Assembly (NCBI GenBank): GCA_943353835.1
Contig: CALRBA010000003.1
Coordinates: 1-61,730 of the forward strand
Direction of reading: 5' to 3'
DNA from: Candidatus Nomurabacteria bacterium
GTDB lineage: Bacteria; Patescibacteriota; Minisyncoccia; Phycocordibacterales; Phycocordibacteraceae
Length of the DNA: 61,730 nucleotides
This document shows positions 1-61,730 of the stretch, piece by piece. Numbering within the stretch: the stretch's first letter is position 1; each line of letters begins with the position of its first letter. The notes below the pieces were generated by a model. The model ran no database searches, had not been told where the DNA came from, and saw only the letters and a list, made by a program, of their open reading frames with translations. The position numbers were made by a program, and so were the translations under genes.

Positions 1-2015
1 GCTTTCTTTTTGCCTTTCTCAGAAACAAGGTCAGACCTTTGGGAACTTGCATTAAGGTCTGACCTTGTTTCTGGTGGCACTTCAGGGAGCGCCATCTCCA
101 CATACGGCCCGAAGCGTCCCGTCTTTATATAAACAGCGTCGCCGGTCTCGGGGTGTACACCGATTGGCTCGTCACTTTTCAGCTCCGCACCGTCTTCCAT
201 GCGTGCGCCGAGACAATCAGGATACTTCTTACAGCTCATGAAGACACCTCCGCGTCCGAGCTTATTCTCCATCGCACTACCACAGAGCGGGCATGGAAAT
301 TCTTTGGGAGCATCGCCGAGCGACGTCGCCTTCGGAAGTTTATCTTTCGCTCGCACAGCCTTTTCAAATGGTCCATAAAATTCGGTTAATGTCTCTTTAT
401 ATCCGCGTTCTCCGCGAGCAATCTCGTCAAGTTTGTCCTCCATCTCCGCGGTGAATGTGTCGCTCACATACTCTGGAAAATTTTCTTCCAGCCAGCCCGA
501 GACGACCATGCCTGTGGCCGTCGGCTTCAGCGCTCTCGCAAGTTTTTCTACATATCCGCGGTCTTGGATGGTCTTCATAATAGAGGCGTAGGTTGATGGA
601 CGTCCAATTCCTCTTTTTTCCAATTCTTTAATCAATCCTGCTTCGGTATAACGATTTGGCGGTTCGGTCTGTTTCTCTTCAGCACCAAGCGAGAGGAGGT
701 CGAGCGGGTCGCCACTGGCAAGCTTCGGGAGCTCTACATCCTCGCCTCGCGACTTCGTATCCAGCGCGAGCCAGCCAGCGAAGAGGACGCGGGAGCCGTT
801 GGCAGTAAACAAGGGGATTTCTTTATTTGCTTTCGCGACGACGTTCGTGCGCATAATCTTCGCAGGAGACATCTGAGAGGCGAGGGCGCGTATACGGATA
901 AGTTCGTAGAGTTGCACTTCGTCCGGAGTAGAACCCGCGCGTTTATGAGAAGGGTCAGTGGGGCGGACGGCTTCGTGCGCCTCCTGTGCGTTCTTACTCG
1001 TCGTCTTATACGCGCGCACCTGCAGATACTCTTTACCAAACTCTTTTTCTACAGCACTCGCTATCTTCGCGACCGCTTCGGTGCCGAGATTCACCGAATC
1101 GGTGCGCATATAGGTGATATGTCCCGCCTCATATAATTTTTGTGCTGCGCGCATTGTGCGTGAAGGTGCGAATCCGAGTCTCGTTGAAGCAGTCTGCTGA
1201 AGCGTTGAAGTCGTAAATGGAGGACGAGGATTACGGTCTTCGGCTCTTTCTGTAACATCGCCGACTTTCCATACGGCACTCCTGCCGGCTTGTACAATTC
1301 TTTCAGCTTCTTCATATGTGGCAGGCTGTTCTGTGCAGGTTGTAGACAAGGTTAAACCTTGAGAATTCTGACCAAGGTTTAACCTTGTCTTAAAGAGTGC
1401 AGAGAGGACGAAATAGGTGACGGGTATAAAAGCTTTAATTTCTCGCTCGCGTTCCGCCAGGATGCGAAGAGCAGGAGATTGTACACGCCCAGCTGATAAA
1501 CCGTAGCGCACTTTTTTCCAAATCAAACCGGACAAGTCATAACCGACGATGCGGTCTAATACGCGCCGCGCTTCTTGCGCACGGCGCAAATTCTCGTCTA
1601 TGTTTCTCGGATGCGCTATTGCATCTTTTATCGCATCCTCTGTTATCTCGTGGTAAACAACACGTTTAATCGGTTTGGTTTTTATTTTTTGAGATTTGGA
1701 ATTTCCGAGTTCATCTCTGATGATCTCGGCGATGTGCCACGCAATAGCCTCTCCCTCACGGTCTGGGTCGGTCGCGAGATATATCTCGTCGGCCTTCTCT
1801 ACAGAGCGCTGTATCTTCTCTATCACTTCGCGTTTATCAGCGGAAATAACGTAGTGCGGAATAAACCCGCCTTCAATATCCACCGCGTCTTTATTACTCT
1901 TTGGTAAGTCGCGCACATGCCCGACAGAAGCAATGACATCGTAGTCTTTACCTAAATATTTCCCAATCGTGCGTGCCTTTGTAGGGGACTCTACAATGAG
2001 TAATCGTTTCATCAT
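1..2015 (-). CDS. topA: DNA topoisomerase I (type IA), runs off the left window edge
   Basis: Manual minus-strand translation (absent from the ORF track because no stop falls in the window): MMKRLLIVESPTKARTIGKYLG (Toprim), GLSAGRVQSPA, KLYEAGHITYMRTDS (catalytic Tyr), C-terminal CPLC zinc ribbon and GRFGPYV repeat. Confidence 0.96.
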   Translation of the reverse strand, partial: MMKRLLIVESPTKARTIGKYLGKDYDVIASVGHVRDLPKSNKDAVDIEGGFIPHYVISADKREVIEKIQRSVEKADEIYLATDPDREGEAIAWHIAEIIRDELGNSKSQKIKTKPIKRVVYHEITEDAIKDAIAHPRNIDENLRRAQEARRVLDRIVGYDLSGLIWKKVRYGLSAGRVQSPALRILAEREREIKAFIPVTYFVLSALFKTRLNLGQNSQGLTLSTTCTEQPATYEEAERIVQAGRSAVWKVGDVTERAEDRNPRPPFTTSTLQQTASTRLGFAPSRTMRAAQKLYEAGHITYMRTDSVNLGTEAVAKIASAVEKEFGKEYLQVRAYKTTSKNAQEAHEAVRPTDPSHKRAGSTPDEVQLYELIRIRALASQMSPAKIMRTNVVAKANKEIPLFTANGSRVLFAGWLALDTKSRGEDVELPKLASGDPLDLLSLGAEEKQTEPPNRYTEAGLIKELEKRGIGRPSTYASIMKTIQDRGYVEKLARALKPTATGMVVSGWLEENFPEYVSDTFTAEMEDKLDEIARGERGYKETLTEFYGPFEKAVRAKDKLPKATSLGDAPKEFPCPLCGSAMENKLGRGGVFMSCKKYPDCLGARMEDGAELKSDEPIGVHPETGDAVYIKTGRFGPYVEMALPEVPPETRSDLNASSQRSDLVSEKGKKK
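20..73. repeat. AAGGT-N3-ACCTT palindromic element, copy 1, in frame in topA
   Basis: cagaaacaaggtcagacctt-N14-aaggtctgaccttgtttctg; 20-bp arms; 54 nt. Confidence 0.9.
1344..1390. repeat. AAGGT-N3-ACCTT palindromic element, copy 2, in frame in topA
   Basis: agacaaggttaaaccttg-N11-caaggtttaaccttgtct; encodes TRLNLGQNSQGLTLS. Confidence 0.9.
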
Positions 2016-2071
2016 TTGTTAACTCATAGCGCGTATACCTATATATGGTCAAGTGCGCATTGTTCGCTGGC

Positions 2072-2842
2072 TCACTCAACTTCCACTCGTATCGGGTGAT
2101 GGTCGGAGCCGATTCGGTCTGAGAGAACCTCGGCATTTTTTATCGTAAACGAATGCGAGACGAGGATGTGGTCGAGCTGACTTCCGCCGAACGAATGAGT
2201 CACCTTCCCGCGAAGCGGGTTTATGAGCTCGTGCTCAACGAAGCGTCGTTCAATATGTGTACGTTCGCGTCGATATAGGAAAGCATCACTCACCCGACCG
2301 CCGAGAAGCCAACTCAATATCGAGACATGTGGTGCCTCGATGGTATTGAAGTCACCGCAGACGATAGTGGGAAGGCTCGGGTCGCGTTCAGCCAGAGACT
2401 GTTCAAATTCGCGAAGTCGTTTCTCAGGTGTGGCGAGGACGAGATGCAGATTGAATATGCGTACTGTGCCCGCGGACGTGACTACGTCAGCGAACAGCGC
2501 CGCCCGATTCGTTCGCTTCGACCATCCGAGAGGGCTTAACAGCCACACGAGAGCCTTCGCTCGCCACGGGAGTTCGGGCCAATAATCCGGGAAGGGTATT
2601 CTCTTGCTTTGTACAATCTCATTACGCGATAGAATAACTATCCTATGAGTGCTCGGTACCCTGAACAAATGGTTCGCATCCACCGTTTCCACGAGGTGGT
2701 AGGGAAGCGAGTGGAGTCGCTCGAGAAACGTTTCAGGAACTTCTTGCAAACAGAAAATGTCAAAATCGCTTTCAGAGATAAATTTAAACGCACGGTCCAG
2801 TTCGCGGTTACGGAAGAGAATGTTCCAAGAATAGATTTTCAT
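2072..2842 (-). CDS. Endonuclease/exonuclease/phosphatase (EEP) family protein
   Basis: SWNI, FCLQEV, NLHL, CGDFN, LDHI and SDHHPI motifs. Confidence 0.9.
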   Translation of the reverse strand: MKIYSWNILFRNRELDRAFKFISESDFDIFCLQEVPETFLERLHSLPYHLVETVDANHLFRVPSTHRIVILSRNEIVQSKRIPFPDYWPELPWRAKALVWLLSPLGWSKRTNRAALFADVVTSAGTVRIFNLHLVLATPEKRLREFEQSLAERDPSLPTIVCGDFNTIEAPHVSILSWLLGGRVSDAFLYRRERTHIERRFVEHELINPLRGKVTHSFGGSQLDHILVSHSFTIKNAEVLSDRIGSDHHPIRVEVE

Positions 2843-2848
2843 ACTTAT

Positions 2849-3706
2849 TTATACGCGATGCCATGCGCTGAATTCTTCTTTAATAAGCCCGCGCAACTCT
2901 AGTGCTACAAGGGCGGTTAATACTTCGCCAGCGGCGCCGGAGGCGCCGCGGAGAATCTCATCGCGAGTCATCGGCTCGTCCAACATATTCCAGATAACGA
3001 GTTCAGCGTCTTCAAGGTCGCTTGGCGCGACACCTATTGAAGCGCTTTCGCGTGGTGCGATATGTAACGCTTCAAGAATGTGTAGAGGGTCGCTGATAAG
3101 CGCGGCACCGAGACGGATAAAGAGATGTGAACCGAAGGAGTGCGGGTCAGCAATACGATGCGGGATGCAGAGCAAGTCGCGATTGTATTCACCAGCGAGA
3201 CGCGCGGTAATAAGCGTGCCAGACTTCTGTCCTGCTTCAATAATCAACACAGCGTCGGAGAGTCCGACCATAATCCTGTTGCGCTCGGGGAAAAAATGTA
3301 CACGCGAGAGAGTATCGGGAGAATATTCGGAAAGAAATCCTCCCCCGGCTTTTAAAATTTCTTTCGCGAACGCGCGATTACTCCTCGGGTAGAGTACATC
3401 ATCGCCGAGTCCAGAGCCAGGCACCACGAGTGTATGTAAACCAGCAGATAACGCTGCTTTATGCGCACAAGTATCGGTGCCGAGCGCTAGGCCAGAGACA
3501 ATAGAGATAGGGTAGCCGGCGAGGCCTGTAATTAACTTCTCACACGCCTCTTGTCCGTAGCGCGTCATCGCACGGCTACCCACGACGGTTAGCATCTTAT
3601 GTCCAGAGGGAGGCAATTCACCACGTACCCACAACCTCTTCGGTGGCTGTGGTATCTCCAATAGTTGTGCAGGCCATTCACTCTTCTCCAGTTCTCGAAT
3701 CTCCAT
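2849..3706 (-). CDS. dprA: DNA processing protein DprA/Smf
   Basis: VVGSR, IVSGLALGTD, FPERNRIMVGLS, EAGQKSGTLITA; adjacent to topA. Confidence 0.95.
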   Translation of the reverse strand: MEIRELEKSEWPAQLLEIPQPPKRLWVRGELPPSGHKMLTVVGSRAMTRYGQEACEKLITGLAGYPISIVSGLALGTDTCAHKAALSAGLHTLVVPGSGLGDDVLYPRSNRAFAKEILKAGGGFLSEYSPDTLSRVHFFPERNRIMVGLSDAVLIIEAGQKSGTLITARLAGEYNRDLLCIPHRIADPHSFGSHLFIRLGAALISDPLHILEALHIAPRESASIGVAPSDLEDAELVIWNMLDEPMTRDEILRGASGAAGEVLTALVALELRGLIKEEFSAWHRV

Positions 3707-3729
3707 AGGTGCAGTATACTATTCAATAT
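3707..3729. promoter_or_regulatory. Putative bidirectional -10 element shared by dprA and serS
   Basis: Palindrome AGTATACT at 3713-3720 gives TATACT on both strands, 6 nt from the dprA ATG and 9 nt from the serS ATG. Confidence 0.65.
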
Positions 3730-4998
3730 ATGTTGGATATACATTTCATACGCGAGAATGCGGACATCGTTAAGGAGGGGGCGGCGAAGAAGCATATTGA
3801 GGTTGACCTTGACCGTCTCATCAAGGTTGATGACGAGCGCAAGCTACTGCGACAAGAGCTCGATGCAAAGAAGGCAGAGCAGAATCGGCGGAGCAATGAG
3901 ATTCAGATTTTGAAGGATGTTGAGCGTGAGAAAGTTATTGAGCAGATGCAACATCTTAAGTCGGGCATGGCGGAGAGCGAAGAGAAATTGAAGACGGTGA
4001 TGGTTGAATGGCAACAGCTAATGCTCACCGTTCCGAATATTCCGGATATGTCGGTACCGGATGGCGAAAGCGATGCGGATAACATGGAAGTAAAGAAGTG
4101 GGGCGAGCCAACGGCGTTCGGGTTTACTTCAAAAGGGCACATTGAATTAATGCTTGCGCTTGATATGGCCGATTTCGAACGAGGCGCAAAAGTCGCTGGA
4201 TTTCGTGGCTACTTCCTCAAGGGTGATGGCGTGCTTCTCACAAATGCCATCTGGCAACTCGCACTCAAATTTTTCACCGCAAAAGGATTTACACCGATGA
4301 TTGTTCCCTCGCTTGTGCGACGAGAGGCTTTGATTGGTACAGGATTCCTTCCGCAAAGCGAAGATGATCTTTATAAAGTGCAGGATGAACTGTACTTGGC
4401 TGGTACAGGAGAAGTTGCGACGATGGGCTACCACATGGATGAGGTGCTTACGAAGGAAGAGCTGCCAAAAAAGTATCTTGCGTTCTCACCGTGCTTCCGT
4501 CGCGAGATCGGTGCTCATGGTAAGGATGTGAAAGGTCTCATTCGTGTTCACGAGTTTTATAAGTTCGAACAAGTGATTCTATGTGAAGCTAGTCACGAAG
4601 GCTCGGTCAAGTACCATGAGGAACTGACACGCAACAGCGAAGAGTTTATTGAACTTTTGAATATCCCGTACCACACTGTTGTCAATTGTGGCGGTGACCT
4701 AGGCTTGGGTCAGGTGAAGAAGTATGACATCGAGCTTTGGGTACCAGGAGAACAGACATATCGCGAAATCGGCTCCGCATCATATTTTCACGATTTTCAG
4801 ACGCGCCGGTTGAATATTCGATATAAGGATGCGGAAGGGAAGCTTCAATACGCACATTCGCTCAATAACACTGCAATCCCGATACCGCGCATTCTGGTTT
4901 CTATAATTGAGAACTATCAACAGGCTGACGGTACCATTAAAGTACCCGACGCTTTAGTGCCCTATGTTGGAAAGAGCGTTATCGGGGGAGCGCAGTAA
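3730..4998 (+). CDS. serS: Serine--tRNA ligase
   Basis: MLDIHFIREN start, PCFRREIG, GLIRVHEFYKFEQ, KYDIELWVP, HSLNNTA; start set at ATG 3730. Confidence 0.97.
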   Translation: MLDIHFIRENADIVKEGAAKKHIEVDLDRLIKVDDERKLLRQELDAKKAEQNRRSNEIQILKDVEREKVIEQMQHLKSGMAESEEKLKTVMVEWQQLMLTVPNIPDMSVPDGESDADNMEVKKWGEPTAFGFTSKGHIELMLALDMADFERGAKVAGFRGYFLKGDGVLLTNAIWQLALKFFTAKGFTPMIVPSLVRREALIGTGFLPQSEDDLYKVQDELYLAGTGEVATMGYHMDEVLTKEELPKKYLAFSPCFRREIGAHGKDVKGLIRVHEFYKFEQVILCEASHEGSVKYHEELTRNSEEFIELLNIPYHTVVNCGGDLGLGQVKKYDIELWVPGEQTYREIGSASYFHDFQTRRLNIRYKDAEGKLQYAHSLNNTAIPIPRILVSIIENYQQADGTIKVPDALVPYVGKSVIGGAQ

Positions 4999-5803
4999 CG
5001 AGCGGCTCGCAGTGCGGCGCCGTACTCGGCGCCGAATGGGTCTCATATTTTTTTTAATCCTGCTCCTGCTCCTGCTTACTGCAACTATTTACGGGCTTCG
5101 GCAGAGTGCTGCGCGCATTTCACACATAGAAGTTATTAGTGTGGACGCATCGCTTTCTGGATATGCGACAAGCAGGATGCAAGGAAACTATTTCGGTATT
5201 ATTCCACGTGATTCCATATTTTTCTTCCCCGAAGAGAGCATTCGCGCAGACATACTTTCATCTCATAATGACATTGTCGCAGTTTCAATATTAAGAAACG
5301 GCTTTACTGGAATTTTAATAAAAGCGGATTACCGCGTTCCTGTCGCGCGTTGGTGTGGGGACGCAACAAGGTTCAACCTTGAGGATTCGGATTTAAGGTT
5401 GAACCTTGTTGCGGACTGTTATTTTTTTGATACTGACGGATTAATATATTCGGCGGCTACAACAACGCAACCGATAAATTCTTTTGTTGTTTATAATGCG
5501 TTACCCGTCGACGATGACCCGATTGGTTCAACTCTCCCATTTGCCAAAGATTTTCCCGCAATTTTTGACTTTGCACGGCAATTATCAACCCTTGGTTCGC
5601 AGGTAGTTTCTGTCGCCATTCATGACGGAGAAGTGGACAACCGTCTCGCGAGTGGTACGCGTGTCACCTATGTTCTTGGTCGCGAACAAGTCGCCTTCAC
5701 CGCACTTGTTTCTGCTCGCAACAACTTCAATCTAGCTGACGGCTCGGTAGACTATGTTGACCTGCGCTTTGACGGTAAAGTGTATGTGAAGCCGAAGAAG
5801 TGA
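4964..5803 (+). CDS. FtsQ/DivIB-like bitopic membrane protein
   Basis: Basic N-terminus, one TM helix, POTRA-like segment, C-terminal DYVDLRFDGKVYVK typical of FtsQ; start uncertain. Confidence 0.65.
   Translation: MLERALSGERSNERLAVRRRTRRRMGLIFFLILLLLLLTATIYGLRQSAARISHIEVISVDASLSGYATSRMQGNYFGIIPRDSIFFFPEESIRADILSSHNDIVAVSILRNGFTGILIKADYRVPVARWCGDATRFNLEDSDLRLNLVADCYFFDTDGLIYSAATTTQPINSFVVYNALPVDDDPIGSTLPFAKDFPAIFDFARQLSTLGSQVVSVAIHDGEVDNRLASGTRVTYVLGREQVAFTALVSARNNFNLADGSVDYVDLRFDGKVYVKPKK
5362..5413. repeat. AAGGT-N3-ACCTT palindromic element, copy 3, in frame in the FtsQ-like gene
   Basis: cgcaacaaggttcaacctt-gaggattcggattt-aaggttgaaccttgttgcg; encodes ATRFNLEDSDLRLNLVA. Confidence 0.92.
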
Positions 5804-5815
5804 TACCGTTCATAT

Positions 5816-6847
5816 ATGTTCTGGAATAACTTGAAGAAACCATTCTTTGTGATGGCGCCGATGGCGGATGTCACTGATGTCGCTTTTCGAGCGTTGGTAG
5901 CCGCGCGTGGGAAGCCAGATGTCTTCTGGACCGAATTTGTCTCGGCAGATGGGCTCTACCACACCCGCGAGATAGCGAAAATGAAGGATGACGAGAATCC
6001 GCTGATGCGCGATTTATTAAAAGAGGAAGGGCAGAAGCCTATTGTTGCGCAGATTTTTTCAAACAAGCCAGAGATGATTGCTTATGCGACGAAGCTTGTT
6101 GCCGAACTTGGCTTCAATGGCGTGGATATCAATATGGGCTGTCCTGATAGAACGATAGAGAAGCAAGGTTGTGGTTCGGCGATGATCAAGACGCCCGAGC
6201 TTTCGCGCGAGATTATCCGCGCGGCGAAGGCGGCGAGTAGCCTACCCGTCTCGGTGAAGACGCGCATCGGGTACAACAAAGAATCGTTAGATGAATGGCT
6301 CCCAGCGCTTTTGTCCGCGAACCCTTCTGCAATAACGTTGCATCTACGGACAAGAAAAGAGATGTCGCTCGTACCCGCTGATTGGGAACAAATGAAAAAA
6401 GCGGTAGAAATCAGGAATCGCGTAAATCCAAGCGTACTCCTCATCGGCAATGGCGATGTGCAAAACCTTGAAGATGCGGGAGTGAAAGCCAGAGAGACCG
6501 GTTGCGATGGAATCATGCTCGGCCGCGCGATGTTCGGCAACCCCTGGGTCTTCGCGGGCCGCAAATCGGAGGACACGCCACTTGCAGAGAAACTCGCAGC
6601 GCTTCTTGAACTCGCACACGGTTTTGAAAAAATCTCGCCGCCGAAGAACTTCGCCATTTTGAAAAAGCACATCAAAGCATTCGTCACTGGCTTCGCTGGC
6701 GCCGCCGAACTCCGTGCGCAACTCATGTCAGCCGAAAACGCTACCGAACTTGAGGCAATTACGCAAAACAAGGTTCAATCCCGCTATAGCGGGATTGAAC
6801 CTTGTTTTGCGGTATACTCTCGCAATGGCGCATCAGAGTTTATATAG
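5816..6847 (+). CDS. dus: tRNA-dihydrouridine synthase (Dus family)
   Basis: MAPMADVTD, DINMGCP, PVSVKTRIG, IGNGDV, GIMLGRA. Confidence 0.95.
   Translation: MFWNNLKKPFFVMAPMADVTDVAFRALVAARGKPDVFWTEFVSADGLYHTREIAKMKDDENPLMRDLLKEEGQKPIVAQIFSNKPEMIAYATKLVAELGFNGVDINMGCPDRTIEKQGCGSAMIKTPELSREIIRAAKAASSLPVSVKTRIGYNKESLDEWLPALLSANPSAITLHLRTRKEMSLVPADWEQMKKAVEIRNRVNPSVLLIGNGDVQNLEDAGVKARETGCDGIMLGRAMFGNPWVFAGRKSEDTPLAEKLAALLELAHGFEKISPPKNFAILKKHIKAFVTGFAGAAELRAQLMSAENATELEAITQNKVQSRYSGIEPCFAVYSRNGASEFI
6762..6811. repeat. Perfect 50-bp palindrome, AAGGTT family copy 4, in the dus 3' end
   Basis: cgcaaaacaaggttcaatcccgcta|tagcgggattgaaccttgttttgcg. Confidence 0.95.
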
Positions 6848-7952
6848 AATACATCGCCCGGCGATCTTTGCGGAGGTAGTGGGGCAGGAGCAGGTGACGA
6901 AGCCATTAGAAGAGACGGCGAAATCTAAGAAGATTGGGCACGCGTATCTCTTCGCCGGCAGTCGCGGATTAGGGAAAACCTCGGTCGCGCGCATCTTTGC
7001 TGACGCCATTGGTTGTAAAGAAAACGATTTACATGAGATAGATGCGGCTAGTAACAACAGTGTTGATGCTATGCGTGCACTCATCGAAGGCGTTTACACC
7101 CTTCCGTTTGAATCCCCATACAAGGTCTATATTCTTGACGAGGTGCACATGCTTTCTAAGAGCGCATGGAATGCATTTTTGAAAACGCTTGAAGAGCCAC
7201 CCGCGCATGCAGTTTTTATTTTGGCAACAACGGAACTTGAAAAAGTTCCGGAAACGGTGCAGTCGCGCTGTCAGGTTTTTGAATTTAAAAAGCCATCAAG
7301 GCGAGGCCTTGCTGAAGTTGCTGTGAGTGTGGCTAAGAAAGAAGGATACACACTCGCACCAGACGCCGCCGAGCTTATCGCCATGCTCGCGGAAGGCTCG
7401 TACCGCGACGCGCTTTCTGTTTTACAAAAAGTTTTTGCCGTAGCAGCCCCGACGTTAAAAGTCGGGGCTCCGACCAAAAGCGTCGGAGACGTGAAAACTT
7501 TGTCGCGCGAGGTTGTTGAGGCAGCTACAGGAGCACCAAAAAGAGAACAGGTTCACGCGCTTATATCCGCGCTCGCCACGGATCCGCCGGCTGGCGGACG
7601 CGGTAAAGCGCTTGAAGCGATAGAGAAGGCGGCGAAGTCCGGCGCCGATATGAAGCTTTTCTTGGAGCTAGTGCTTGAAGCTTTGCGCGCTACTCTCCTC
7701 ATTCGCTACGCGCCCGAGCTCCACACCTCTCTCCAGAGCGAGCTCGGCGCGGACGAATTTTCTGTACTTGAATCCATGTCGGGAAGTAGTACGTCCCGAC
7801 ATGAAAAAGACCTATCTGCGCAGGCAGGCATTACTCATGTGACAATGTTGGCGTTTCTAAACGCCACCGAGCGCATCCGCTACGCGCCCATCCCCGCGCT
7901 TCCGCTCGAGCTCGCCGTCCTCGAACTTTTTCCTGACGAATCAGACAAGTAG
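6825..7952 (+). CDS. dnaX: DNA polymerase III subunit gamma/tau (short form)
   Basis: SLYRIHRP, HAYLFAGSRGLGKTS, EIDAASN, ILDEVHML, LKTLEEPP; ATG 6825 lies 6 nt after TATACT. Confidence 0.96.
   Translation: MAHQSLYRIHRPAIFAEVVGQEQVTKPLEETAKSKKIGHAYLFAGSRGLGKTSVARIFADAIGCKENDLHEIDAASNNSVDAMRALIEGVYTLPFESPYKVYILDEVHMLSKSAWNAFLKTLEEPPAHAVFILATTELEKVPETVQSRCQVFEFKKPSRRGLAEVAVSVAKKEGYTLAPDAAELIAMLAEGSYRDALSVLQKVFAVAAPTLKVGAPTKSVGDVKTLSREVVEAATGAPKREQVHALISALATDPPAGGRGKALEAIEKAAKSGADMKLFLELVLEALRATLLIRYAPELHTSLQSELGADEFSVLESMSGSSTSRHEKDLSAQAGITHVTMLAFLNATERIRYAPIPALPLELAVLELFPDESDK
7445..7488. repeat. Tandem double hairpin in frame in dnaX
   Basis: agccccgac-N7-gtcggggct overlapping ctccgac-N7-gtcggag; encodes APTLKVGAPTKSVG. 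Confidence 0.75.
7775..7828. repeat. Two adjacent palindromic inserts in frame in dnaX
   Basis: catgtcggga-N9-tcccgacatg at 7775-7803, then cctatctgcgcaggcagg at 7811-7828. Confidence 0.7.
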
Positions 7953-7969
7953 TGGTAGAGTTTATCTAT

Positions 7970-8040
7970 TGCCCGATCGTCTAATGGTAGGACAGCGGCC
8001 TTTGAAGCCGTTAATTGGGGTTCGAATCCCTGTCGGGCAG
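7970..8040 (+). tRNA. tRNA-Gln(TTG)
   Basis: Acceptor TGCCCGA/TCGGGCA, anticodon arm GCGGC-CTTTGAA-GCCGT, T-loop TTCGAAT. Confidence 0.95.
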
Positions 8041-8103
8041 CCCGAATAAAACTAGCGGGGAAATGGGGACAGTCACGATTAAAAAGTTCGTAAAAATACA
8101 AAA

Positions 8104-8349
8104 GTGACCCACTACGTCTACATTCTCGAGTGCGCGGACACCTCGCTGTATGTGGGATGTACCAACAACATTGAGAGGCGATTGAAAGAACATAATCATT
8201 CAAAACAAGGGGCGCACTATACCAAGATCCGCCGGCCAGTTAAGCTACGATATTCGGAGACTTTCTTACATCTGAAGGACGCTCGTGCTCGTGAGGCTGT
8301 CTTGAAGCGACTTCCTCGCGAAAAGAAGCGAGCGTTCATCGTTCCTTAA
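8104..8349 (+). CDS. Small GIY-YIG nuclease (YhbQ/UPF0213-like)
   Basis: HYVYILEC..SLYVGCTNNIERRLKEHN..GAHYTK..AREAVLK. Confidence 0.9.
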   Translation: MTHYVYILECADTSLYVGCTNNIERRLKEHNHSKQGAHYTKIRRPVKLRYSETFLHLKDARAREAVLKRLPREKKRAFIVP

Positions 8350-8407
8350 AAAAACAAAGAGCTGGTCAGGCTCTCGCGGGTTTATCGACCGTTTGTGTGG
8401 CGGGTAA

Positions 8408-8656
8408 CTACAGGAACTCAAGTTCTTCTCTGGAGTAGGTGCAGGTTGTAACTACCCCATATCTCTCAAATTCAACCGTGTACAGTTCTCTTTCGATGAA
8501 TTTGATACTTCCTTGTTCTCCGATGTGAAGATCGAAAAAAGCAAGGGGGAACCAAAAGAACAAAGAGACATCACAGAGCACTTTTACCCGCACCTGTGGT
8601 CTCTTTTGTTTGTGCCCTTTCCTCGCATTCTTGATATTGGTAACCGTTGCAGTCAT
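8408..8656 (-). CDS. Hypothetical small protein, possible SH3/KOW-like beta fold
   Basis: ORF filling the intergenic gap; G-rich SD-like run upstream of ATG 8656. Confidence 0.45.
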   Translation of the reverse strand: MTATVTNIKNARKGHKQKRPQVRVKVLCDVSLFFWFPLAFFDLHIGEQGSIKFIERELYTVEFERYGVVTTCTYSREELEFL

Positions 8657-8784
8657 GGAACCCCCCATTGGTAGTCAAGAATATGTGTACCCCGAGCTTG
8701 AGTTTAGCGCTTTTTGCTCTTGTCTGCACTTGACCCCAGTACCCAGTAGGTCATTTTACTAAATGAGGTGAATCTGCTGATTCA

Positions 8785-8830
8785 AGTGTGACGAAGCGTC
8801 ATTACCCTCGACAGTGTGACGATGCGTCAG
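8785..8830. repeat. Two copies of a TGACG-N3-CGTCA palindrome (operator or small repeat)
   Basis: agtgtgacgaagcgtca (8785-8801) and ctcgacagtgtgacgatgcgtcag (8807-8830); third copy at 28629-28652. Confidence 0.7.
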
Positions 8831-8846
8831 CTAGAATAACCACACT

Positions 8847-9914
8847 ATGTACAAGATGAAATGGCGGGTGGCTGGTGCGGGTGTAGCTGTAGTGGCGCTC
8901 GTTTACGTACTCGGCTTTTCTCCTCTCGCCTCGAGCGAGTATGTCTCGAACGTTGCCGAGCGATTTGTGCAACTACCGACTCTTGATAAAAGTGATTACA
9001 ACGCACGACTCCTCGCTCTCTCGCATATCGGCACTTCAACTCCCGTGTCGGCAACTGCCTCAACGTCGGTCAGAATCGCGACCACCACACTGCTCAGGTG
9101 GCCAGTCTCAACCGTGTACCCAAATGTAGGGGCGATACTGCCGTTCAAACGCGTTATCGCCTATTATGGGAATTTCTATTCTACAAAGATGGGAGTGCTC
9201 GGAGAATATCCGAATGACCAAATGCTCTCTATGCTCGCGAGCACGACGAATATGTGGACTATTGCAGACCCGAATACGCCTGCGGTGCCGGCTATCCATT
9301 ACATCGCCGTGGTCGCGCAGGCGACGGCTGGGAAGGAGGGGAAATATATTCTTCGAATGCCGGACGACCAGATAGACCACGCTCTTGAATTAGCGAGGCG
9401 TGTAAACGGCATAGTGTTTCTGGATGTGCAAGTAGGATTAAGTACTCTTCAATACGAGCTCCCTCTGCTAGAAAAATATCTAAAGATGCCAGAAGTGCAT
9501 CTGGGTATTGACCCGGAGTTTTCTATGAAGAATGGCGAGCGACCGGGGACGGTTATAGGCACCTTCGATGCCGAAGACATAAATTATGTCGCCGAGTATC
9601 TCGCGCGCCTAGTGCGCGATAATTATCTACCGCCGAAGATACTCGTCGTGCATCGCTTCACACAAAAAATGGTGACCAATTATAAAAATATCCTGCCATT
9701 GCCGGAAGTGCAAATAGTGATGCAAATGGACGGCTTTGGCTCTAAGGCGAAAAAATATGGAACGTACAATAGAATAGTAGCGTCAGAGCCAGTACAATTT
9801 ATGGGTATCAAACTTTTTTATAAAAATGATACACGCCCACCAGCAGACGGTCTTCTCTCGCCAGAAGAAGTCCTGAAACTCACTCCAACACCGATTTACA
9901 TTCAGTATCAATAG
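8847..9914 (+). CDS. Exported or membrane-anchored conserved hypothetical protein
   Basis: N-terminal hydrophobic segment, S/T-rich linker, globular domain with AYYGN, LDVQVG, HLGIDPEF, MDGFG. Confidence 0.75.
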   Translation: MYKMKWRVAGAGVAVVALVYVLGFSPLASSEYVSNVAERFVQLPTLDKSDYNARLLALSHIGTSTPVSATASTSVRIATTTLLRWPVSTVYPNVGAILPFKRVIAYYGNFYSTKMGVLGEYPNDQMLSMLASTTNMWTIADPNTPAVPAIHYIAVVAQATAGKEGKYILRMPDDQIDHALELARRVNGIVFLDVQVGLSTLQYELPLLEKYLKMPEVHLGIDPEFSMKNGERPGTVIGTFDAEDINYVAEYLARLVRDNYLPPKILVVHRFTQKMVTNYKNILPLPEVQIVMQMDGFGSKAKKYGTYNRIVASEPVQFMGIKLFYKNDTRPPADGLLSPEEVLKLTPTPIYIQYQ

Positions 9915-9944
9915 TTTTTACTCCTGTGCTATAATCGCTTGCAT

Positions 9945-10643
9945 ATGGAAACAAATGAAACAAACAAATATTTTTTACCAGTAGCAGTTATATTAGCCGG
10001 ATTTCTTATCGCAGGCGCTGTCATGTGGAACGGTTCGCGTCCTGCAGGCCCTGGCGTAGCCGCGGAACCGGGAGCGGCGCCGAAGGTAAATGTTAAAGAT
10101 GTGAAGACAGAAGGCAATCCATTCATCGGCCGAGCTGATGCGCCGTCTACTATGATTGTCTGGGACGACTTACAGTGCCCGTTTTGCAAGAAATTCAAGC
10201 TCGACACCATGCCGCAGATTGTGAAAGAGTACGTCGATACGGGGAAACTAAAAATTGTTTTTATGGACTTCGCATTCCAGGGTGAAGATTCAACCATCGC
10301 GGCAGTATACGGGAGCTCGGTCTGGAAGCTGTATCCGGAGCAGTTCTACGCGTGGAACATGGCGATGTTCATTGCCCAGGATGAAGGCGGGAATCAGGGC
10401 TTCGGCGATGCCGCATCGATTGACAAGCTTAATGCCACAATTCCCGGCATTGACGTCGCGAAAGTTACCGCTGACGTGAAGGCGAACATGAGCACCTATC
10501 AAGCAGCGATAGAAGCCGACAAAGATGAGGCGCAGAAAGTCGGCGTGAATGCGACACCGTCATTTATAGTCGGCACTCAGATGATTCAGGGCGCTTATCC
10601 TTACCCGACATTTCAAGCTGCGATAGAAGATGCTCTGAAATGA
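9945..10643 (+). CDS. DsbA-family thioredoxin-fold oxidoreductase
   Basis: TM anchor, DLQCPFC active site, GVNATPSF cis-Pro loop. Confidence 0.92.
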   Translation: METNETNKYFLPVAVILAGFLIAGAVMWNGSRPAGPGVAAEPGAAPKVNVKDVKTEGNPFIGRADAPSTMIVWDDLQCPFCKKFKLDTMPQIVKEYVDTGKLKIVFMDFAFQGEDSTIAAVYGSSVWKLYPEQFYAWNMAMFIAQDEGGNQGFGDAASIDKLNATIPGIDVAKVTADVKANMSTYQAAIEADKDEAQKVGVNATPSFIVGTQMIQGAYPYPTFQAAIEDALK

Positions 10644-11383
10644 TTCAAATCTGGGTCTACACGCTTATCAGCGTCACCGCGGTCAGTCTTATTTCGCTCA
10701 TAGGCATTTTTACGTTAGGAATAAAACAGGACCGTCTTCAGCACATACTTTTTTATCTCGTGAGCTTTTCCGCCGGCGCGCTCCTTGGCGATGTGTTCAT
10801 CCACATTCTCCCGGAGATTATGCAGGGAGAGGGAGCGATGCGTAACGGCAGTTATGTGCTCGCAGGCATCATGCTGTTCTTCGTATTGGAACGCTTTCTT
10901 ATATGGCACCATTCTCACAGTTCTCACAAAGAAGAAATACATTCAATGGTGTATCTCACCATCATCGGAGACGCGCTCCATAATTTCCTAGACGGCGTTG
11001 CTATCGCTGCAAGTTTCTTAATCAGTATACCCATCGGCATAGCCACAGCGACCGCAGTCATTTTCCACGAAATCCCACAAGAGATAGGGCAATTCGCCAT
11101 ACTGGTTCACGGTGGTTGGAGCAGAAAAAAGGCACTGCTCTATAACTTTTTTTCCGCCTTTACTGCGATTGCGGGAGCGCTCCTCACGCTCCTTTTCTCC
11201 CAGAGATTTGAAGAAGCACCAACCATACTGTTGGGGTTTGGGGCTGCGAGTTTCATCTACATCGCGATGTCAGACTTGATTCCGGAATTGCAAAAGGAAA
11301 CGGACACGCGGCGATTTATAGTGCAGCTGCTATGGATGGCCGCCGGTATCGGGGTTATGGCACTTCTCCTTTTTCTTGAATAA
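10640..11383 (+). CDS. ZIP family metal (Zn) transporter
   Basis: Multiple TM helices, His-rich loop HHSHSSH, LHNFLDG and FHEIPQE motifs. Confidence 0.93.
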   Translation: MIQIWVYTLISVTAVSLISLIGIFTLGIKQDRLQHILFYLVSFSAGALLGDVFIHILPEIMQGEGAMRNGSYVLAGIMLFFVLERFLIWHHSHSSHKEEIHSMVYLTIIGDALHNFLDGVAIAASFLISIPIGIATATAVIFHEIPQEIGQFAILVHGGWSRKKALLYNFFSAFTAIAGALLTLLFSQRFEEAPTILLGFGAASFIYIAMSDLIPELQKETDTRRFIVQLLWMAAGIGVMALLLFLE

Positions 11384-11405
11384 ACGTTCTTGATATAATT
11401 TATCT

Positions 11406-11741
11406 ATGAAAATATTTTTACATTGGCTCATTGCTGCCGCGGCCATAGGAATAGCGGCATACATTATTCCGGGAGTTACAATTGACCCTATTAGTGCACT
11501 CATCGCGGCGGTCGTTCTCGGCGCGCTCAATCTCTTCATCCGCCCAGTGCTTCTTATCCTCACGCTCCCGATAACCGTCATCACGCTCGGTCTCTTCTCG
11601 CTCGTCATCAATGCGCTCCTGGTGCTTCTCGCCGCGTATCTCGTGCCGGGATTTTCTGTCGCAAGTTTTTGGACAGCATTCCTCTTCGCGTTCGTGCTAG
11701 CCGTCATTAACTGGTTCTTCAGTCTCTGGAACCGTTCGTAG
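11406..11741 (+). CDS. YvlD-like 4-TM membrane protein (phage holin family 4-like)
   Basis: LNLFIRPVLLILTLPITVITLGLFSLVINA signature. Confidence 0.88.
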   Translation: MKIFLHWLIAAAAIGIAAYIIPGVTIDPISALIAAVVLGALNLFIRPVLLILTLPITVITLGLFSLVINALLVLLAAYLVPGFSVASFWTAFLFAFVLAVINWFFSLWNRS

Positions 11742-11742
11742 C

Positions 11743-11952
11743 ATGATTGACCCGGAACTTGTCGCTAAGCTTGACGAGATAGGCGCCAAAGCGGACAGGG
11801 CATACCGCGCCGTCGAGACCGTGCGTACGTATCTCTTTTGGACAGGTGTCATCACCATCGCGCTCATTGTGCTCCCAATCATCGGCCTTATGTTCGCTCT
11901 CCCGCAGTTCATCAGCTCCTACACTTCAACCATCACCAGCATTGGCTACTAA
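11743..11952 (+). CDS. Small hypothetical membrane protein
   Basis: Tightly coupled to the upstream gene; one TM helix. Confidence 0.75.
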   Translation: MIDPELVAKLDEIGAKADRAYRAVETVRTYLFWTGVITIALIVLPIIGLMFALPQFISSYTSTITSIGY

Positions 11953-12017
11953 GTTGTGTGAGTTCGCATAGAGTGGTATAATTTTTCTAGACTCATTCAC
12001 AGAGGGAGCAGACCATC

Positions 12018-12227
12018 ATGTACAAATATGTACCATTGCCAGTCGGCAAGTATGTCAAATATGTCCTGCAGTGCCCGCATTGCAAACATAGCGGACCCCA
12101 CTACCCAAGCGGATCGGCTCTGAACGAAAAGAAGGAGAAGGTGCGGCGCTGGAAATGTTTCAGCTCCAAGTGCGAGAAGTATTTCACCACCGAAACACCC
12201 CCTGACTCAGGACCAGCCGTTGCATAG
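12018..12227 (+). CDS. Small zinc-ribbon-like protein
   Basis: CPHC...CFSSKC; SD GGGAG, upstream TGGTATAAT, downstream hairpin. Confidence 0.6.
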   Translation: MYKYVPLPVGKYVKYVLQCPHCKHSGPHYPSGSALNEKKEKVRRWKCFSSKCEKYFTTETPPDSGPAVA

Positions 12228-12250
12228 CATTACACCCGCCTCGCGCCAAA

Positions 12251-12280
12251 AGGCCGCCTTCCGAGGCGGTCTGTTTTATT
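12251..12280 (+). terminator. Putative intrinsic terminator
   Basis: aggccgcc-ttccga-ggcggtct followed by gttttatt. Confidence 0.55.
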
Positions 12281-12357
12281 ACAATGCGCTTTTGCCGCGC
12301 ATCAGGTTGATGAGAATAGTGAGGAATGAGATGAGGGTATAGAGTATACTGTAAGAA

Positions 12358-15126
12358 ATGGAATCAACACCTAAGTTGTCTACACCGGAAGAGGAGCTTG
12401 CGTATTTGCGCGAGCAGGTGATTCGCAAAGAAGCGGAGCTTCTTGCGAATCATGCGCAAGGAGCCGAACAGGCTACGATTATTTCAGAGACGATACATGA
12501 ACACCACTCCGCCACAGCCGAGATTCTTGCACCCGAATATAAAATAAGCGAAGCGACCGCGAACAGCGAAGCTGAGGCAATACTCGCCGAGCTTAATCTC
12601 GGCGGTAGCGAGCAAGCGATAAAGAGTCTGCAACAGACTCTTGAGGAAAAGGGAATTAAGAACGCATTATCAGTGATGGAAAAGCTCCATGACCCGCATA
12701 TTGCCGACGACTTTCATCGGTACCTCGTGCGCTATATCGCGGTTGGTCTTCTCGCTGCCGGTATTGACGAGAAATCTCCGCGTTTCAAGGCGCTTCGGAT
12801 GACGCTCTATGAGATCGCGCTTCCCGAACCGAAGGGTGTTGAATCAGGCGGACGCACGAAGACACTCAAGGAGCTCATTTCCGGCATGGAACAATTATAT
12901 TCTGGACTTCTCTCTATCGGGGGCGCAGAGAGCGGAGAACCGGTGTATTACGCGCTTGAACTAGCAGTACCCGCCGATAATCCGGAGCTCCAATTTTATG
13001 CCGCCATCCCCAACAATAAAAAGAATCTTTTTGAAAAACAAATGCTCGCTGTATTTCCCGATGCGCATCTCGTACCACAACCATATGACTACAATGTATT
13101 CGCCTCCGGTGGCACATCTCTCGCGTCAACGGCGCGATTCGCAGAGAATTCGGCATTGCCTTTGAAGGATTACACAGATTTTGATTACGACCCGTTGAAC
13201 GCGATTACGAACGCATTCGCCAAGATTGAGCACACAGGCGAAGGGGCGGCGCTACAAATAATTATTGAACCGCGTGCCGAGCGATATGTGAAGCATTATA
13301 AAAAAATTCTGCAGGCATTGCGTAAGGGCGAGAAACACTCTTCGGCATTTAACACGCCGGAGACCGCATTCGGCGAGTTCGCGCGCGATATCGGCAAGAC
13401 GCTTTTTTCCGGCAAGCCCAAGGACGTACAGAAAGCCAAGGAGGCCGAGACACGCCAAATTGAAGCGAACAAGACATACATAGAACAGGTGGAGAAGAAG
13501 ATAGCCGCAACAATTGTCGGCGCGACGATCAGGCTTGTATCGTCGTCGGTAGACGCGCATAAGGCAGGGCAGATATTGGACGAACTAGAATCCGCGTTCA
13601 ATCAGTTCGGGAACACACAAGGGAATCATCTTGAATTTAAACGCCTACCTGCCGGCAGACAGGTGCAAGACGTTCTGGAAGATTTTTCATTCCGTTTGCC
13701 GGATTCTTCTGCGCTTCCGCTCTCTCTGCGCGAGCTTACGACGATGTATCACTTCCCACCGTCTGGCATCGCGAGTTCTCCGCACTTGAAGCAGGCGCGC
13801 TTTACCCACGCACCCGCGCCCATAGGGCTCTCGCAGACCGGAATATTGCTCGGTACCAACACATACCGCAGTACACAAACTAAAATTCATCTTGAACAGG
13901 AGGACCGCCTTCGACATCTCTACATCATCGGTCAGACCGGTACCGGTAAGTCCGGACTTATGAAGTCGATGATTATTCAGGATATTAAAAACGGCGATGG
14001 ATGTTGTTTCATTGACCCGCACGGCACCGATATCTTGGACATTCTCGGTTCAGTACCACCGGAGCGTTACAAAGATGTCATTTATTTTGACCCCGCCGAC
14101 CTCTCGCGCCCTTTCTCGCTCAACTTCTTGGAGTACGATATTTCGCGTCCCGAACAAAAGACTTTTATTGTGAACGAGCTCTTGATGATTTTTAAACGAC
14201 TATACGGCGACGTGCCCGAGAGTATGGGGCCCGCCTTTGAACAATACTTCCGCAACGCGACCCTCCTCGTGATGGAGGACCCGGCGAGCGGGTCAACCAT
14301 TCTTGACATCGCGCGTGTGCTCTCAAACAAAGAGTTCCGAGAACAAAAGCTCGCAAAGAGTATGAATCCGGTCATAAACCAGTTTTGGAATGAAATAGCG
14401 ACGAAGGCAGGTGGCGATGCATCACTTGAAAATATAGTTCCATATATTACCAACAAGTTTGACGACTTTACCGCGAACGATTTCATTCGCCCTATTGTCG
14501 GCCAACAAGAGTCGTCATTTAAATTCCGTGAGGTGATGGACACCAAGAAGATACTTCTTATCAATCTCTCCAAGGGTCGCTTGGGCGAGAAGAATGCGAA
14601 CCTGCTCGGCCTTATAGTCGTAGGCAAGCTCTTTATGGCGGCACTCTCGCGCGCCGATTCTCCGAGAGTTGCGCACGCGCCGTTCTATCTTTATATAGAC
14701 GAGTTCCAGAACGTAACTACCGACTCAATTCCAGGCATTCTATCCGAGGCGCGTAAGTATAAGCTCTCACTTTCTATGGCGCACCAGTTCTTGAGCCAGA
14801 TACAAGAGAAGACCCGTGACGCGGTCTTTGGCAATGTGGGCAATATGGCGATATTCCGCGTTGGCGAAGAGGATGGTGAATTCTTCGCCAAACAATTCGC
14901 GCCGGTCTTTACGGCGCTGGACTTCGTCAATCTGGAATTTAGAAATGCATATGTGAAAATTCTCGCGGGTGGCGTACCGCAGAAGCCGTTTGATATGAAG
15001 ACGCCAGATTTACCTCCGGTAAATCTGGCGCAGGTGGACGACCTAATTCACCTCTCCTCCCTCACCTACGGTCGCGACCGTGCTACAGTTGAAAATATGA
15101 TACGCGAGCGCTATCTTTCGCATTAA
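12358..15126 (+). CDS. VirD4/TraG/HerA-like P-loop ATPase (type IV coupling-protein-like)
   Basis: RLRHLYIIGQTGTGKS (Walker A), FIDPHG, LYIDEFQN (Walker B), LSEARKY, AHQFLSQ. Confidence 0.88.
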   Translation: MESTPKLSTPEEELAYLREQVIRKEAELLANHAQGAEQATIISETIHEHHSATAEILAPEYKISEATANSEAEAILAELNLGGSEQAIKSLQQTLEEKGIKNALSVMEKLHDPHIADDFHRYLVRYIAVGLLAAGIDEKSPRFKALRMTLYEIALPEPKGVESGGRTKTLKELISGMEQLYSGLLSIGGAESGEPVYYALELAVPADNPELQFYAAIPNNKKNLFEKQMLAVFPDAHLVPQPYDYNVFASGGTSLASTARFAENSALPLKDYTDFDYDPLNAITNAFAKIEHTGEGAALQIIIEPRAERYVKHYKKILQALRKGEKHSSAFNTPETAFGEFARDIGKTLFSGKPKDVQKAKEAETRQIEANKTYIEQVEKKIAATIVGATIRLVSSSVDAHKAGQILDELESAFNQFGNTQGNHLEFKRLPAGRQVQDVLEDFSFRLPDSSALPLSLRELTTMYHFPPSGIASSPHLKQARFTHAPAPIGLSQTGILLGTNTYRSTQTKIHLEQEDRLRHLYIIGQTGTGKSGLMKSMIIQDIKNGDGCCFIDPHGTDILDILGSVPPERYKDVIYFDPADLSRPFSLNFLEYDISRPEQKTFIVNELLMIFKRLYGDVPESMGPAFEQYFRNATLLVMEDPASGSTILDIARVLSNKEFREQKLAKSMNPVINQFWNEIATKAGGDASLENIVPYITNKFDDFTANDFIRPIVGQQESSFKFREVMDTKKILLINLSKGRLGEKNANLLGLIVVGKLFMAALSRADSPRVAHAPFYLYIDEFQNVTTDSIPGILSEARKYKLSLSMAHQFLSQIQEKTRDAVFGNVGNMAIFRVGEEDGEFFAKQFAPVFTALDFVNLEFRNAYVKILAGGVPQKPFDMKTPDLPPVNLAQVDDLIHLSSLTYGRDRATVENMIRERYLSH
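13644..13663. repeat. CCTGCCTGCCGGCAGGCAGG-type palindrome in frame (LPAGRQ)
   Basis: cctacctgccggcagacagg; relatives at 7811-7828 and 21929-21948. Confidence 0.65.
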
Positions 15127-15131
15127 TTTGT

Positions 15132-17060
15132 ATGGCTGAAAAAATCCCGCCGGAACAGCTACAATCAGCGCCAGAAATTTCTCCGGAAGCGCAGAGGCTT
15201 GAAGCAGAAGAGCAGAGAGATATTGAGGAAAAGGTAGATGCGAGGATTGCAACAGAAGAAGTAGGGAAAGTTGAGGCTGGCCCTGTCAGTACAGAGCCGT
15301 TGCCAGCCATGTTTCGCAGTAATCGGAAGCGTCCGAAAAACAATGAACCCACGGTCATACCTGAAGATGATCAGCTCCTGAATCTCTTTAAAGAAAAGTA
15401 TGAAGCAATAGGCGAAGCTCCGATTATTCCAGACTCGGAGGACGCTCCTACCGAATTTCTGAACAACGACCATACGTCGCTTGAGTGGCGAGAAAAATTG
15501 CGCGGGCTCATCATGGTTGCGGAGAAGAGTCCTATCGGCAGTGAGCGCGGCGAAAGTTTGAAAACGTATCTCGCAGAGCGCTCAAAAGAATTGGGCGAGA
15601 AGGCGAAGGAGTACGGACCGAAGACAGTGGCTCTTATTGGTTCTCTGAGCGAGAAATATAATAAGCTGAACTGGAAAACGAAGATTGCGGTCACTGGCGG
15701 TCTCATTGCCAGTGTTTCGCTCACTTCGGCGGCATTTCCAATAATCTCAGCGATATTGGGCGGGGCACTGTATGGGCAGCGTGTCATCGGCGGCATCGGC
15801 TTCGCGATGAACCGGCGCAAGGCGCTTGATGCGAAGATAGCTGCGAACGCAGATCACTGGCTCGCAGGGAAGTCGGAACGAGTGAAAAATACATATGCGA
15901 CCGCTCTCGCGGCAGTTTATATGGGGAGTACCGCATTTGCCGTGCATGAAGGCGTTGAAGCGTTGAATGAACTTGGAGTAAATAAATGGCTGGGGAACAT
16001 GCTCGGGCATAAGCTCGAAGAAGTACCGGCCGCAACAACTGCGCCAATCGCAGAAGCAGTAGCACCCACCCCTGCTCCCGAAGTTCCAGCATCCGTAGCG
16101 CCAGAAATCCCTCAACCCGCGGCCGCAGCGGCCGCGGACGTGGAAGCTGTCGCATCTGCACTAGCGCCAGAAATCCATGGAATTGAAGTGACCGCAACGC
16201 CAGGAAAGGGTTATGAATACATGATGAAGCGACTGTGGGAACAGTTGCAAGAAAAAGGAATAAGCACTGAACAAGTAGAAAGATTCCGAGGAAGCGATCT
16301 TGGGAAGCTTCTTGAGGCGGACGAAAAATCAGTCAACGATGTGATACATAACATCGCAAAGGAACAAGGATTCTACAAGCCCGAAGGCACAAGCGTTCAG
16401 ATCAATCTTGGCGACAAGTTAAGCTTCAACGAAGAAGGCTCAATAGTTCTTGGTAATAAGGACGAATGGATTGTCAAAGCGCCTGCAAATGCGCCACTAA
16501 CGCCGGCGTACCCTCCGGAAACAATAGTTCGTCCAGAAATACCAGTGCCTCCGCTCGCGCAGGAAAACATCGCGACCTCAGAACCGATAAAAACAGTGGA
16601 CCTGACTGAGAAACAAGCAGTAGACGAAACCGAACTGCCGACGCCACCATCAGAGAACGACAGCTCAATCGTTCGCGACGGCCAAGGGCAAGCAGTGCTC
16701 GATGGGTCGGGTGAGCCGATTCGTACCGGGACATTTGAAACGTCGCCCGGCACGAATCAGTTTGGCCTCATAGTAGAGACCGCCAAGTCGCATATTTACG
16801 CAGGTGCTGGAGAAGGGCGAACATTCGTTTTTGGCGGTACGCCGGCTGAACGCGCAAATATGATTCTGGAACATCTAACTAAAAATCCAAACAGCGTCGT
16901 TTTCGGTACAGATGATTCCGAAAAATATCGTATTCCTTGGTATCTTGTGGAAGGAAAGATTACTCCGGGTGTACCGATGCGTACGAGCGGTTTCTTCGGG
17001 TTCGGTTCCACATGGATGAAACCGCCTGGTCCTGAGGATTTGGAAAAGGTTATTAAATAA
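15132..17060 (+). CDS. Hypothetical membrane protein with Pro/Ala/Glu-rich linkers
   Basis: 642-aa ORF 5 nt after the ATPase; central hydrophobic helices; PEVPA/PEIP low-complexity tract. Confidence 0.8.
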   Translation: MAEKIPPEQLQSAPEISPEAQRLEAEEQRDIEEKVDARIATEEVGKVEAGPVSTEPLPAMFRSNRKRPKNNEPTVIPEDDQLLNLFKEKYEAIGEAPIIPDSEDAPTEFLNNDHTSLEWREKLRGLIMVAEKSPIGSERGESLKTYLAERSKELGEKAKEYGPKTVALIGSLSEKYNKLNWKTKIAVTGGLIASVSLTSAAFPIISAILGGALYGQRVIGGIGFAMNRRKALDAKIAANADHWLAGKSERVKNTYATALAAVYMGSTAFAVHEGVEALNELGVNKWLGNMLGHKLEEVPAATTAPIAEAVAPTPAPEVPASVAPEIPQPAAAAAADVEAVASALAPEIHGIEVTATPGKGYEYMMKRLWEQLQEKGISTEQVERFRGSDLGKLLEADEKSVNDVIHNIAKEQGFYKPEGTSVQINLGDKLSFNEEGSIVLGNKDEWIVKAPANAPLTPAYPPETIVRPEIPVPPLAQENIATSEPIKTVDLTEKQAVDETELPTPPSENDSSIVRDGQGQAVLDGSGEPIRTGTFETSPGTNQFGLIVETAKSHIYAGAGEGRTFVFGGTPAERANMILEHLTKNPNSVVFGTDDSEKYRIPWYLVEGKITPGVPMRTSGFFGFGSTWMKPPGPEDLEKVIK

Positions 17061-17079
17061 AAATGCTATGATTTCACCT

Positions 17080-17376
17080 ATGCAAGATGAATTAACCAAA
17101 GCGATCGTGACCGACCTCGGTCTCACTGATCTTCCCGCTGACCAGCAGAAGTCACTTATCGCGCAGTTCGGCGAGATAGCGCTTAAGGCGGCGACGCTCG
17201 CTGTGGTAGGTAAGCTCGCCGAGGATAATAGGGAAGAGTTCGCCATTCTCGCCGAGACGGGCGACCCAGCGGCGCTTAAGGCATTCCTCGATCGTGAGGT
17301 ACCGGGACACGAGGAGCTCGCCAAAGCGGCCGTAGCTGAAGAAGTTAAGAAGTTTAAAGAGTTCCAGAAGCCGTAG
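17080..17376 (+). CDS. Small acidic helical hypothetical protein (DUF5663-like)
   Basis: DLGLTDLPADQQ..FLDREVPG pattern; ATG 17080 lies 7 nt after TGCTATGAT. Confidence 0.65.
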   Translation: MQDELTKAIVTDLGLTDLPADQQKSLIAQFGEIALKAATLAVVGKLAEDNREEFAILAETGDPAALKAFLDREVPGHEELAKAAVAEEVKKFKEFQKP

Positions 17377-17405
17377 TATAATATTCAAGTAATAATTAAT
17401 TGCAT

Positions 17406-17921
17406 ATGAATCCAACACAAACAGGTATCGCTGTCGCACTCGCTTTAACAGTAGTAGCGCTTTTCTTCATCTTTCCCGGTGCCACTCTCTTCAATAATCA
17501 GACGCCGACAGAGAGTCCGCCGATTGAGTTTAATAATCAAACAGCAGCCGCAGGAGCTGCACAACCAACTATGCCTACAGAACCAGTGAAAGAACTTATG
17601 ATGAAGGATGATGTTGTCGGCACGGGCGCGACCGCGACCGCAGGCGACAGTGTGACGGTAAATTATATCGGAGCGCTCACGAACGGCACAGTCTTTGACG
17701 CTTCTGCCAACCACGGTACTGCAGGCTTCACCTTCACGCTCGGAGTTGGGCAAGTCATTAAAGGTTGGGACCAAGGGGTTGCGGGTATGAAAGTAGGAGG
17801 GAAACGTACGCTCGTTATCCCCGCAGCGCTAGCGTACGGCCCACAAGCTGTCGGAAATGTAATCCCAGCGAACGCGGACCTAGTCTTTCAAGTGGAGCTC
17901 TTGAATGTAGAGAAGAAGTGA
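17406..17921 (+). CDS. FKBP-type peptidyl-prolyl isomerase with membrane anchor
   Basis: VNYIGAL, VFDAS, GQVIKGWDQG, LAYG, IPANADLVFQVELL. Confidence 0.95.
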   Translation: MNPTQTGIAVALALTVVALFFIFPGATLFNNQTPTESPPIEFNNQTAAAGAAQPTMPTEPVKELMMKDDVVGTGATATAGDSVTVNYIGALTNGTVFDASANHGTAGFTFTLGVGQVIKGWDQGVAGMKVGGKRTLVIPAALAYGPQAVGNVIPANADLVFQVELLNVEKK

Positions 17922-17933
17922 AGTAAATAAAAA

Positions 17934-17965
17934 AATGGGCGCGAACCGTGAGGTTTGCGCCCATT
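17934..17965. terminator. Hairpin between convergent genes
   Basis: aatgggcgcgaacc-gtga-ggtttgcgcccatt preceded by an A tract (U tract on the minus strand). Confidence 0.65.
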
Positions 17966-17975
17966 GCCGTATCTC

Positions 17976-18515
17976 CTAGTAAGGCGACTTCTGGAGGACC
18001 TTCACTTCGTAGCCAGGGAAGAGTGTCAGAACTTCGCGACCACAGTTCTCGAATGTGTACGTCTGACCACCGAGCGTCACGATGCCGTTTGCCGCACCTG
18101 CGAATCCGCTGGCGGCGGCACCGTATTTGCCGTATGCGCTCGAGCTCACGCCTGTAAAGGCCTTCGCGCCGAGTCCTACCCCGACGAATCCGGCGGCAGC
18201 ATACAGCGCTCCGTTCGCTAGTACAGCAACCAAGTTGCTCGGTCGTACGGTTCCCGTGAAGATGCGGCACGCGCGTTCAGCTTCCACCACGGCGGCAATC
18301 TGCTTAGCAGTCACGTCCCCTTTCACGAGGTAATTGACCTTGAGGCTACCCTGCGCCAGCATCCAGTCCGGAGCGGATTGATTATTCGCGACAATCGTCG
18401 CCCTTTCGCCGTCCGGCATGGTGATTGGGATGTTAATCCTCTCACCTTGTGTTGCGCACGCGCCTAACACGATGATACTCGCCAAAATGGCGATCCTGCA
18501 CAATACGTTCTTCAT
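17976..18515 (-). CDS. Putative lipoprotein with glycine-zipper-like segment
   Basis: Lipobox LGAC after a hydrophobic signal; G/A-rich hydrophobic region; SD GGAGG upstream of ATG 18515. Confidence 0.7.
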   Translation of the reverse strand: MKNVLCRIAILASIIVLGACATQGERINIPITMPDGERATIVANNQSAPDWMLAQGSLKVNYLVKGDVTAKQIAAVVEAERACRIFTGTVRPSNLVAVLANGALYAAAGFVGVGLGAKAFTGVSSSAYGKYGAAASGFAGAANGIVTLGGQTYTFENCGREVLTLFPGYEVKVLQKSPY

Positions 18516-18636
18516 GTTCAAAGACCTCCATTTTGGGGCCGTTTCAGAATTGAAGCGGTGGAACCCCGTCTAAATGCAAGGATACTCTACAATTATGATT
18601 TGTCAATACTGGTCGAGTAAGGTACGTTATAGAGTA

Positions 18637-19881
18637 ATGAGTGCTATTAATTTTAAAATAGAACAGCGCGCGCTTGGTTACCGAGAGCGCGCGGGCACAT
18701 TGACGACGCCACATGGCATTATCCGTACGCCAGCCTTCGCCCCGGTGGGGACAAAGGCCTCGGTGAAGGGCATTTTGCCGGAACAACTTGTGAAGCTCGG
18801 TGCTGAAGTGGTGCTCGCGAACACCTACCATCTCTATCTGCAGCCTGGAGAAAACACAGTGAAAAATGCCGGCGGGCTGGGGAAATTTATGGGTTGGCAG
18901 GGCCCCACGATGACCGATTCGGGCGGTTTCCAAGTCTTCTCGCTTGGCGCTGCGTTCGGCAAAAAAATCTCAAAATTTACAAGGTTAAACCTTGTCGAAA
19001 ACAAGCCTGTAAATACGCCGTCAATTTACGATGAAGAAATAGCAAGTCAGCACGGTCAACTCGCAATAATAGATGATGAGGGAGTATCGTTCACTTCGCA
19101 CGTAGACGGCTCGCTTCACCGCTTCACGCCAGAGCGCTCGGTGGAGATTCAACACGCGCTCGGTGCCGACATCTTCTTCGCCTTTGACGAATGTACGGCG
19201 CCGACCGAGCCATACGAGTATCAGAAAGAGGCGATGGAGCGTACACATCGTTGGGCGGAACGTAGCTTGAAAACGCATCGGCAGAATATTGACGCGAACA
19301 AGAAGCAAGCGATTTTCGGTATCGCACAGGGAGGACAGTTTGACGACCTTCGTCGGCAGAGTGCTAAGGCTATTGCTGAAATGGGGTTTGACGGATTTGG
19401 ATTAGGAGGCTCGTTCAGCAAGAAATACGGCGATGATTCTCTCCAGTCGGCGCTCGCGATGTTGAAGGAGTTGCCAGAGAATATGCCAGTGCACGGCCTC
19501 GGCATTGGCGAGCCCTGCGACTTGCTCGCAGCTATTTCTGCAGGTGTAGACATCTTTGACTGTGTCGCCGCCACGCGCATCGGTCGCCACAGTTCTCTCT
19601 ATACGATGCGAGGCATCATTCACTTACGCAATGGAGAATATCGTAACGATTTTTCCCCGCTCGACCCCGAGCTAGCAATAGCAGGGACGGAGACCTTCAC
19701 GCGCGCCTATGTCTCGCATCTCGTGCGTTCGGGCGAAATGCTCGGGTCAATCATCGTTTCCATGCACAATGTCGGCTTTATTTTGCAACTCGTTGCCGGC
19801 GCGCGTCAAGCAATTCTTGATGGACGTTTTGACGACTATCGTGCAGACTTCGTTCGCGACTACTATCATGGCCAATTTTAA
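18637..19881 (+). CDS. tgt: tRNA-guanine transglycosylase
   Basis: TPAFAPVGT, LANTYHL, TDSGGFQVFSL, FDEC, GVDIFDCV, HN; the CxCxxC zinc motif is absent. Confidence 0.95.
   Translation: MSAINFKIEQRALGYRERAGTLTTPHGIIRTPAFAPVGTKASVKGILPEQLVKLGAEVVLANTYHLYLQPGENTVKNAGGLGKFMGWQGPTMTDSGGFQVFSLGAAFGKKISKFTRLNLVENKPVNTPSIYDEEIASQHGQLAIIDDEGVSFTSHVDGSLHRFTPERSVEIQHALGADIFFAFDECTAPTEPYEYQKEAMERTHRWAERSLKTHRQNIDANKKQAIFGIAQGGQFDDLRRQSAKAIAEMGFDGFGLGGSFSKKYGDDSLQSALAMLKELPENMPVHGLGIGEPCDLLAAISAGVDIFDCVAATRIGRHSSLYTMRGIIHLRNGEYRNDFSPLDPELAIAGTETFTRAYVSHLVRSGEMLGSIIVSMHNVGFILQLVAGARQAILDGRFDDYRADFVRDYYHGQF
18979..18995. repeat. Single AAGGT-N3-ACCTT unit (copy 5) in frame in tgt
   Basis: acaaggttaaaccttgt; encodes TRLNLV; matches the arm of copy 2. 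Confidence 0.75.
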
Positions 19882-21904
19882 ATTACACCTCCCATTTCAG
19901 CCGGCGGGGGACCAGCCGGCTGCGATACAGAAACTTGAAGAAGGGCTCAAAAGAGGTCTGCGACATCAGACGCTCTTTGGTGTGACAGGCTCTGGCAAAA
20001 CTTTTACCGTCGCGAACGTCATCGCCAAGAATGATAAGGCGACGCTTGTCCTCGCGCACAACAAGACACTCGCGGCTCAGCTCGCACAGGAGTATCGTGA
20101 ATTTTTTCCCGAGAATGCGGTGCATTACTTCGTTTCGTACTACGACTATTATCAGCCGGAAGCATATATCGCGCACTCAGACACTTATATAGAGAAGGAG
20201 GCGATGATAAACGCGGAGATAGATAGACTTCGTCACGCCGCCACACAAGCATTATTGACTCGTAAAGATGTAATTATAGTCGCCTCGGTCTCTGCTATCT
20301 ACGGCCTCGGCTCGCCGGAGGAATATGAAAAGGTACATGTGAAGATAGAGAAGGGCGCGAGGGACGATCGAGCGGCGCTTATACGCAAGCTTGTCAATAT
20401 ATATTTTGAACGCACGAACGCAGACCTCAATCCCGGACAGTTTCGTGCTATCGGCAATTCTCTGGAGTTTATGCCAGTTAATGAGCGCGTTATCTACCGT
20501 GTCGTCTTCGTGGGCGACGAAGTCGCACATATAGAAAAACTTGACCCAGTATCGCGTGCAAAATTATTAGAACCAAAAAACGTTTTCGTATTTCCCGCGA
20601 AGCACTTCATCACGAATGAAGAAGAGCGACTACGCGCGATTGAAGATATTAAATTAGAACTTGAAGAACAGCTCGCGAAGTTTAAGAGAGAAGAAAAGCC
20701 GTTAGAAGCCGAGCGCCTGAAACGTCGCACACTTCACGACCTAGCGCTTATTCGCGAACTAGGCTACACAAGTGGGATAGAGAATTATTCCCGCCACTTT
20801 GACGGTCGTAAGCCTGGCGAGCCGCCATTCACACTCCTCTCCTATTTCCCGAAGAACTTTTTAACAATAATAGACGAGTCGCATGTCACCGTTCCGCAGA
20901 TAGGCGGGATGTATGCAGGTGATAAGTCGCGTAAAGATGTGCTCGTGGAGTACGGCTTCCGCCTCCCGTCAGCGCGCGACAATCGCCCGCTTCGCTTTGA
21001 AGAGTTTGAAGAGCGCGTGGGGCAAGTCTTGTACACGAGTGCGACGCCCGGGCCGTACGAGAAGGCCCATTCGGAACAAATTGTAGAACAAGTTATTCGC
21101 CCGACTGGTCTTATTGACCCCGAGCTCACGGTGCGCAGAGTTAGTGAGACGGGAGGGTACAAGGGACAGGTTGTAGATTTTATTGCTGAAGCAGAGATAG
21201 TGATTAAGCGCGGTGGCCGCGCGCTCGCAACAACACTGACAAAACAAATGGCAGAAGACTTGTCTTCGTTTCTTAAAGAAAAGGGAATCAAAGCAGAGTA
21301 TTTACATTCAGATATAAAAACAATTGAGCGCATTGATATTCTCACCAACTTCAGAAAGGGCGAGTTTGATATCCTCGTTGGCGTAAATCTGCTCCGCGAA
21401 GGGCTTGATTTGCCTGAAGTTGAATTGGTGGGAATTCTTGACGCTGACAAAGAAGGGTTCTTGCGTAGCGAGACCTCACTCATCCAGACTATCGGGCGCG
21501 CCGCGCGCAATGTCCTCGGCCGAGTCATCCTCTATGCCGACAATATGACTGGCTCACTTGACAAGGCGATAAGCGAGACGAATCGCCGCCGCGCGCTCCA
21601 AGAGGCGTACAACACGAAGCACGGCATCACCCCGATGACGATTAAAAAGGAGATTCACGACATCGCCGCCTCAATGCGCACCGAGCACCAGCGCACGGTC
21701 GACGAGCTCCTTGTCTTGGACACGCTTGCATACAAAAATGACCCCAAGGAGTTTATTAAAAGAAAGAGAGAAGAGATGTCAGAAGCAGTGGAGCAATTAG
21801 ACTTTGAAACCGCCGCGCTCATCCGCGATGAGATATATAAGCTAGAGGGCACGGGTCCCAAAGCTCGTAAACCCCGCACCCGTAAACCGCTTTCGGGTTC
21901 TTAA
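19868..21904 (+). CDS. uvrB: Excinuclease ABC subunit B
   Basis: [45 protein letters not shown]; start set at ATG 19868. Confidence 0.98.
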
Positions 21905-21928
21905 ATAGAGTGATATAGTTACACCGTA

Positions 21929-21948
21929 CCTGCCCCGCCACGGGCAGG
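21929..21948. repeat. CCTGCC-type palindrome in the uvrA leader
   Basis: cctgccc-cgccac-gggcagg. Confidence 0.55.
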
Positions 21949-21963
21949 AAATTTACATAGAAA

Positions 21964-24669
21964 ATGAAGAAAACAACAGCTAAAGAAGAGCATAAACCCG
22001 CCTCGCCGAAGACGTCGAGTCGAGGCGGGCACAAACACGGGAGCGACTGGCTCACCGTGAAGGGTGCGCGCACCCATAATTTGAAAAATATTGATGTCGC
22101 GATGCCGCGCGGAGCGATGACGGTTATCACCGGCCTCTCTGGCTCTGGAAAGTCCTCACTCGCCTTCGATACTATATTTGCTGAAGGACAGCGTCGGTAC
22201 GTGGAGTCGCTCTCTGCCTATGCACGCCAATTCCTAAACCAAATGGCGAAGCCAGATGTTGATGAAATATCTGGTTTGTCGCCAGCCATTTCTATAGACC
22301 AGAAGAGTCGTTCTAACAATCCGCGTTCCACGGTCGCCACGGTTACCGAGATTTATGATTACCTGCGCGTGCTCTACGCGCGCGCGGGCCAGCCCTATTG
22401 TATCCATCATGATGTTCCCATCGTGCGGCTTTCTAAAGAAGAAATGATCAAACTTGTCTTTCAGCGAGTGGAGGCAGGGAGCATGAGCAGTGCGCATGGA
22501 CCTGAAGTACTCGGCGTAGCAGTTGATAAACGCATAGTCACTATCTACGCGCCGATGGTTGTTGGGCGGAAGGGCGAGTACTACCAGCTGCTCTATGATC
22601 TCTTGAGCAAAGGCTACGAGAAGGTGGTGGTAGATGGGAAAGTGCATTCGCTCCGCGAAAAGATAGTCATGGAGCGTAATAAACGTCATGACATTGATGC
22701 GGTTGTTGATTCTATTTTCGTTTCTGAATTCGCACGCTCTACGCAGAGTGCTCGCGAACGACTCTCCGAGGCGCTAGAACTTGCATTAAAGGAAGCTGGA
22801 GGACTGGTTAAGATTAAGCACGCCGACGGTACGACAGAAACACTTTCTTCTAAATTTATTTGTCCCGAAGATGGCGCGTCTTTCCCAGAAGTTGAGCCAC
22901 GGCTCTTCTCATTCAACTCGCCGTATGGCGCGTGCCCGGCCTGTCATGGGCTCGGGACCGAGTCGCTCTTCTCAGAAAAAGTGTGTCAAGTATGTAAAGG
23001 GAAACGACTTCGCCCTGAAGCATTGAGAGTTTACCTCAAAAGCACGAAGCACGAAGCACGAAGCACAAAATTCGAAAGCCCTCTCGGGGCAAGCATCGTG
23101 GATTTTACGAATATGTCTATACGAGATGCTAAAAACTTTATTGATGACATTGAATTGTCGGAGATGAAATACGATATCGCGATGCCGATTTTGAAAGAGA
23201 TAGACGCGAGACTAACATTTATGTTGAACGTCGGCTTGGATTATTTAACGCTGAATCGCTCAGCGGCGACACTCTCTGGAGGTGAAGCGCAGAGAATTAG
23301 GCTCGCGTCTCAGCTCGGGAGCGGGCTCACCGGCGCGCTCTATGTGCTCGACGAGCCGACGATAGGTCTGCACCAGCGCGATAATGCTCGGCTCATCAAG
23401 ACCCTTCTCATATTAAAAGAGCTCGGCAACACGATTATCGTCGTGGAGCATGACGAGGACACTATTTATTCTGCCGATTACCTAGTGGACATCGGGCCGG
23501 GCGCCGGTATCCATGGAGGAGAAGTTGTTGCTTCCGGATGGCTGGATGATTTGTTGACGACGAAAGAAAATGAAACAGGCTCTGTCACCCTTTCATATTT
23601 GCGTGGAGAAAAAGAAATTCCAATTCCCGAGGAGCGTCGCACAGGAGAGAGAGGATGGTTAAAAGTTCGTGGCGCGACACTGCACAATCTCGTGAATCAG
23701 AATATTGACGTCCCCTTGGGGAAACTCGTCTGCATTACGGGCGTCTCGGGAAGCGGGAAGTCAACATTCCTCTACGACATTCTGCACCGCAATATTTCGT
23801 CACGTTTTGCGCGCCGCGAGGTGAAGCTTGAATATATCGCATCGCTCACCGGCACCGAGTATGTCAGCCGCGCGGTTCTCATAGACCAATCGCCAATAGG
23901 GCGCACCCCGCGCTCTAATCCGGCGACGTACACAGGCGCTTTCACGCACATCCGCGACCTCTTCGCGGCGACTGCCGAGGCGCGCGCGAGAGGATGGAAG
24001 CCTGGGCGGTTCTCATTCAACGTCGCTGGCGGTCGCTGTGAGGCCTGTCAGGGCAACGGTTCTATCGCGGTAGAGATGCACTTTCTCCCGACCGTGTACG
24101 TCACATGTGATATCTGCATCGGTAAGCGTTTTATGAAAGAAACATTGGAAATTACTTTCCGCGGTAAGAATATTTACGAGGTGCTCCAGATGACGATAGA
24201 AGAAGCGGAAAAGTTTTTTGGAGACATTCCAGCTATCAATGATCGTCTCATGAGCTTGAATTCAACAGGACTTCAATATTTAACACTTGGTCAGAGCGCG
24301 ACGACACTCTCCGGCGGAGAAGCACAGCGCGTGAAGATCGCAAGTGAGCTCTATCGTTCTCAAACAATGAAAACCATTTATCTGCTTGATGAGCCGACTG
24401 TAGGTTTACATTATGAAGATGTGGTGAAGCTTATTGAGATTCTACAAGAACTGGTGCGTAGAGGTAACACAGTGGTTGTCATTGAACACAATCTGGATGT
24501 GATAAAGAGCTCTGATTATATTATTGACTTCGGTCCAGAGGGCGGAGAGGGTGGCGGGAAGGTTATCGCGAAGGGCACGCCGGAGGAAGTCGCCGAGACA
24601 GACGGTTCTTACACGGGCGAATATCTAGTTAAGGTGTTAAAACGCCATGAAAAAAAGCGAATTAAGTAA
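21964..24669 (+). CDS. uvrA: Excinuclease ABC subunit A
   Basis: [23 protein letters not shown], two LSGGEAQR signatures, zinc fingers. Confidence 0.98.
23040..23077 (+). repeat. Heptamer tandem repeat (AAGCACG)n in frame in uvrA
   Basis: aagcacg x3, aagcaca, aaattcg; encodes [12 protein letters not shown]. Confidence 0.85.
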
Positions 24670-25978
24670 ATTCAATCTGCCGGATGTACCTGGGGTGTAT
24701 CTCTTTAAGAAAGGGAGGAAGGTGTTGTATGTGGGTAAGGCAACGTCGCTACGCGACCGAGTACGCTCCTACTTTGATGATGATTTGATCGCGACACGCG
24801 GCCCGCGTATCGTGGATATGGTGACGAAGTCCGATAGGGTCGCGCACGAGCCGACGCCGACTGTGCTAGAGGCACTCGTGCGCGAAGCGGCGCTCATTAA
24901 GAAATATCTGCCGAAGGCGAATGTGGACGGGAAGGACGATAAGACTTTTCTTTATGCAGTAATAACTAAAGAAAATATTCCGCGCGTGCTTGTCGTGCGC
25001 GGGAAGGATATTAATTTTAAACAGCTTACGGCTAACAGCTTGCAGCTGACAGGGCCTGTTCGCAACCAGCAAACTGCCACCTGCAAGCTGCGAGCGATAT
25101 ACGGACCGTTTCCTTCAGGCGCGCAGTTAAAAGAGGGTTTGCGTCTCGTACGGCGCATTTTTCCGTTCTTTGATACGGCGAAGCCGGTTGTAGCAACGGG
25201 TAAACATCATCAGGCAAAAATAGAATTTAACAGTCAGATTAATCAATATCCGCGAAGTTCCATATTCGCGCCTATAGGCCAGAATATGGAACAACTGAAA
25301 ATGTATCGGAAATCAATACGAAAGGTAATGCTATTTCTTTCAGGACGCGGTAAAGAGTTGCGACGGAGACTTGAAAAGGAAATGCGCGAGGCCGCGCTAG
25401 AAGAGCGGTTTGAAGATGCAGCCGAAACGCGTCGCGAGCTCTTCGCGCTGGACCATATTCAAGACGTCGCGCTCATTAAGGACGAAAATCTTGCGCAACA
25501 AGGTTCGACCTTAAATCCGAATTCCCAAGGCCGAACCTTGTTGCGCATTGAGGCGTATGATACGGCGCATCTCTCTGGGACGAACGCAATTGGCGTGATG
25601 ACGGTTGTCGTAGACGGCGCGCCGGTAAAGAAAGAATACAGAACGTTTCGTATCAGGGGTGTGAAGAAGAATGATGATATCGCGTCGTTAAAAGAAATTC
25701 TCTCACGCCGACTAAATCATCAAGAGTGGCAGTTCCCGAAGGTGATAGTAGTAGACGGCGGTAAGACGCAAAAGAAGGCGGCCGAGAGTGTACTTAAAGA
25801 AGTTGGAGTTATCATTCCTGTTGTCGCCGTTGTAAAAGACGAACGTCACCGCCCGCGCGAAGTCATCGGCGCGCGTTCCGCTGGCATTTCCGAGATGGAC
25901 GCCGTCCTCGCCAACTCCGAGGCGCACCGCTTCTCCCTCGCGCAACACCGTCGTGCCCGTTCTCGTTTGGTATACTGA
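24647..25978 (+). CDS. uvrC: Excinuclease ABC subunit C, short form without C-terminal HhH
   Basis: LPDVPGVYLF..LYVGKATSLRDRVRSYF, UVR domain, RIEAYDTAH, VVDGGKTQ, EAHRFS. Confidence 0.95.
   Translation: MKKSELSKFNLPDVPGVYLFKKGRKVLYVGKATSLRDRVRSYFDDDLIATRGPRIVDMVTKSDRVAHEPTPTVLEALVREAALIKKYLPKANVDGKDDKTFLYAVITKENIPRVLVVRGKDINFKQLTANSLQLTGPVRNQQTATCKLRAIYGPFPSGAQLKEGLRLVRRIFPFFDTAKPVVATGKHHQAKIEFNSQINQYPRSSIFAPIGQNMEQLKMYRKSIRKVMLFLSGRGKELRRRLEKEMREAALEERFEDAAETRRELFALDHIQDVALIKDENLAQQGSTLNPNSQGRTLLRIEAYDTAHLSGTNAIGVMTVVVDGAPVKKEYRTFRIRGVKKNDDIASLKEILSRRLNHQEWQFPKVIVVDGGKTQKKAAESVLKEVGVIIPVVAVVKDERHRPREVIGARSAGISEMDAVLANSEAHRFSLAQHRRARSRLVY
25021..25095 (+). repeat. Degenerate heptamer array in frame in uvrC
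   Basis: acagctt-acggcta-acagctt-gcagctg-acag...aaactgc-cacctgc-aagctgc. Confidence 0.7.
25257..25292. repeat. 36-bp palindrome in frame in uvrC
   Basis: gttccatattc-gc-gcctataggc-ca-gaatatggaac. Confidence 0.75.
25492..25547. repeat. AAGGT-N3-ACCTT palindromic element, copy 6, in frame in uvrC
   Basis: tgcgcaacaaggttcgacctt-aaatccgaattccc-aaggccgaaccttgttgcgca; 47/52 identical to the reverse complement of copy 3 (hand alignment). Confidence 0.92.
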
Positions 25979-25983
25979 AACGC

Positions 25984-26946
25984 ATGCAAACCGTTGTTGG
26001 GGTACTGCGAGGCGGGCCTAGTCGCGAGCACGAGGTATCGCTTAAGTCCGGCGCCGCTATCCTTGCGAATCTGTCCGAGGAGCGTTACACCGCGCGCGAC
26101 ATTTATATAGATAGAAATGGAGTCTGGCATGACCGAGGCAGAGCAACTTCGCCTGAACGTATATTGCGTCAGACCGACGTTGTTCTAATTGGTCTGCACG
26201 GTGAATATGGTGAGGATGGAGAAGTACAAAAGCTTCTTGAGCGTTTCGGCGTCCCATATGCCGGCGCCGACTCATTTGGTTCCTATCTCGCGATGCATAA
26301 AATTATGTCCAAAGCGCGGGCGAAGGAGGAAGGACTACTCACACCAGAATCGCGTTTCATTGAACGCGTCGAAGACAGCGAGACTGTGGCAAGTGAGGTG
26401 GTCCGTGCCTTTCATCAGCCGGTCGTGGTGAAGCCAGTCGGTTGGGGCTCCTCGGTCGGTGTTTCTATAGTGGGAGGATACGCACCGGTGCTCTCTGCAG
26501 TTAAAAAACTTTTCTCTGATGGCGCGCCGAGCGTCATTGTTGAAGAATATATTCGTGGAAAGGAGGCGACAGTTGGAGTGGTGGAAGGACTGCGTGGCGA
26601 GAAATTCTACTCGCTACCGCCAGTTGAAATCATTCCTCCTAACGGCGATTTTTTTAATTACACAAATAAGTATGATGGGACTACCCAGGAGATTGTCCCG
26701 GGCAATTTCTCCCGCGTCGTTTCTGAAGAGCTCCAGAGGGTGACGAAGGTAATGCATCGTGCGCTTGGCCTGCGCCACTACTCGCGGAGCGATTTTATTG
26801 TTGCGCCAAAGGGTATTTATTATTTGGAGACCAATACATTACCTGGTCTCACGCATGAATCGCTCCTGCCGAAGTCCCTCGCCGCAGTCGGCGTCAGCTT
26901 CCGCGACTTCCTCACGCATCTGGTCAATCTCGCGCTCTCGCGCTAA
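25984..26946 (+). CDS. ddl: D-alanine--D-alanine ligase
   Basis: GGPSREHEVSLKSG, LHGEYGEDG, VVKP..GSSVG, YLETNTLPG. Confidence 0.96.
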   Translation: MQTVVGVLRGGPSREHEVSLKSGAAILANLSEERYTARDIYIDRNGVWHDRGRATSPERILRQTDVVLIGLHGEYGEDGEVQKLLERFGVPYAGADSFGSYLAMHKIMSKARAKEEGLLTPESRFIERVEDSETVASEVVRAFHQPVVVKPVGWGSSVGVSIVGGYAPVLSAVKKLFSDGAPSVIVEEYIRGKEATVGVVEGLRGEKFYSLPPVEIIPPNGDFFNYTNKYDGTTQEIVPGNFSRVVSEELQRVTKVMHRALGLRHYSRSDFIVAPKGIYYLETNTLPGLTHESLLPKSLAAVGVSFRDFLTHLVNLALSR

Positions 26947-26956
26947 AGTATTCAGA

Positions 26957-27044
26957 CGGGCCCATATGTAGGCATATGAGCCCTCGTTCGGAGAGAAAGA
27001 ATAATTGAAGACACTTATTATTTCTTCCTCTCTTCGGGCCCATA
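26957..27044 (+). mobile_element. 78-bp hairpin element flanked by a direct repeat of the tRNA-Ala(TGC) 5' end
   Basis: CGGGCCCATA at 26957-26966 and 27035-27044; internal stem-loop with TGAAGACAC loop. Confidence 0.65.
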
Positions 27045-27108
27045 GCTCAATTGGTAGAGCGCCTCATTTGCAATGAGGAGGTAGCCGGTTCGAAACCGGC
27101 TGGGTCCA
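27036..27108 (+). tRNA. tRNA-Ala(TGC)
   Basis: Complete cloverleaf, CCTCA-TTTGCAA-TGAGG, G3:U70. Confidence 0.96.
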
Positions 27109-27133
27109 CTCATATGATATTCTTCTTTAGTTC

Positions 27134-27207
27134 GCGCTCTTAGCTCAGTTGGTTAGAGCGTCCGCCTCACACGCGGAAGGTCGCAAGTTCGAATCTTGCA
27201 GAGCGCA
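27134..27207 (+). tRNA. tRNA-Val(CAC)
   Basis: Acceptor GCGCTCT/AGAGCGC, TCCGC-CTCACAC-GCGGA. Confidence 0.96.
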
Positions 27208-27226
27208 CCCGGGAGATGCCCTGTGT

Positions 27227-27297
27227 CGGGCCGGAGTATGCCGGTAGTACGCACGATTCGGGTTCGTGCAGACCGGGTTCGATTCCCGGCGGCCCGA
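27227..27297 (+). tRNA. tRNA-Pro(CGG) with atypical D region
   Basis: Acceptor CGGGCCG/CGGCCCG, CACGA-TTCGGGT-TCGTG, CCGGG-TTCGATT-CCCGG. Confidence 0.88.
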
Positions 27298-27330
27298 CTG
27301 AATATCGTTATGTTAAACTCGTCCAAGCTT

Positions 27331-27482
27331 GGGCCATTAGCTCATCTGGTAAGCCCTTCAGGCTTTCTCCGTCGTCGCTCCGCTTAAATAAATGTGAAGA
27401 CGCATTTATTCAGCTACGCTTCTAGTAGTAGAGAGCGTCATTCGCATTGACGAGGTAAGCGGTTCAAGTCCGCTATGGTCCA
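27331..27482 (+). tRNA. tRNA-Ala(CGC) interrupted by a 79-nt D-loop insertion (27352-27430)
   Basis: Joining 27331-27351 to 27431-27482 gives a 73-nt tRNA collinear with tRNA-Ala(TGC); CGTCA-TTCGCAT-TGACG; G3:U70. Confidence 0.85.
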
Positions 27483-27531
27483 CAAAATCAAAAACTCGTC
27501 CGCAGTCTGGCGGACGAGTTTTTGATTTTGT
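27482..27531. terminator. Long hairpin, probable bidirectional terminator
   Basis: 22-bp perfect stem acaaaatcaaaaactcgtccgc/gcggacgagtttttgattttgt between the tRNA cluster and the convergent SWIB gene. Confidence 0.8.
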
Positions 27532-27543
27532 ATAATGAACTCT

Positions 27544-27795
27544 TTATTTCATATGTGCCGAGACGAGCTTCGTCATCTCAAACATCGTGACCTCGCCCTT
27601 ACCTCCGAAGATAGCCTTCAGCTTCTCATCCGCGAGGATATTCCTCTTGTTTGCCGGATTCTGAAGGTTGTTCTTCTTAATGTATACCCAAAGCTGCTTA
27701 ACCACCTCCGTTCTCGGCATCGGACTCTTCCCGACGACTGCCTCCAGTTCAGGAGACAGATTGAGCGGTTTTGATAAAGCTGAATTTATTGCCAT
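27544..27795 (-). CDS. Stand-alone SWIB/MDM2 domain protein
   Basis: LSPELEAVVG..PRTEVVKQLWVYIKKNNLQNP.NKRNILADEKLKAIF..VTMFEM. Confidence 0.93.
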   Translation of the reverse strand: MAINSALSKPLNLSPELEAVVGKSPMPRTEVVKQLWVYIKKNNLQNPANKRNILADEKLKAIFGGKGEVTMFEMTKLVSAHMK

Positions 27796-27884
27796 AATGA
27801 ATGTAATTGTATTAATTCTAAGTGACCCGTTCATTATACCACTATATTGGTATTGCAACACCGTCCGATGGTATAATGTAGAGT

Positions 27885-28115
27885 ATGTCATTCCAGAGTT
27901 TTCTTCTTAATCAATATGCCAAGTGGAAGATGAAGGACGTTCCCAAGGAACAGCGCGAGCAGATGACCGCGCTCGTAACTAAAGACCCTCAGCTTTTTAA
28001 AAAAATCGGCGAGGAGATTGAACGGCGTAAGAAAGGCGGAGAGAGCGAGATTAAGGCGTCTATGGAGGTGATGAAGAAATATCGTACGGAACTGTCTGCA
28101 CTTATGCAAAAATAA
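27885..28115 (+). CDS. Small conserved hypothetical protein
   Basis: Basic helical ORF; TGGTATAAT ends 7 nt before the ATG. Confidence 0.8.
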   Translation: MSFQSFLLNQYAKWKMKDVPKEQREQMTALVTKDPQLFKKIGEEIERRKKGGESEIKASMEVMKKYRTELSALMQK

Positions 28116-28120
28116 ATAAT

Positions 28121-28678
28121 ATGGATACACTCGTTTCACTTCTCGTATTCTTTCAGGCGCTCGGCGCGTCTGTGGGCGCGTTACTATCTATCTGGAGCGA
28201 GTTCGTATATATCCGAGCCATGCGCGACGGACGGATTGATGTCGCAGAAACAGCTCATATGAAGATAATGGCGAATGGTCTTCGTTTCGGCATGACTATT
28301 ATGCTACTCGCTTCTCTCGGTCTCGTGATTGTCTCTTATGTATTACGCGATACTCTTCAGCCGACGCTCTCCGCCGGTTACTGGATATTCATCATGTTCG
28401 CACTTCTGATTATCAGTATTTCCTGGGCACTCTCACGAAGACGAATCTCCTTTGCTCTTGGTTCAGCAACGGTCTTTACCGCATGGTGGTTTCTCGCGTA
28501 TCTCACTCTCGGTTGGCTCTATCCGCTCTCATTCGGCTCCGCTGTCGCATTTCTAATCGTCGCTACTGCAGTCATATATGCCATCCTTCATTACGCCAGA
28601 ATGCTCGCCGTGCATACTCGCATCAACTCTCGACAGAGTGACGATGCGTCAGATGGTGCATCGCTTGCGCAGAAGTAG
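28121..28678 (+). CDS. Hypothetical integral membrane protein (about 5 TM)
   Basis: Hydrophobic ORF in operon context. Confidence 0.8.
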   Translation: MDTLVSLLVFFQALGASVGALLSIWSEFVYIRAMRDGRIDVAETAHMKIMANGLRFGMTIMLLASLGLVIVSYVLRDTLQPTLSAGYWIFIMFALLIISISWALSRRRISFALGSATVFTAWWFLAYLTLGWLYPLSFGSAVAFLIVATAVIYAILHYARMLAVHTRINSRQSDDASDGASLAQK

Positions 28679-28699
28679 AACTAACCATAATGTGCTTGT

Positions 28700-29797
28700 A
28701 TGTTGAAGATAGGCATTGTCGGATTACCGAACGTGGGGAAGTCCACGCTTTTTAATGCGCTTACCAAGGCGTCTGTGCCGGCGGAGAATTATCCATTCTG
28801 CACCATTGACCCATCTGTCGGGATAGTCGGCGTGCCTGACACTAGACTCCAGAAACTATCAGAGCTTCAGAAGTCAGAAAGAACGATTCCAGCGGCGATA
28901 GAGTTCGTGGATATTGCGGGACTGGTGAAGGGCGCCGCAGAGGGTGAAGGATTAGGCAATCAGTTTTTGGCGAATATTAGAGAAACAGATGCGATTCTCC
29001 AAGTCGTGAGATTTTTTGACGACACGAACATCGTGCATGTTGATAATGAGGTTGAGCCGTATAAAGATATTGAAGTCATCAATCTTGAACTCGTCCTCGC
29101 CGATGCCGAGCAGGTGAGGAAACGTCGCGACAAGATTGTAGGGGAAGTGCGTTCCGGCGACAAGAAATTTATCGCTGAGGACGCAGCGCTCGCAAAAGTG
29201 GAACAAGCCTTTTCACAAGGCAAATTCGCGCTTCACTCCGGACTCGTTGACGATGAAAAGAAAAGTATCTCGCATTTGAATCTCCTCACGATGAAGCCGA
29301 TTCTGTATGCATTAAATAAAAAAAGTGGCGGACATAATTTAGACGAGCTTGCGGACGGGCGCGCGGAGCGCGCGTATGAATTAATAAAGTCACTCGGCTC
29401 GCGCTATGTGATGGTAGACGCCGCGACGGAGAGAGAGTTGAATGATGTTGCGGACACTGACCGACAAAGCTTCCGACAAGAACTTGGTGTGAATGAAGAT
29501 GGTTTGACCGGACTGATACGAGGCGCATACGACATTCTCAATTTAATTTCATTTTTTACAACAGGTGAGGACGAGACGCGCGCGTGGACCATTCCACGCG
29601 GGAGCGCGGCGCCCGCTGCGGGCGCCGCCATCCATCAGGATTTTGAGGATAAATTCATTCGCGCCGAAGTCGTCTCCACCGACGACCTTCTCTCTACCGG
29701 CTCGTGGGCCGTAGCGCGCGAAAGCGCCAAGCTCGCGACCTGTGGCAAGGACTACATCGTCAAAGACGGCGATGTGCTAGTATTTCTACATGGATAA
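28700..29797 (+). CDS. ychF: Ribosome-binding ATPase YchF
   Basis: GIVGLPNVGKSTLFNALT, NYPFCTIDP, DIAGLVKGA, TGS domain. Confidence 0.97.
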   Translation: MLKIGIVGLPNVGKSTLFNALTKASVPAENYPFCTIDPSVGIVGVPDTRLQKLSELQKSERTIPAAIEFVDIAGLVKGAAEGEGLGNQFLANIRETDAILQVVRFFDDTNIVHVDNEVEPYKDIEVINLELVLADAEQVRKRRDKIVGEVRSGDKKFIAEDAALAKVEQAFSQGKFALHSGLVDDEKKSISHLNLLTMKPILYALNKKSGGHNLDELADGRAERAYELIKSLGSRYVMVDAATERELNDVADTDRQSFRQELGVNEDGLTGLIRGAYDILNLISFFTTGEDETRAWTIPRGSAAPAAGAAIHQDFEDKFIRAEVVSTDDLLSTGSWAVARESAKLATCGKDYIVKDGDVLVFLHG

Positions 29798-30740
29798 ACC
29801 TAAAACAACAGCGAAGGATTTCTTCTTGTGGGCGGGGGCGATGGTCGCGTTTTATTGGAGTGTGCTCGCGTTTATATTTCTAATCTTTGATTATATAAAC
29901 TATACGTTCCCAAACCCACTTGGTTATTATACTACCGACCCGTACCAGAGCGGTATCAGCTACGGGATGGCTTCAATCATCGTTCTCTTGCCAATCTTCA
30001 TGTTCCTTATGCGACTCATACGGGCAGACATAGTTAAAGACTCTTCGCGCAAGGAGATTTGGGTGCGTCGCTGGGTTCTGATTCTAACCCTCTTCATCGC
30101 CGGCGTCACCATCGCCGTTGACTTGATTATCCTTCTCACTACCTTCCTTAACGGAGAAGCTCTCACGACAGGATTCTTACTCAAAGTACTCGTCATCTTC
30201 CTCGTTGCAGCGGGAGTGTTTATGCATTTTATCGCAGACTTGAAGGGGTATTGGGACTTGTGGCCACTCCGCAAGAGCTATGTAGGCATCGGTGTAACAA
30301 TTCTCGCAATCGTGACAATAGTCGCCGGTTTCTTCATCGTCGGCACGCCAGAGCAGGCGCGCCTACAGCGCTTTGACGCGCAGAAGGTGAGCGATTTGCA
30401 GAACATACAATCGCAGGTCGTGTATTACTGGCAGGCGAAGCAGGTATTGCCGAGCGCGATGAATGACCTCAATAATTCTCTCAACTACGGTTCTGTTCCG
30501 ATTGACTCTCAAACTGGAGAGCCGTATGTCTATCAGGCTACAGGAGAGCTCTCGTTCAAGCTTTGCGCAGCGTTTAACGCAGAGAGTCGCGCGAGTCAGA
30601 ATGTATATTATGAATCTCGTGCAACGATGCCTGTGCCGACAGGAGGTAAAGAAATGATGCAGGACAATTGGCAACACGGCATGGGTCAAGTGTGCTTTGA
30701 CCGCACGATTGACCCCAGCTTCTACCCGCCACTCAAATAA
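29790..30740 (+). CDS. Membrane protein (DUF5671-like)
   Basis: Five TM helices followed by a soluble domain with pilin-like RFDAQKVSDLQNI and YVYQ..FKLCAAF. Confidence 0.7.
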   Translation: MDKPKTTAKDFFLWAGAMVAFYWSVLAFIFLIFDYINYTFPNPLGYYTTDPYQSGISYGMASIIVLLPIFMFLMRLIRADIVKDSSRKEIWVRRWVLILTLFIAGVTIAVDLIILLTTFLNGEALTTGFLLKVLVIFLVAAGVFMHFIADLKGYWDLWPLRKSYVGIGVTILAIVTIVAGFFIVGTPEQARLQRFDAQKVSDLQNIQSQVVYYWQAKQVLPSAMNDLNNSLNYGSVPIDSQTGEPYVYQATGELSFKLCAAFNAESRASQNVYYESRATMPVPTGGKEMMQDNWQHGMGQVCFDRTIDPSFYPPLK

Positions 30741-30742
30741 GG

Positions 30743-33076
30743 ATGGCATACGACCATAAAGAAATTGAAAAAAAAGCGAGAGAGAAATGGTCCGGTCTTG
30801 ACCTCTATCACTCTGACTTAACCGACGACACGAGAGAGCTCTATTATCTGCTCGTAGAATTTCCGTATCCCTCGGGCGACCTGCATATAGGTCATTGGTA
30901 TGCATTCGCAGTAACTGACATCTATGCGCGTCTCTTGCGCATGCGCGGAAAGAACGTACTTTTCCCGATTGGCTTTGACGCCTTCGGCCTGCCCGCCGAG
31001 AATGCGGCTATTAAGCACGGTGTGAATCCGAAAGAATGGACGTATGAGAACATGGCGCGTATGCGCGAACAACTCGCGACAATGGGCTCCTCGTTTGATT
31101 GGAGTAAAGAGGTGGTAACCTGCGAACCGAGCTACTACCAGTGGACGCAATGGCTCTTTACTAAACTATTTGAACACAATCTCGCCGAGCGGCGCCTCGC
31201 GGCGGTGAAGTGGTGCCCCAAAGATCAGACCGTGCTCGCGAACGAACAGGTGGTGGACGGCGCCTGTGAGCGATGCGGAACATCTGTAGAAGAGAAGCAT
31301 CTCACACAGTGGTTTTTGAAGATTACCAGTTACGCCGAGCGCCTTCTCACCGGCTTGGACACATTGTCGTGGCGCGAAGAGATTAAGGACGCGCAGAGAG
31401 CGTGGATAGGGAAGTCGGAGGGAGCGAAACTGAAATTCAGTTTGCAGTTTACAGGTGGCAGTGAACAGGAGGAACTGCAAACTGTAAGTAGCAACCTGCA
31501 AGCTGTTGAGGTTTTCACCACGCGACCAGACACAGTGTTCGGCGCGACCTACGTCGTGCTCGCGCCAGAACATCCGCTCGTTTTGTCACTGATGAAAAAA
31601 GTTTTAAATAAAAAAGACGTTAAAAAATATGTAAGCGCGACAGCCAAAAAAACAGAGAGAGAGCGGAGCGAGAATAAAGAGAAGACCGGAGTAAAGATGG
31701 AGGGCGTTTCTGCGATTAATCCGGCGACAAAAGAAGAAATCCCAATTTACGTCGCCGACTATGTGCTCGGCTCCTACGGCACAGGCGCGGTGATGGCCGT
31801 CCCCGCGCACGACGAACGCGATTTTGAATTCGCTAAAAAATTCAATTTGCCGATATTAGAAACTGAATTTGCAGATTGGAACACTATCGCAGAAATTGGC
31901 GGTGTGAAAACGACGCAATACCGGATTCGCGATTGGCTCGTGAGCAGACAGAGATATTGGGGGTGCCCGATACCAATCGTGTATGACCCAGAGGGGAAGC
32001 CTCACGCAATTCCCGCCGAACACCTACCGTGGCTCCTGCCGACTGATGTGGACTTCAAGCCGACCGGCAAGGCACCACTTGCTTCTTCAAAAGAATTGCA
32101 GGAACGCGTAACCAAGATTTTCGGCGAGGGTTGGACGCCGGAGTACGATACTCTTGATACATTCGTTGACTCATCATGGTACTTCTTGCGGTACTTTGAT
32201 TCTAAAAATGCGCATAATTTTTCTAATGCAGAATTGATGAAGAAATGGCTACCGATTAATCGCTATTCGGGTGGGAGCGAGCATACCACTATGCACCTGC
32301 TCTACGCGCGATTCTTTATAAAAGTGCTCTACGACCTAGCACTCGTGCCGGTAGATGAGCCGTTTACAGAGCGCTTTAACCGCGGAATAATCATGGGTCC
32401 CGACGGGGCTAAGATGAGTAAGTCCAAAGGAAATGTAGTAAATCCAGATGAATTCGTTCTGAAGTATGGCGCAGACGCTGTGAGAATCTATCTCGCCTTC
32501 ATCGGCCCCTATAACGAGCCGAGGAGCTACCCGTGGAGTCTGGAAGGCGTCGCCTCGATGCGTAAGTTCCTTGACCGCGTCTCCCGTCTCGTGGAGAAAG
32601 CGGATTCAAAAGCGGTTTCTGATTCTTTAAATCAGGCGTTCGCGCGAACGAGTCAGAAAATTTCTGAAGACGGCAATAGGTTTAAATTCAATACCAGCGT
32701 TGCGGCGCTCATGATTCTCGTAAATGAACTGGAGGCGCTTGAGACGGTTCCGAAATCTGCGCTCACACAGCTCGTTATCATGCTCGCGCCGTTTGCTCCG
32801 CATCTCGCCGAACATCTCTGGGAAAAATTGGGAGAGGAGGGGAGTGTACACCAACAGTTATGGCCAGTCGCATCAATAATTACTGCGAGCGAGAATGAGG
32901 TTGTTGTGCAGGTAAACGGCAAGCGTCGCGGTTCGATTACACTCACCGTAAATGGCTCCGAGTCTGACGCGCTCACTGCTGCCCAAGTAATTCCAGCAGT
33001 GGTGGCCGCGCTGGCCGGGAAAGAGCCAAAACGCGTTGTGTATGTACCTGGCAAGATTATAAACCTTGTGGTATAA
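30743..33076 (+). CDS. leuS: Leucine--tRNA ligase
   Basis: FPYPSGDLHIGH, GTGAVMAVPAHD editing domain, SRQRYWG, KMSKS. Confidence 0.98.
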   Translation: MAYDHKEIEKKAREKWSGLDLYHSDLTDDTRELYYLLVEFPYPSGDLHIGHWYAFAVTDIYARLLRMRGKNVLFPIGFDAFGLPAENAAIKHGVNPKEWTYENMARMREQLATMGSSFDWSKEVVTCEPSYYQWTQWLFTKLFEHNLAERRLAAVKWCPKDQTVLANEQVVDGACERCGTSVEEKHLTQWFLKITSYAERLLTGLDTLSWREEIKDAQRAWIGKSEGAKLKFSLQFTGGSEQEELQTVSSNLQAVEVFTTRPDTVFGATYVVLAPEHPLVLSLMKKVLNKKDVKKYVSATAKKTERERSENKEKTGVKMEGVSAINPATKEEIPIYVADYVLGSYGTGAVMAVPAHDERDFEFAKKFNLPILETEFADWNTIAEIGGVKTTQYRIRDWLVSRQRYWGCPIPIVYDPEGKPHAIPAEHLPWLLPTDVDFKPTGKAPLASSKELQERVTKIFGEGWTPEYDTLDTFVDSSWYFLRYFDSKNAHNFSNAELMKKWLPINRYSGGSEHTTMHLLYARFFIKVLYDLALVPVDEPFTERFNRGIIMGPDGAKMSKSKGNVVNPDEFVLKYGADAVRIYLAFIGPYNEPRSYPWSLEGVASMRKFLDRVSRLVEKADSKAVSDSLNQAFARTSQKISEDGNRFKFNTSVAALMILVNELEALETVPKSALTQLVIMLAPFAPHLAEHLWEKLGEEGSVHQQLWPVASIITASENEVVVQVNGKRRGSITLTVNGSESDALTAAQVIPAVVAALAGKEPKRVVYVPGKIINLVV
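31438..31505. repeat. Inverted heptamer arrays in frame in leuS
   Basis: cagtttg-cagttta-caggtgg-cagt ... actgcaa-actgtaa-gtagcaa-cctgcaa-gctg. Confidence 0.7.
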
Positions 33077-33133
33077 TTCCGACAATCGTGCGTGGGGTTG
33101 ACTTATTATAAGGCATACTGTAAATTACATCAC

Positions 33134-34210
33134 ATGAATAAGGGCATACATGCGAAGAAGAGTGGCAAGGTGGGTAGTAAATCCGCCACATTTTCATTTG
33201 ATAGCGCAATGCTTGTGAAAAAACTTCTTTCTGCAGCGTCGGAGCGCGCCCGCGAAGTACTCGTACGCCGTTTTGGTTTGGGCACCAACACCGAGCGCGA
33301 GACGCTTGAATCTATCGGCGACCGAACCAGTATCACGCGCGAGCGCGTTCGCCAAATTGAGGCTGCCGGTCTTGATGCTGTTAGAGTGAGTAAAGCGTTT
33401 AAGGATTCCATCGGAGCATTTGAAGAAATCACACAGTATATACATTCTATCGGCGCCATCGTGCCTGAAGAGACTCTTCTTTCAGCACTCGGCAAGGATG
33501 AAAAGAGCCGTAACCGTTTCCGTTTTTTCCTCGTAGTTAATTCCGCATTTTTCCGCGAACGCGAGACGAACGACTTTCTAGCACGCTGGCACGTTGACCA
33601 CGCGACCGCTAAGCATATTCACGATGCGCTTTCAAAACTCTATTCGTCTCTTTCTGACGACGATGTGATGTCCGAGGGAGCACTTCTTGACCGTTTTCTT
33701 GACGAACTTAAGGAGGTGAACGACTCGTATAAGAATGATGAGGTGTTGAAACGCTGGCTATCGCTTTCTAAACACATCGGTAGTAATCCGCTTGCCGAGT
33801 GGGGTCGTGCCACGGCGCCGGCCATCCGTATCAAAGGCGTTCGCGACTATGCGTATCTCGCCATAAAACGTCACGGGGAACCGATGCACTTCTCCGAAGT
33901 GGCTTCGACGATTGGTTCTCTCTTCTCTAAGAAGGCGCACATTGCCACAACGCACAACGAACTCATTAAGGACCCTCGCTTCGTGCTCGTCGGGCGCGGT
34001 ATCTACGCGCTTACCGAATGGGGCTATACGCCGGGAGTCGTACGCGATGTTATCCGCGAGACACTTGAGAAAACAGGTCCTCTGAAGAAGGATGAAATCA
34101 TACAACACGTTAAGAAGGCGCGTTTCGTCAAGGACAATACCATTCTTGTGAATCTGAACGACTCACGTTACTTCAAACGAATGAAAGACGGGCGGTACGC
34201 AGCTGTTTAA
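33134..34210 (+). CDS. Sigma-70 region 4 plus winged-helix (HARE-HTH-like) protein
   Basis: RRFGL..ETLESIG..ITRERVRQIE; C-terminal PMHF.EV, HNELIKDPRFVLVGRGIYALTEWG. Confidence 0.8.
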   Translation: MNKGIHAKKSGKVGSKSATFSFDSAMLVKKLLSAASERAREVLVRRFGLGTNTERETLESIGDRTSITRERVRQIEAAGLDAVRVSKAFKDSIGAFEEITQYIHSIGAIVPEETLLSALGKDEKSRNRFRFFLVVNSAFFRERETNDFLARWHVDHATAKHIHDALSKLYSSLSDDDVMSEGALLDRFLDELKEVNDSYKNDEVLKRWLSLSKHIGSNPLAEWGRATAPAIRIKGVRDYAYLAIKRHGEPMHFSEVASTIGSLFSKKAHIATTHNELIKDPRFVLVGRGIYALTEWGYTPGVVRDVIRETLEKTGPLKKDEIIQHVKKARFVKDNTILVNLNDSRYFKRMKDGRYAAV

Positions 34211-34219
34211 ACACACTAT

Positions 34220-34259
34220 AAACAATCCGCATCCGCCGATAGGCGGATGCGGATTGTTT
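34220..34259. terminator. Hairpin/terminator containing a TCCGCC-N4-GGCGGA core
   Basis: aaacaatccgcatccgcc-gata-ggcggatgcggattgttt, 18-bp stem. Confidence 0.8.
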
Positions 34260-34278
34260 TCTTGCTATACTGAAACTG

Positions 34279-35643
34279 ATGATACCGTTTATGAAGGCAG
34301 TTGAGGCTCTGCGTAAATCGTTTACAGGCAAGACTGGTGTCAGACTTGAACCGTGGCCTCTGTTCGTTTTCGGATTGGTAATACTCTTTATGGCATATAT
34401 CTTTATGCCAAAAATTGTTTCGTTGGCTTTCTCAATATCTCTGTTTCTCGCACCGCTTTGGTTGCCGTTCCTTCTCGTCGGCGGCGCTAAAGCGCTTTGG
34501 CTTACATTAAAACGAAGTGAATTTATCGCTTCAAGAAATAACGTTCTCCTAGAGATTAAGCCACCGCGCAATCTGGTGAAGACACCCCTCGCGATGGAGG
34601 CATTTATTTCCAGCATCCATTTATCTCCGTTAGAGAGCAATTGGTATGCGGTTTGGATTAAAGGAGGTGTTCGCCCATGGTGGTCGCTGGAAATCGCGTC
34701 TTTTGAAGGGAGGGTGCACTTCTTCATCTGGACACAGGCGAATTATCGCCGAATCGTAGAATCGCAGATGTATGCGCAATATCCAGGTGTGCAGATAGTT
34801 GAAGCTCCTGATTATACGAAATTGATTAGTGCAGACCCGGAAGAGTGGAGTGTCTGGGGAACTGATTTTAAACAGTCCAACGAAGACCCTCTACCGATTA
34901 AGACATATATAGAATACGGGATGGACAAGGTGCAGAAGGAGCCTGAACAGGTAGACCCTCTCGCGAATCTCATTGAATTTATGGGCTCAATAGGGAAGGG
35001 TGAGTATCTCTGGCTCCAATACGTTATTAGAGTTCATAAAGGAGAGAAATATCATAAGACTAATAAAAAAGGTAAAGCATATACATGGAAGGATCAAGCT
35101 GAAGAGCTTGTAGATGAGATTCGTAAGAAGACGCGCGACTCTTATATAGACCCCATATCTGGCGAAGAGCGACCCGGATTCCCGAATCCGACTAAGGGTC
35201 AATCGGAGAAAATTGCCGCTATTGAACGTAATGTGTCCAAACTCGCCTTTGACGTCGGAGCGCGTTCAATCTATATAGCGAAACCTGACAAATTCAATCC
35301 TGTGATGATTACCCACATGATTAGTCTCTTTAAGCCCTTTAATACAGTCGGATGGAACGATATCAACTCAAGTGACTGGCTGAAACGGTTTGACGATTAT
35401 CCTTGGGAAGTAGGTGCGGCTAAAATGAAAAAGCATTATTCGCGCAAGCTTGTAGAGGCGTTCCGTCGCAGACAGTTTTTCCACGACCCGTTTTATTACG
35501 GGGTTTCTAAAGACGAAATAATGGTGATGAGTACAGAAGAAATCGCGACCATCTTCCATATCCCGTCAAGTTCTGTCGGGACACCTGGGCTAGAACGCAT
35601 TCAATCTGCGACAGGCGAAGCTCCTTCCAATCTGCCTACATAA
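34279..35643 (+). CDS. Membrane-anchored protein homologous to the N-terminal half of the VirD4-like ATPase
   Basis: Shared blocks LEI..P, ME, SLEIA, Q..AQYP....DY, DPL, E.AT.FH.P; no Walker motifs. Confidence 0.75.
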   Translation: MIPFMKAVEALRKSFTGKTGVRLEPWPLFVFGLVILFMAYIFMPKIVSLAFSISLFLAPLWLPFLLVGGAKALWLTLKRSEFIASRNNVLLEIKPPRNLVKTPLAMEAFISSIHLSPLESNWYAVWIKGGVRPWWSLEIASFEGRVHFFIWTQANYRRIVESQMYAQYPGVQIVEAPDYTKLISADPEEWSVWGTDFKQSNEDPLPIKTYIEYGMDKVQKEPEQVDPLANLIEFMGSIGKGEYLWLQYVIRVHKGEKYHKTNKKGKAYTWKDQAEELVDEIRKKTRDSYIDPISGEERPGFPNPTKGQSEKIAAIERNVSKLAFDVGARSIYIAKPDKFNPVMITHMISLFKPFNTVGWNDINSSDWLKRFDDYPWEVGAAKMKKHYSRKLVEAFRRRQFFHDPFYYGVSKDEIMVMSTEEIATIFHIPSSSVGTPGLERIQSATGEAPSNLPT

Positions 35644-35647
35644 CCGT

Positions 35648-36616
35648 ATGGATCCCGTTAGAAATTTTTGCAAACTTTATGTGTGGTGGTTCTGTTCATT
35701 CACCGTCGCCGTAGTCCTCGTCGGCGGTTATACGTTACTGTTCGCATCGCCGTCAGACTTTCCTTCAGGGAGCATTGTAGTCATTGTTCGCGGAGCGTCA
35801 GTGTCTGACATATCTAAACAATTATCAGACGCGAATATAATTAAGCACCAATCAGTCTTGAATTTAATACTACGAATTTCCGGAGCGAGTTCTAACGTGA
35901 AGTCCGGCGGATATCTTTTTAAAAATCCGGAAAATGTATTTACAATTGCAAATCGGCTAGCCACTGGCGCGTACGGTCTCCCTCCGGTTCGTATCACATT
36001 TCCGGAAGGCATAACGGTGCGCGACATAGCAGAAAAAATTGTTGAGACACTACCTCTCATATCCGAATCAGATTTTATTTCGCTTGGTAAATCGTATGAG
36101 GGATATCTATTTCCTGACACGTATCTTTTCCCGCCGGACGCGACGGCTCAGTCTGTAATTGACACGATGCGCGCTAACTTTGATTTAAAAATTGTCCCGT
36201 TATTGAGCGAGATTAAAGCCTCCGGACACTCAATTGCAGACATTGTCATTATTGCATCTCTAGTAGAAAAAGAAGCGCGAACGATTGAAAGCAAGCGTAT
36301 TGTGGCAGGTATTTTATGGAACCGATTAAAACTCGGTATGCCACTTCAAGTAGATGCGGTGTTCGGCTACATTTTTAACCGCGACACATACTCGCCGTCA
36401 TATGAAGATTTAAAAGTCGCTTCACCATATAACACCTATCTCCACACCGGTCTTCCTCCCGGACCGATAGCTAATCCAGGGCTTGAGAGCATTCAAGCGG
36501 CACTGAACCCGACAAAAACAAATTATCTCTACTACCTAACTGGCAAAGATGATTTAATGCATTACGCCACCACCTACGCGGAGCATCAGACGAATCAGAG
36601 AAAATACCTAAAATAA
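35648..36616 (+). CDS. mltG: Endolytic transglycosylase MltG
   Basis: ITFPEG, YEGYLFPDTY, ASLVEKEA, MPLQVDA, SPYNTY..GLPPGPIANPG. Confidence 0.96.
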   Translation: MDPVRNFCKLYVWWFCSFTVAVVLVGGYTLLFASPSDFPSGSIVVIVRGASVSDISKQLSDANIIKHQSVLNLILRISGASSNVKSGGYLFKNPENVFTIANRLATGAYGLPPVRITFPEGITVRDIAEKIVETLPLISESDFISLGKSYEGYLFPDTYLFPPDATAQSVIDTMRANFDLKIVPLLSEIKASGHSIADIVIIASLVEKEARTIESKRIVAGILWNRLKLGMPLQVDAVFGYIFNRDTYSPSYEDLKVASPYNTYLHTGLPPGPIANPGLESIQAALNPTKTNYLYYLTGKDDLMHYATTYAEHQTNQRKYLK

Positions 36617-36634
36617 CTCTCTGCCGAGAGGGGC

Positions 36635-36665
36635 TTGACAGCGGGTCAAAAGGGTGTATTATAGT
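36635..36665 (+). promoter_or_regulatory. Sigma70-type promoter of the LysM gene
   Basis: TTGACA (36635-36640) followed by TATTAT/TATAGT (36657-36665). Confidence 0.55.
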
Positions 36666-36736
36666 AAATGGGAATTCGTGTCGGCATTGCCCGTGGGGGC
36701 GATGGATGCGAAGGCTCGTTGACAGAGGAGAACGGT

Positions 36737-37801
36737 ATGAGAACGATTGTACGTTTGGCAGTAATCCTGTTCGTGGTGGTGACTTCGGTTGCCTTCGGAG
36801 CGCAAGATATGCAGCAGAAGTACACGGTGCAGAAGGGAGATAACCTCTGGAACTTATCAGGGGATAGACTTCGTGATCCGTTGATGTGGCAGCAAGTAGT
36901 GAAGGACAACCCCTTCCTCGCACAGCCCGGACGCAAGTTCGAGCAGGACGGTAAGACGGTTGTCGTGATTCGCCCAGGCGAAAAGTTGGTTGGTCTCGAG
37001 AAGTTCGGGATCACACCGGCGTTGCCTGCACCGATAGACGCGTTACCAGTAGTAGACCTGAAAGGGTCTGAAACGGGGAACTCGTCATTGCCGTGGTCGA
37101 TCTGGGCAATTCTCGCAATTATTGCAGCGCTGACTGCATGGTGGCTACTTGAGCGAATGCTCAATAAGAGCGCGGCGACTGCGGGAACGCCAGTAGTCCC
37201 TGGGGGTGTGACTGAGCAAACGGCTCGGACACAATTTCAGGAAATGGCGGCGTTACGGCATCAGAGAGCGACCGGCACCTCGCTTCCCACGCAACAGTTC
37301 ATTGTGGTGGATCAAGTTGCGGGACGTATCTCCGGTGTCATGAACGTTCGCTACGCGGATGGTCGTGAAGTGCCACGTCGCCTAAAAGGCGAGCGTGCAT
37401 TCCGTGCGAATGTTCGCTTTCCGAACGGTACAGTGGAAACTCTGTATATGTTGCAGGCGTGTGGCAACGACCTGCGGTACGGCGGAATCAGCCGTTATCT
37501 GCCCGGACCGGAATTTCGGTTCGAGCCGGATGCCCAGCAAGCCACAGCATCGGTTGTACCCGCACCAGCGGCTACTGCAGCACCGGCGCCGGCGCTTGCT
37601 ATCGTTCCGGCAGCGGCACAAGAACCTGCGGCCGCAACACAGCAGGATGAGGCGACGTTCCGGTTTGAGTTCAAACCGGCAAACGACACCGAACCCGGTC
37701 TGGTGAGGGTCAAGGGCGCAAAGCCCAACTTCAATGTCAGTATGGCCAAAGACGGCACGGTGACATTGCGGTATCAGCCGATCGAAGCGTATCGTAAATA
37801 G
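36737..37801 (+). CDS. Signal peptide plus LysM domain plus TM helix protein
   Basis: SD GAGGAG, signal peptide, YTVQKGDNLWNLS..W..N; TM helix; Ala/Pro linker. Confidence 0.8.
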   Translation: MRTIVRLAVILFVVVTSVAFGAQDMQQKYTVQKGDNLWNLSGDRLRDPLMWQQVVKDNPFLAQPGRKFEQDGKTVVVIRPGEKLVGLEKFGITPALPAPIDALPVVDLKGSETGNSSLPWSIWAILAIIAALTAWWLLERMLNKSAATAGTPVVPGGVTEQTARTQFQEMAALRHQRATGTSLPTQQFIVVDQVAGRISGVMNVRYADGREVPRRLKGERAFRANVRFPNGTVETLYMLQACGNDLRYGGISRYLPGPEFRFEPDAQQATASVVPAPAATAAPAPALAIVPAAAQEPAAATQQDEATFRFEFKPANDTEPGLVRVKGAKPNFNVSMAKDGTVTLRYQPIEAYRK

Positions 37802-37823
37802 TACGCTTACGAGTAGTACCTTG

Positions 37824-37852
37824 AAGCCCTGCATTCGTGCAGGGCTTTTTTT
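37824..37852 (+). terminator. Intrinsic terminator
   Basis: aagccctgca-ttcg-tgcagggctt followed by a T tract. Confidence 0.9.
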
Positions 37853-37882
37853 ATTGAAGCAGAGGTGATTAGATGAGGAGTA

Positions 37883-38833
37883 ATGAACGTAGAAGGGAAG
37901 AAGATATATGTAGGATTATCTGGCGGGGTAGACTCGGCGGTGTCGGCGGCGCTACTTAAACAAGATGGGGCCTTAGTGACGGGTGTGTTTATCAAGGGGT
38001 GGTACCCCGAAGGGATGCCCTGCACATGGGCGACAGAGCGCAGGGATGCGATGCGAGTGGCGGCGCGACTCCACATCCCGTTCCGTACGCTTGATGCGAG
38101 CGCAGAGTACAAGAAGAGCGTGATCGATTATTTGATTAGTGAGTATCGCGCGGGGCGCACTCCGAACCCGGACGTGATGTGCAATAGGGAAGTGAAGTTT
38201 GGCGCCTTCTACCGCTTCGCTATGGCGCAAGGCGCTGACTCTATTGCGATGGGGCACTATCGTAGTGGTGAAAAAGACCAGAGTTATTTTCTATGGGCAG
38301 TGCCAAAAGAGATTTTAAATGCAACCATTTTCCCCGTAGGTAATTTAGAAAAAGATGATGTGAGAAAGCTTGCAAAAAAATTTAATCTGCCTGTGGCCGA
38401 GAAGAAAGACAGTCAGGGCATATGCTTTTTAGGAAGTGTTTCAGTCAAAGAATTTTTGGAAAAAGAATTTGGGAATGATAATCCGGCGCTTTTATATACT
38501 CTTGGTCAGCGTGTTTCGGGCGGGTATGTAGTCTGGAAGGATGTTGAAAAGAAGAAGATTAGGATTTCAAAAACTCTTGCAACTTCAAAACATATCATTC
38601 CTTTTACTAACGCGAATTGGTTTGGAGAATTCTCTACAGTTCAAGAAGCTCAGTATAGGTATCGTGGTAACCGTATACATGGACGTATTGAAAAAAATAG
38701 TTTTATTACCGTCAATTCATTACCTGAAACTCCGGCTCCAGGGCAGTCAATAGTTTTTTACTCGCCTCGCTCAAGCTCCGGCGAAGCGGGCAATGGCACA
38801 GAACTTGTCGGTGGTGGTATCATTGACGCATGA
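37883..38833 (+). CDS. mnmA: tRNA 2-thiouridylase MnmA (compact)
   Basis: SGGVDS, TPNPDVMCNREVKF, MGHY, KDQSYFL, DSQGICF, PGQS. Confidence 0.95.
   Translation: MNVEGKKIYVGLSGGVDSAVSAALLKQDGALVTGVFIKGWYPEGMPCTWATERRDAMRVAARLHIPFRTLDASAEYKKSVIDYLISEYRAGRTPNPDVMCNREVKFGAFYRFAMAQGADSIAMGHYRSGEKDQSYFLWAVPKEILNATIFPVGNLEKDDVRKLAKKFNLPVAEKKDSQGICFLGSVSVKEFLEKEFGNDNPALLYTLGQRVSGGYVVWKDVEKKKIRISKTLATSKHIIPFTNANWFGEFSTVQEAQYRYRGNRIHGRIEKNSFITVNSLPETPAPGQSIVFYSPRSSSGEAGNGTELVGGGIIDA
38761..38790. repeat. GC-rich imperfect palindrome in frame in the mnmA C-terminus
   Basis: ctcgcctcgc-tcaagctccg-gcgaagcggg; adds SPRSSSGEAG between PGQSIVFY and LVGGGII. Confidence 0.65.
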
Positions 38834-39243
38834 ACCGTATGCGCCTTTGGATTTCTGCGGCAATTATCGCATTTATAATTCTAATCATTTTTGCACTCTC
38901 TGTACCGCACACGCGCGATGTCGGAACCGACTCAATACCTTTATCTCAAACAAAGAACGTACCTTCCGTCATATTACGCGACTCGTTCAAGAAAGGTGTA
39001 CACACTATTTCAGGTTCCGTTGAAGCTCCGAACGCCTGTACATCAGTTAACGTTTCAGCAACAGTTCTCGGCGATGCTTCAGGCAAGGAGAATATACTCG
39101 TTACAATATCCATGCCTTCTGATTCAGGTATTTGTCTTCAGTTACCCACTCGCACAAGTTTTCAAACAACAGTTTCAGCGCCGGCGAATCTGCCGATATC
39201 AGCGACCGTTAACGGCTCATTAGCGTCTACAACCTCACCATGA
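38830..39243 (+). CDS. Hypothetical exported protein
   Basis: N-terminal TM helix, beta-rich domain, PNAC and ICLQ cysteine pair. Confidence 0.75.
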   Translation: MNRMRLWISAAIIAFIILIIFALSVPHTRDVGTDSIPLSQTKNVPSVILRDSFKKGVHTISGSVEAPNACTSVNVSATVLGDASGKENILVTISMPSDSGICLQLPTRTSFQTTVSAPANLPISATVNGSLASTTSP

Positions 39244-40079
39244 CAACACTACCGGTCATCATTAAAGCTGATGGAACGAACGAAATATTTAATCAAGAGC
39301 TCCTTACAAGGTCTCTTGAACGTTCCGGTGCGGGCGAGTTAACGGCAAAACAGATAGCCGAAACAATTACAAACACGGTCGCTCCAGGGACTTCATCAAA
39401 AGAAATTTATACGCGCGCTTTTTCGCTCCTGCGCAGGGAAGCCCGTCCAGTCGCCGCCAGATACGCATTGCGTCGTGCGCTCCTGGAGCTTGGTCCCACA
39501 GGTCACCCGTTTGAAGATTTCATTTCGCATCTGTATCGTACAGAAGGCTGGCAGGTGGAAACTAGAAAAATAATAAAAGGGAAATGCGTATCGCATGAAG
39601 TAGACTTCTACGCTTCAAATAAAGAACAGAACGAATTTCTCGCCGCAGAACTTAAATATCACAACGATTCCGGATACAAAACAGACTTGAAGGTCGCGTT
39701 ATACGTAAAAAGCCGTTTTGACGATATCTTTGCATGTGACGAATCGGTGCGTTCTTGTCCGATTGACCGTGGCATTCTTGTAACAAATACTAAGTTTACG
39801 TCCGAAGCAATTGCATATTCCGAGTGTTCGGGTGTAGAACTCTTGGGTTGGGGTTATCCGGCGAACAACAATCTTTTCATCCGTATGAGTCGCGCGAAGG
39901 TATATCCGATTACTACACTTACTGGACTTTCCCGCGCCGAGAAATTCCTTCTTATAGAACGCGGTGTCATTGCAGTTGATGAAATTATGAAGAATCGCCG
40001 CGCGCTGGACATATTGCATCTCTCGAGCGAGAGGGTAGGCGAGCTTCTCGCAGAAGCAGACAGCCTCCTTGCGTTTTAG
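39240..40079 (+). CDS. ATP-cone plus Mrr-like PD-(D/E)XK restriction-fold protein
   Basis: IIKADG..F...L..SL (ATP cone); GHPFE..HEVD..AELK..VTN.KFT..A. Confidence 0.8.
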   Translation: MTTLPVIIKADGTNEIFNQELLTRSLERSGAGELTAKQIAETITNTVAPGTSSKEIYTRAFSLLRREARPVAARYALRRALLELGPTGHPFEDFISHLYRTEGWQVETRKIIKGKCVSHEVDFYASNKEQNEFLAAELKYHNDSGYKTDLKVALYVKSRFDDIFACDESVRSCPIDRGILVTNTKFTSEAIAYSECSGVELLGWGYPANNNLFIRMSRAKVYPITTLTGLSRAEKFLLIERGVIAVDEIMKNRRALDILHLSSERVGELLAEADSLLAF

Positions 40080-40086
40080 TACCCAA

Positions 40087-41346
40087 CTACCTAAGTTCCG
40101 CGAGCTCTTCGCGTGCAACGCCCGCATCGCTCCATGGCATTCTCGTCCCTTTTGGGCCCATGATGTGGTGTTCAGAACCTTTACCAGTAATGAATACCGC
40201 TGAATTTTTTTCAGCCATACGAACCGCCTTTCGTATCGCCTCACGCCGATCAAGAATAAATTCATGAGAGTGATTCTTAATTCCTTTAGCAACGTTATCC
40301 GCGATGTCTTTCGGGTCTTCATCATACGGATCTTCGGTGGTCAGAATGATATGCTCGCAGTGTTTGTCCGCAATTTCTCCCATCACTTTGCGTTTGGCAA
40401 TATCGCGTCCACCGCCAGTACCACCCAAAATACAGATTTTTTTCACGCCTGCATACACGCTATACGCACGGTCAAGTGAGTCGGCCGTGTGCGCGTAATC
40501 CACAATGACAGTAAAGTTTTGTCCTTCATCAATCTTCTCCATACGTCCAGGAATGAGAGTGAATTTCTCCAATGCACTTTTTATGTGTGCAATCGAAATA
40601 CCACGGCTCTCGGCAAAGGTGGCCGCCGCCAGCGCATTCATTATGTTAAATTCCCCCGACAGTTTTAGATGAATCTTTTGTCCTCGCCACTCTATGTCTC
40701 CACCATCTGTGTTTGTTGTAAAAGGCAGCGCATCATCAATGCCATATTTAATTTTTTGTCCTACACGAACAGCAAGAAATTTACCGGCTTCTGCGTCATC
40801 ACGATTTACGACGACAGAATGACTTCCTGTATTTCCTCGTTCAAGAGCGCGAGCAAGACTTACTTTAGCATCAACGTATTTTTCATACGAGCCATGCGCC
40901 TCTATATGTTCCGGCGAGAGATTAGTGAAAATAAGTGCATCAATATCAATGAAAGCATGACGGAATTGTTTCGCGCCCTCTGATGTCATCTCTATTACGG
41001 CATATGTACATTTAGCATCAACAGCCCTGCGAAGAAATTTCTGCAGGCGAGTTCTCCCAGGCATGCTTTGTCGCGACGGATTTTCCTCACTGAGATTCGC
41101 GATTTTAAGTCGATTGCTATTCACGAGTGCAACACGAAATCCTGCTTCTTCCAATATCGCCGAGGTAAGCTCGGTGGTGGACGTCTTGCCCTTGGTGCCC
41201 GTAACACCGACGACGTAAAGATGGCGAGAAGGGAAGCGGTAATAGACAGCCCCCACTCCTGCAAGTAGATAGTGATACGTCGGCTGTGTCGCAGAGAAAA
41301 GCGCTTTTGGAATGAGAGATTTTATCGACCGAAGAATTTTTTCCAT
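40087..41346 (-). CDS. murE: Mur ligase, MurE-type
   Basis: GVTGTKGKTST, EMTS, FTNLSPEHIEAH, PGRME, VDYAHT, GGGRD, EDPYDE, GKG. Confidence 0.9.
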   Translation of the reverse strand: MEKILRSIKSLIPKALFSATQPTYHYLLAGVGAVYYRFPSRHLYVVGVTGTKGKTSTTELTSAILEEAGFRVALVNSNRLKIANLSEENPSRQSMPGRTRLQKFLRRAVDAKCTYAVIEMTSEGAKQFRHAFIDIDALIFTNLSPEHIEAHGSYEKYVDAKVSLARALERGNTGSHSVVVNRDDAEAGKFLAVRVGQKIKYGIDDALPFTTNTDGGDIEWRGQKIHLKLSGEFNIMNALAAATFAESRGISIAHIKSALEKFTLIPGRMEKIDEGQNFTVIVDYAHTADSLDRAYSVYAGVKKICILGGTGGGRDIAKRKVMGEIADKHCEHIILTTEDPYDEDPKDIADNVAKGIKNHSHEFILDRREAIRKAVRMAEKNSAVFITGKGSEHHIMGPKGTRMPWSDAGVAREELAELR

Positions 41347-41368
41347 GCGTGCTATAGTAGTTTATCAT

Positions 41369-42163
41369 ATGGTAAAAAGCGTATATAAAAGAAAAGGGAG
41401 CGGGCCATTTGACCCTGCCTCCAGCGAGCCCTTTAAAGTGAGCCGTTCCAAGATAGATATGTTTACGGAGTGTCAGAGATGCTCGTATCTGGATTTAAAG
41501 TTCGGTGTGAAGCGCCCCTCTATGCCCGCATTCACGCTCAACAACGCGGTGGACGAATTATTGAAAAGAGAATTTGATATTCATCGCGCGAACAAGACGA
41601 AGCATCCGCTCCTAAAAAAATACGGCCTTGACGCGGTGCCGTTACAAGATGAACGGATGGACGAGTGGCGCGACGCTTTGCGTCGCGGTATCCAATATCA
41701 TCATGTTCCTACAAATATTCTAGTACGAGGAGGCATTGACGACGTTTGGGTCAACCCGGCTGGCGAGCTGATCATCGTCGACTACAAGGCCACGAGCAAG
41801 AAGGTGGGGCCGAGTACGGAAGACGATTTGTATGACTCATACAAGAAACAAATGGAAGTGTACCAGTGGCTCTTTCGCCGGAATAACTTCAAAGTTTCCC
41901 AGACCGGCTACTTCGTGTACGTGAACGGCAAGTCGGATGCGAAAGCTTTTGATGGAAAATTGGAATTTGATATAGAACTCATTCCATACACGGGGAGCGA
42001 CACGTGGGTGGAGCCGACAGTGTTTGATTTAAAAAAGATGTTAACAAGCGACGAAATACCGTCTTCTGGCATCTCCTTTGGCGGCGGTCCTTGCGAATAC
42101 TGCACCTACCGCGAATCGGCCGGAAAGACGTTCAAAGAACAGCACAAGAGAGTCGCGCCTTAG
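41369..42163 (+). CDS. PD-(D/E)XK nuclease superfamily protein (RecB/Cas4-like)
   Basis: S.SKI..F.EC.RC, GGIDD, IVDYK, QMEVY, CEYC. Confidence 0.85.
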   Translation: MVKSVYKRKGSGPFDPASSEPFKVSRSKIDMFTECQRCSYLDLKFGVKRPSMPAFTLNNAVDELLKREFDIHRANKTKHPLLKKYGLDAVPLQDERMDEWRDALRRGIQYHHVPTNILVRGGIDDVWVNPAGELIIVDYKATSKKVGPSTEDDLYDSYKKQMEVYQWLFRRNNFKVSQTGYFVYVNGKSDAKAFDGKLEFDIELIPYTGSDTWVEPTVFDLKKMLTSDEIPSSGISFGGGPCEYCTYRESAGKTFKEQHKRVAP

Positions 42164-42197
42164 TGGACAATTGCGCGACATGATTCTGCAGAATCAA

Positions 42198-42866
42198 ATG
42201 AACGTAAAGATTGAACCATCGTGGAGAGAGAAGCTGAAAGGTGAGTTTGAAAAAAAATACTTCGTCGAGCTGTCGGAATTCGTGAAGAAGGAGTACAAAG
42301 ATGGATTTGTGTATCCCGAACCGAAGAATATTTTCAGAGCGTTTGACTTATGCCTCTTTGATAAAGTAAAAGTCGTGATACTTGGGCAGGACCCGTATCA
42401 CGGAGTTGGGCAGGCGAACGGTCTCGCCTTCGCCGTTGACGAGAGAGAAGCAATTCCACCCTCGCTCCGGAATGTGTTTAAGGAAATAGAAAGTGATTTA
42501 GGGAAATCTCTTGTGTACGCAAGTTGCGATTTATCCCATTGGGCAGAGCAGGGCGTTCTTCTCTTGAACGCAACGCTCACCGTGCGAGCCGGCTCTGCCG
42601 GCTCGCACCAAGAGAAGGGCTGGGAACAGTTTACAGACGCCGTCATCAAAGCGCTCTCGCAAGAGCGCCCGGGTTTGGTCTTCATGCTCTGGGGCAACTA
42701 CGCGAAGATGAAGGGCGCGCACATAGACCGGAGCAAACATCTCGTATTAGAAGCACCGCACCCCTCACCATTCTCTGCCTACTCAGGCTTCTTCGGCTGT
42801 AAACATTTCTCCAAGGCAAATGAGTATCTTATTGCTCACAACCAAACCACAATAGATTGGCTCTAA
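42198..42866 (+). CDS. ung: Uracil-DNA glycosylase family 1
   Basis: GQDPYH, PPSLRN, GVLLLN, HPSP. Confidence 0.97.
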   Translation: MNVKIEPSWREKLKGEFEKKYFVELSEFVKKEYKDGFVYPEPKNIFRAFDLCLFDKVKVVILGQDPYHGVGQANGLAFAVDEREAIPPSLRNVFKEIESDLGKSLVYASCDLSHWAEQGVLLLNATLTVRAGSAGSHQEKGWEQFTDAVIKALSQERPGLVFMLWGNYAKMKGAHIDRSKHLVLEAPHPSPFSAYSGFFGCKHFSKANEYLIAHNQTTIDWL

Positions 42867-43232
42867 CTATTTCTGCCAGTAGGTTTTGAAATCCAATATT
42901 TCTGAAACAAGCGTTTCAGCGATTTCGCCCTTATAACAAATAGCGCGGTCGTCTACGTAGACAAACGCAATCGGCTTACCTGGATTATCTCCTTCTTTAT
43001 CCGGTCGGCGATTGATGTAATCAACAGGGATAGAGAACTGCTCACAATACTTCTTCAAAAATTCATCGCCCCGCGTTGAGTGGATGAGAATCTTGCACCC
43101 TTTCTCCTTCAGTATCTTGATCGCTTTGACAACTTCGGCATTTGGCTCTTGTATATCCTCTTTGGTGACGAACCCAGAATAGGAGGCAAGCACGCCGTCA
43201 AAATCAAAGGCGATAACACGAGGAGGGTTCAT
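42867..43232 (-). CDS. Cap-less HAD-superfamily hydrolase-like protein
   Basis: IAFDFDGVL, IHSTR, KP..VYVDDRA. Confidence 0.8.
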   Translation of the reverse strand: MNPPRVIAFDFDGVLASYSGFVTKEDIQEPNAEVVKAIKILKEKGCKILIHSTRGDEFLKKYCEQFSIPVDYINRRPDKEGDNPGKPIAFVYVDDRAICYKGEIAETLVSEILDFKTYWQK

Positions 43233-45196
43233 TACCAAATCTTCGCACGACTCGAAGTAGAACGGTAGAGCTTGTCACCTTTAGTAACGCCAAAGGCTCC
43301 ATAGAACTCGGGGAGGTTCGAGGCAGGGCCGTTGATGCGGAACTTACCGGGGGAGTGCGGGTCGGTGAGCACTTGGGTCTTCTCTGACTCGGGGCGCCTA
43401 TTCTCGCGCTCAAAGAGAGCGAAGGAGAGGAAGAACCTCTGCTCGGGGGTGAAGCCGTCAATAACTTTGCGTCCGGTCTGAGCGAGGCGGAGTATATAGG
43501 CATCAAAGGCGATAGAGGCGCCACCGAGGTCAGCGATGTTCTCGCCGAGCGTGAGCTGGCCGTTGACCTTGAGTCCACCAGCGACTTTATATTCGTTAAA
43601 TTCTTTCACCAATATTTTTGCTTTATCGGCAAAACGTTTTGAGTCTTGTGCAGTCCACCACGTCTTACGGTTGCCTTTGCCGTCAAACTTGCATCCTTGG
43701 TCGTCGAATCCGTGGGTGATCTCGTGCCCAATCACCGAGCCCATTGCGCCATAATTGACCGCGTCGTCGGCGCTCACGTCAAAGAACGGTGGCTGGAGAA
43801 TCGCGGCGGGGAAGACAACATCATTGAGCCCGAAGCTACAATAGGCATTTACCGTCTGCGGGCTCATAAACCACTCACCACGGTCGACCGACTTCGTGAG
43901 CCGTCTCATCGCGCGCTTGTGCTCGAACGCGGCGACCCGTATGGCATTACCGAAGTAGTTGTCGGCGCGTATGACTAGTCCCTTATAACTCTTCCATTTG
44001 TCTGGGTAACCAAACTTGCGGTTCATCTGTGAGAGCTTCACGAGCGCCTTCTTCTTGGTGGTTGCGCTCATCCAGTCAAGATTCTTAATTCGCATGGCGT
44101 AGGCGACGAAGAGATCCTCGGTGAGCATTTTGATTTTCTTCTTCGCCTCAACACTGAAATAGGCGTCGACGTATAGCTTGCCGAGCGCCTCGCTCAAGCT
44201 CCCGTTGACCACGCTCTGCACGCGCCGCCAAAGAGGCTTCATCACCTTAACGCCCGAGAGAGTAGTGCCGTAGAAGGCGAAGTTCTGCTTCTCAAACTTC
44301 TCACTCAAGTAGCTCGCCGAGCCCGCGATCAAGTGCCAACTCAAATACATCTTCCAGTCTTCAATCGGTTCTTTCACCAGCATCGCGCTCATCGTCCTCA
44401 TAAACTCGGGCTGCATCACGATTAAGTCCTTCGGCTTACCAGCTCCACTTATCGTAAAGAATGCGTGCCAGTCGATATGCTTGGCGAGTTTAGTAAGTGC
44501 CGCGATGTTCATCTTGTGGTACGTCTTATCGACGTCTCGTAAATCCTCTTTCGTCATCGAGATATGCGCGAGCGCGGTCTCGAGGCGCATCACCACCTCG
44601 CGTACCTTCTTGGCCTCTCTTAGCGTCTTGCCGGCGAGCACACTAATCGCCTCGATATGCTTCTGATACGCTACGCGGACGCGCAGGGACTCGGCGTCAC
44701 TCTTCACATAGTAGTCGCGGTCGGGCATCCCGAGCCCGCTCTGGTGCAGATAGATCACGTACTTCTCGCTGTTCTTCATATCTTGGTCGATACCCATGCC
44801 CCATGGGCCACCACCACCGATCTTCTCCAGCTCCGCGAGCGTGGCTACGAGCGAGTGTACATCTTTAATCCTCTCTATCTTCTCTAGCCAGAGTTTAAGT
44901 GGCTTCAACCCCGCAGCGTTGCGTTGCTTAATATCTATTCCCGAGCGATAGAAGTCACGGACAAGCCTCTCTGGACTACCCACCTTCAAATTCTTACTCT
45001 TCTCAACCTTGGTCACGAGAGCGCGCAGCTTCTTCTCGGTCTGAAAGCGCAAGATGTGGAATGAGCCCCACCGCGACTCGTTCGCTGGTATCGCATTTTT
45101 CTTAAGCCACCTCCCATTCACGAAGTGGTAAAAATCATCTTGTGGTCTTACTCTCGTATCCATATCCCTCGTCTCAAATCCCCAGCCTTTTTTCAT
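43232..45196 (-). CDS. M13 (neprilysin/PepO-like) metallopeptidase
   Basis: DDFY..VNG.W, VNAY, HEITHGFD, ENIADLGG, DPHSP. Confidence 0.95.
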   Translation of the reverse strand: MKKGWGFETRDMDTRVRPQDDFYHFVNGRWLKKNAIPANESRWGSFHILRFQTEKKLRALVTKVEKSKNLKVGSPERLVRDFYRSGIDIKQRNAAGLKPLKLWLEKIERIKDVHSLVATLAELEKIGGGGPWGMGIDQDMKNSEKYVIYLHQSGLGMPDRDYYVKSDAESLRVRVAYQKHIEAISVLAGKTLREAKKVREVVMRLETALAHISMTKEDLRDVDKTYHKMNIAALTKLAKHIDWHAFFTISGAGKPKDLIVMQPEFMRTMSAMLVKEPIEDWKMYLSWHLIAGSASYLSEKFEKQNFAFYGTTLSGVKVMKPLWRRVQSVVNGSLSEALGKLYVDAYFSVEAKKKIKMLTEDLFVAYAMRIKNLDWMSATTKKKALVKLSQMNRKFGYPDKWKSYKGLVIRADNYFGNAIRVAAFEHKRAMRRLTKSVDRGEWFMSPQTVNAYCSFGLNDVVFPAAILQPPFFDVSADDAVNYGAMGSVIGHEITHGFDDQGCKFDGKGNRKTWWTAQDSKRFADKAKILVKEFNEYKVAGGLKVNGQLTLGENIADLGGASIAFDAYILRLAQTGRKVIDGFTPEQRFFLSFALFERENRRPESEKTQVLTDPHSPGKFRINGPASNLPEFYGAFGVTKGDKLYRSTSSRAKIW

Positions 45197-45243
45197 ATCA
45201 GCTATAGTATATGAAATTATTATCTCGTGCTATCTTTTTAAGC

Positions 45244-47001
45244 ATGACCGTCAATGAGGTGAGGAGTAAATACTTGGCCTTTTTTAAAGCGCGAGGACAC
45301 GCGATTATTCCGAGTGCGTCTATCGTGCCCGAGAACGACCCGACGACGCTCTTCACGAGTAGCGGGATGCAGCCGCTTGTGCCCTACCTACTTGGACAGT
45401 CACACCCCGAGGGCACGCGCCTCGCCAATTCTCAACTCTCGTTTCGGGCTGGCGATATAGAAGAGGTGGGGGACAATCGGCACACGACATTTTTTGAAAT
45501 GCTAGGCAATTGGTCCTTAGGTGATTATTTTAAAAAAGAACAACTACCTTGGGTCTACGAATTTTTGACTGAAGAACTTAAACTACCAAAAGATAAACTT
45601 TGGGTCACGTGTTTTGCCGGAGACGAGGTGCTTGGTTTGCCAAAAGATACTGAATCGGCAGAAATTTGGAAAAAAATAGGAATGCCAGAAGACCATATAC
45701 TTTTTTACGATGCGAAGAAGAATTGGTGGAGCCGCTCAGGCACGCCGGAGGCGATGCCGGCAGGTGAGCCTGGCGGTCCCGATTCTGAAATTTTTTATGA
45801 ATTTACAAGCGTTAAGCATGGCATTGCTTTTGGAGAAAATTGCCATCCTAACTGCGACTGCGGTCGTTTTATGGAAATTGGCAATTCGGTGTTTATGGAA
45901 TATATAAAACTCGACCCTTCGACAAGCTCAGGGCAGGCGGCTTTCGGAAAACTCCCAAAGCAAAATGTTGACTTCGGCGGAGGTCTTGAACGTCTCACTG
46001 CGGTAACTCTTAATAATCCGGACATATTTATGATTGATGTGTTTGACTCAGCTCGCGTCATGCTTGAGAAACATTCAGGTAAAAAATATCAAGTCGAAGT
46101 CTTGCTTCAAAAGTCGTTCAGAATCATCTTGGACCACACGCGTGCGGCTTCCGTTATGTTTGACGCAGGACTTTGTCCTTCTAATACAGAACAAGGATAC
46201 GTTCTTCGTAGATTAATTCGTCGCGCGATACGGGAAGCAGATAAACTTGGAATTAAAGACGCAATACTTGGCGAGATTGCAGAAGGACATGAAAATGAGT
46301 TTCGTACGGAGGAAATGCAGTTCAGAAAGACGCTCGCCAACGGCATGCGCGAGCTCACGAAGATGGGCGACACCATTGACGCCTTCATGCTCTTTACCAC
46401 CTATGGATTCCCGATAGAGCTCACGGCAGAGATAGCTATAGAACGAGGAAAAAAGATTGATATGGATGCGGTAGAGAAGCAGATGGCCGACCACCAAGCG
46501 CTGTCGCGGGCGGGTGCCGCGCAAAAGTTCGCGGGTGGGTTGGCCGACCACGCCGAGCAGACTATTCGCTATCACACGGCGCATCACTTACTTTTGAAAG
46601 CGCTTCAAATAGTGCTAGGAAAAGACGTGCACCAGCGGGGGAGTAATATCACCAGCGAACGGCTTCGCATCGACTTCTCTTACGGGCAGAAGATGACGCC
46701 AGAACAGAAAACGGAAGTGGAAAAAATCGTGAATGAGAAAATTGCAGAGGCGATTCCCGTTATCCGTACCGATATGCGCCTCGAAGATGCCGAGGCACTC
46801 GAGGCAGAGCACGAGTTCGGCGCCGTCTATCCGGACACGGTTTCGGTGTATTCAGTCGGTCCACTAGAAAACGCATTCTCCATAGAATTCTGCGGCGGTC
46901 CGCATGTGTCCAACACGGGCGAGCTCAAAGGAACATTTAAAATACAAAAAGAAGAAGCGAGCTCAGCGGGTATTCGTCGCATCAAAGCAGTGTTAGAATA
47001 A
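45244..47001 (+). CDS. alaS: Alanine--tRNA ligase, short form lacking the C-Ala domain
   Basis: DPTTLFTSSGM, RHTTFFEMLGNWS, GGGLER, HTAHHLL, EFCGGPH; ends at GIRRIKA. Confidence 0.96.
   Translation: MTVNEVRSKYLAFFKARGHAIIPSASIVPENDPTTLFTSSGMQPLVPYLLGQSHPEGTRLANSQLSFRAGDIEEVGDNRHTTFFEMLGNWSLGDYFKKEQLPWVYEFLTEELKLPKDKLWVTCFAGDEVLGLPKDTESAEIWKKIGMPEDHILFYDAKKNWWSRSGTPEAMPAGEPGGPDSEIFYEFTSVKHGIAFGENCHPNCDCGRFMEIGNSVFMEYIKLDPSTSSGQAAFGKLPKQNVDFGGGLERLTAVTLNNPDIFMIDVFDSARVMLEKHSGKKYQVEVLLQKSFRIILDHTRAASVMFDAGLCPSNTEQGYVLRRLIRRAIREADKLGIKDAILGEIAEGHENEFRTEEMQFRKTLANGMRELTKMGDTIDAFMLFTTYGFPIELTAEIAIERGKKIDMDAVEKQMADHQALSRAGAAQKFAGGLADHAEQTIRYHTAHHLLLKALQIVLGKDVHQRGSNITSERLRIDFSYGQKMTPEQKTEVEKIVNEKIAEAIPVIRTDMRLEDAEALEAEHEFGAVYPDTVSVYSVGPLENAFSIEFCGGPHVSNTGELKGTFKIQKEEASSAGIRRIKAVLE
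45915..45936 (+). repeat. CCCTTCGAC-N2-GCTCAGGG REP-like element in frame in alaS (PSTSSGQ)
   Basis: cccttcgacaagctcagggcag; relatives in dnaJ. Confidence 0.75.
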
Positions 47002-47005
47002 AGCA

Positions 47006-48043
47006 ATGAGTTTTTTCAGTAACATTTTTAATCCGACGAATACGGAGTCACTCGTACTTATAGACATCAGCGCCGGCTCGGTCGCGGGCGCATATGCGCA
47101 TTATAAAGACGGTGAGATTTCGTCTCTTCTCTATACGCGTCGTCTCCCTATAGAAGTTAGGAATGGAGAACGTCATGAACTGGCGATGTTGCGGGCGTTA
47201 GAAATTCTTGGCAATGCACTCATTAAAGAAGGTGCACCGGTTCTCGCGCGTGCTACTGGGAGTGGACGCGCAGACACCATATTTATATCGGTAGACGCAC
47301 CATGGCATGAAACTAAGGTTCGTACGGAATACTTTGAAAGAAAAACGCCGTTCACATTTACCAAGAGTATGGTCGCCACTGTGCTGGAGAAAACCAGCGT
47401 CACTCCAGAGGGAAAAGTTCTTTCCGATGAAAGCATCATAGGTACTATCCTCAACGGTTATGAGACGCGCGAACCGTACGGAAAGAAAGCAAATAGAGCT
47501 GCACTAATAATACTTACTTCGTTTATTGATGAAAAAATTTCAGAAGGTATTGTAAAAATTCTGCGTGGTCTTTTTCACACAAAGAACATTTTATCAATCA
47601 CTGGAAGTTCTCTGCGATATCAGGCTATGCGCATCGCATTCCCGCACGAACGCGATTCGCTTATTCTGGATTCCGTTGGACAATTAATATCCGTAGCGCT
47701 CGTGCGCAAGAATTTGCTAGTAGCAGTAACCGATGTTTCAGACGCAGCAAGAACAAACGTTGATTCGTGGGCTAAAGAGGTTATAAATGAATTCACAAAG
47801 CTGTCAAAGGAACATCCATTACCTCGGACAATATTTTTGCTTGCACAAGAACAGGACTCTTCGTCGCTAGAACAAGCGCTCAACTCTGCAGAACTTGTCG
47901 GACTATGGCTCTCGGACAATCCGCCGAAGATAGTTCCTGTACGGGCCGGTCATCTATCAAGCTCTGTAAGGCAGGTTACAACAGCTTCTCCAGACCTACC
48001 GCTTCTCCTCATGGCGCTTTATTGGCAACACCATAAAAAGTAA
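47006..48043 (+). CDS. Hypothetical protein, possibly divergent FtsA/PilM actin-like fold
   Basis: N-terminal VLIDISAGSVAG phosphate-1-like motif; LNGY; LILDSVG. Confidence 0.5.
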   Translation: MSFFSNIFNPTNTESLVLIDISAGSVAGAYAHYKDGEISSLLYTRRLPIEVRNGERHELAMLRALEILGNALIKEGAPVLARATGSGRADTIFISVDAPWHETKVRTEYFERKTPFTFTKSMVATVLEKTSVTPEGKVLSDESIIGTILNGYETREPYGKKANRAALIILTSFIDEKISEGIVKILRGLFHTKNILSITGSSLRYQAMRIAFPHERDSLILDSVGQLISVALVRKNLLVAVTDVSDAARTNVDSWAKEVINEFTKLSKEHPLPRTIFLLAQEQDSSSLEQALNSAELVGLWLSDNPPKIVPVRAGHLSSSVRQVTTASPDLPLLLMALYWQHHKK

Positions 48044-48058
48044 TGTTATACTTTACCT

Positions 48059-49276
48059 ATGCGTACACTAAATGACATCATCCCTCCGTCTAGGAGAAAG
48101 GAGACAGGACATCTTACCGGCGGTACATCAGGTCGTGAACCACTTAATCTGTCAGTCGATAAACCGCCAAAATTTCCGTATACTACGCTCGGCGTCGTAG
48201 CGCTTGTCGTCGCGGTCTCTATCGGTGCGCTCTTCTACTTCTCTGTCGCCAAGGTTGAAGTAACACCTGGAACGGTCTCCGCGGCAGTGCAAAATTCGTT
48301 TACTGCTTCTAAGAGCACAGGCTCACTTCCGTTTGAAATCGTAACTTCACAGAAAATCGCTTCCCAAAGCGTCAAGAGCAGCGGTTCTAAAACCGTGAAT
48401 TCATCCGCATCCGGAACAATAACGGTCTACAACACGCAGACGAAATCTCAAAAGATTATCGCGAATACCCGCTTCGCTACTTCAGCAGGATTCATTTTCA
48501 GAATACGTTCGGCTATAACGGTGCCCGGAGGCACGTCTGTGAAGCCAGGTAGCATCACAACAAATGTATATGCGGACAAAACAGGTAGTTCTTATAATGT
48601 CGGTCCGACATCCTTTACTGTCCCTGGATTCGCAGGAACTTCGCAGGAGACAATGGTGTATGCGCGCTCTACAGAAGCAATGACCGGTGGCGCCTCCGGA
48701 ACCGTACCAATAGTAGACGCCACTCTTGAAGAACAGGCGCGAAACGCCCTTAAAACCGCACTCACCCCCGACCTTCTTGAAGGTATCAATAAACAAATTC
48801 CTCCCGGTTATGTTCTTATATCAGGAGCAATGACGACCGTTTATGAAGCACTTGATTCAGTACCCTCATCAACAACCGGTATGGTAGATATTAAAGAACA
48901 GGGAACTGTTACTGCAGTTATATTCCCGAACACCGCACTCGCAGAGAAGATCGCGTACTCCGTATCCGGACTCGGATATCAGGGAGAGCAAGTAACATTA
49001 TCTTCAACCGGCAACTTATTATTAGCGACCATGAATATGCCTGGACCGGACACGGAGACATTCTCGTTTACTCTGGCCGGAACCGCATCTCTCACATATA
49101 CTGTAGATAAGAGCCGTATATCAGCCGCCGTAGCAGGAAAGACGCGTTCGGCAGCAGAGGTCGCTCTTACTAATTATCCTGAAGTCAAGAGAGCCGTTAT
49201 CGTCCTACGGCCGTTCTGGAGACAGACATTCCCGCAGGACCCGTCCTCCATCACGGTCATTGTGACCGGTCAGTAA
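48059..49276 (+). CDS. Membrane-anchored protein with baseplate-J-like beta domain
   Basis: TM helix; ASGTITVYN..NTRF..VPG..V.AD..G..YN..MTGG pattern. Confidence 0.6.
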   Translation: MRTLNDIIPPSRRKETGHLTGGTSGREPLNLSVDKPPKFPYTTLGVVALVVAVSIGALFYFSVAKVEVTPGTVSAAVQNSFTASKSTGSLPFEIVTSQKIASQSVKSSGSKTVNSSASGTITVYNTQTKSQKIIANTRFATSAGFIFRIRSAITVPGGTSVKPGSITTNVYADKTGSSYNVGPTSFTVPGFAGTSQETMVYARSTEAMTGGASGTVPIVDATLEEQARNALKTALTPDLLEGINKQIPPGYVLISGAMTTVYEALDSVPSSTTGMVDIKEQGTVTAVIFPNTALAEKIAYSVSGLGYQGEQVTLSSTGNLLLATMNMPGPDTETFSFTLAGTASLTYTVDKSRISAAVAGKTRSAAEVALTNYPEVKRAVIVLRPFWRQTFPQDPSSITVIVTGQ

Positions 49277-49338
49277 TTTGACGATATTAGATACATCTGC
49301 TAGATTAATACAGTACTTGCATGAGTAATGAATAATAA

Positions 49339-49578
49339 ATGAGTGAAGGCGAAGATATTAAAACTACGGTAAACGGAACCGTTGAAGAAGTATTGCCGAA
49401 CTCGCTTTTTCGCGTTCGCATGCCAGCAAGTATTGAAGGAGAAACTGGAGAACTTATTCTTGCATACCTAGCTGGAAAGATGCGTTTGCATCGCATCCGC
49501 GTCTTGATGGGTGATTCAGTGGAGATGATTCTTGACCCGTACGGAGGCAAGGCGAGAATTGTGCGACGTTTAACATAA
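49339..49578 (+). CDS. infA: Translation initiation factor IF-1
   Basis: GTVEEVLPNSLFRV..LAGKMR..IRVLMGD.V. Confidence 0.95.
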   Translation: MSEGEDIKTTVNGTVEEVLPNSLFRVRMPASIEGETGELILAYLAGKMRLHRIRVLMGDSVEMILDPYGGKARIVRRLT

Positions 49579-49595
49579 TTATTTAAGCAATTACG

Positions 49596-49712
49596 ATGAA
49601 AGTTAAAGCATCAATAAAGGTACAACAGCCGGGAGACCAGCTCGTCAAGAGGGGCGGGCGTCTTTATCGTATTAATAAGAAGAACCCGCGTCGCAAGGCA
49701 AGACAAGGTTGA
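49596..49712 (+). CDS. rpmJ: 50S ribosomal protein L36, cysteine-free form
   Basis: Manual translation [38 protein letters not shown]; lies between infA and rpsM. Confidence 0.93.
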
Positions 49713-49739
49713 TATGTTTAAATATTTAAAAATTTCAAT

Positions 49740-50120
49740 ATGCGTATAGCAGGCGTTACAATTTCAGATAATAAACAGCTCGCTTATTCACTGCCGATTA
49801 TTTTCGGTATAGGCCCCGCGCGAGCGCGCGATATCCTCAAGCAGGTCGGCGTTCCTGCGAACAAGAAGGGTGGCGAGATAACAAGCGATGAAGAGCAGAA
49901 AATTCGTTCGCTCGCAGAAGGGTTCACGATTGAGGGCGAGCTTCGTAGAGAGATCGGACAGAACATCAAGCGTCTTAAGGATATACGCTCCGCGCGTGGA
50001 GATCGTCATGCGCGCGGACTGCCGGTGAGAGGTCAGCGGACTAAGACAAATTCACGTACGCGCCGAGGCAATGTGAGAAAGACAATGACCTCCGGTCGCC
50101 GTACGTTGGAAAAGACGTAA
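49740..50120 (+). CDS. rpsM: 30S ribosomal protein S13
   Basis: RIAGV, IFGIG, EGELRR, RGLPVRGQRTKTNSRTR. Confidence 0.97.
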   Translation: MRIAGVTISDNKQLAYSLPIIFGIGPARARDILKQVGVPANKKGGEITSDEEQKIRSLAEGFTIEGELRREIGQNIKRLKDIRSARGDRHARGLPVRGQRTKTNSRTRRGNVRKTMTSGRRTLEKT

Positions 50121-50147
50121 AATTTATTTTGCAAATATTATAAAGCT

Positions 50148-50582
50148 ATGGGTAAAAAACGCATCATCAAGAAGAGTGGCAGAGGCATGGACGCAGGGCG
50201 TAAGGAACGCGCAATGTCTAAAGTGACTAAGCGTCATCTGGATAAAGGAATTCTCCACATTGAGGCGACATTCAATAATACGAAGGCTATTCTCACCGAC
50301 GAAAAGGGTAATGCTGTCGTCTCCTCCAGCGCGGGAGCACTCGGCTTCTCCGGCGCAAGGAAGTCTACGCCATACGCGGCAGCAAAGGTCGGTGAATTTC
50401 TCGGTGAGAAGGGAATGATGATAGGCCTGAAAGAGGCTACTGTCATCATTAGGGGAGTTGGCGCTGGTCGCGAGTCCGTCCTGCGGGCATTCTCTGGCAA
50501 GGGAGTGCAGATAAAGTCCATCAAGGACGTAACACCGGTCCCGCACAACGGGCCGAGACCGCCGAAGCCTCGTCGCGTATAG
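50148..50582 (+). CDS. rpsK: 30S ribosomal protein S11
   Basis: ATFNNT, RKSTPYAA, DVTPVPHNG. Confidence 0.97.
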   Translation: MGKKRIIKKSGRGMDAGRKERAMSKVTKRHLDKGILHIEATFNNTKAILTDEKGNAVVSSSAGALGFSGARKSTPYAAAKVGEFLGEKGMMIGLKEATVIIRGVGAGRESVLRAFSGKGVQIKSIKDVTPVPHNGPRPPKPRRV

Positions 50583-50610
50583 TTATGTTTAAACATTTAA
50601 ATATTTAAAT

Positions 50611-51225
50611 ATGATCACCGGACCACGATATAAAATAGCAAAGCGCTTGGGCGCTACAGTATTTGAAAAAGCGCAGACCCAAAAGTTTGCGTTATCTGCC
50701 GACCGTTCCGCGAAGAATAAGAAGCGCAGTCGCGGTCGGACTAGTGAATACGGCAAGCAAATGCTGGAGAAACAGAAGGTGCGTATAACGTACGGGCTGC
50801 CTGAAAAACAGTTCCGTAATTACGTGCACAAATCACTCGCCGAGGTTCATAATGTCCAGCCAAGCGAACGTCTGCACGAGCTTCTTGAGATGCGTTTGGA
50901 CAACGTTGTCTGGCGCCTCGGTCTCTCCCCGACGCGTCGTGGAGCTCGGCAGATGGTCGCGCACGGCCATGTGACGGTGAACGGAAAGAAAAGCCGTGTC
51001 CCGTCGCAGGCGCTCAAGGTCGGTGAGACGATTGCTGTGCGCGAAGGGTCTAAGAAGCACGGTGTTCTCGTCGGGTTCAATGAGCGATTCATAGAGCGAC
51101 CGATGCCGTCGTGGCTCATCTGGGACCCGAAGAAAATGGAGGGCTCTATAAAAGAGCGTCCAACGAATGCTTCGGCGGACACTGCAGGCGACCTCGTCGC
51201 CGTACTCTCGTTCTATACGAGATAG
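50611..51225 (+). CDS. rpsD: 30S ribosomal protein S4
   Basis: SEYGKQMLEKQK, LEMRLDNVV, ARQMVAHGH. Confidence 0.97.
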   Translation: MITGPRYKIAKRLGATVFEKAQTQKFALSADRSAKNKKRSRGRTSEYGKQMLEKQKVRITYGLPEKQFRNYVHKSLAEVHNVQPSERLHELLEMRLDNVVWRLGLSPTRRGARQMVAHGHVTVNGKKSRVPSQALKVGETIAVREGSKKHGVLVGFNERFIERPMPSWLIWDPKKMEGSIKERPTNASADTAGDLVAVLSFYTR

Positions 51226-51273
51226 TCGGTTATATTATTTGGAGTATTAATCATTGGTAATTACGATTGCGTT

Positions 51274-52215
51274 ATGGAATACCACATCACACTACCGAGC
51301 AAGCCGCGTATTGTTTCTGAAGAAGGGCTACAGGGCGTTTATGAAATAGATTCACTTTATCCGGGATACGGTCACACGCTCGGCAATTCTCTGCGCCGTA
51401 TTATTCTATCCTCGCTACCTGGAGCGTCTGTTACGCAGGTCAAGATTGAAGGAGTTCCTCATGAATTCGCCACGATCGAAGGCTCTCGCGAAACGGTTAT
51501 GGAGATACTTCTGAATCTGAAGCGCGTACACTTCGTTCTCCACGGTGACGAGCCTCAGACTATTTCGCTCATCACTAAGGGTTCCGGTGAAGTTACGGCA
51601 AAAGATTTTAAACTACCGAGCCAAGTGGAAATAATGAATCCTGAACAGCACATCTGCGACCTCTCTGGCAAAGCGTTGCTGGAGCTGGAGGCAACTATTG
51701 AACGCGGATTGGGTTACGTCGCTCGCGAAGTTTTAACAAAAGACAAAGTAGATATCGGCACAATAGCACTTGATGCGACGTTCACGCCGATTCGTCGTGT
51801 GAATTATGAAGTAGAGAATATGCGCGTTGGCGACCGCACCGACTTCAATCGTCTGCGCATTCTTATTGAAACGAACGGCACTATATCCCCTCGCGAAGCG
51901 CTGGAGAAGTCTATTGAAACGATGATTCACCAGTTGAAGGCTGTTATCGGTTTCCAAGAATCTGAAACGCCATCCTCCGTCAAGGCTATGGAGGGCGACG
52001 CGCCATCTACGGGCGCGTCGAAGATTAAAGTGGCTGACTTAGATCTCACCCCACGTGTTACTTCCTCACTTGAAGAGGCAGGCATCAAGAGCGCAGCAGG
52101 GCTCACGAGGAAGACGGCAAGCACTCTTAAAGAACTTGACGGTATCGGCGAGAAGGCGATTGAAGAAATTTCTGTTGCGCTAGCCGGTCATGGACTGACA
52201 TTGAAGGCCGAGTAA
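51274..52215 (+). CDS. rpoA: RNA polymerase alpha subunit
   Basis: GYGHTLGNSLRRIILSS, HEF.TIEG, DATFTPIRRV, RVG.RTDF. Confidence 0.97.
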   Translation: MEYHITLPSKPRIVSEEGLQGVYEIDSLYPGYGHTLGNSLRRIILSSLPGASVTQVKIEGVPHEFATIEGSRETVMEILLNLKRVHFVLHGDEPQTISLITKGSGEVTAKDFKLPSQVEIMNPEQHICDLSGKALLELEATIERGLGYVAREVLTKDKVDIGTIALDATFTPIRRVNYEVENMRVGDRTDFNRLRILIETNGTISPREALEKSIETMIHQLKAVIGFQESETPSSVKAMEGDAPSTGASKIKVADLDLTPRVTSSLEEAGIKSAAGLTRKTASTLKELDGIGEKAIEEISVALAGHGLTLKAE

Positions 52216-52220
52216 TCATT

Positions 52221-52574
52221 ATGGCGTACACAACAAAAGGTCAGACATTTCATCGAGAAGCCGGTCAGCGCCGAGCGCTCATTAAGTCGCTTGCGCGCTC
52301 GCTCGTCTTGGAAGAAAGAATCTCCACAACCGAGGCGAAGGCCAAGGCGCTCCGTCCCTTCGTAGAGCGCCTCGTCTCGTATGCTAAGACGAACACGCTC
52401 GCGTCTCGCCGGCTTGCAATAGAGAAACTCGGAGACAAGACGGCAGTGAAGAAGCTCTTCGGTTCTATCGGTCCTCGCTACGCGAAGCGAGCCGGCGGAT
52501 ACATTCGCGTAACCAAGCGTACAAAGCGCGGGAGCAACGATGCTCGTAAGCTTGCGTACATTTCATTCGTATAG
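52221..52574 (+). CDS. rplQ: 50S ribosomal protein L17
   Basis: ISTTEAKAKALR, RAGGYIRV. Confidence 0.95.
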   Translation: MAYTTKGQTFHREAGQRRALIKSLARSLVLEERISTTEAKAKALRPFVERLVSYAKTNTLASRRLAIEKLGDKTAVKKLFGSIGPRYAKRAGGYIRVTKRTKRGSNDARKLAYISFV

Positions 52575-52583
52575 TATTTATAC

Positions 52584-52961
52584 ATGAACATGACCACAAA
52601 CACGAAACCGGCTCCAACAACGCACATCATAGATGCGACTGACCGCACTCTCGGACGAGTAGCGAGCGAGGCAGCGCACGCGCTTCTCGGCAAGCGCTCC
52701 GTGCGCTTCAGTAAGAATCAGGCGATACCGGTCACTGTCACGGTAAACAACGCGAGCAAGCTTCATCTACCCAAGATCCGTACCGCGGGCAAGGTCTACA
52801 CACGCTACACCGGATATCCGGGAGGCTTCTACGAGATGACGATGGAAGAAATGATTATAAAAAAGGGAATTGCAGAAGTTGTAAAAAAGACAGTGGACGG
52901 TATGATTCCACGCAATAAACTCCGCAAGCCCCGGATGAAGAATTTGATAGTCAACGCATAA
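52584..52961 (+). CDS. rplM: 50S ribosomal protein L13 (short)
   Basis: IDAT..LGRVAS..LLGK, YTGYPGG, GMIPRNKL. Confidence 0.95.
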   Translation: MNMTTNTKPAPTTHIIDATDRTLGRVASEAAHALLGKRSVRFSKNQAIPVTVTVNNASKLHLPKIRTAGKVYTRYTGYPGGFYEMTMEEMIIKKGIAEVVKKTVDGMIPRNKLRKPRMKNLIVNA

Positions 52962-52965
52962 TAAT

Positions 52966-53361
52966 ATGGCAACACAATTTATCACCGCAGTCGGGCGCCG
53001 GAAGACCGCTATCGCGAGCGTGCGTATGTCGGTCGCGCCGACTTCAAGTCTCGTGGTGAACGGAAAAAGTCCGAAAGAATATTTCAAAACAGACCTGCGC
53101 GCGATCATCGCAGAAGAAGCTCTCGCTAAGGCGGAGAGCACCGACAACTACCGCGTCACCGCGCATGCGTCTGGTGGAGGTATCGCCGCACAGGCGGACG
53201 CAGTGCGCCACGCGATAGCTCGTGCACTGATTAAGGCAGAGCCGAAGACACGCACCGTCCTTAAGAAGGCGACCTTCCTCAAGCGCGACCCACGCGCTAA
53301 GGAACGCAAGAAGCCGGGCCTCGTCAAAGCCCGCAAAGCCAAGCAGTGGTCCAAGCGCTAG
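52966..53361 (+). CDS. rpsI: 30S ribosomal protein S9
   Basis: GRRKTAIA, GGGIAAQA, RDPRAKERKKPG..QWSKR. Confidence 0.97.
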   Translation: MATQFITAVGRRKTAIASVRMSVAPTSSLVVNGKSPKEYFKTDLRAIIAEEALAKAESTDNYRVTAHASGGGIAAQADAVRHAIARALIKAEPKTRTVLKKATFLKRDPRAKERKKPGLVKARKAKQWSKR

Positions 53362-53365
53362 TCAG

Positions 53366-53388
53366 TTACATAGGACAGTCCTATGTAA
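53366..53388. repeat. 23-bp palindrome between rpsI and grpE
   Basis: ttacataggac-a-gtcctatgtaa. Confidence 0.8.
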
Positions 53389-53447
53389 TACGAAATTTCA
53401 GACAAGAGAAATTTGATTTAACGCGAAGTTTCGGGCATAATGGAAAA

Positions 53448-53993
53448 ATGCAAGAAGAAGATGATGCCGAGCAACGAGGTCCTGAGTCAGACGAGAGGAT
53501 AGAGATTGAGGACCCAGAAGGCGAAGAAAAGGCGGAGAATAAAATCGCAAAGATGCGTGATGATTTGAAGAGCTGTCGACAGGAAAGCCGGGAATATATG
53601 GACGGATGGCAGAGAGCCAAGGCCGACTATGTAAACTTGCTTAAGAGAATTGAAACTGGAGCTAAAGCATCGGAGTTAAAAGGGAGAGTGGAGGCAGTAG
53701 AGACACTTCTGCCAGCCTTTGACGCTCTGGAGCGTGCTAAAGGGCATGGAGATGTCCCAGAAGGGTTCATGGGAATCGCCAAGCAGTTGGAAATGGCGTT
53801 CGCAGGTCTTGGACTTGAAGAAATTGGAAAAGTTGGAGAGAAGTTTAATCCGTCACTTCACGAGGCGTTGGGGCAGGACAAGGTTGAATCGGTAGAAGAA
53901 GATGATACAATTACGATAATACTCGAGAAGGGATGGCGAGTTGGTGACAGTATTATTCGTCCTGCTAAGGTGCGTGTCGGACATTTTAATTAA
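53448..53993 (+). CDS. grpE: Nucleotide exchange factor GrpE
   Basis: [37 protein letters not shown]. Confidence 0.95.
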
Positions 53994-54007
53994 TCTATTT
54001 ATTACAT

Positions 54008-55903
54008 ATGGCAAAAATACTTGGTATTGATTTGGGCACGACTAATTCGGCAATTGCTATCGTTGAGGGAGGTGAACCGCGTGTTCTGGAGAACGCCGAG
54101 GGCGCACGCACAACGCCCTCAATAGTAGCGATAGGGAAGAACGGCGAGCGTATCGTCGGCACGCTCGCGAAGCGCCAGTCCATCACCAATCCACTCAATA
54201 CCATTTTCCCAATCAAACGCTTTATCGGCCACACATTTGACGAGCCGGAGGTGCAGAAAGATAAGGCCGTTGTGCCGTTTGAAATGCGCAAGGGCGACAC
54301 AGGTGGTGTGGAGGTGAAGATGACAGAGAAGTGGTACCGTTCTGAAGAAATCTCGGCGATGATATTGGGCAAGTTGAAGGCTGACGCCGAAGCTAAGTTG
54401 GGCGAGAAGATTACACAGGCGGTCATTACAGTTCCAGCATACTTCAACGACGACCAGCGGAGCGCGACCAAGGCTGCGGGGCAGATCGCCGGTCTTGAAG
54501 TGCTACGCATTATCAACGAACCGACAGCAGCGGCACTCGCCTATGGATTTAATAAAAAGAAAGACGAGAAGATAGCGGTCTTTGACTTTGGCGGCGGAAC
54601 ATTTGATATTTCAGTGCTTGAAGTTGGTGGGGATGTGATAGAGGTTAAGAGTACCGATGGCGACGCGCACTTGGGAGGCAAGGATATTGACCAGAAGATT
54701 ATTAATTGGCTTGCGGATGAATTTAAAAAAGAGAGCGGAATAGATGTTCGTACAGACGCTCTCGCGCGTCAGCGTTTGGACGAGGCTGCAGAAAAAGCAA
54801 AGATAGAACTCAGTAGCGCCATGGAAACTGAAATCAATATCCCGTTCTTGACGTCCGATGCTTCTGGCCCTCGCCACCTGCTGATTAAGATGACGCGAGC
54901 GAAGCTTGAAGACCTCGCTGGAGAATTTATCCAGAGAGCGATGGACATCACCAAGCGTGCCATGGAAGCATCTCCATTCAAGGTTAACGATATAAATGAG
55001 GTGATTTTAGTAGGCGGGCAGACGCGTATGCCGAAGATGCAGACAGAGGTAGAGAAATTCTTCGGTAAAAAACCGAACATGACGGTGAACCCTGACGAAG
55101 TCGTCGCCATTGGCGCAGCGATTCAGGCAGGCATTCTCCAAGGCGACGTGAAGGACATTCTTCTTGTGGACGTCATTCCACTTTCACTCGCCATAGAGAC
55201 GATGGGTGGTGTAGCAACAAAACTTGTTGAGAGAAATACGGCGATTCCAACAAGTCGCTCACAGACATTCTCAACTGCGGCAGATAATCAGGCATCTGTA
55301 GAAATTCATATCACACAAGGCGAACGTGCGATGAGCGCCGACAATAAGTCATTGGGCAAGTTTATGCTGGATGGCATTCCGCCGTCTCCGCGAGGTATGC
55401 CTCAGGTAGAAGTGAAGTTTGACATTGATGCTTCCGGAATCCTCACCGTCACCGCCAAGGAAAAGACAACCGGCAAAGAGCAGTCAATCAAAATTGCTGG
55501 TTCTACTGGTCTCTCTAAGGAGGATATCGCGAAGATGCAGGCAGATGCCGAAGCACACGCCGAAGACGATGAGAAGCGCAAGGAGCTCGTAGAAGCGAGG
55601 AACATCGCCGACCAAGCTGTGTATGCCGCCGAGAAGGCGATAAAGGAAAACGGTGAGAAAGCTGGGGCAGAAGTGGTAAAAGAGGTACAAGACAAGATTG
55701 ATGCGCTCAAAACCGCGCGGGCGAGCGAGGACTCTGCGCTCATCAAGACCGCGACCGAGACGCTCTCGTCCGCGCTTTCTAAAATAGGCGAAGTAATGGC
55801 AAAAGCGAGTGAGCAGACTCCGCCTCCCGCAGGCGAAGCCGGAGGTCCCGAGTCTGGTGAAGGGACTCCAGCCACCGACGCAGAATTTAAAGAAAAACCG
55901 TAA
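54008..55903 (+). CDS. dnaK: Chaperone DnaK
   Basis: [32 protein letters not shown]. Confidence 0.99.
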
Positions 55904-55909
55904 TCCAAA

Positions 55910-57052
55910 ATGGCTACGACAAAAGACTATTACAACGTGCTGGGAGTGGATAAGAAGGCGACGCCGGACGACATCAAGATGGCGTTCCGGAAGCTCGCGC
56001 ATAAATACCATCCCGATAAAGGCGGTACCGACGAGGCGAAGTTTAAGGAAATTACCGAGGCATATTCAGTGTTGAGCGACGATAAAAAGCGTCGTGAATA
56101 CGATACGTATGGGCAGGCATTCGCCGGTTCGACGGGCTCACGGCAAGCCGGCGGTGGTCACGGTCAGTCGGAGGACACACAAGGGAATCCGTTCGGCGGA
56201 TTTGACTTCAGCGGCTTTCAACAGGGCTTTGGAGACGGCGGGGTGGAATTCGATTTCGGCGATATATTTGGTGACATATTTTCTGGCCGTGGCGGTTCAC
56301 CCCGAGCGCATCCGAGGGGCCGCGACATCTCTATTGATTTGGAAATCTCTTTTAAGGATGCAGTGTTTGGCACAACGCGAAATGTGTTAATCGCCAAAGT
56401 TTCTAAATGCAATTTCTGTCACGGCTCGGGGGCGAAGGCTGGGACCGAGCTGGAGAAATGCACCATCTGTAACGGTAGCGGTAGCGTACGTGAAGCGCGC
56501 AACTCTATCCTCGGGCAATTTACCAGTGTGCGCGCCTGTACTGTCTGTGATGGCATCGGTAAAATCCCTAAGGAGAAGTGTCCGGAGTGCAAGGGTCATG
56601 GCACTCTGCGCAGACAAGAAGAAATTAAAATCAACATCCCATCCGGCATAGACAATGGCGAGATGATTCGCATGACGGGGCAGGGCGAGGCGATTAAGAC
56701 CGGCGTGGCTGGCGACCTCTATGTAAAAGTGCATGTGAAGTCGCATGCAGTTTTCCGTCGCGAGAATGCGAATCTTATTATGCATCTACCAGTGAAGCTT
56801 ACCGACTCGCTTCTCGGAACGACTGTTTCTATAGAGACTCTTGAAGGAAAGACACTTGAAGTAAAAATCCCACCGATGAAGCGCGCAGAGGAATTACTGC
56901 GCGTGCGCGGTAATGGCATCCCCGTCGGCGGTGGCTTGTCCAGAGCGGAGTCGAGGGGCGACCTCATCATCCGCTTGGAGGTAGCTCTTCCACACAAGCT
57001 CTCTGGTAAGGCAAAAAAGTTTATTGAAGACCTAAAGTCAGAAGGTCTTTAG
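55910..57052 (+). CDS. dnaJ: Chaperone DnaJ
   Basis: J domain HPD, G/F region, four CxxCxGxG repeats. Confidence 0.98.
56123..56152 (+). repeat. TTCGAC..GCTC REP-like element in frame in dnaJ
   Basis: gccggttcgacgggctcacggcaagccggc; encodes [10 protein letters not shown]. Confidence 0.6.
56933..56959 (-). repeat. TCGAC..GCTC REP-like element in frame in dnaJ
   Basis: Reverse complement gcccctcgactccgctctggacaagcc; encodes GLSRAESRG. Confidence 0.65.
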
Positions 57053-57069
57053 CACGCTATACTTAAAGA

Positions 57070-57591
57070 ATGACCGCAACCGATGGATTAGCGAAGGTAA
57101 ATGAGCTAGCGACGAATTACGCATTTACAGCTTGGAATAGCGTGAGTGACTTTCTAATTATTATAATTTTGTTCAGCATACTGTTTCTCTTCGCGTGGTA
57201 TGTGGGGCGCGCCACACTCGTTTCTGTTCTAATTGCGTTCTACGCCAGCTTTGCAATCTACAAAGTGTTTCCGTATATGTCATACTTGCCCACAGCGCCG
57301 GCGCTCACAGCACTTCTTGCACATGTCGGCCTCTATGCGGCTCTGACGCTCGCGTTCTATATCATCCTGCGGCGCGTCGTCGTCTCCGACTTTCTCTATG
57401 TCGGCATATTCGGTACAATCATACTTTCATTTCTTGGCGCGACATTTATAATCGCTCTCGCATATCATGTTTTCCCCGTTGCAGAGGTCTACCGTTTTAC
57501 TCCGGCCATTGACCTACTGTTCGCGGCAAAAACGTATTTCTTTTGGTGGTTCACCGCTCCCGCCATTGGTCTCTTTTTTCTCGCGCGGTAA
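57070..57591 (+). CDS. Hypothetical membrane protein (possibly CvpA-like)
   Basis: Five hydrophobic helices; TATACT ends 6 nt before the ATG. Confidence 0.7.
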   Translation: MTATDGLAKVNELATNYAFTAWNSVSDFLIIIILFSILFLFAWYVGRATLVSVLIAFYASFAIYKVFPYMSYLPTAPALTALLAHVGLYAALTLAFYIILRRVVVSDFLYVGIFGTIILSFLGATFIIALAYHVFPVAEVYRFTPAIDLLFAAKTYFFWWFTAPAIGLFFLAR

Positions 57592-57606
57592 TGCTATATT
57601 TTATCA

Positions 57607-58860
57607 ATGACCCTGTCTGAAGAACTTAAAGCGCGCGGACTTATTGAGCACTCTTCTGCTCCGGTAGACCAGATTCTCTCTACCCCGCGGACGGTGTACT
57701 TAGGCATTGACCCGACCGCCGATTCTATGCAAGTGGGGAATCTCGCCGTCGTACTCCTTATGAAGCGTCTCGGAAACGCGGGCAACAAGCTTATCTTCCT
57801 CGTCGGCGGAGGCACCGGAATGATAGGGGACCCCAAGGAAGTCGGAGAGAGACCGATGCTTGATGAAAAAACCGTTGCACATAATACGCGTGCTCTGAAG
57901 TCTCAACTGAAAAAAATCCTCGGTAGCACATCTTTCAAAATGGTAGACAACGCCGATTGGCTCATGAGCGCGAAGTTCGTTCCGTTTCTGCGCGATGTAG
58001 GTAAGTACTTCACTGTGAATGATTTAATAAAGCGCGATGTCATCAAACGCCGTCTTGATAATCCGGATGACAGCATTTCATATACAGAATTTTCATACGC
58101 GCTCCTACAAGGACTGGATTATCTGACACTGAATGAGAAGTATGGTGTTGACTTACAGATTGGAGGCTCAGACCAGTGGACTAATATTCTCTCCGGTGTT
58201 GATTTAATACATAAACGCATAGGAAAACAGGTGTACGCGCTCGGAATGCCTCTCGTTACGGACGCCTTCGGTAAGAAGTTCGGTAAGAGTGAGGGCAACG
58301 CCGTATGGCTTGAGGCTTCAAGGACTTCGCCGTTTCGGTTCTACCAGTTTTGGATAAACTTGCCGGATGCAAATATTGAGAATTATCTGAAGGTCTACAC
58401 ATTTCTTCCGTTAATTGAAATTGAAGCCCTTATGGAACTGCACCTACGAAATCCCGGCGAGCGACAAGCGCAGGAGACGCTCGCTAGGCTTGTGACAGAG
58501 ACAGTGCACGGGCCGGCTGCCACAGCACAGTGCGCTGCCGCGAGCGACGCACTCTTCGGCGATACTCCGTTCAACGAGCTCTCACGCGAAGCACTCGCCG
58601 TGGCGCTCGCTGAAGCGCCTTCAGTCAAAATAGCAAGGCGAGGCCTTGCTGAAGGTTCCTTGCTCGCTGAAGCACTTGTCGCAGGAGGTCTCGCATCTTC
58701 AAAGAGCGACGCGCGCAGGCTTATAGAAGGGAAGGGCATCACGCTCTCCGGACAAACTATTTCAGATCCGGACCAGAAGGTGTATAACGGAGACTTGTCA
58801 AACGGCTATGCTCTCGTACGAAAAGGAAAACAAGGCGTCCTCGTCCTCGTTTTGAAATAA
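57607..58860 (+). CDS. tyrS: Tyrosine--tRNA ligase
   Basis: YLGIDPTADSMQVGN, LQIGGSDQW, KFGKS, C-terminal S4 domain. Confidence 0.97.
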   Translation: MTLSEELKARGLIEHSSAPVDQILSTPRTVYLGIDPTADSMQVGNLAVVLLMKRLGNAGNKLIFLVGGGTGMIGDPKEVGERPMLDEKTVAHNTRALKSQLKKILGSTSFKMVDNADWLMSAKFVPFLRDVGKYFTVNDLIKRDVIKRRLDNPDDSISYTEFSYALLQGLDYLTLNEKYGVDLQIGGSDQWTNILSGVDLIHKRIGKQVYALGMPLVTDAFGKKFGKSEGNAVWLEASRTSPFRFYQFWINLPDANIENYLKVYTFLPLIEIEALMELHLRNPGERQAQETLARLVTETVHGPAATAQCAAASDALFGDTPFNELSREALAVALAEAPSVKIARRGLAEGSLLAEALVAGGLASSKSDARRLIEGKGITLSGQTISDPDQKVYNGDLSNGYALVRKGKQGVLVLVLK

Positions 58861-60449
58861 AGACCGTATCGGCTATAGTTGTCGTATTGCGTCGGTACCC
58901 AAGCGGTCAACGGGGGCAGGCTGTAAACCTGCTGATTTCGGTCTTCGTTGGTTCGAATCCAACCCGGCGCACCATACAAGGGACAATTTTTCGGGAAATC
59001 CTGCTGTGCCTGTGCGAGATAAAGCCACTGATTCTGGGCGGTTCCGCGCGCTTCGCGCGCGTGGAGGGTGAGGTTCGAGCCGAAGACTTTTTGGAGGGAG
59101 GATTTTTTGGAGGGGTAGTTCTGACTTTGGGCTATTTCACTAAGCGCTTGCGCTTCGTTTATCCACTCTCGCATCGGTTCGAGCCAAGCGGCGGCGTCTC
59201 GTTCAAGAAGCAGGGATTGTTCCTGCAGAGACCTTTTCTCGGACATGAGAGCATGGCGACGTTCTAGGTAGTCGCCGCGCTCAATGTCCTGTTCGATGAA
59301 AAGGTCGGTGAGGCGGGCAATTTTGCCGTCCAGCACGGCAATCTTTGACCGCATCTCTTGGACAGACGCCGCCGCGATTTGCGTGGTTTCTTTTTCGTCT
59401 TTATCCATAAGCCGGTTGAGTTCAGCCGCCCACTCAAGCGGGAGGACAAATCGCGCGAGAAGTTCGGAGAGTTGGAAGTTCAAAGATTCTTCTCGCACAT
59501 AGGGCTCGGTGCAAACGCCTTTCTTCCGCGTACAGCGATAGTAGATATGCCCCTTCTGCTTTTCAGCAGAAATCGAACAGGTGCAAGTCTCACAGGAGAG
59601 CAGGCCGCAATATGCCTGTGGACTATTCTTCTGCACTCTTTTCTTGCCTCGTAACTTCAAAACTTCTTGCACTCGATCAAACAACTTCTTATCAACGAGC
59701 GGTGTATGCTTGCCCTCGTACACTTCGCCACCATATTTGAAATGACCGTAGTAAAAAATGTTTGAGAGCATCCATGTCATTTGATCTTTGGAATGCGCCT
59801 GACCGCCATTGTCGTTACCCCATCTTCGCGTCGCGTGAGTTCTAAGACCGTTCTGGTATAGAAAATTTGCAATATCTTCTAACCGATATTTATTCTCGGC
59901 ATACATCTCAAACGCCTTGCGAATGATGTGAGACTTCTTTCTGTCAACCACTATTGTCTTCGTGCGTGGGTTATTCAAATAGCCGAGCGGAGCCGAGCTT
60001 GGATAGATACCCTGACGTGCTTTCTCTCGAAGCCCGCGCTTGGTGTTCACACTCAAATCGCGGATGTACTGATTCGCCATCCCGAACTCCACTGACATCA
60101 TCAGAACATTGTCGGCGGGATAATAGGCGCGATCGTGCGTTTGGATATGTGCGATAACACTATTCTGCAAAAGCCACTGTATTTGCCCGCCATCTACCGG
60201 ATTGCGCGAGAGGCGGTCAAGCTTCCAACACACAATGCCTTGAGCTTCGCCTTTTTGTATTCGCGCCATCATCTCGTTGAACACGGGACGACCCGGCATT
60301 TTCGCCGACTTCTTCTCGACGAATACCTCAACGACGTTGAGTCGTTCCTGCTTCGCGAGAGTGCGCAATTCGGACAGCTGCGCCTCAATAGACAAAACCT
60401 GTTTGTCCTCAACATCGGTGCTTTTGCGTGCGTAGAGAAAATACTTCAT
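58806..60449 (-). CDS. Large serine recombinase; ORF reads antisense through tRNA-Tyr
   Basis: YARKST..SIEAQ, GRPVF, WKLDRLSRN, recombinase domain APLGY, GLLSC..C zinc ribbon, YYRC, coiled coil; start set at ATG 60449. Confidence 0.93.
   Translation of the reverse strand: MKYFLYARKSTDVEDKQVLSIEAQLSELRTLAKQERLNVVEVFVEKKSAKMPGRPVFNEMMARIQKGEAQGIVCWKLDRLSRNPVDGGQIQWLLQNSVIAHIQTHDRAYYPADNVLMMSVEFGMANQYIRDLSVNTKRGLREKARQGIYPSSAPLGYLNNPRTKTIVVDRKKSHIIRKAFEMYAENKYRLEDIANFLYQNGLRTHATRRWGNDNGGQAHSKDQMTWMLSNIFYYGHFKYGGEVYEGKHTPLVDKKLFDRVQEVLKLRGKKRVQKNSPQAYCGLLSCETCTCSISAEKQKGHIYYRCTRKKGVCTEPYVREESLNFQLSELLARFVLPLEWAAELNRLMDKDEKETTQIAAASVQEMRSKIAVLDGKIARLTDLFIEQDIERGDYLERRHALMSEKRSLQEQSLLLERDAAAWLEPMREWINEAQALSEIAQSQNYPSKKSSLQKVFGSNLTLHAREARGTAQNQWLYLAQAQQDFPKNCPLYGAPGWIRTNEDRNQQVYSLPPLTAWVPTQYDNYSRYGLYFKTRTRTPCFPFRTRA
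58889..58974 (+). tRNA. tRNA-Tyr(GTA) with encoded CCA; integration target
   Basis: Acceptor GCGTCGG/CCGGCGC, GCAGG-CTGTAAA-CCTGC, long variable arm. Confidence 0.96.
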
Positions 60450-60471
60450 ATTTGATATCATAGCAAATAAT

Positions 60472-60840
60472 ATGGATGTAAAGATGAAAAAAGTAAAAAC
60501 TACGCGACCTCCTGATGATATTTTAAAACAGATTGAAGAGCGAGATAAGGATTGTGTTTATTGTCACGGACCTTTTATAAAAGGTGACAACAACGCTTCC
60601 GCCACTGTTGAGCATTTGAATCACAGAAAGGATTGGGACAGTGTGGGGTGCTATATAGCCGAGGGAAAGGATGTCTCTAAAATTGTTGCGCGTTGTTGTC
60701 ATGCTTGTAATTCTAGTAGGAGCGACAAAAGCTTACTTGAGTGGTTTAAAACTCCATATTGCACAAGCAAAAAGATTAAAATTAAATACGATACAGTCGC
60801 CGCTGTTGTCAGAGATTATATTGATGCTTATGAAAAGTAA
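60472..60840 (+). CDS. HNH endonuclease domain protein
   Basis: RDKDCVYC..TVEHL..CCHACNSSRSDK. Confidence 0.88.
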   Translation: MDVKMKKVKTTRPPDDILKQIEERDKDCVYCHGPFIKGDNNASATVEHLNHRKDWDSVGCYIAEGKDVSKIVARCCHACNSSRSDKSLLEWFKTPYCTSKKIKIKYDTVAAVVRDYIDAYEK

Positions 60841-60848
60841 GTATATGG

Positions 60849-61343
60849 ATGGGAGCGAGAAAAAGAAGATTGGGCAGGGGGCTTACATCACGAGTATCAG
60901 CGGGGCTTTCTTTTATAGAATTTAATTACCTAAGTTATCATTCGACACCCGACCCAGCATGGATTAGAAATATCTACATTTTACTCTCGTTTTATACGGA
61001 GTTGTTACTAAAAGCGATATTTGTCGCCAAAAAGCAATTTATAGATGTCAACGATCTTGATAACAAATTGAGAAAAATCGGACACGATTTTGTTGTCGCC
61101 GCACGAGAAATTGGGAATGCAGACATGCAAGAATTTGGAATAAAGGATATTCGATTTATAAATCACGAATATATTGTCGAAACCGAGGACGGAGAATTTT
61201 ATGTCAAAGACTTCAACGATATTCGATACGACTTTATTGAGAGAAAAGTACGAACTCTGAACGGCGATGAGCATGAGAAATTTAAAAAACAAATCGAGAT
61301 AATGCTAAAAATCAACGGCAAGCTAAAACCGCTTGTGTGGTAG
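60849..61343 (+). CDS. Hypothetical helical protein, HEPN-like
   Basis: ELLLKA..KIGHD..IRYD spacing resembles HEPN families; 8 nt after the HNH gene. Confidence 0.5.
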   Translation: MGARKRRLGRGLTSRVSAGLSFIEFNYLSYHSTPDPAWIRNIYILLSFYTELLLKAIFVAKKQFIDVNDLDNKLRKIGHDFVVAAREIGNADMQEFGIKDIRFINHEYIVETEDGEFYVKDFNDIRYDFIERKVRTLNGDEHEKFKKQIEIMLKINGKLKPLVW

Positions 61344-61433
61344 GGAGCTTCGCTGGTTTCAGACCCGCCAGCGAAGGACTCGGTGTGCGCACGGGTGGGC
61401 GGGGCAAACACACGATGTATTCGTATTGGTATT

Positions 61434-61643
61434 CCCCTCCAAAAAATCCTCCCTCCAAAAAGTCTTCGGCTTCTGAATTTTTGAACCTCCCCCCACGCGC
61501 GCGAAGCGCGCGGAACCGCCCAGAATCAGTGGCTTTATCTCGCACAGGCAAAACAGAACTTCCCGAAAATGGGACTTGTCTCTTGTATGGTGGCTCTATA
61601 CTACCAAACTCGAACCTATTTCACCCAGAGCCCGAAGCAATGA
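61434..61643 (+). pseudogene. Inverted copy of the recombinase 3' end with an alternative C-terminus
   Basis: Translates PSKKSSLQKVFG (disrupted) then HAREARGTAQNQWLYLAQAKQNFPKMGLVSCMVALYYQTRTYFTQSPKQ-stop. Confidence 0.8.
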
Positions 61644-61730
61644 TCACTCGCGCCTCGCAGAGCCTCGGCGCTCGCCCCGCTCGCGGACTCGCGGGGCCGC
61701 CCTTCGCCCTGCCGTCTCATACTTTCTTTT

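Follow-up and report, generated by a model that had tools for sequence, protein, structure and literature searches.

The window examined here, a stretch of 61,730 nt, carries six copies of a short palindromic repeat, each of which is present in the sequence where the initial annotation had placed it and in the reading frame given there. The repeat unit is a 13-17-nt palindrome with the core AAGGT-N3-ACCTT, found either alone or paired into an inverted doublet (~42-56 nt overall, with a conserved 11-15-nt spacer) able to form a single long hairpin. Two copies lie in the gene for DNA topoisomerase I, topA (3..2015, minus strand; Pfam Topoisom_bac, 3.8e-116), the 3′ part of which leaves the contig and resumes at the start of contig C13. 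Copy 1 (20..73, minus strand) is a REPIN-like doublet with units at 27-39 and 54-66 and N3 CAG/CTG; its 20-nt arms are 100% complementary (fold z -8.7), and it lies in frame, with the translation ETRSDLNASSQRSDLVS, in the C-terminal lysine-rich linker, which is hypervariable across orthologues. Copy 2 (1344..1390, minus strand), a REPIN-like doublet with N3 TAA/TTA and an 11-nt loop, falls in frame within a protein hairpin loop, with the translation TRLNLGQNSQGLTLS. The structural model of TopA is poor overall (mean pLDDT 65.1, pTM 0.38) and has the C-terminal copy in a low-confidence tail; in this model copy 2 would fall between strands 200-210 and 222-227, a weak local reading.

Copy 3 (5362..5413, minus strand; N3 TCA/TGA) is a REPIN-like doublet lying in frame within the gene for a conserved 279-aa protein, with the translation ATRFNLEDSDLRLNLVA and a loop oriented opposite to the gene. 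This protein had been labelled FtsQ-like, a name that finds no support in the Pfam search, where no family matched at E ≤ 0.001 and only insignificant matches appeared at E ≤ 1. Copy 6 (25492..25547, plus strand; N3 TCG/CGA, one arm mismatch) is a REPIN-like doublet in uvrC, in frame in the linker ahead of the RNase H-like endonuclease domain, with the translation QQGSTLNPNSQGRTLL; its reported likeness to the reverse complement of copy 3 is borne out, with 47/52 positions identical as read from the doublet alignment. Copy 5 (18979..18995) consists of one 17-nt unit, ACAAGGTTAAACCTTGT, which falls in frame within a variable loop of tgt and gives the translation TRLNLV. The four copies previously described as doublets (20-73, 1344-1390, 5362-5413 and 25492-25547) are indeed such, their arms pairing over 18-21 nt at 95-100%; folding them as single-stranded DNA gives z-scores between -6.9 and -10.1. 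Copy 4 (6762..6811), at the dus 3′ end and dus-dnaX junction, is a variant long hairpin with perfect 25-nt arms (z -12.4), in which the outer ACAAGGTTCAA/TTGAACCTTGT halves match the family and the centre differs. The dus frame continues ~25 codons past the point where the conserved C-terminus ends and runs into the start of dnaX, so copy 4 is an end-of-gene or intergenic copy and not an internal one.

The motif is far more frequent than chance would allow. There are eight exact matches to AAGGTNNNACCTT in the window, compared with a mean of 0.02 and a largest value of 1 in 100 dinucleotide-preserving shuffles. Allowing one mismatch adds a single unit, the second of the uvrC copy (at 25527), and allowing two gives 27 matches against 19.9 by chance, which is not above chance, so the informative units are the exact and near-exact ones only. 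Across the genome (534 kb), AAGGT-N3-ACCTT has 22 exact units, far above the codon-shuffled control that had been proposed as a check (mean 0.395, largest 3, in 200 codon-block shuffles). The genome has 14 family loci and seven doublets; the loci were classed by hand from open reading frames, Pfam hits and orthologues, since the automated greedy gene calls omit tgt and the C4 gene. Nine loci lie within genes supported by Pfam or by orthologues, namely topA (twice), uvrC, tgt, tsaD, miaA, def-fmt and two others, while three are at gene 3′ ends and two are intergenic. The other five of the 14 loci occupy ordinary REP positions at gene ends or between genes, for example past the lepA stop codon or between convergent genes. 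In all nine internal copies the downstream frame is preserved and the element is read in an open frame, although one or two of its three frames are closed. The Rfam search of the whole window at gathering thresholds returned five tRNAs and no other family. DNA uptake sequences were rejected as an identity for the repeats, the copies being far too few and the element long and structured, as were CRISPR repeats, there being no arrays, and inteins or introns, the elements being 17-56 nt long and frame-preserving.

An alignment of 21 doublets from four genomes has a conserved and oriented spacer, which indicates common descent of the doublets rather than convergence. Across these doublets 89.8% of cells pair. 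At the N3 positions every one of the 63 cells is a standard pair, and in 27 both partners have changed. The covariation score, 0.352 versus 0.128 in shuffles, is reached by 0/500 of these and collapses when the partners are slid; in this alignment the long-hairpin structure is strongly maintained. The conserved part of doublets and singlets is the apical AAGGT-N3-ACCTT. Their flanks vary, and no GTAG or CGTC tag was recognised at the hairpin foot in the flanks of the 21 aligned doublets and six singlets.

The initial annotation had suggested looking for a Y1/RAYT transposase flanked by copies of the repeat, and such a gene is present elsewhere in this genome (G000), at G000:C5:36367-37041. It encodes a protein of ~225 residues with a C-terminal extension that matches Pfam Y1_Tnp at 36.1 bits (cut-off 23). 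Units of ACAAGGTTTAACCTTGT bracket the gene at C5:36322-36336 and C5:37035-37049, one 44 nt upstream of the start and one over the stop codon; both flanks are the same 17-nt palindrome, and the stop codon lies inside the downstream unit. The HUH histidines H81 and H83 are kept in at least 90% of paralogues and Y141 in 28/28. The best Foldseek match of the AF2 model (pLDDT 91.6) is 4er8_A (E 8.5e-6, TM 0.68 on target), the E. coli REP-associated tyrosine transposase (RAYT) bound to a REP hairpin, which ranks ahead of IS200/IS605 TnpA chains such as 2xm3 (E 3.7e-4) and 2a6o; 2vjv also matched. The modelled fold thus points to a RAYT-type Y1 HUH tyrosine transposase. The sole NCBIfam match is NF047646 (REP_Tyr_transpos) at 36.7 bits, below the equivalog cut-off of 80, and the protein is a distant relative and not an equivalog. 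A sequence search of solved structures with the transposase alone gave no match at E ≤ 1, and a 28-sequence profile gave weak ISDra2 matches only (E about 0.1); of the comparisons with solved structures, that by fold alone was informative. G000 has two Y1_Tnp genes, 42% identical to each other and associated with different hairpins.

Homologues of the transposase were identified in 30/41 genomes, and the AAGGT motif occurs in 22/30 genomes with a homologue versus 2/11 without. On our reading of the locus table, a single cognate palindrome family lies on both sides of the gene at 19/30 transposase loci, on one side at 8/30 and on neither at 3/30; the AAGGT-N3-ACCTT core is kept at all five closest homologues. 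In the relative G024, the orthologue is at a syntenic locus, with neighbours 75-80% identical, and is flanked by that genome's own variant palindrome. G024 has 25 units, and we read 18/24 of its loci as lying in open reading frames of at least 225 aa. The copies in conserved genes are lineage-specific inserts: the TopA loop doublet is present in 4/25 orthologues, the UvrC doublet in 2/29 (G000 and G024 only), the Tgt singlet in 2/27 (G000 and G046 only, that of G046 being exactly +6 residues relative to the common form) and the doublet of the 279-aa protein in 1/25 (G000 only). The inserts sit in length-variable loops of their host proteins, and one Tgt loop is occupied, depending on the species, by palindromes of five families. 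Filled and empty TopA loops differ by replacement (45 nt vs 21 nt) rather than by clean insertion, which leaves the element boundaries undefined. No target-site duplication, such as would mark a MITE derived from a DDE transposase, was recognisable at the filled-versus-empty Tgt or TopA sites, where the flanks are far diverged.

Taken as a whole, the repeats are very probably REP/REPIN-type elements of a REP-RAYT system, and the proposal that they are non-autonomous elements of this kind gains support from the cognate flanked transposase gene. We infer that they were moved by the C5 enzyme and that the inserts are translated. Weighing against this reading are the fixed state of copies 1-4 in a sister strain, the lack of a recognised tag or target-site duplication, the replacement at the TopA loop, the low NCBIfam score of a transposase whose sequence matched no solved structure, and the many paralogues in relatives. 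By analogy with the E. coli enzyme, the cognate Y1 HUH tyrosine transposase, whose gene lies on another contig between two units, would recognise the hairpin on single-stranded DNA, cut and rejoin it, and so spread copies. Most landing sites would be genes because ~91-93% of this 0.53-Mb genome is coding. The copies that survive would be those that keep the frame, bring no stop codons and lie in tolerant surface loops or linkers, and they would then be translated as additions of 6-18 residues.

The Y1 gene and its two flanking hairpins could instead be an active IS200/IS605-like insertion sequence, with the short elements as its internally deleted derivatives (palindrome-associated or MITE-like) and no domesticated RAYT with REPINs involved. 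Relatives with genomes of roughly 0.6 Mb do carry many paralogues, up to 10 per genome (10 matches in G001, 8 in G023), hairpins stand at both gene ends as they do in IS200/IS605, and the fold matches to the TnpA chains 2xm3 and 2a6o are strong. These elements and their palindrome-associated derivatives share the Y1 HUH fold with the enzyme described here (2vjv included) and, by analogy, subterminal DNA hairpins that would be recognised on single strands. However, the C5 protein of ~225 residues carries a C-terminal extension and in fold matches a RAYT best, not an insertion sequence TnpA, and the units flanking its gene are identical palindromes and not distinct left and right ends, with no tnpB in the open reading frame list of the locus. 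The divergence of the two G000 paralogues and their different hairpins indicate that there are no recent gene copies, and the locus shared with G024 is syntenic rather than scattered, pointing to vertical inheritance; we consider an active insertion sequence unlikely.

Selection in place, without mobility, would make the palindromes cis-elements, either sites for dimeric proteins or RNA hairpins acting in mRNA stability, termination or translation speed. The strong maintenance of the hairpin fits such a role, as does the terminator-like position of some copies directly past stop codons or between convergent genes. Sister-strain contigs from three other studies run through copies 1-4 with no joint; the copies are therefore fixed and not polymorphic, which is also compatible with a role in cis. 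The orientation of the loop, which lies on the coding strand in 4/5 intragenic doublets of G000 versus ~3/9 in G024 and is inverted in the uvrC doublet of G024 relative to that of G000, argues against an oriented RNA signal. The spacer conserved in sequence and orientation between copies in unrelated genes, the tie to a flanked transposase and the patchy presence at orthologous sites likewise argue against cis-elements, an account that we hold to be highly improbable. Scarcely credible is the idea that the inserts are cut out of the transcript, or that the hairpins arise anew by template switching, with neither a shared mobile element nor new peptides. The replacement seen at the TopA loop would suit it, but elements of just 17-56 nt in a window where Rfam matches tRNAs only do not, and the preservation of frame and avoidance of their own closed frames by 9/9 internal copies would be needless if they were excised. 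Local template switching would not predict a spacer shared across genes and genomes.

The REP and REPIN sequences of Proteobacteria and their REP-associated tyrosine transposase, reportedly described by Bertels and Rainey in 2011, are the closest comparison for the REP-RAYT system proposed here. Shared with the proteobacterial systems (RAYT, TnpA-REP; structure 4ER8) are the short palindromic units, often in inverted doublets that form a long hairpin, the Y1 HUH transposase gene bracketed by units found dispersed in the genome, a cognate palindrome for each transposase paralogue, a syntenic locus, and copies past stop codons and between convergent genes. The present family differs in lacking the GTAG tag, in a transposase that scores below the NCBIfam equivalog cut-off (36.7 vs 80 bits) and in having 22 units, not hundreds. 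The part of Bertels et al. 2017 (PMC5581495) considered here reports 1.3-1.8 RAYT copies per replicon, whereas the relatives reach 10 paralogues per ~0.6-Mb genome. The system is also unusual in that most copies are intragenic: unlike extragenic REPs, about two thirds to three quarters of the loci lie in frame within genes (9/14 in G000, 18/24 in G024).

Rickettsia palindromic elements (RPE) are mostly longer, about 100-150 bp. Like the present repeats they are palindromic, keep the frame of the conserved genes that they enter and add peptide segments to the products, in a reduced genome; the parallel drawn in the initial annotation stands as one of behaviour, which was what was compared, and not as a likeness of sequence family. 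To our knowledge RPE have no dedicated transposase and their mobilising enzyme is unknown, whereas the family described here has a probable cognate Y1 transposase. Intragenic REPs as such are already published: the sections considered here of Di Nocera, De Gregorio and Rocco 2013 (PMC3733652) describe GTAG/CGTC REPs, singles and dimers, that encode about 20-30 residues in known genes, turn up repeatedly in genes for DNA replication and repair (UvrABC proteins) and for tRNA-modifying enzymes, and in some cases supply stop codons to flanking genes. The same sections equate RPE-4 and RPE-6 with CGTC REPs and suggest flexible linkers or loops as REP sites. The present family resembles the elements of those sections in its intragenic singles and dimers, its repair and tRNA-modifying host enzymes, its sites in linkers and loops, and its stop codons. 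In the families described there, which are large, extragenic and tagged and belong to ordinary-sized genomes, intragenic copies form a minority; here they are the majority and untagged, in a 0.53-Mb Patescibacteria-like genome, and a further difference from those sections is the occupation of one loop by different families in different species. Among the literature matches listed, nothing relevant on REP or RAYT in Patescibacteria or the candidate phyla radiation was found.

A REP-RAYT system of this kind would offer a concrete mechanism, with a named enzyme, by which core proteins of ultra-small bacteria gain short, lineage-specific insertions, as an analogue of the Rickettsia elements. It would suggest that REP systems persist and diversify under extreme compaction, with almost no intergenic space, by residing inside genes, and it bears on the debate over whether REPINs are host parasites or partners. 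The surviving insertions would serve as a natural map of where TopA, UvrC, Tgt, TsaD, MiaA and other proteins tolerate additions. A broader proposal, which we regard as rather doubtful, is that diversified RAYT-REP systems are a main source of lineage-specific loop and linker length variation in conserved informational enzymes of this Patescibacteria lineage, with permissive loops recolonised by different hairpin families (as with the five in one Tgt loop), doublets flipping or decaying in place, and element peptides turning into ordinary protein sequence. In its stronger form, the apparent bias to DNA-repair and tRNA-acting enzymes would be real and have functional consequences.

The elements are also usable as strain markers, and they probably account for variable loops and broken contigs among metagenome-assembled genomes. 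Around the Tgt unit, the sister-strain contigs have a joint from 18966 to 19063 with unknown letters between the two sides and no sign that the unit is absent. Among the indels listed for these contigs are an apparent 2-nt difference at 5383, in the loop of copy 3, and changes in dnaX where other palindromes vary between strains by lengths divisible by three; the dnaX changes lend support to the REP-RAYT reading.

The six copies of the palindromic element reported in the initial annotation are all present in the window, at 20-73 and 1344-1390 (topA), 5362-5413 (a gene encoding a 279-aa protein), 6762-6811 (a variant in dus), 18979-18995 (a single unit in tgt) and 25492-25547 (uvrC). Exact matches to AAGGTNNNACCTT number eight in the 61,730-base window, compared to a mean of 0.02 and a maximum of one in 100 dinucleotide-preserving shuffles. 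Allowing one mismatch also recovers the uvrC copy's second unit; at two mismatches, the window count of 27 does not exceed the 19.9 found by chance. A one-mismatch match to the family unit, AAGGTCAGACATT, is located at 52237-52249. Across the source genome (533,899 bases in 13 contigs, the window being contig C3; completeness rated 98.5%), 22 exact units were identified versus a mean of 0.395 and a maximum of three in 200 codon-block shuffles. Perfect hairpins in general (stem of at least 8, loop of 3-5) are also abundant in this genome, with 159 versus 18-35 in 20 codon-block shuffles; 125 of these fall within the gene set, and 92 keep a distance of 60 nt or more from either end of a gene.

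Four of the window copies had been described as two self-complementary units forming a larger hairpin, and these doublets indeed have arms of 18-21 nt with 95-100% complementarity. Folded as single-stranded DNA they are far more stable than shuffles (z-scores of -6.9 to -10.1), with values of -12.4 for the dus variant and -3.1 for the single unit. When oriented alike, the seven doublets of the genome share one architecture: a variable outer stem of 2-7 nt, CAAGGT-N3-ACCTT, a spacer of 11-14 nt similar to AAATCCGAATTCCC, AAGGT-N3'-ACCTTG and the complementary outer stem. The six singlets all read ACAAGGT-TAA/TTA-ACCTTGT. That copies in unrelated genes share an oriented spacer argues for their common descent. 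Among 21 distinct doublets from the source genome and three relatives (G001, G006 and G024), the three N3 pairs are standard in 63 of 63 cells, with both sides changed in 27, and pairing over all 441 doublet cells reaches 89.8%. The covariation score of 0.352, versus 0.128 in shuffles, was reached by none of 500 shuffles, a count that is not a probability because the doublet sequences are related; sliding the partner by one column, a control that preserves this relatedness, lowers pairing to 48%. These data mean that the long hairpin is maintained.

A Y1/RAYT (REP-associated tyrosine transposase) gene flanked by copies of the family, sought on the basis of the initial annotation, was found on another contig of the genome (G000:C5:36367-37041). 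It is one of two genes above the cut-off in a Pfam Y1_Tnp search and encodes a 225-aa protein; one family unit lies 44 nt before its start and a second overlaps its end, such that the TAA stop forms the centre of the palindrome. The other gene encodes a 224-aa protein, 42% identical to the first, and adjoins a different palindrome pair. In an alignment of 28 paralogues, H81 and H83 are kept in at least 90% and Y141 in all 28. In a Foldseek comparison with the PDB, the AlphaFold model of the first transposase built from this alignment (mean pLDDT 91.6) matches best to 4er8_A, in which the E. coli REP-associated tyrosine transposase is complexed with a REP hairpin (E 8.5e-6; TM on the target 0.68); the ISDra2, IS608 and IS200 transposases come next. 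The sole NCBIfam match of the protein is REP_Tyr_transpos at 36.7 bits, below the cut-off of 80, so that it is distantly related to RAYTs rather than an equivalog. Of 8,000 candidate database proteins scored, more than 7,800 match it at E <= 1e-10, the named ones being transposases of Candidatus Paceibacterota, Kaiserbacteria, Minisyncoccia or Patescibacteria group. On this basis the organism belongs to the Patescibacteria (candidate phyla radiation).

Of 41 genomes searched, drawn from the same genus and from 16 further genera in the order, 24 contain the exact 15-nt pattern, while the reversed-pattern control gave one match each in G000, the source genome, and G026, and none elsewhere. Transposase homologues occur in 30 of the 41, with up to ten matches per genome. 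Of these 30 genomes, 22 contain the pattern, versus two of the 11 without a homologue, a contrast that is descriptive only because the genomes are kin. Reading 30 transposase loci by eye identified one perfect-palindrome family on both sides in 19, typically near -40 and +20, and on one side in eight more, some cut by contig ends, with none at three; the hairpin is particular to each paralogue clade. The AAGGT-N3-ACCTT apex is retained, on stems of differing bases, by all five of the closest homologues (G024, G027, G033, G031 and G036). The transposase locus of the source genome (G000:C5:34867-38541) is syntenic with G024:C5:72247-75915, between gyrA-like and methyltransferase genes. There the orthologue is inverted and 57% identical, its neighbours being 75-80% identical, and it is flanked by G024's own variant unit, with one unit inside its reading frame.

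Nine of the 14 family loci in the source genome, whose coding fraction is about 91-93% in ORF-based gene sets, are gene-internal (topA twice, the 279-aa protein, tgt, uvrC, a def-fmt fusion, a phosphoribosyltransferase-like gene, tsaD and miaA), three sit at the 3' ends of genes (dus, lepA and the transposase's own gene) and two are intergenic, one exactly between convergent genes. The initial annotation had placed all six window copies inside ORFs; five are gene-internal and the dus copy is classed at a gene 3' end. In G024, frames of at least 225 aa contain 18 of the 24 elements, and Pfam scans of ten of these frames gave nine matches (UvrB, DnaG, HhH-GPD glycosylase, TsaD, deformylase, three aminoacyl-tRNA synthetases and enolase). 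By plain tally in these very small genomes, hosts are mostly DNA enzymes (topA, uvrB, uvrC, dnaG, HhH-GPD glycosylase) or tRNA/translation enzymes (tgt, tsaD, miaA, dus, def/fmt, three aminoacyl-tRNA synthetases), echoing a remark in PMC3733652. The contig starts 19 nt before the first copy (window 1-19) and the remainder of topA resumes at the start of contig C13 (G000:C13:1-190); this assembly break adjoins the repeat inside a lysine-rich linker.

Comparison with orthologues, counted as distinct alignment rows, bears out the proposal of lineage-specific indels. The TopA loop holds the doublet in four of 25 (G000, G001, G006 and G024) and elsewhere is mostly a short KSKAGDIA-like turn, G009 carrying unrelated sequence that equals the filled form in length. 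The UvrC linker, 7 to 19 residues long, has the doublet in two of 29 (G000 and G024), with a doublet of another family in G023, and the 279-aa protein carries its doublet in one of 25. The Tgt loop carries the unit in two of 27 (G000 and G046), the G046 form being the common form plus exactly six residues; four other species have perfect palindromes of four other families there (stems of 7, 9, 15 and 24 nt), so that a single protein loop holds five families in all. In the phosphoribosyltransferase-like gene, G000 has a singlet and G024 a doublet. Spacer orientation of the uvrC and TopA C-terminal doublets is opposite in these two genomes, which points to either independent insertion or flipping between the arms. 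Frame-keeping, as first noted, was found for all nine internal copies: each lies in an open frame, though one or two of the three frames are closed in every element, and conserved sequence continues in frame downstream. This is as predicted if copies survive under selection for a translated product, and would be needless if the inserts were excised. In a TopA model of poor overall quality (mean pLDDT 65.1), the loop doublet is locally predicted to have a strand on either side, residues 215-218 scoring a pLDDT under 50, and the C-terminal copy falls in a tail modelled with low confidence.

Both REP-RAYT systems and REPINs are well known. REPs lying within genes, with recurrence in repair genes and tRNA-modifying enzymes, are already in print, and some Rickettsia elements have been equated with REPs (PMC3733652); for RAYTs, 1.3-1.8 copies per replicon are reported (PMC5581495). 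Our literature searches found no account of REP-RAYT-type systems in Patescibacteria. The system here differs from known ones in lacking the GTAG tag, in its distantly related transposase, in the large number of paralogue-hairpin pairs that very small genomes carry, in its mostly intragenic copies and in the repeated colonisation of the same loops by different families.

Window 3-7444 is spanned by contigs of a sister strain obtained in three other studies; the first four copies are therefore common to strains, not polymorphic. Within dnaX (6828-7952) are three in-frame palindromes of other families: a AGCAAGGC-N3-GCCTTGCT unit at 7297-7311 (six family members genome-wide), a 42-nt block containing an 8-bp hairpin at 7445-7486, missing from sister-strain contigs, and a ATGTCGGGA...TCCCGACAT unit at 7775-7803 (a family of six, four reading MSGRSTSRH), around which the sister strain has 17 nt in place of a 53-nt stretch. 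Two dnaX palindromes thus differ between strains, both net length changes being multiples of three. No transposase gene cognate to the AGCAAGGC family was seen in the source genome; one flanked by this family is present in G006 (locus L040). At 58634-58648, a 417-aa frame contains another AGCAAGGC-family unit, and a TTACATAGGAC-N-GTCCTATGTAA palindrome with two copies in the genome is at 53366-53388. Two long perfect hairpins at 27482-27531, directly after a cluster of three tRNA genes, and 34220-34259 (arms of 22 and 18 nt) look like terminators. Three stretches of about 100-185 nt each (16649-16747, 18251-18353 and 19565-19751), at which sister-strain contigs fail to align at 85% likeness, are hypervariable segments of otherwise conserved genes.

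Follow-up and report, generated by a model that had tools for sequence, protein, structure and literature searches.

Background

The insertion sequence IS608 inserts with its target on the 5' side of its left end, has last bases that resemble this target, carries subterminal hairpins and forms a single-strand circle, as set out in the portions of PMC6006769 and PMC5934647 drawn on here. According to the same portion of PMC5934647, an engineered 8-nt complement placed 3' of the left hairpin of IS608, where it pairs with the DNA upstream of the cut, steered insertion. The REP/BIME sequences that go with TnpA-REP (RAYT) are small, gene-less hairpins, restricted to particular lineages, present in multiple copies and sometimes in tandem. 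The attC cassettes of integrons act through a folded bottom strand, form tandem arrays and carry cargo. MITEs of the RUP, Correia and ERIC type are short, non-autonomous and structured, and they have terminal inverted repeats and a fixed target duplication.

Here we describe a 78-nt unit at the tRNA-Ala(TGC) gene of a Candidatus Nomurabacteria genome (G000 below), found in a window of 61,730 nt, by which we mean the whole stretch of DNA that was analysed. It is a gene-less hairpin element that sits after the eighth base of the tRNA gene and leaves the tRNA whole, and it belongs to a family of inserts without genes that occurs in Patescibacteria (Paceibacteria). New here are the evidence for a downstream copy of the target that is carried by the element, the recognition of one layout for inserts at tRNA starts, in D-loops, at stop codons and at TTAT sites, and a strand bias. 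By function we regard the element as a hairpin mini-element of the IS200/IS605-REP type; by test it is a member of none of these groups. Our literature search, made at title and abstract level and with subscription journals and supplements outside its scope, found no description of such an element, and there is no mention of OD1, GIY-YIG or duplication in the portion of PMC3733652 available to us.

Methods

Counts out of 116 refer to a parsed set of copies from 45 genomes. It was obtained from 123 matches in 100 loci, which are a part of all matches in the genus, and seven of the 123 were left out (two reverse overlaps, two cut copies and three that could not be parsed). Inserts of the D-loop type were selected by sequence pattern, and not for pairing, at 26 places in 24 of 222 genomes; leaving out four unparsed copies and three at tRNA starts gave 19 internal inserts, among which the end point is ambiguous in the rpsG stop-codon copies. 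The gene names ddl, rpsP, rnr, ruvB, rpsG and ruvC are those that we presume from the translations. Models of the element are designated R1, R2 and R3.

Results

The element at tRNA-Ala(TGC)

An exact word search placed CGGGCCCATA at positions 26957-26966 and 27035-27044, 78 bp apart, in agreement with the preliminary description of this locus, and found no further copy on either strand of the whole 533,899-base genome. A 9-mer with a copy 45-115 nt upstream occurred at 0.08% of 200,000 random genome positions. Since tRNA-Ala(TGC) starts at 27036 (ARAGORN; Rfam RF00005, 70.6 bits), the initial C of that second copy, at position -1, lies outside the tRNA. The near-inverted copy and the long stem reported between the two repeats were found as described. 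The features of the locus are the following.

25984-26946: upstream ORF, presumably ddl
26958-26965, plus strand: left 8-mer GGGCCCAT, now the left flank and presumably the original first 8 nt of tRNA-Ala(TGC)
26966-27043, plus strand: element proper, 78 nt, beginning at the A next to the cut and ending at the final T (covariance model R1, 92.9 bits; boundaries from family comparison)
26966-26975, plus strand: small left-end hairpin (loop 1, ATGTAGGCAT), the commonest loop-1 variant (17/116)
26976-26983, plus strand: anti-8-mer ATGAGCCC, predicted guide, 7/8 complementary to the flank and to the element's own 3' 8-mer
26984-26989, plus strand: 5' linker TCGTTC, the best-conserved motif (81/112 distinct cores), its centre covarying with the 3' linker
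26990-27028, plus strand: long hairpin 2 with TGAAGACAC loop; in the family the stem covaries and the loop sequence is variable
27029-27035, plus strand: 3' linker TCTCTTC (TCACTTC in the family)
27036-27043, plus strand: right 8-mer GGGCCCAT, which at present forms the 5' strand of the tRNA acceptor stem and is presumably element-borne
27036-27109, plus strand: intact tRNA-Ala(TGC) (ARAGORN, Rfam RF00005)
27331-27482, plus strand: tRNA-Ala(CGC) gene, split by a D-loop insert
27351-27429, plus strand: this insert, a second family member of 79 nt in the D-loop (pattern match; R3, 37.9 bits)

The left 8-mer begins 11 nt past the stop of the upstream ORF (26946), and in relatives with an empty site the tRNA starts 12-14 nt past that stop. 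The tRNA stays whole because the element ends in a copy of the first eight bases of the tRNA; the element thereby restores its target, as had been suggested. Two hairpins form in the stretch 26958-27035, with a stability reached by 0 of 200 shuffles (z = -4.2; reverse strand, z = -5.4), and tRNA-Ala(TGC) is predicted to fold separately from this leader. When circularised in silico, the element (26966-27043) folds as a closed rod. The bodies closest to it stand at tRNA-Ala(GGC) (92%) and tRNA-Trp (91% and 86%).

The TGAAGAC hairpin noted before in tRNA-Ala(CGC) is real. Its assignment to the same family is borne out by shared linkers and layout, and R3 scores both copies, both being near or in its training set. 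The split tRNA-Ala(CGC) gene is probably inactive.

A family of gene-less inserts

BLAST searches in 40 relatives and inspection of the loci revealed the same module before other tRNAs, the left and the inverted copies changing with the tRNA. The layout of the family runs from a target 8-mer ending in T through the cut, a small hairpin, the anti-8-mer, a linker, a long hairpin and a second linker to an 8-mer. Building a covariance model had been proposed at the outset; a model made from 17 copies has covarying stems and matched 63 of 100 genus genomes, with at most 14 matches per genome. Positive genomes numbered 17 of 149 in an order-level sample (R2), 24 of 149 in a class-level sample (R3) and 3 of 149 in a phylum-level sample (R3), one of these three belonging to the same family. 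Twenty-one exact-pattern matches are labelled Kaiserbacteria, Paceibacterota, Parcubacteria, Patescibacteria, Saccharibacteria or just 'bacterium'. Rfam gave no match to the element beyond chance level.

The 116 parsed copies are 74-106 nt long (median 81), and 96 of them are found at tRNA starts, involving 19 tRNA types. The 20 copies off scored tRNA starts comprise seven in a group I intron of the 23S rRNA gene (Rfam 30 bits, below threshold), nine where a 155-nt RNA upstream of ruvB begins, two between rpsP and rnr and two at unscored tRNAs. The cut T is the one invariant position, the target being otherwise variable in the genus; TTAT is present in 10 of 24 class-level flanks. Tandem arrays of the element exist. 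The TGAAGAC loop, thought at first to mark the family, occurs in 10 of 116 copies only, and the associated search pattern ATAA-N2-4-TGAAGAC-N2-4-TTAT fits none of the 116, the tRNA-Ala(TGC) copy included, and matches the D-loop copy only. G000 has four copies, at tRNA-Ala(TGC), tRNA-Lys(TTT) and tRNA-Thr(CGT) and as the D-loop insert. A TGAAGAC census of this genome returned the two window copies and nothing else assignable to the family, the Lys and Thr copies, which have other loops, being missed.

Several variants were observed. A 47-nt derivative before tRNA-Lys(CTT) (L048:986-1044) keeps loop 1, the anti-8-mer and both linkers and has lost hairpin 2. Members of a stop-codon subfamily are inserted after the T of TAA in rpsG and other genes, and the first bases of the element rebuild the stop (L333-L349 in genome G059, L172, L174, L176, L182, L183 and L186); about a dozen weak matches of this type occur in a single genome. 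D-loop copies lie in a 5' fragment of tRNA-Gln(CTG), 113-140 nt before an intact tRNA-Gln, at L167, L173, L175, L178, L181 and L189. At L160:1250-1750 (plus strand) the element is antisense in the anticodon loop of tRNA-Ile(TAT), with a full tRNA in loop 1 and a second copy in tandem.

The conserved 155-nt non-coding RNA before ruvB (G000:C1:14036-14191, minus strand) has a long irregular hairpin and no Rfam match; from its fold, it is possibly the 6S RNA of this lineage. The 23S rRNA gene of G000 contains two group I-like introns (G000:C1:71950-72600), the second of which has a hairpin at the site occupied by the element in relatives.

Empty and filled alleles

Comparison of alleles established, as had been anticipated, that other tRNAs carry the element and that empty alleles exist. 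The junctions of the D-loop insert share 3 nt only (GTA). Exactly 79 nt of D-loop insert are absent from the contigs of three runs from three other studies, three letters fitting either side; these contigs are about 97% alike (16 differences in 581 nt) and still carry the element at tRNA-Ala(TGC). Two of the three runs are also 93 nt shorter across the tRNA-Lys copy, a difference in length only and not an exact skip. The ddl-tRNA-Ala(TGC) junction is empty in genomes G024, G013 and G019, in which the tRNA starts where the left 8-mer lies here. The same junction holds an element in G000, G014 and G017, each time with another loop-1 type, which suggests separate insertions. The family is mobile, with recent gain or loss and with both empty and filled alleles.

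Fold, covariation and strand

Two-sided change was found at 17 of 24 stem pairs of the 17-copy model (0 of 500 shuffles; slid controls far lower), counts that are inflated by kin. Both stems, that of the loop-1 hairpin and that of hairpin 2, covary, and in a rod model of the circularised unit 21 of 23 pairs do so. The pair that joins the two linkers switches from T-A to C-G in 17 of 80 sequences. By DNA energies, the fold of the non-transcribed strand is the more stable one in 94 of 116 copies, the kin among which are not independent. A.C exceeds G.T in hairpin 2 (88 vs 49, p = 0.001), and hairpin 1 has no significant excess (33 vs 26). This strand bias, together with the antisense L160 copy and its tRNA cargo, leads us to favour a DNA substrate over an RNA function.

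Origin of the direct and inverted 8-mers

The left and right 8-mers are identical in 80 of the 116 copies and differ by at most one mismatch in 98. The anti-8-mer matches its own target at 5.68 of 8 positions, against 3.97 for shuffled pairs (maximum 4.35 in 2000), and is fully complementary in no more than 17 of 116. Because all three 8-mers mostly agree at tRNA starts, their agreement there fits a duplication as well as a carried end. The two outer 8-mers are the same in 73 of 96 tRNA copies versus none of the seven intron copies. Among the 19 internal inserts, the better pairing partner of the anti-8-mer is the element's own end in 14 and the flank in three, two being tied; the D-loop copy of the window is one of the three that favour the flank, and both of its pairings are weak. 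At the rpsP-rnr site the empty G000 allele equals the left 8-mer, and the right 8-mer is a tRNA-Lys-type start that is matched by the anti-8-mer; four more records of this case possibly overlap the genus draw. In class-level inserts (24 parsed of 28 loci) the anti-8-mer pairs at 6.96 of 8 positions with the element's own end and at 3.63 with the flank, the own end being better in 21 of 24 and the flank in none, a comparison that is biased because R3 scores the pairing of anti-8-mer and right copy. Flank and end share mainly the last T there, often within TTAT.

The off-tRNA and empty-site comparisons place the left boundary of the unit at the A next to the cut and the right one at its own final T. 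The downstream 8-mer is thus mostly carried by the element and is not a target duplication; for the tRNA-Ala(TGC) copy, where left and right are identical, the carried origin is taken from the family. The preliminary description had explained the direct copy by a duplication of the target upon insertion. This explanation is not upheld, since at sites with a different flank the inverted copy agrees mostly with the end of the element itself, which also argues against a hairpin copying of the target at insertion.

Its further suggestion of a target-adapting element is partly supported. Bodies at least 90% alike stand at different loci in 23 of 45 pairs, all their 8-mer copies, the anti-8-mers included, being matched, and at the differing positions of tRNA sites the anti-8-mer follows the left flank 23 times, the right copy 36 times and neither 12 times. 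The 23 positions that follow the left flank and the matched 8-mers of alike bodies make some rewriting after insertion likely. The acceptor stem pairs better with the right than with the left copy in 22 of 23 differing cases, which drift fits as well as a carried end.

Candidate enzymes

The element is present in 47 of 55 Y1-positive and in 17 of 46 Y1-negative genomes, kinship being ignored. The 17 element-positive genomes without a Y1 match include G079 and G059, the latter 98% complete with 11 copies by R1 and 29 matches by R3, by which it is the richest genome. No Y1 gene was flanked by the element in the 31 Y1 loci examined. A weak copy with a long hairpin 2 (L230:2850-2945, minus strand) lies at the ruvC start codon, 1 kb from an IS200-like transposase gene. 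G000 has two RAYT-like Y1 genes (C5 36360-37044 and C5 near 5332-5592; open frames of 227 and 230 aa), which are flanked by AAGGT-NN-ACCTT palindromes unrelated to the element. The second of these genes is directly upstream of the RNase P RNA gene.

Clustering of 785 ORFs near the 123 matches yielded locus neighbours only and no linked enzyme, and Pfam assigned the 63 ORFs beside class-level copies to housekeeping genes and one LAGLIDADG. The GxxExxY nuclease was found in 0 of 101 genomes. Among 65 enzyme and viral loci, R3 gave a single strong match, next to tRNA-Gln, and three that were weak; of the latter, one within a Y1 coding sequence was judged to be due to chance. Long-cargo forms were absent from 356 loci in a scan that detects only 40 of 116 short controls. 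Three pattern matches on viral contigs had none of the family layout, and the circle junction, from final T to first A, was seen in none of the assembled contigs examined.

Discussion

Comparison with described systems

Like the IS200/IS605 elements IS608 and ISDra2, the element has hairpins near both ends, a target 5' of its left end and a target-like end of its own, and off-tRNA inserts and empty alleles show, at the level of the family, insertion 3' of the target without true duplication. Target choice by DNA pairing would be a further shared trait, as would the circle that is predicted for the element by analogy, and the natural anti-8-mer lies where the 8-nt guide was engineered into IS608 (PMC5934647, in the portion cited above). 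Unlike these elements it has no linked transposase and no 4-nt guide 5' of the hairpin foot. Its guide is 8 nt long, lies 3' of the left hairpin and varies between copies, only the cut T being invariant; the strand opposite to that of an IS608-like reading folds better, and the two ends pair into one rod.

With REP/BIME sequences it has in common all the features listed for them above, and RAYT-like Y1 genes exist in its host. It differs by its few copies per genome, by a defined insertion point with empty alleles and by the carried target copy; a REP-type tag (GTAG/GTGG or CGTC) stands at any of the four hairpin feet in only 10 of 116 copies, and none of the RAYT genes among the Y1 loci is flanked by the element. 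It resembles attC cassettes in the folded bottom strand, tandem arrays and cargo, and likewise in an outer hairpin arm that comes from the flank when integrated and from the unit's other end when circular. It has no R box (0/116; the feature is taken from the part of PMC7439510 cited here), no linked integrase and no attI, and its crossover is at a T and not between the G and TT of GTT. MITEs, which it resembles in small size, structure and lack of autonomy, differ by their terminal inverted repeats, which in the element amount to 1-3 nt in 110 of 116 copies, and by their fixed target duplication, which it lacks.

Proposed mechanism

The reading that we favour, with moderate confidence, is that of a mobile element which inserts after T8, likely brings the 8-mer itself, likely moves as a single-stranded DNA circle and depends on an enzyme acting in trans, most likely an HUH tyrosine transposase of the IS200/IS605/REP type. 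The IS608-like topology and the parallel with the engineered 8-nt guide speak for such a trans-acting HUH enzyme. Excision would join the final T to the first A and yield a closed rod of about 80 nt. The anti-8-mer would pair with the eight nucleotides that precede the target T, biasing site choice without being strictly needed. Copies would persist where the carried 8-mer rebuilds function, at the 5' ends of tRNAs and ncRNAs, and also where they are harmless, in an intron loop, at stop codons and in intergenic DNA. At tRNA starts the element would form a 5' leader that is predicted to be removable by RNase P, the RNA of which is present in the genome. The element would be retargeted one base at a time between tRNA starts that resemble each other, after which the three copies would be corrected locally; template-switch or fold-back copying may be a secondary process after insertion.

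Alternative explanations

We consider it unlikely that the 8-mers arise from a true 8-bp target duplication, with the inverted copy written from the target by fold-back synthesis or by later template-switch correction. Such a duplication would explain why left equals right in 80 of 116 copies, why the anti-8-mer matches its own target above the shuffled level (5.68 vs 3.97 of 8), why the three copies match one another in nearly identical bodies found at Lys and at Arg tRNAs, and why 23 positions of the anti-8-mer go with the left copy. It does not explain the D-loop copy, which shares 3 nt only at its junctions, the intergenic site, where the right 8-mer differs from the empty allele, the off-tRNA inserts in which the anti-8-mer follows the element's end (14/19 and 21/24), or the rarity of perfect complements (17/116). 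An integron-like route, by which the resident Xer-like or an IntI-like tyrosine recombinase would insert a circular cassette through its folded bottom strand, with minimal crossover homology and in tandem arrays, appears rather unlikely. The better fold of the bottom strand, the tandem arrays and the cargo in loop 1 are consistent with it, and the succession of stem, internal loop, stem with bulge and variable tip recalls attC as presented in that part of PMC7439510. Of 101 genomes, 92 have a tyrosine recombinase, G059 and G079 among them, but it is mostly single-copy with or without the element, no integrase is linked among the neighbouring ORFs, and an RYYYAAC/GTTRRRY box is found at 0 of 116 junctions.

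Quite improbable, in our view, is a small GIY-YIG nuclease that nicks or breaks the site, after which host repair would copy the hairpin element in. The window does hold an 88-aa stand-alone GIY-YIG gene (8110-8325, plus strand) 60 nt after tRNA-Gln(TTG), a copy lies nearby in one of 30 genus loci of this gene, and its count correlates with that of the element over 101 genomes (rho 0.46, uncorrected for kinship or assembly). However, the gene occurs in 95 of 101 genomes, element-free ones included, no element arms were detected in the 170/230-nt flanks of the 30 loci, and repair needs more homology than the 1-3 nt at off-tRNA sites. Eight of these 30 loci adjoin tRNA-Gln, several with a different GAAGAC-containing repeat between the tRNA and the gene. 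A host RNA device (a tRNA leader or processing signal) or a tiny self-splicing intron is very improbable. The 96 of 116 genus copies at tRNA starts are on the transcribed strand, and the pairing of flank and anti-8-mer resembles the P1 helix of group I introns. Against this, the element is patchy, being gained or lost among strains about 97% alike, and its sites also include stop codons, intergenic TTAT and, in antisense orientation, an anticodon loop. The better fold is that of the non-transcribed strand, and Rfam offers no match beyond chance. Group I introns have a U.G pair at the 5' splice site and a terminal G, whereas a G stands opposite T8 in 4 of 116 copies and the last base of the unit is T; a group I intron was rejected on these grounds. 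Mobility through an RNA copy and a reverse transcriptase seems scarcely credible. Reverse transcriptase ORFs, which we take to be DGR-like, lie close to two tRNA-Arg genes carrying the element (L067 and L069), and transcribed RNA genes are favoured as sites, but G000 has no reverse transcriptase despite its recent changes and the two are not associated (28/43 vs 36/58, p = 0.84).

Conclusions

Beyond the favoured reading of a carried 8-mer and a trans-acting HUH enzyme, we put forward tentatively, and with some doubt, that the family may be a new class, a closed-rod circle of about 80 nt with an 8-nt DNA guide and a replacement target, reprogramming itself among tRNA, ncRNA and stop-codon sites, with cargo in loop 1 and an enzyme of a new role. 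If true, this would be an insertion system of natural origin that is guided by DNA and repairs its own target. Should the anti-8-mer be a guide, the extended base-pair targeting known from engineered IS608 is already in use in nature, by a unit of some 80 nt, and the enzyme, if found, could give a very small programmable tool for DNA insertion. The family accounts for duplicated tRNA starts and apparent D-loop 'introns' in the annotation of Patescibacteria, and its insertions are strain-level markers. It shows that a selfish element can occupy essential tRNA genes of minimal genomes without killing the host, by bringing the missing start along.

Follow-up and report, generated by a model that had tools for sequence, protein, structure and literature searches.

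A structured repeat in the D-loop of a tRNA-Ala(CGC) gene of a Kaiserbacteria-like CPR bacterium is probably a recent mobile insertion

Introduction

How does a tRNA gene of an ultra-small CPR bacterium come to carry a 79-nt structured segment in its D-loop, and what does this do to the gene? The question is raised by a locus in the genome of a Candidatus Nomurabacteria bacterium (GCA_943353835.1; G000 below), within a window of 61,730 nucleotides, positions 1 to 61,730 of contig CALRBA010000003.1, which is the whole stretch of DNA that was analyzed. A first-pass annotation of this DNA had offered two readings of the segment, a new small bacterial tRNA intron or a miniature mobile element aimed at tRNAs. 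The introns of bacterial tRNAs are typically group I introns, usually 200 nt or more in length and placed in the anticodon loop. Archaeal bulge-helix-bulge (BHB) tRNA introns occur at non-canonical positions, and they include the transposing introns of Thermoproteales. CPR genomes are otherwise thought to be nearly free of transposable elements.

Results

When positions 27352-27430 were removed in a script, ARAGORN called the joined sequence as a 73-nt tRNA-Ala(cgc). This tRNA has the G3:U70 pair, and its acceptor, anticodon, and T arms are intact; its single defect is a G10/A25 mismatch, just as the first-pass annotation had described it. The mismatch is due to an A at 27434, tRNA position 25, which breaks the G10-C25 pair. 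The insert sits in the D-loop, between tRNA positions 21 and 22. Upstream of it, the 5′ part of the gene spans the acceptor 5′ strand, the D-stem 5′ strand, and the D-loop through GGTA, and has the same sequence as the corresponding part of the intact tRNA of genome G036. GTA is present at both junctions, as had been noted before, so the insert boundary is ambiguous by 3 bases and can be shifted to the left by up to that number.

Standard tRNA finders do overlook this gene, as had been predicted. In the cluster, Ala(TGC), Val(CAC), and Pro(CGG) are all that ARAGORN, or Rfam at gathering score, detects (Table 1). ARAGORN finds no tRNA in the undeleted 27331-27482, and RF00005 at a loose threshold recovers only 27420-27474, at 21 bits versus a cut-off of 29. 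A Logan contig from X1, the likely source sample, is identical to the window over 27054-28300; it supports the assembly and is not independent of it. The 152 nt of 27331-27482 fold at -51.1 kcal/mol (z = -3.69), well below shuffled controls.

Two further observations concern the surroundings of the gene. Past the tRNA cluster, at 27484-27531, there is a long near-perfect hairpin between A and T runs, and beyond it a convergent small gene at about 27540-27800; the hairpin looks like a two-way terminator. In a minor X1 contig, 27298 is followed by 26 other letters and then by 27227, which means that some of the cells or a co-occurring strain carry tRNA-Pro(CGG) as a tandem duplicate.

Table 1. 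Features of the interrupted gene and its neighborhood (positions in the window) and Y1 genes elsewhere in the genome (positions on contig C5)
Feature	Position	Strand	Basis or remark
Putative distant relative of the element	26958..27044	+	R1 26963-27051, 13.8 bits
tRNA-Ala(TGC)	27036-27109	+	ARAGORN and Rfam; intact
tRNA-Val(CAC)	27134-27209	+	ARAGORN and Rfam; intact
tRNA-Pro(CGG)	27227-27298	+	ARAGORN and Rfam; intact
5′ part of tRNA-Ala(CGC)	27331..27351	+	tRNA positions 1-21; ARAGORN on joined sequence
Insert, one copy of a genus-wide structured repeat	27352..27430	+	79 nt; R1 and empty site
P1 hairpin, 5′ end of insert	27352..27364	+	Sequence
P2 5′ strand, CTCC	27367..27370	+	Row L039 of alignment A3
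P3 hairpin	27387..27410	+	Sequence
P2 3′ strand, then terminal TA	27425..27430	+	Element end is GTA
3′ part of tRNA-Ala(CGC)	27431..27482	+	tRNA positions 22-73
RAYT-like Y1 HUH gene, 225 aa	G000 C5:36367-37044	+	Own palindromes on both sides
RAYT-like Y1 HUH gene, 224 aa	G000 C5:5092-5766	-	Own palindrome upstream

We built a covariance model, R1, from a six-copy seed (A2), and took the anatomy of the element from 37 family copies aligned to it (alignment A3). On the insert region, R1 matches 27340-27437 at 81.7 bits. The element is about 80-100 nt long (matches, 80-120 nt) and consists of a short 5′ hairpin, P1, whose length varies among family copies, and then a long imperfect hairpin. In the latter, a 4-6-bp helix (P2) closes a conserved pyrimidine-rich internal region, and a 10-12-bp hairpin (P3) is capped by a G-NRGA-C loop. 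The loop is seen in 27 of the 37 copies as aligned and in 3 more, G000 included, where it is misaligned. The G000 insert contains P1, P2, and P3, and both of the hairpins described in the first pass are there in the sequence. Its P2 pairs the CTCC strand with GTAG at 27425-27428, with one C-U mismatch, and its P3 has 8 Watson-Crick pairs, a T-G wobble, a G-C closing pair, and an AAGA loop. GTA directly precedes the element in 31 of the 37 copies (ATA in 2, other triplets in 4) and ends it in 36, and the base that follows is always a purine (G in 31, A in 6).

The structure is backed by paired changes. Over 28 proposed pairs in the 37 copies, 88.7% of cells hold standard pairs versus 71.0% in shuffles, and 179 double-sided changes were observed versus 54 in shuffles; as the model used for the alignment already contained P1 and P3, the figures for these two are biased in favor of the structure. 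It did not contain P2 or the internal pairs. Helix 1 is paired in 99.4% of cells, with double-sided changes in 5/5 pairs, and helix 2 in 87.1%, with double-sided changes in 4/5; the P3 stems covary in the family. Control alignments with partners slid by 1-3 columns gave 31-45% pairing. Family members are non-coding, multi-copy, and under 300 bp, and no Rfam family matches the element in a search with the G000 copy and four other loci. The layout of stem, internal loop, and variable stem had suggested an integron attC-like reading. We dropped it: attC elements have conserved GTT-type core boxes, and these are absent from the consensus.

Contigs from X3, X4, and X6, DNA metagenomes from three other studies, pass directly from 27348 to 27428 and leave out exactly 79 bases (one joining contig each). 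The joint has 3 ambiguous letters, GTA, and 60 bases on its shorter side, and the contigs run through tRNA-Val and tRNA-Pro before they reach it. The flanks of these empty-site strains are about 97.5% identical to those of G000 (20-21 differences in 781 bases, 18 in 790). The likely source run, X1, contains no such joint. In other species, 14/14 intact tRNA-Ala(CGC) orthologues are uninterrupted. An empty site in so close a strain points to a recent and precise DNA event, and together with the uninterrupted orthologues it makes a recent insertion of mobile DNA in the G000 lineage the parsimonious reading of these sequences. The filled/empty comparison leaves room for a target duplication of at most 3 bases, or for none. 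TA stands at both junctions in nearly all copies of the family, and a 2-3-bp duplication is indistinguishable from an element end that mimics the target.

The first-pass annotation had called for a survey of CPR tRNAs for homologous inserts, and R1 found many copies across the genus. With a threshold of E<=0.01, 78 of the 151 genus genomes contain the element (391 matches, 0 to 23 per genome); outside the genus it was found in 2 of 150 other genomes of the order. G000 has a single R1 match, the tRNA-Ala(CGC) insert, and BLAST of the insert against G000 returned only the insert itself, with no second copy that could have been the donor. In most of the 61 relatives searched by BLAST, the tRNA-Ala(CGC) of this Ala/Val/Pro cluster is uninterrupted, and look-alikes of the insert occur in other genomes, adjoining other tRNAs. 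An exact 20-base motif of the element was found in relatives named Candidatus Kaiserbacteria or Paceibacterota. An exact 24-base stretch of P3 had 0 matches in JGI metagenome contigs, and an exact 19-mer of the element right end matched 0 viral contigs; a degenerate 18-mer matched 12 viral contigs, none of which is matched by the family model. The family appears to be undescribed, and what our literature search returned, in partial texts, described no comparable element, whether from CPR bacteria or from the D-loops of bacterial tRNAs.

A whole-genome census was made in G067 (600,217 bases, 98% complete). The model found 24 copies, 22 of them at E<=0.01, and a motif scan added 1 further copy, 25 in total. 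Only 3 of the 24 are tRNA-associated; the other 21 are intergenic. With ORFs called crudely, about 11 of the 25 start no more than 55 nt from the stop of a co-oriented upstream ORF or overlap it, about 5 more are co-oriented and farther away, and about 6 are not co-oriented. Among the 48 tRNAs called by ARAGORN in G067, every one of the 20 amino acids has an intact tRNA. Tandem copies of the element, arranged head to tail, were seen at L033, L053, and L054 and at G067 C1:95189-95415; in these, the GTAGTA end of one copy runs directly into the AGCC start of the next. At one orthologous site, with the same downstream gene (G067 C1:175760-175862 and L056 1501-1601), the two copies have conserved internal regions and entirely different P3 stems, and this divergence points to recurrent insertion or copy replacement.

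How does the family behave in tRNA genes? Across the loci seen, 28 copies lie in D-loops, 28/28 in sense orientation, and insertion between GGTA and G at the same D-loop spot recurs in copies of Gln, Asn, Ile, Ala, and Pro tRNAs. All except one (27/28) sit in broken tRNA duplicates beside a usable tRNA with the same anticodon. A complete intact partner with that anticodon is found in the locus for 24 of the 28, the tRNA-Pro(CGG) partner in L002 included; for 2 the partner runs off the contig end, and for 1, in G010, the partner tRNA-Asn(GTT) bears a group I intron. The one copy without a partner is that in the tRNA-Ala(CGC) of G000. Interrupted forms of Gln, Asn, Ala, and Pro tRNAs keep positions 1-21 and have a short remnant after the element. 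In four genomes, interrupted forms of tRNA-Ile(GAT) keep the 3′ part with no matching 5′ acceptor strand, each downstream of an intact tRNA-Ile.

Some of these pseudo-copies have features of their own. Two Ile(GAT) pseudo-copies, at about 1300-1420 (-) in L037 and 1600-1720 (+) in L049, have another insert besides, conserved and about 54 bases long, in the T-arm region. In Gln pseudo-copies L027, L029, L030, and L038, the tRNA remnant downstream of the element is reverse-complementary to the 5′ fragment that precedes it, and such units can form an outer hairpin of about 19 bp; one idea for the origin of this remnant is template switching in a quasi-palindrome. In G010 (C22), the group I intron lies at 138-373 of L021, on the minus strand, in the anticodon loop of tRNA-Asn(GTT), with an RF00028 score of 77.3 bits, and the tRNA that bears it is directly downstream of the Asn pseudo-copy with the D-loop element.

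The G000 tRNA-Ala(CGC) gene is the only one of its kind in that genome. Its joined form differs from the intact tRNA-Ala(CGC) of G036 at 1 of 73 positions, C25->A, and C25 is kept in 14/14 intact orthologues that align in register (a fifteenth, L026, at 72 nt, is out of register and was left out). Changes among the intact orthologues are compensatory or in loops. The exons are thus undamaged except at position 25, which is expected for a recent event and also fits a working gene. An exact 25-base stretch over the 3′ junction with A25 had 0 matches in JGI metagenome contigs, and the A25 mismatch may predate the insertion. Since GCG codons can be read through wobble by tRNA-Ala(UGC), the cell could do without the CGC isoacceptor. 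From the sequences, the gene is probably inactivated or impaired, and tolerated as that of a dispensable isoacceptor. G000 also lacks tRNA-Ala(GGC) and tRNA-Pro(GGG), both of which relatives keep in the same cluster, and the interruption fits this loss of other redundant isoacceptors.

Other entries in the tRNA sets of G000 and G067 may be recorded here. A tRNA-Arg(GCG) is present in both (G000 C1:21852-21924; G067 C4:5152-5226); bacteria usually have tRNA-Arg with ACG rather than GCG. Both also have a tRNA-Ile(TAT) (G000 C8:27245-27319; G067 C1:162067-162141) and only two tRNA-Met(CAT) genes each.

The first-pass annotation had also tied the insert to an element about 300 bp upstream by loop motif and length. 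The resemblance in the loop holds, as the upstream sequence has a hairpin with a G-AAGA-C loop like the second hairpin of the insert; the kinship itself is weakly supported, with E 0.0037 for the R1 match in an 801-base search. The 69 bases at 26967-27035 lie directly before the intact tRNA-Ala(TGC), between two copies of the first 9 bases of that tRNA (26958-26966 and 27036-27044), and by their sequence they are probably a distant relative of the family. The same layout occurs before tRNA-Ala(GGC) in G023 and before tRNA-Met and tRNA-Asp in G067. The upstream relative is present in the empty-site strains, since their contigs cover 26300-27080.

We looked for an enzyme that could move the element. 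Y1_Tnp matches occur in 81 of the 151 genus genomes. Both Y1 and the element are found in 56 genomes, the element only in 22, Y1 only in 25, and neither in 48, an odds ratio of 4.9 uncorrected for kinship. G000 encodes two Y1 proteins (225 and 224 aa). They match PF01797 above the cut-off, and their best match is NF047646, the model for the REP-associated Y1 tyrosine transposase (RAYT), at 36.7 and 33.3 bits, below the cut-off of 80. Among nine RAYT-like genes in G000, G023, and G118, 7 have the same palindrome on both sides, and the orthologous genes L125 and L129 have it upstream only. None of the palindromes of these nine genes resembles the element. A stretch of about 35 bases of neighboring sequence is directly repeated on either side of the gene at C5:36367-37044. 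In G023, 0 of 8 listed element places are within 5 kb of a Y1 match, and G067, with its 25 copies, has no Y1 match. We therefore rejected Y1_Tnp as an established partner, given the different flanking palindromes, the 22 element genomes without a Y1 match, and the presence in G000 of two Y1 genes but one copy of the element.

Other enzymes were sought in five genomes, the highest-copy ones included. Cas12f1-like_TNB/TnpB (PF07282) and DDE_3 (PF13358) had matches in 0/5, G067 included. RVT_1 (PF00078) was found in 3/5, G067 and G116 not among them. Y2_Tnp (PF04986) had matches in 0/5, an uninformative result, as the control was also without a match anywhere. A motif scan of the whole G067 genome for solo right ends returned only complete small copies and no related autonomous element. 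Terminal inverted repeats were not evident by eye when the 5′ AGCC end was compared with the reverse complement of the GGTAGTA end in 61 copies.

Several results bear on splicing. The first-pass annotation had proposed folding the precursor for BHB-like motifs and looking for an RtcB ligase or a splicing nuclease in the genome, and neither search was positive. In one minimum-free-energy fold of 27331-27482, no BHB-like motif is found at the junctions; the 5′ junction falls inside the stem of P1, and two 3-nt bulges separated by 4 bp are not seen. Neither PF01139 (RtcB) nor PF01974 (EndA) has a match in G000, which is 98.5% complete, and the same profiles did match in positive controls (PF01974 in 4/14 genomes, PF01139 in 10/14). 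RF00028 has no match in the window at gathering score, nor in 26900-27560 at E<=10.

Discussion

We consider it fairly probable, taking the account as a whole, that a small non-coding mobile repeat recently and precisely entered the D-loop of the sole tRNA-Ala(CGC) gene of this Kaiserbacteria-like genome. The inserted repeat would inactivate or impair the tRNA, and wobble reading of GCG by tRNA-Ala(UGC) would make the loss tolerable. The repeat may move as folded single-stranded DNA recognized by an enzyme acting in trans, a weakly supported step, and the enzyme could possibly be a RAYT-like Y1 HUH protein of the genus. Of the two readings that the locus had first received, it is the miniature mobile element aimed at tRNAs that the multi-copy family, the empty site, and the recurrent D-loop insertion bear out. 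The new small intron did not fare well: nearly all of the D-loop copies sit in broken duplicates, 21 of the 24 G067 copies are outside tRNAs, and neither EndA nor RtcB was found in G000. The 79-nt insert is most likely not a spliced intron.

Could the tRNA nevertheless be made? In one version, the element is mobile as DNA and is removed from the precursor RNA, on its own or through some activity of the host, to yield a normal tRNA-Ala(CGC). One can point to exons that are intact bar position 25, to the compact and strongly structured module, to the uniform sense orientation in tRNAs, and to a genuine tRNA intron in the genus, that of the G010 tRNA-Asn(GTT). But the strongest argument against it is that essential tRNAs hit by the element always keep or regain an uninterrupted or group-I-bearing copy, and the 27 duplicates that lack an acceptor strand or a 3′ half would be needless if the element were spliced. 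Most copies in G067 lie outside tRNAs, and tandem arrays occur; neither EndA nor RtcB was found in G000, and the predicted fold has no bulge-helix-bulge; 79 nt is far below the size of a group I intron, and RF00028 is unmatched; and the only unique exon change breaks a stem. We regard removal from the RNA as very unlikely. Hardly better are the chances that the 152-nt RNA is processed and charged as it is, with the hairpins of the insert projecting from the D-loop. The 20a/20b region of the D-loop varies naturally in length among tRNAs, and the insertion lies next to it, between position 21 and the D-stem 3′ strand; the hairpins are local, which would bring the insert ends close together, and the acceptor, anticodon, and T arms are undamaged, as is the alanine identity pair G3:U70. 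Against such tolerance, the essential tRNAs that bear the element are always accompanied by an uninterrupted or intron-bearing partner, the G10/A25 mismatch further weakens the D-stem, and we know of no natural bacterial tRNA with a D-loop insert of this size. That the element represents an undescribed type of mobile DNA directed at tRNA loops in CPR bacteria, and is moreover neutralized at the RNA level, by excision or by structural tolerance in the variable part of the D-loop, with tRNA-Ala(CGC) still functional, seems to us a long shot. If true, it would mean a bacterial, non-group-I, intron-like element of the D-loop without counterpart among known splicing systems.

A different view makes the repeat an RNA module useful to the host, a REP-like 3′-UTR hairpin that stabilizes or terminates messages, with the tRNA-Ala copy a by-product of its spread. 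The G067 copies at or beyond co-oriented ORF stops and a structure maintained by compensatory changes speak for it; REPs likewise lie mostly downstream of coding regions and are thought to be RNA elements (PMC3733652). It accounts poorly for a distribution of 0 to 23 copies in only 78 of the 151 genomes, for P3 sequences that are completely different at orthologous sites, or for the G067 copies that are not co-oriented with a neighboring ORF, and it leaves the insertion into a tRNA unexplained. We think it unlikely, if less so than a functional interrupted tRNA. Recent insertion of a mobile repeat remains our preferred reading.

With which known mobile systems does the element belong? REPs, as described in PMC3733652, are palindromic, 20-40 bp long, mostly downstream of coding regions, and occasionally inside genes. 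Our element appears to share with REP/RAYT systems its nature as a multi-copy, non-coding palindromic repeat, an unpaired GTA(G)-like tag at the junction, a tendency, seen in G067, to lie downstream of genes, and an occasional place inside them, and the genus encodes RAYT-like Y1 proteins. Unlike REPs, it is 80-100 nt long, 2-4 times their size, with two distinct hairpins; its tag is 3′ of the long hairpin, on the other side than in REPs; it targets tRNA D-loops; and the Y1 genes are flanked by different palindromes. A REP/RAYT-like single-strand mechanism is the best lead that we have, and a tentative one.

The remaining systems resemble the element in part. Bacterial MITE-like repeats (Correia/NEMIS, ERIC, RUP, Rickettsia palindromic elements) have much in common with it: like the element, they are short, folded, non-autonomous, and patchy in distribution, and the host puts up with their insertion at the ends of genes and now and then within a gene or an RNA gene. 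The element, however, has no visible terminal inverted repeats and no related full-length element, and its target lies between RTA and R, with a duplication of at most 2-3 bases. IS200/IS605-derived palindrome-associated elements have subterminal hairpins at each end and an end sequence that resembles the target, and they insert 3′ of a short specific sequence with no clear target duplication. The element likewise has subterminal hairpins and a target-like end, and inserts after a short sequence without an evident duplication; its left and right hairpins differ, however, no TnpB was found in the five genomes, and a classical TnpA of 140-170 aa is present in only some genus genomes. Elements that integrate at tRNAs leave partial tRNA repeats and regenerate an intact tRNA on one side. 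A duplicated tRNA part likewise flanks the inserted DNA in family copies, with an intact tRNA restored on one side, but the unit is about 80-250 bp, there is no integrase, and the duplication is usually of the 5′ part; the G000 copy is a simple insertion with no duplicated tRNA part.

Likeness to introns is more superficial. Group I introns also interrupt tRNA genes, but the one in G010 is about 236 nt long, sits in the anticodon loop, and is recognized by RF00028, whereas the insert, 79 nt long and in the D-loop, has no match in Rfam. Like archaeal BHB introns, the element is a short insert at a non-anticodon position with related copies in different tRNAs; unlike them, it shows no BHB in the fold, no EndA or RtcB was found alongside it in G000, and the majority of copies sit outside tRNAs or in defunct tRNA duplicates.

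To this family the locus adds a case in which the tRNA gene hit is otherwise intact and has no partner, and for which a matching empty site is known. It is a clean filled/empty pair, which fixes the exact boundaries of the element in ultra-small CPR bacteria and implies that the element is, or recently was, mobile. As no recognizable transposase partner was found, a new mobilization route is possible. The family leaves broken tRNA duplicates as debris, which confuses tRNA annotation. The tRNA sets of CPR genomes can therefore be undercounted, and isoacceptors that seem to be missing may be interrupted genes.

Follow-up and report, generated by a model that had tools for sequence, protein, structure and literature searches.

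The window, the whole stretch of 61,730 nucleotides analysed here, is the entire contig CALRBA010000003.1 (C3) of the Candidatus Nomurabacteria bacterium assembly GCA_943353835.1. Near its right end lies the host gene tyrS (tyrosine-tRNA ligase; 57607..58860, forward strand; Pfam tRNA-synt_1b, E 1.3e-70), which stands to the left of a putative insertion, followed by a tRNA-Tyr(GTA) gene (58889..58974, forward strand; ARAGORN). A 551-aa open reading frame for a large serine recombinase (LSR; Resolvase and Recombinase domains, 6063 homologues) occupies 58806..60461 on the reverse strand and crosses the tRNA-Tyr gene antisense, as a preliminary description of this DNA had claimed; homology supports 58977-60461 of it (495 aa), after which the frame reads on into the antisense tRNA for a final 56 codons. 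Two forward-strand cargo ORFs follow, one of 122 aa (60472..60840) with a weak HNH/endonuclease VII-like similarity (PHROGs phrog_1035, 2.3e-5, and phrog_2214, 4.6e-5; no match in Pfam or NCBIfam) and one of 164 aa (60849..61343; an ORF call with no match in Pfam, PHROGs or NCBIfam). Neither ORF has an informative family in these three databases, and no candidate for a recombination directionality factor, as would serve excision, was found. The window closes with a flank that we call X (61593..61730, reverse strand), which reaches the contig end.

We found the domain order of a serine integrase in the recombinase. The resolvase catalytic domain (PF00239) spans residues 8-151 (Pfam, E 1.2e-21), the Recombinase domain (PF07508) is matched at E 5.7e-16, and the zinc ribbon (PF13408) scores weakly (21.2 bits vs. 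a cut-off of 25.3) but is precomputed for nearly all of the homologues listed. The zinc-ribbon cysteines C290, C293, C310 and C317 are invariant among 17 homologues, as is the R-K-S14 motif, which aligns with R-R-S of the SPbeta integrase YokA, itself the best solved relative (E 1.7e-8); a weak Rad50 coiled-coil match at residues 344-442 hints at most at the coiled coil by which the zinc-ribbon domain of such enzymes controls directionality. Similarity to NCBIfam families is weak (XisF 85 bits and CcrB 84 bits, with curated cut-offs of 375-900 bits), and the IS607-family serine transposase model NF033518 gives 23.5 bits where its cut-off asks for 110. The small serine DNA invertases (Hin/Gin) do not fit either, the protein having 495 aa with LSR domains and the outer arms of its sites being different (tRNA vs. 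X). On its domains, together with the core and half-sites considered below, the protein is classed as a large serine recombinase (serine integrase) with predicted recombination activity.

The 3′ end of the LSR gene (~146 nt) and the CACCA end of tRNA-Tyr recur as an inverted copy 2.3 kb away. This part of the preliminary description was borne out by a repeat search and by BLAST, which returned one match between 58970-59115 and 61434-61592 (84.5% over 161 columns, E 7e-47), made up of blocks of 81 nt (58988-59068/61489-61569, 94%), 38 nt (59078-59115/61434-61471, 100%) and 17 nt (58970-58986/61576-61592, 94%). Identity stops at the core, as had been reported, at CACCATACAAG (58970-58980) on the left and its complement CTTGTATGGTG (61582-61592, reverse strand) on the right. 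The left arm (58970..59115, forward strand) consists of the tRNA end and the last ~45 recombinase codons, the putative P′ arm and beyond. The reported 5-nt deletion beside its core is also real (the missing nucleotides are GTCCC); it is unique to the left arm, and the deleted version joined to a recombinase tail was seen in 0 of 80 fetched metagenome stretches. The P′ arms of the two sites differ at ~11 of the first 45 positions. The right arm (61434..61592, forward strand) is a non-coding copy of the LSR 3′ end with the family-typical core-proximal sequence, the same CAAGAGACAAGTCCCATTTTCGGG being present in 10 metagenome contigs. It had been described as continuing in frame to a C-terminus of its own, and it does read into HAREARGTAQNQWLYLAQAKQNFPKMGLVSCMVALYYQTRTYFTQSPKQ and a stop; the copy as a whole, however, is not one open frame, because an overlooked 8-nt insertion carries a TGA stop (61474-61476) and leaves its first part, which ends in PSKKSSLQKVFGF and that stop, in another frame. 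Comparison of the junctions supports the earlier reading that the left copy is an attL-like site (tRNA/recombinase tail), with the tRNA T-arm and acceptor 3′ strand as its predicted B arm, and that an intact attP-like site in inverted orientation is formed by the right copy (X/tail copy), with X as its predicted P arm.

Beyond the window, where the preliminary description had pointed for a direct-repeat attR, we found one on another contig of the genome, C2, which opens with X and a 22-nt core followed by the native trpS leader. All 22 nt of the attL core (58970..58991, forward strand) are shared with this attR, and 58970-58980 are also common with the right-hand site. Since the matching attR opens C2, the element would sit between tRNA-Tyr and trpS; 8/29 genus relatives have tyrS or tRNA-Tyr within ~1.5 kb upstream of trpS. 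The source genome holds three junctions, namely tRNA-Tyr/core/tail, X/core/tail copy and X/core/trpS, and X in the window has its inverted duplicate at C2:1-138; the outer part of X and the segment that would lie between the two X copies (U) are absent from the assembly. Within X we found a sequence that mimics the T-loop (GGTTCGAG, complement at 61609-61616), as well as a GC-rich repeat (61635-61714); no RNA gene was recognised there by Rfam (E <= 1) or, for tRNA and tmRNA, by ARAGORN. Its family consensus has a TATA(A/G)(T/A)-like hexamer beside the core; a promoter consensus scan gave 3 sites in the region, no more than in shuffles, and no promoter-like site in 61580-61730. Judged by eye, the X and tail half-sites in the window have no clear dyad beyond GTAT..ATAC.

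The two outer arms can be compared through the T-loop motif GTTC, which on the tRNA side is found at -19 relative to the repeat boundary, both in the window and in 25/34 related loci, and on the X side at -23 in 26/34. The offset between the sides is 4 nt in 31/31 loci, with the X copy farther from the core. In the LI integrase, the ZD motif is shifted by 5 bp between attP and attB (PMC3783163), and the 4-nt offset should represent the attP versus attB half-site difference expected of serine integrases. Elements at different tRNAs also share a conserved X motif (AAAtAgGTTCGaactt.gTcgTAtA), which argues that X travels with the element.

To place the locus among its relatives, we surveyed 80 loci, of which 57 were evaluable. 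A convergent tRNA adjoins the recombinase in 43/57 (ARAGORN; 18 anticodon types), with a visible T-arm in more, and an inverted tail copy precedes the recombinase start by 118-8131 nt in 42/57; in the other 15 the copy was not detected, 5 of these having >7 kb upstream. The same layout is present in 9/11 sources of a separate comparison (the window and 10 genus loci), and a second, distant LSR (37% identity) beside the tmRNA of the same genome has the same inverted copy. A U segment enclosed by inverted X arms, together with an attR, occurs in eight elements (G017, G007, L043, L044, L061, L068, L107 and the tmRNA element G000:C8), and in the seven of these whose three junctions were compared the shared core is 3-7 nt. 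One tRNA-Tyr allele (45 nt) was found empty in L147, occupied in L185 and scarred in L165; at two other tRNA-Tyr alleles (L148 and L175) the site is taken and the recombinase continues. By these comparisons the element belongs to a large LSR family of ultra-small bacteria with a predicted second, inverted attachment site of its own.

We consider it highly likely that the locus is an integrated small LSR-driven mobile element carrying a spare inverted attP. The element would have entered tRNA-Tyr at its discriminator/CCA end through an attP whose P′ arm is the recombinase gene 3′ end, so that integration would have replaced the last codons with antisense tRNA and left attL at 58970 and attR at the start of C2. 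Between these would lie the second complete attP, inverted at 61434-61625 (tail copy, core and X), and the element would comprise two modules joined at the cores: the recombinase and cargo between inverted tails, and U between inverted X arms. X would act as a P arm that mimics the tRNA T-loop 4 nt farther from the crossover, allowing attP/attB discrimination as in serine integrases. We infer a free circle with two inverted attP sites, of which the in-gene one is used for integration while the other stays spare, with gene conversion keeping the arms alike and with module flipping possible in principle, if rare or transient. In the attL P′ arm, the 5-nt deletion would shift the distal motif toward the core, and the element in the window may no longer excise normally. 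Several observations count against the model: no free circular form was found; a spare copy was not detected in 15/57 loci; U and the outer X are missing from the assembly; equivalent attP sites would give both orientations, and the bias toward the tRNA (an X-adjacent recombinase in only 4/57) is one that it does not explain; and neither the 22-nt attL/attR core nor the P′ arm differences are predicted by a simple 2-nt crossover with an attP of the present spare type. Viral relatives were absent from IMG/VR with protein and alignment queries, and identity to the LSR in plasmid and phage collections was <=29%.

Among the alternatives, an assembly artefact (a fold-back or chimera) is suggested by the position of the spare core, 138 nt from the contig end, and was named in the preliminary description as a possible refutation. 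The last 149 nt of C3, however, are the reverse complement of C2:1-149, and wherever contig ends of this assembly overlap by at least 15 nt (six cases) the overlap is exactly 149 nt, so that the end of C3 would be an assembly-graph branch in a repeat; moreover, indels and substitutions set the two copies apart, an exact 178-nt contig in X1, a public run assembly made independently, spans the junction (61434-61611), and complete relative genomes such as G017 have the same layout, leaving this explanation with a negligible probability. The X piece has a depth of 45 in X1 against 18-22, hinting at two copies, but it shares words with the C8 repeat. The public-run data were Logan contigs (k = 31 unitigs) from the four best runs, which break at repeats and are blind to orientation; one Logan joint that 'skips 2356' (59076 to 61433) has a side of 26, too short to interpret. 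The relic of a second related element, inserted head-to-head and then mostly deleted, would account for copies that differ by 16%, indels included, but the inverted fragment recurs with the same core end and then the conserved X motif in 42/57 loci at 18 tRNA types, and the layout is repeated at the tmRNA element of the source genome, where the LSR is only 37% identical; we reject this earlier alternative as exceedingly improbable. An IS-like transposon between inverted tails, with X as host DNA to its right, would suit those relatives in which the recombinase alone lies between the arms (e.g. L047, with 118 nt from arm to start codon). Against it, the X motif accompanies the element across tRNAs, X recurs inverted and is then followed by host DNA in 8 elements, and in the source genome it is the trpS leader that comes after the second X; this reading is very unlikely.

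A working invertible switch has more in its favour. Here the recombinase/cargo module would be flipped, either by the recombinase or through RecA and the 146-nt arms, which would reorient the cargo and alternate the recombinase C-terminus between tRNA-antisense and X-encoded tails. The sites are inverted, exchange between them would regenerate the same two site types, the recombinase adjoins X in those 4/57 loci, and the arms are 83-100% alike in 42 loci, with differences thinning out toward the core (37 pairs; 9-11% at 106-135 nt, 2-4% within the first 60 nt), a pattern that the delimitation of the repeat itself favours. Nevertheless, orientation is nearly invariant, with the tail at a called tRNA in 43/57 loci and a visible T-arm in others; recombination of attL with attP is not carried out by canonical serine integrases (PMC3783163); and in the window the reading frame would be lost if the crossover fell upstream of the 8-nt insertion. 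The 17 homologues compared show no conservation past the core, and with the spare copy frame-broken as well, the recombinase-tail switch of the preliminary description is not supported; we regard it as improbable. Of four X-flanked metagenome sites of the tRNA-Tyr type, three also speak against it, holding a tail fragment only and running on far enough to show this, whereas the fourth is a tail-only match that ends too soon; no flipped-state hybrid junction was recognisable among 80 fetched of 100 core-holding metagenome stretches; L205, in which tRNA, core and an 87-nt tail match are followed by a loss of recombinase similarity, is ambiguous. We also regard as improbable a related idea, that the spare attP makes these elements two-module flip-flops in which the integrase, or RecA using the 150-nt arms, would on rare occasions invert the recombinase module. 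As the 5-nt deletion gives the attL P′ arm an attB-like spacing, attL and the spare attP could behave as in a permitted attB x attP inversion. If the idea were true, the recombinase would move from the tRNA junction to an intact attP and regain an uninterrupted gene end, escaping convergent tRNA transcription, and a dormant insert could become mobile or be amplified as a 2-micron-like circle.

Taken as a mobile element with a spare site, the locus shares features with several known systems. With the serine integrases SPbeta SprA/YokA, Listeria A118/LI, phiC31 and Bxb1 it has in common the Resolvase, Recombinase and zinc-ribbon architecture, a short crossover core (3-7 nt in relatives) and an attP/attB motif at shifted positions (PMC3783163). 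Unlike the phage enzymes, the present family would target many tRNA 3′ ends and tmRNA through the universal T-loop, would have its attP inside its own recombinase 3′ end and would keep a complete second attP inverted within the element, while the cargo here is tiny and without phage genes, and identity to phage and plasmid records is as low as stated above. Ccr (SCCmec), XisF and TnpX/TndX show weak NCBIfam similarity, with targets and element structure that differ from those of the present family. The SSV-type and pTN3-type archaeal integrases are tyrosine recombinases whose attP lies within the integrase gene, which integration splits in two; integration into a tRNA gene at the expense of the own integrase gene is common to both, but the present element would lose just the codons past the conserved end and keep a spare inverted site. 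FLP of the yeast 2-micron plasmid, a tyrosine recombinase on a eukaryotic plasmid whose flipping serves copy-number amplification, offers a likeness in its FRT sites, which are embedded in long inverted repeats separating two unique segments of the plasmid, each able to invert; in the present element, by contrast, neither a replication function nor a free form was found. Hin, Gin, Cin and Pin are ~190-aa enzymes with a C-terminal helix-turn-helix (Hin/Gin), identical inverted sites and a Fis-dependent enhancer, and Gin, Cin and Pin cross over within a gene, whose C-terminal part is thereby exchanged. They too combine a serine recombinase with inverted sites, whereas the present enzyme is a 495-aa LSR with sites of two predicted types (attL and attP) and a nearly fixed orientation.

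Serine integrases are prized for needing no more than two short sites and for a reaction that runs one way. The present family would read the universal T-loop as its attB motif, which would make entry into many different tRNA genes possible, and it would be a natural case of broad yet precise targeting and a new targeting rule. To our knowledge, current models of serine-integrase directionality neither predict nor explain an in-gene attP together with a conserved, inverted second site, and the role of this spare site could therefore reveal a new control of serine integrases. The inverted arms regularly break assemblies; in 21/42 loci the spare copy lies <=340 nt from the locus start, which is a contig end in the rows compared. 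A description of the family was not found in the literature searched, although Supplementary Table 1 of PMC10083194 (predicted LSR attachment sites) may hold members, and the family appears to be an undescribed, major class of mobile DNA in Patescibacteria, whose genomes are very small.

In the window, tRNA-Tyr(GTA) (58889-58974, forward strand), downstream of tyrS (57607-58860), is overlapped from its 3' end by a reverse-strand ORF of 551 aa (58806..60461) that encodes a large serine recombinase (LSR; Resolvase, E 1.2e-21; Recombinase, E 5.7e-16; recombinase zinc ribbon match below threshold), with the SPbeta integrase YokA as its closest solved relative (E 1.7e-8). Similarity to 6063 database homologues stops at about residue 491-495, which is the tRNA end, and the final 56 codons are read-through antisense to the tRNA. 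Several database homologues have a G-(I/F/L)-E-P C-terminus (alignment A2, columns 530-589, proteins P0002-P0118); this end is what the T-loop of the tRNA gives when translated antisense, and gene callers thus routinely carry these recombinases on into the tRNA. Two forward-strand cargo ORFs encode 122 aa (weakly HNH/endonuclease VII-like) and 164 aa (without family). The preliminary description had reported that the recombinase 3' end (the tail) recurs inverted, with a sharp end point and a 5-nt deletion on the left, and the repeat alignment bore all of this out: the pair 58970-59115/61434-61592 forms three gapless blocks (94%, 100% and 94% identity; 84.5% over 161 aligned columns by BLAST, E 7e-47), identity ends at CACCATACAAG, whose start is the CACCA of tRNA-Tyr, and the left copy lacks GTCCC beside the core. 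As for the alternative C-terminus also proposed for the right copy, the quoted peptide is correct for the second piece; however, an 8-nt insertion containing a stop codon splits this copy into two out-of-frame pieces, leaving no open 3' end.

We found the same layout well beyond this locus. Among 11 sources (the window plus 10 genus-relative loci), the recombinase 3' end abuts a tRNA 3' end in nine (Tyr, Ser, Glu, Ile, Glu, Val, Gln, Asn and Thr), and nine had the inverted copy as first fetched; one of the two apparent exceptions, in relative G031, has its copy 8.1 kb upstream, beyond the stretch first fetched. A second set of 80 loci from one-genome-per-species contigs contained 57 evaluable ones (full recombinase 3' end and at least 60 nt beyond), with a convergent tRNA gene within 150 nt in 43 (18 anticodon types) and an inverted copy in 42; the repeat first noticed in the window thus recurs at homologous loci, and the layout is, on this sequence comparison, a family trait. 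The 42 copies are 75-243 nt long (median 161), 83-100% identical (median 92) and 118-8131 nt upstream of the recombinase start codon; no copy was detected in the other 15 loci, 8 of which extend less than 1.7 kb upstream. Half of the copies (21 of 42) are no more than 340 nt from the start of the locus, which is a contig end in the rows compared, so assemblies break in X, the element flank beside the spare core. In seven loci whose sequence runs on beyond this point (G017, G007, L043, L044, L061, L068 and L107), inverted X arms enclose a segment, U, of 0.4-6.4 kb, and unrelated DNA follows. A further locus (L088; JBBTPY010000001.1, 2245-15686) is an array of several repeat-bounded modules at tRNA-Leu, in which a 155-nt module has P'-like ends on both sides, one recombinase tail abuts X and core orientation alternates.

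The window is one of 13 contigs (C3) of a 534-kb genome in whose assembly contig ends overlap by 15 nt or more in six cases, each time by exactly 149 nt; one such 149-mer is common to the C3 end and the reverse complement of the C2 start. A direct-repeat attR, which the preliminary description had placed, if anywhere, beyond the window, was present there: C2 starts with X and continues with the 22 nt of 58970-58991 in identical form (CACCATACAAGGGACAATTTTT), which are followed by TGTGATATCGTAGATAAATG, the start of trpS. Sequence resembling TGTGATATCGTA lies immediately 5' of trpS in most of 29 genus relatives and is therefore native host DNA; in 8 of the 29, tyrS and/or tRNA-Tyr lies upstream of trpS at a distance of no more than ~1.5 kb. 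The join and the trpS context together give the genome order tyrS, tRNA-Tyr, core, tail-recombinase-cargo-tail copy, core, X (reverse complement), unassembled U, X, core, trpS. We assign the junction of tRNA, core and tail as putative attL, that of X, core and host DNA as putative attR in direct orientation, and that of X, core and tail copy as an inverted, attP-type junction. In a close relative (G014, C36), the native trpS leader is preceded, at a distance of 9 nt, by a 16-nt X-end remnant, GGTAGTATAGAGCCAC, that looks like the scar of an old attR. Two genus relatives (G007, C3; G005, C16) show a small inversion of the target: their tRNA-Tyr is flipped with respect to tyrS and trpS. Most relatives (L108-L137) also keep T(G)TG(G/A)TATCGTA within the 20 nt upstream of trpS, 5-6 nt from its start codon; this may be an extended -10 element of an almost leaderless mRNA.

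The source genome carries a second complete element of this layout on a single contig (C8:14803-19183), with an LSR (15327-16715) 37% identical to that of the window, attL at the tmRNA end (15202), a spare attP (16899) and attR (19175) preceding the native tmRNA terminator. Its tail repeat (15202-15334/16767-16899) is 98.5% identical and its X repeat (16892-17079/18996-19183) 98.4%, enclosing a gene that by eye is Bro-N-like. The two elements share an 80-nt GC-rich X stretch (window 61635-61714; C8:16936-17017 and 19058-19139) that is 91-94% identical, though their recombinases are only 37% so. A third LSR (C2:47042-48667; 41% identical) adjoins tRNA-Asn, with no inverted repeat detected within 12 kb.

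The preliminary description had proposed an invertible cassette that switches the recombinase tail, and an exchange between attL and the spare site would indeed recreate the same pair of site types while inverting the 2.6-kb module, making a switch formally possible. Frequent flipping, however, is opposed by three observations: only 4 of 57 loci (L053, L056, L085 and L088) place the recombinase against X instead of a tRNA, residues past the core are not conserved among LSR homologues, and, according to PMC3783163, attL-attP pairing is absent in known serine integrases. Maintained function of the spare site would be favored by arm divergence across 37 pairs, which is lower over the 60 nt closest to the core (2-4%) than at 106-135 nt (9-11%), a gradient partly inherent in BLAST repeat delimitation. 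X arms are 97.5-100% alike, consistently above the tail arms of the same elements, which points to gene conversion. In the window, the spare site has the family-typical CAAGAGACAAGTCCCATTTTCGGGAA, present in 10 metagenome contigs, whereas attL has CAAGGGACAA-TTTTTCGGGAA in its place. The first 17 nt of this attL stretch match the native DNA downstream of tRNA-Tyr (as in metagenome contig L147 and attR), so attL and attR share 22 nt, vs. 3-7 nt elsewhere. This match is not what one 2-nt crossover with a spare-type attP gives; later gene conversion off the attR side, or an attP already matching the host, is possible. The 5-nt loss shifts the distal P' motif coreward by approximately the attP-to-attB shift, and the altered arm may have immobilized the window copy.

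The 17-nt core was located in 100 stretches of metagenome contigs; among the 80 that were retrieved, the left flank resembles a tRNA or X in 16. A single tRNA-Tyr allele, identical over 45 nt, was seen in three forms: empty, with unrelated DNA that bears a terminator (L147), occupied (L185) and with a 14-nt tail scar (L165). Other tRNA-Tyr alleles are occupied in L148 and L175, where the recombinase runs on past the tail, and the X-flanked L176, L181 and L186 have only a tail fragment despite more than 250 nt of further sequence and are spare sites.

We file the recombinase as an LSR and the element as a variant among serine-integrase integrative elements; full-text literature searches turned up no paper on LSR elements that target tRNAs and carry an inverted attP internally, and neither tRNA nor inverted repeats come up in the main text of a large LSR survey (PMC10083194). 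The three junctions, where all are available (seven elements), have only 3-7 nt in common (AGC, GAGCA, GAGC, CAC, CACCAAA, TCAC and CCAC), at the acceptor-stem end, discriminator and first C of CCA, which fits a serine-recombinase crossover. X is conserved across elements at different tRNAs (consensus AAAtAgGTTCGaactt.gTcgTAtAga.t, abutting the core) and hence belongs to the element. Its GTTC is 23 nt from the boundary in 26 of 34 loci, and that of the tRNA T-loop 19 nt in 25 of 34; these distances differ by exactly 4 nt in 31/31 loci with one motif per side, and by 6 nt, not 4, in the tmRNA element, whose core is CCAC. In the LI integrase, according to PMC3783163, the zinc-ribbon motif is 5 bp nearer the center in attB than in attP, a shift held to determine site identity and directionality and to which the 4-nt offset here may be compared. 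The universal T-loop thus appears to be the attB motif, and its mimic in X the attP motif, which would explain entry into so many tRNAs.
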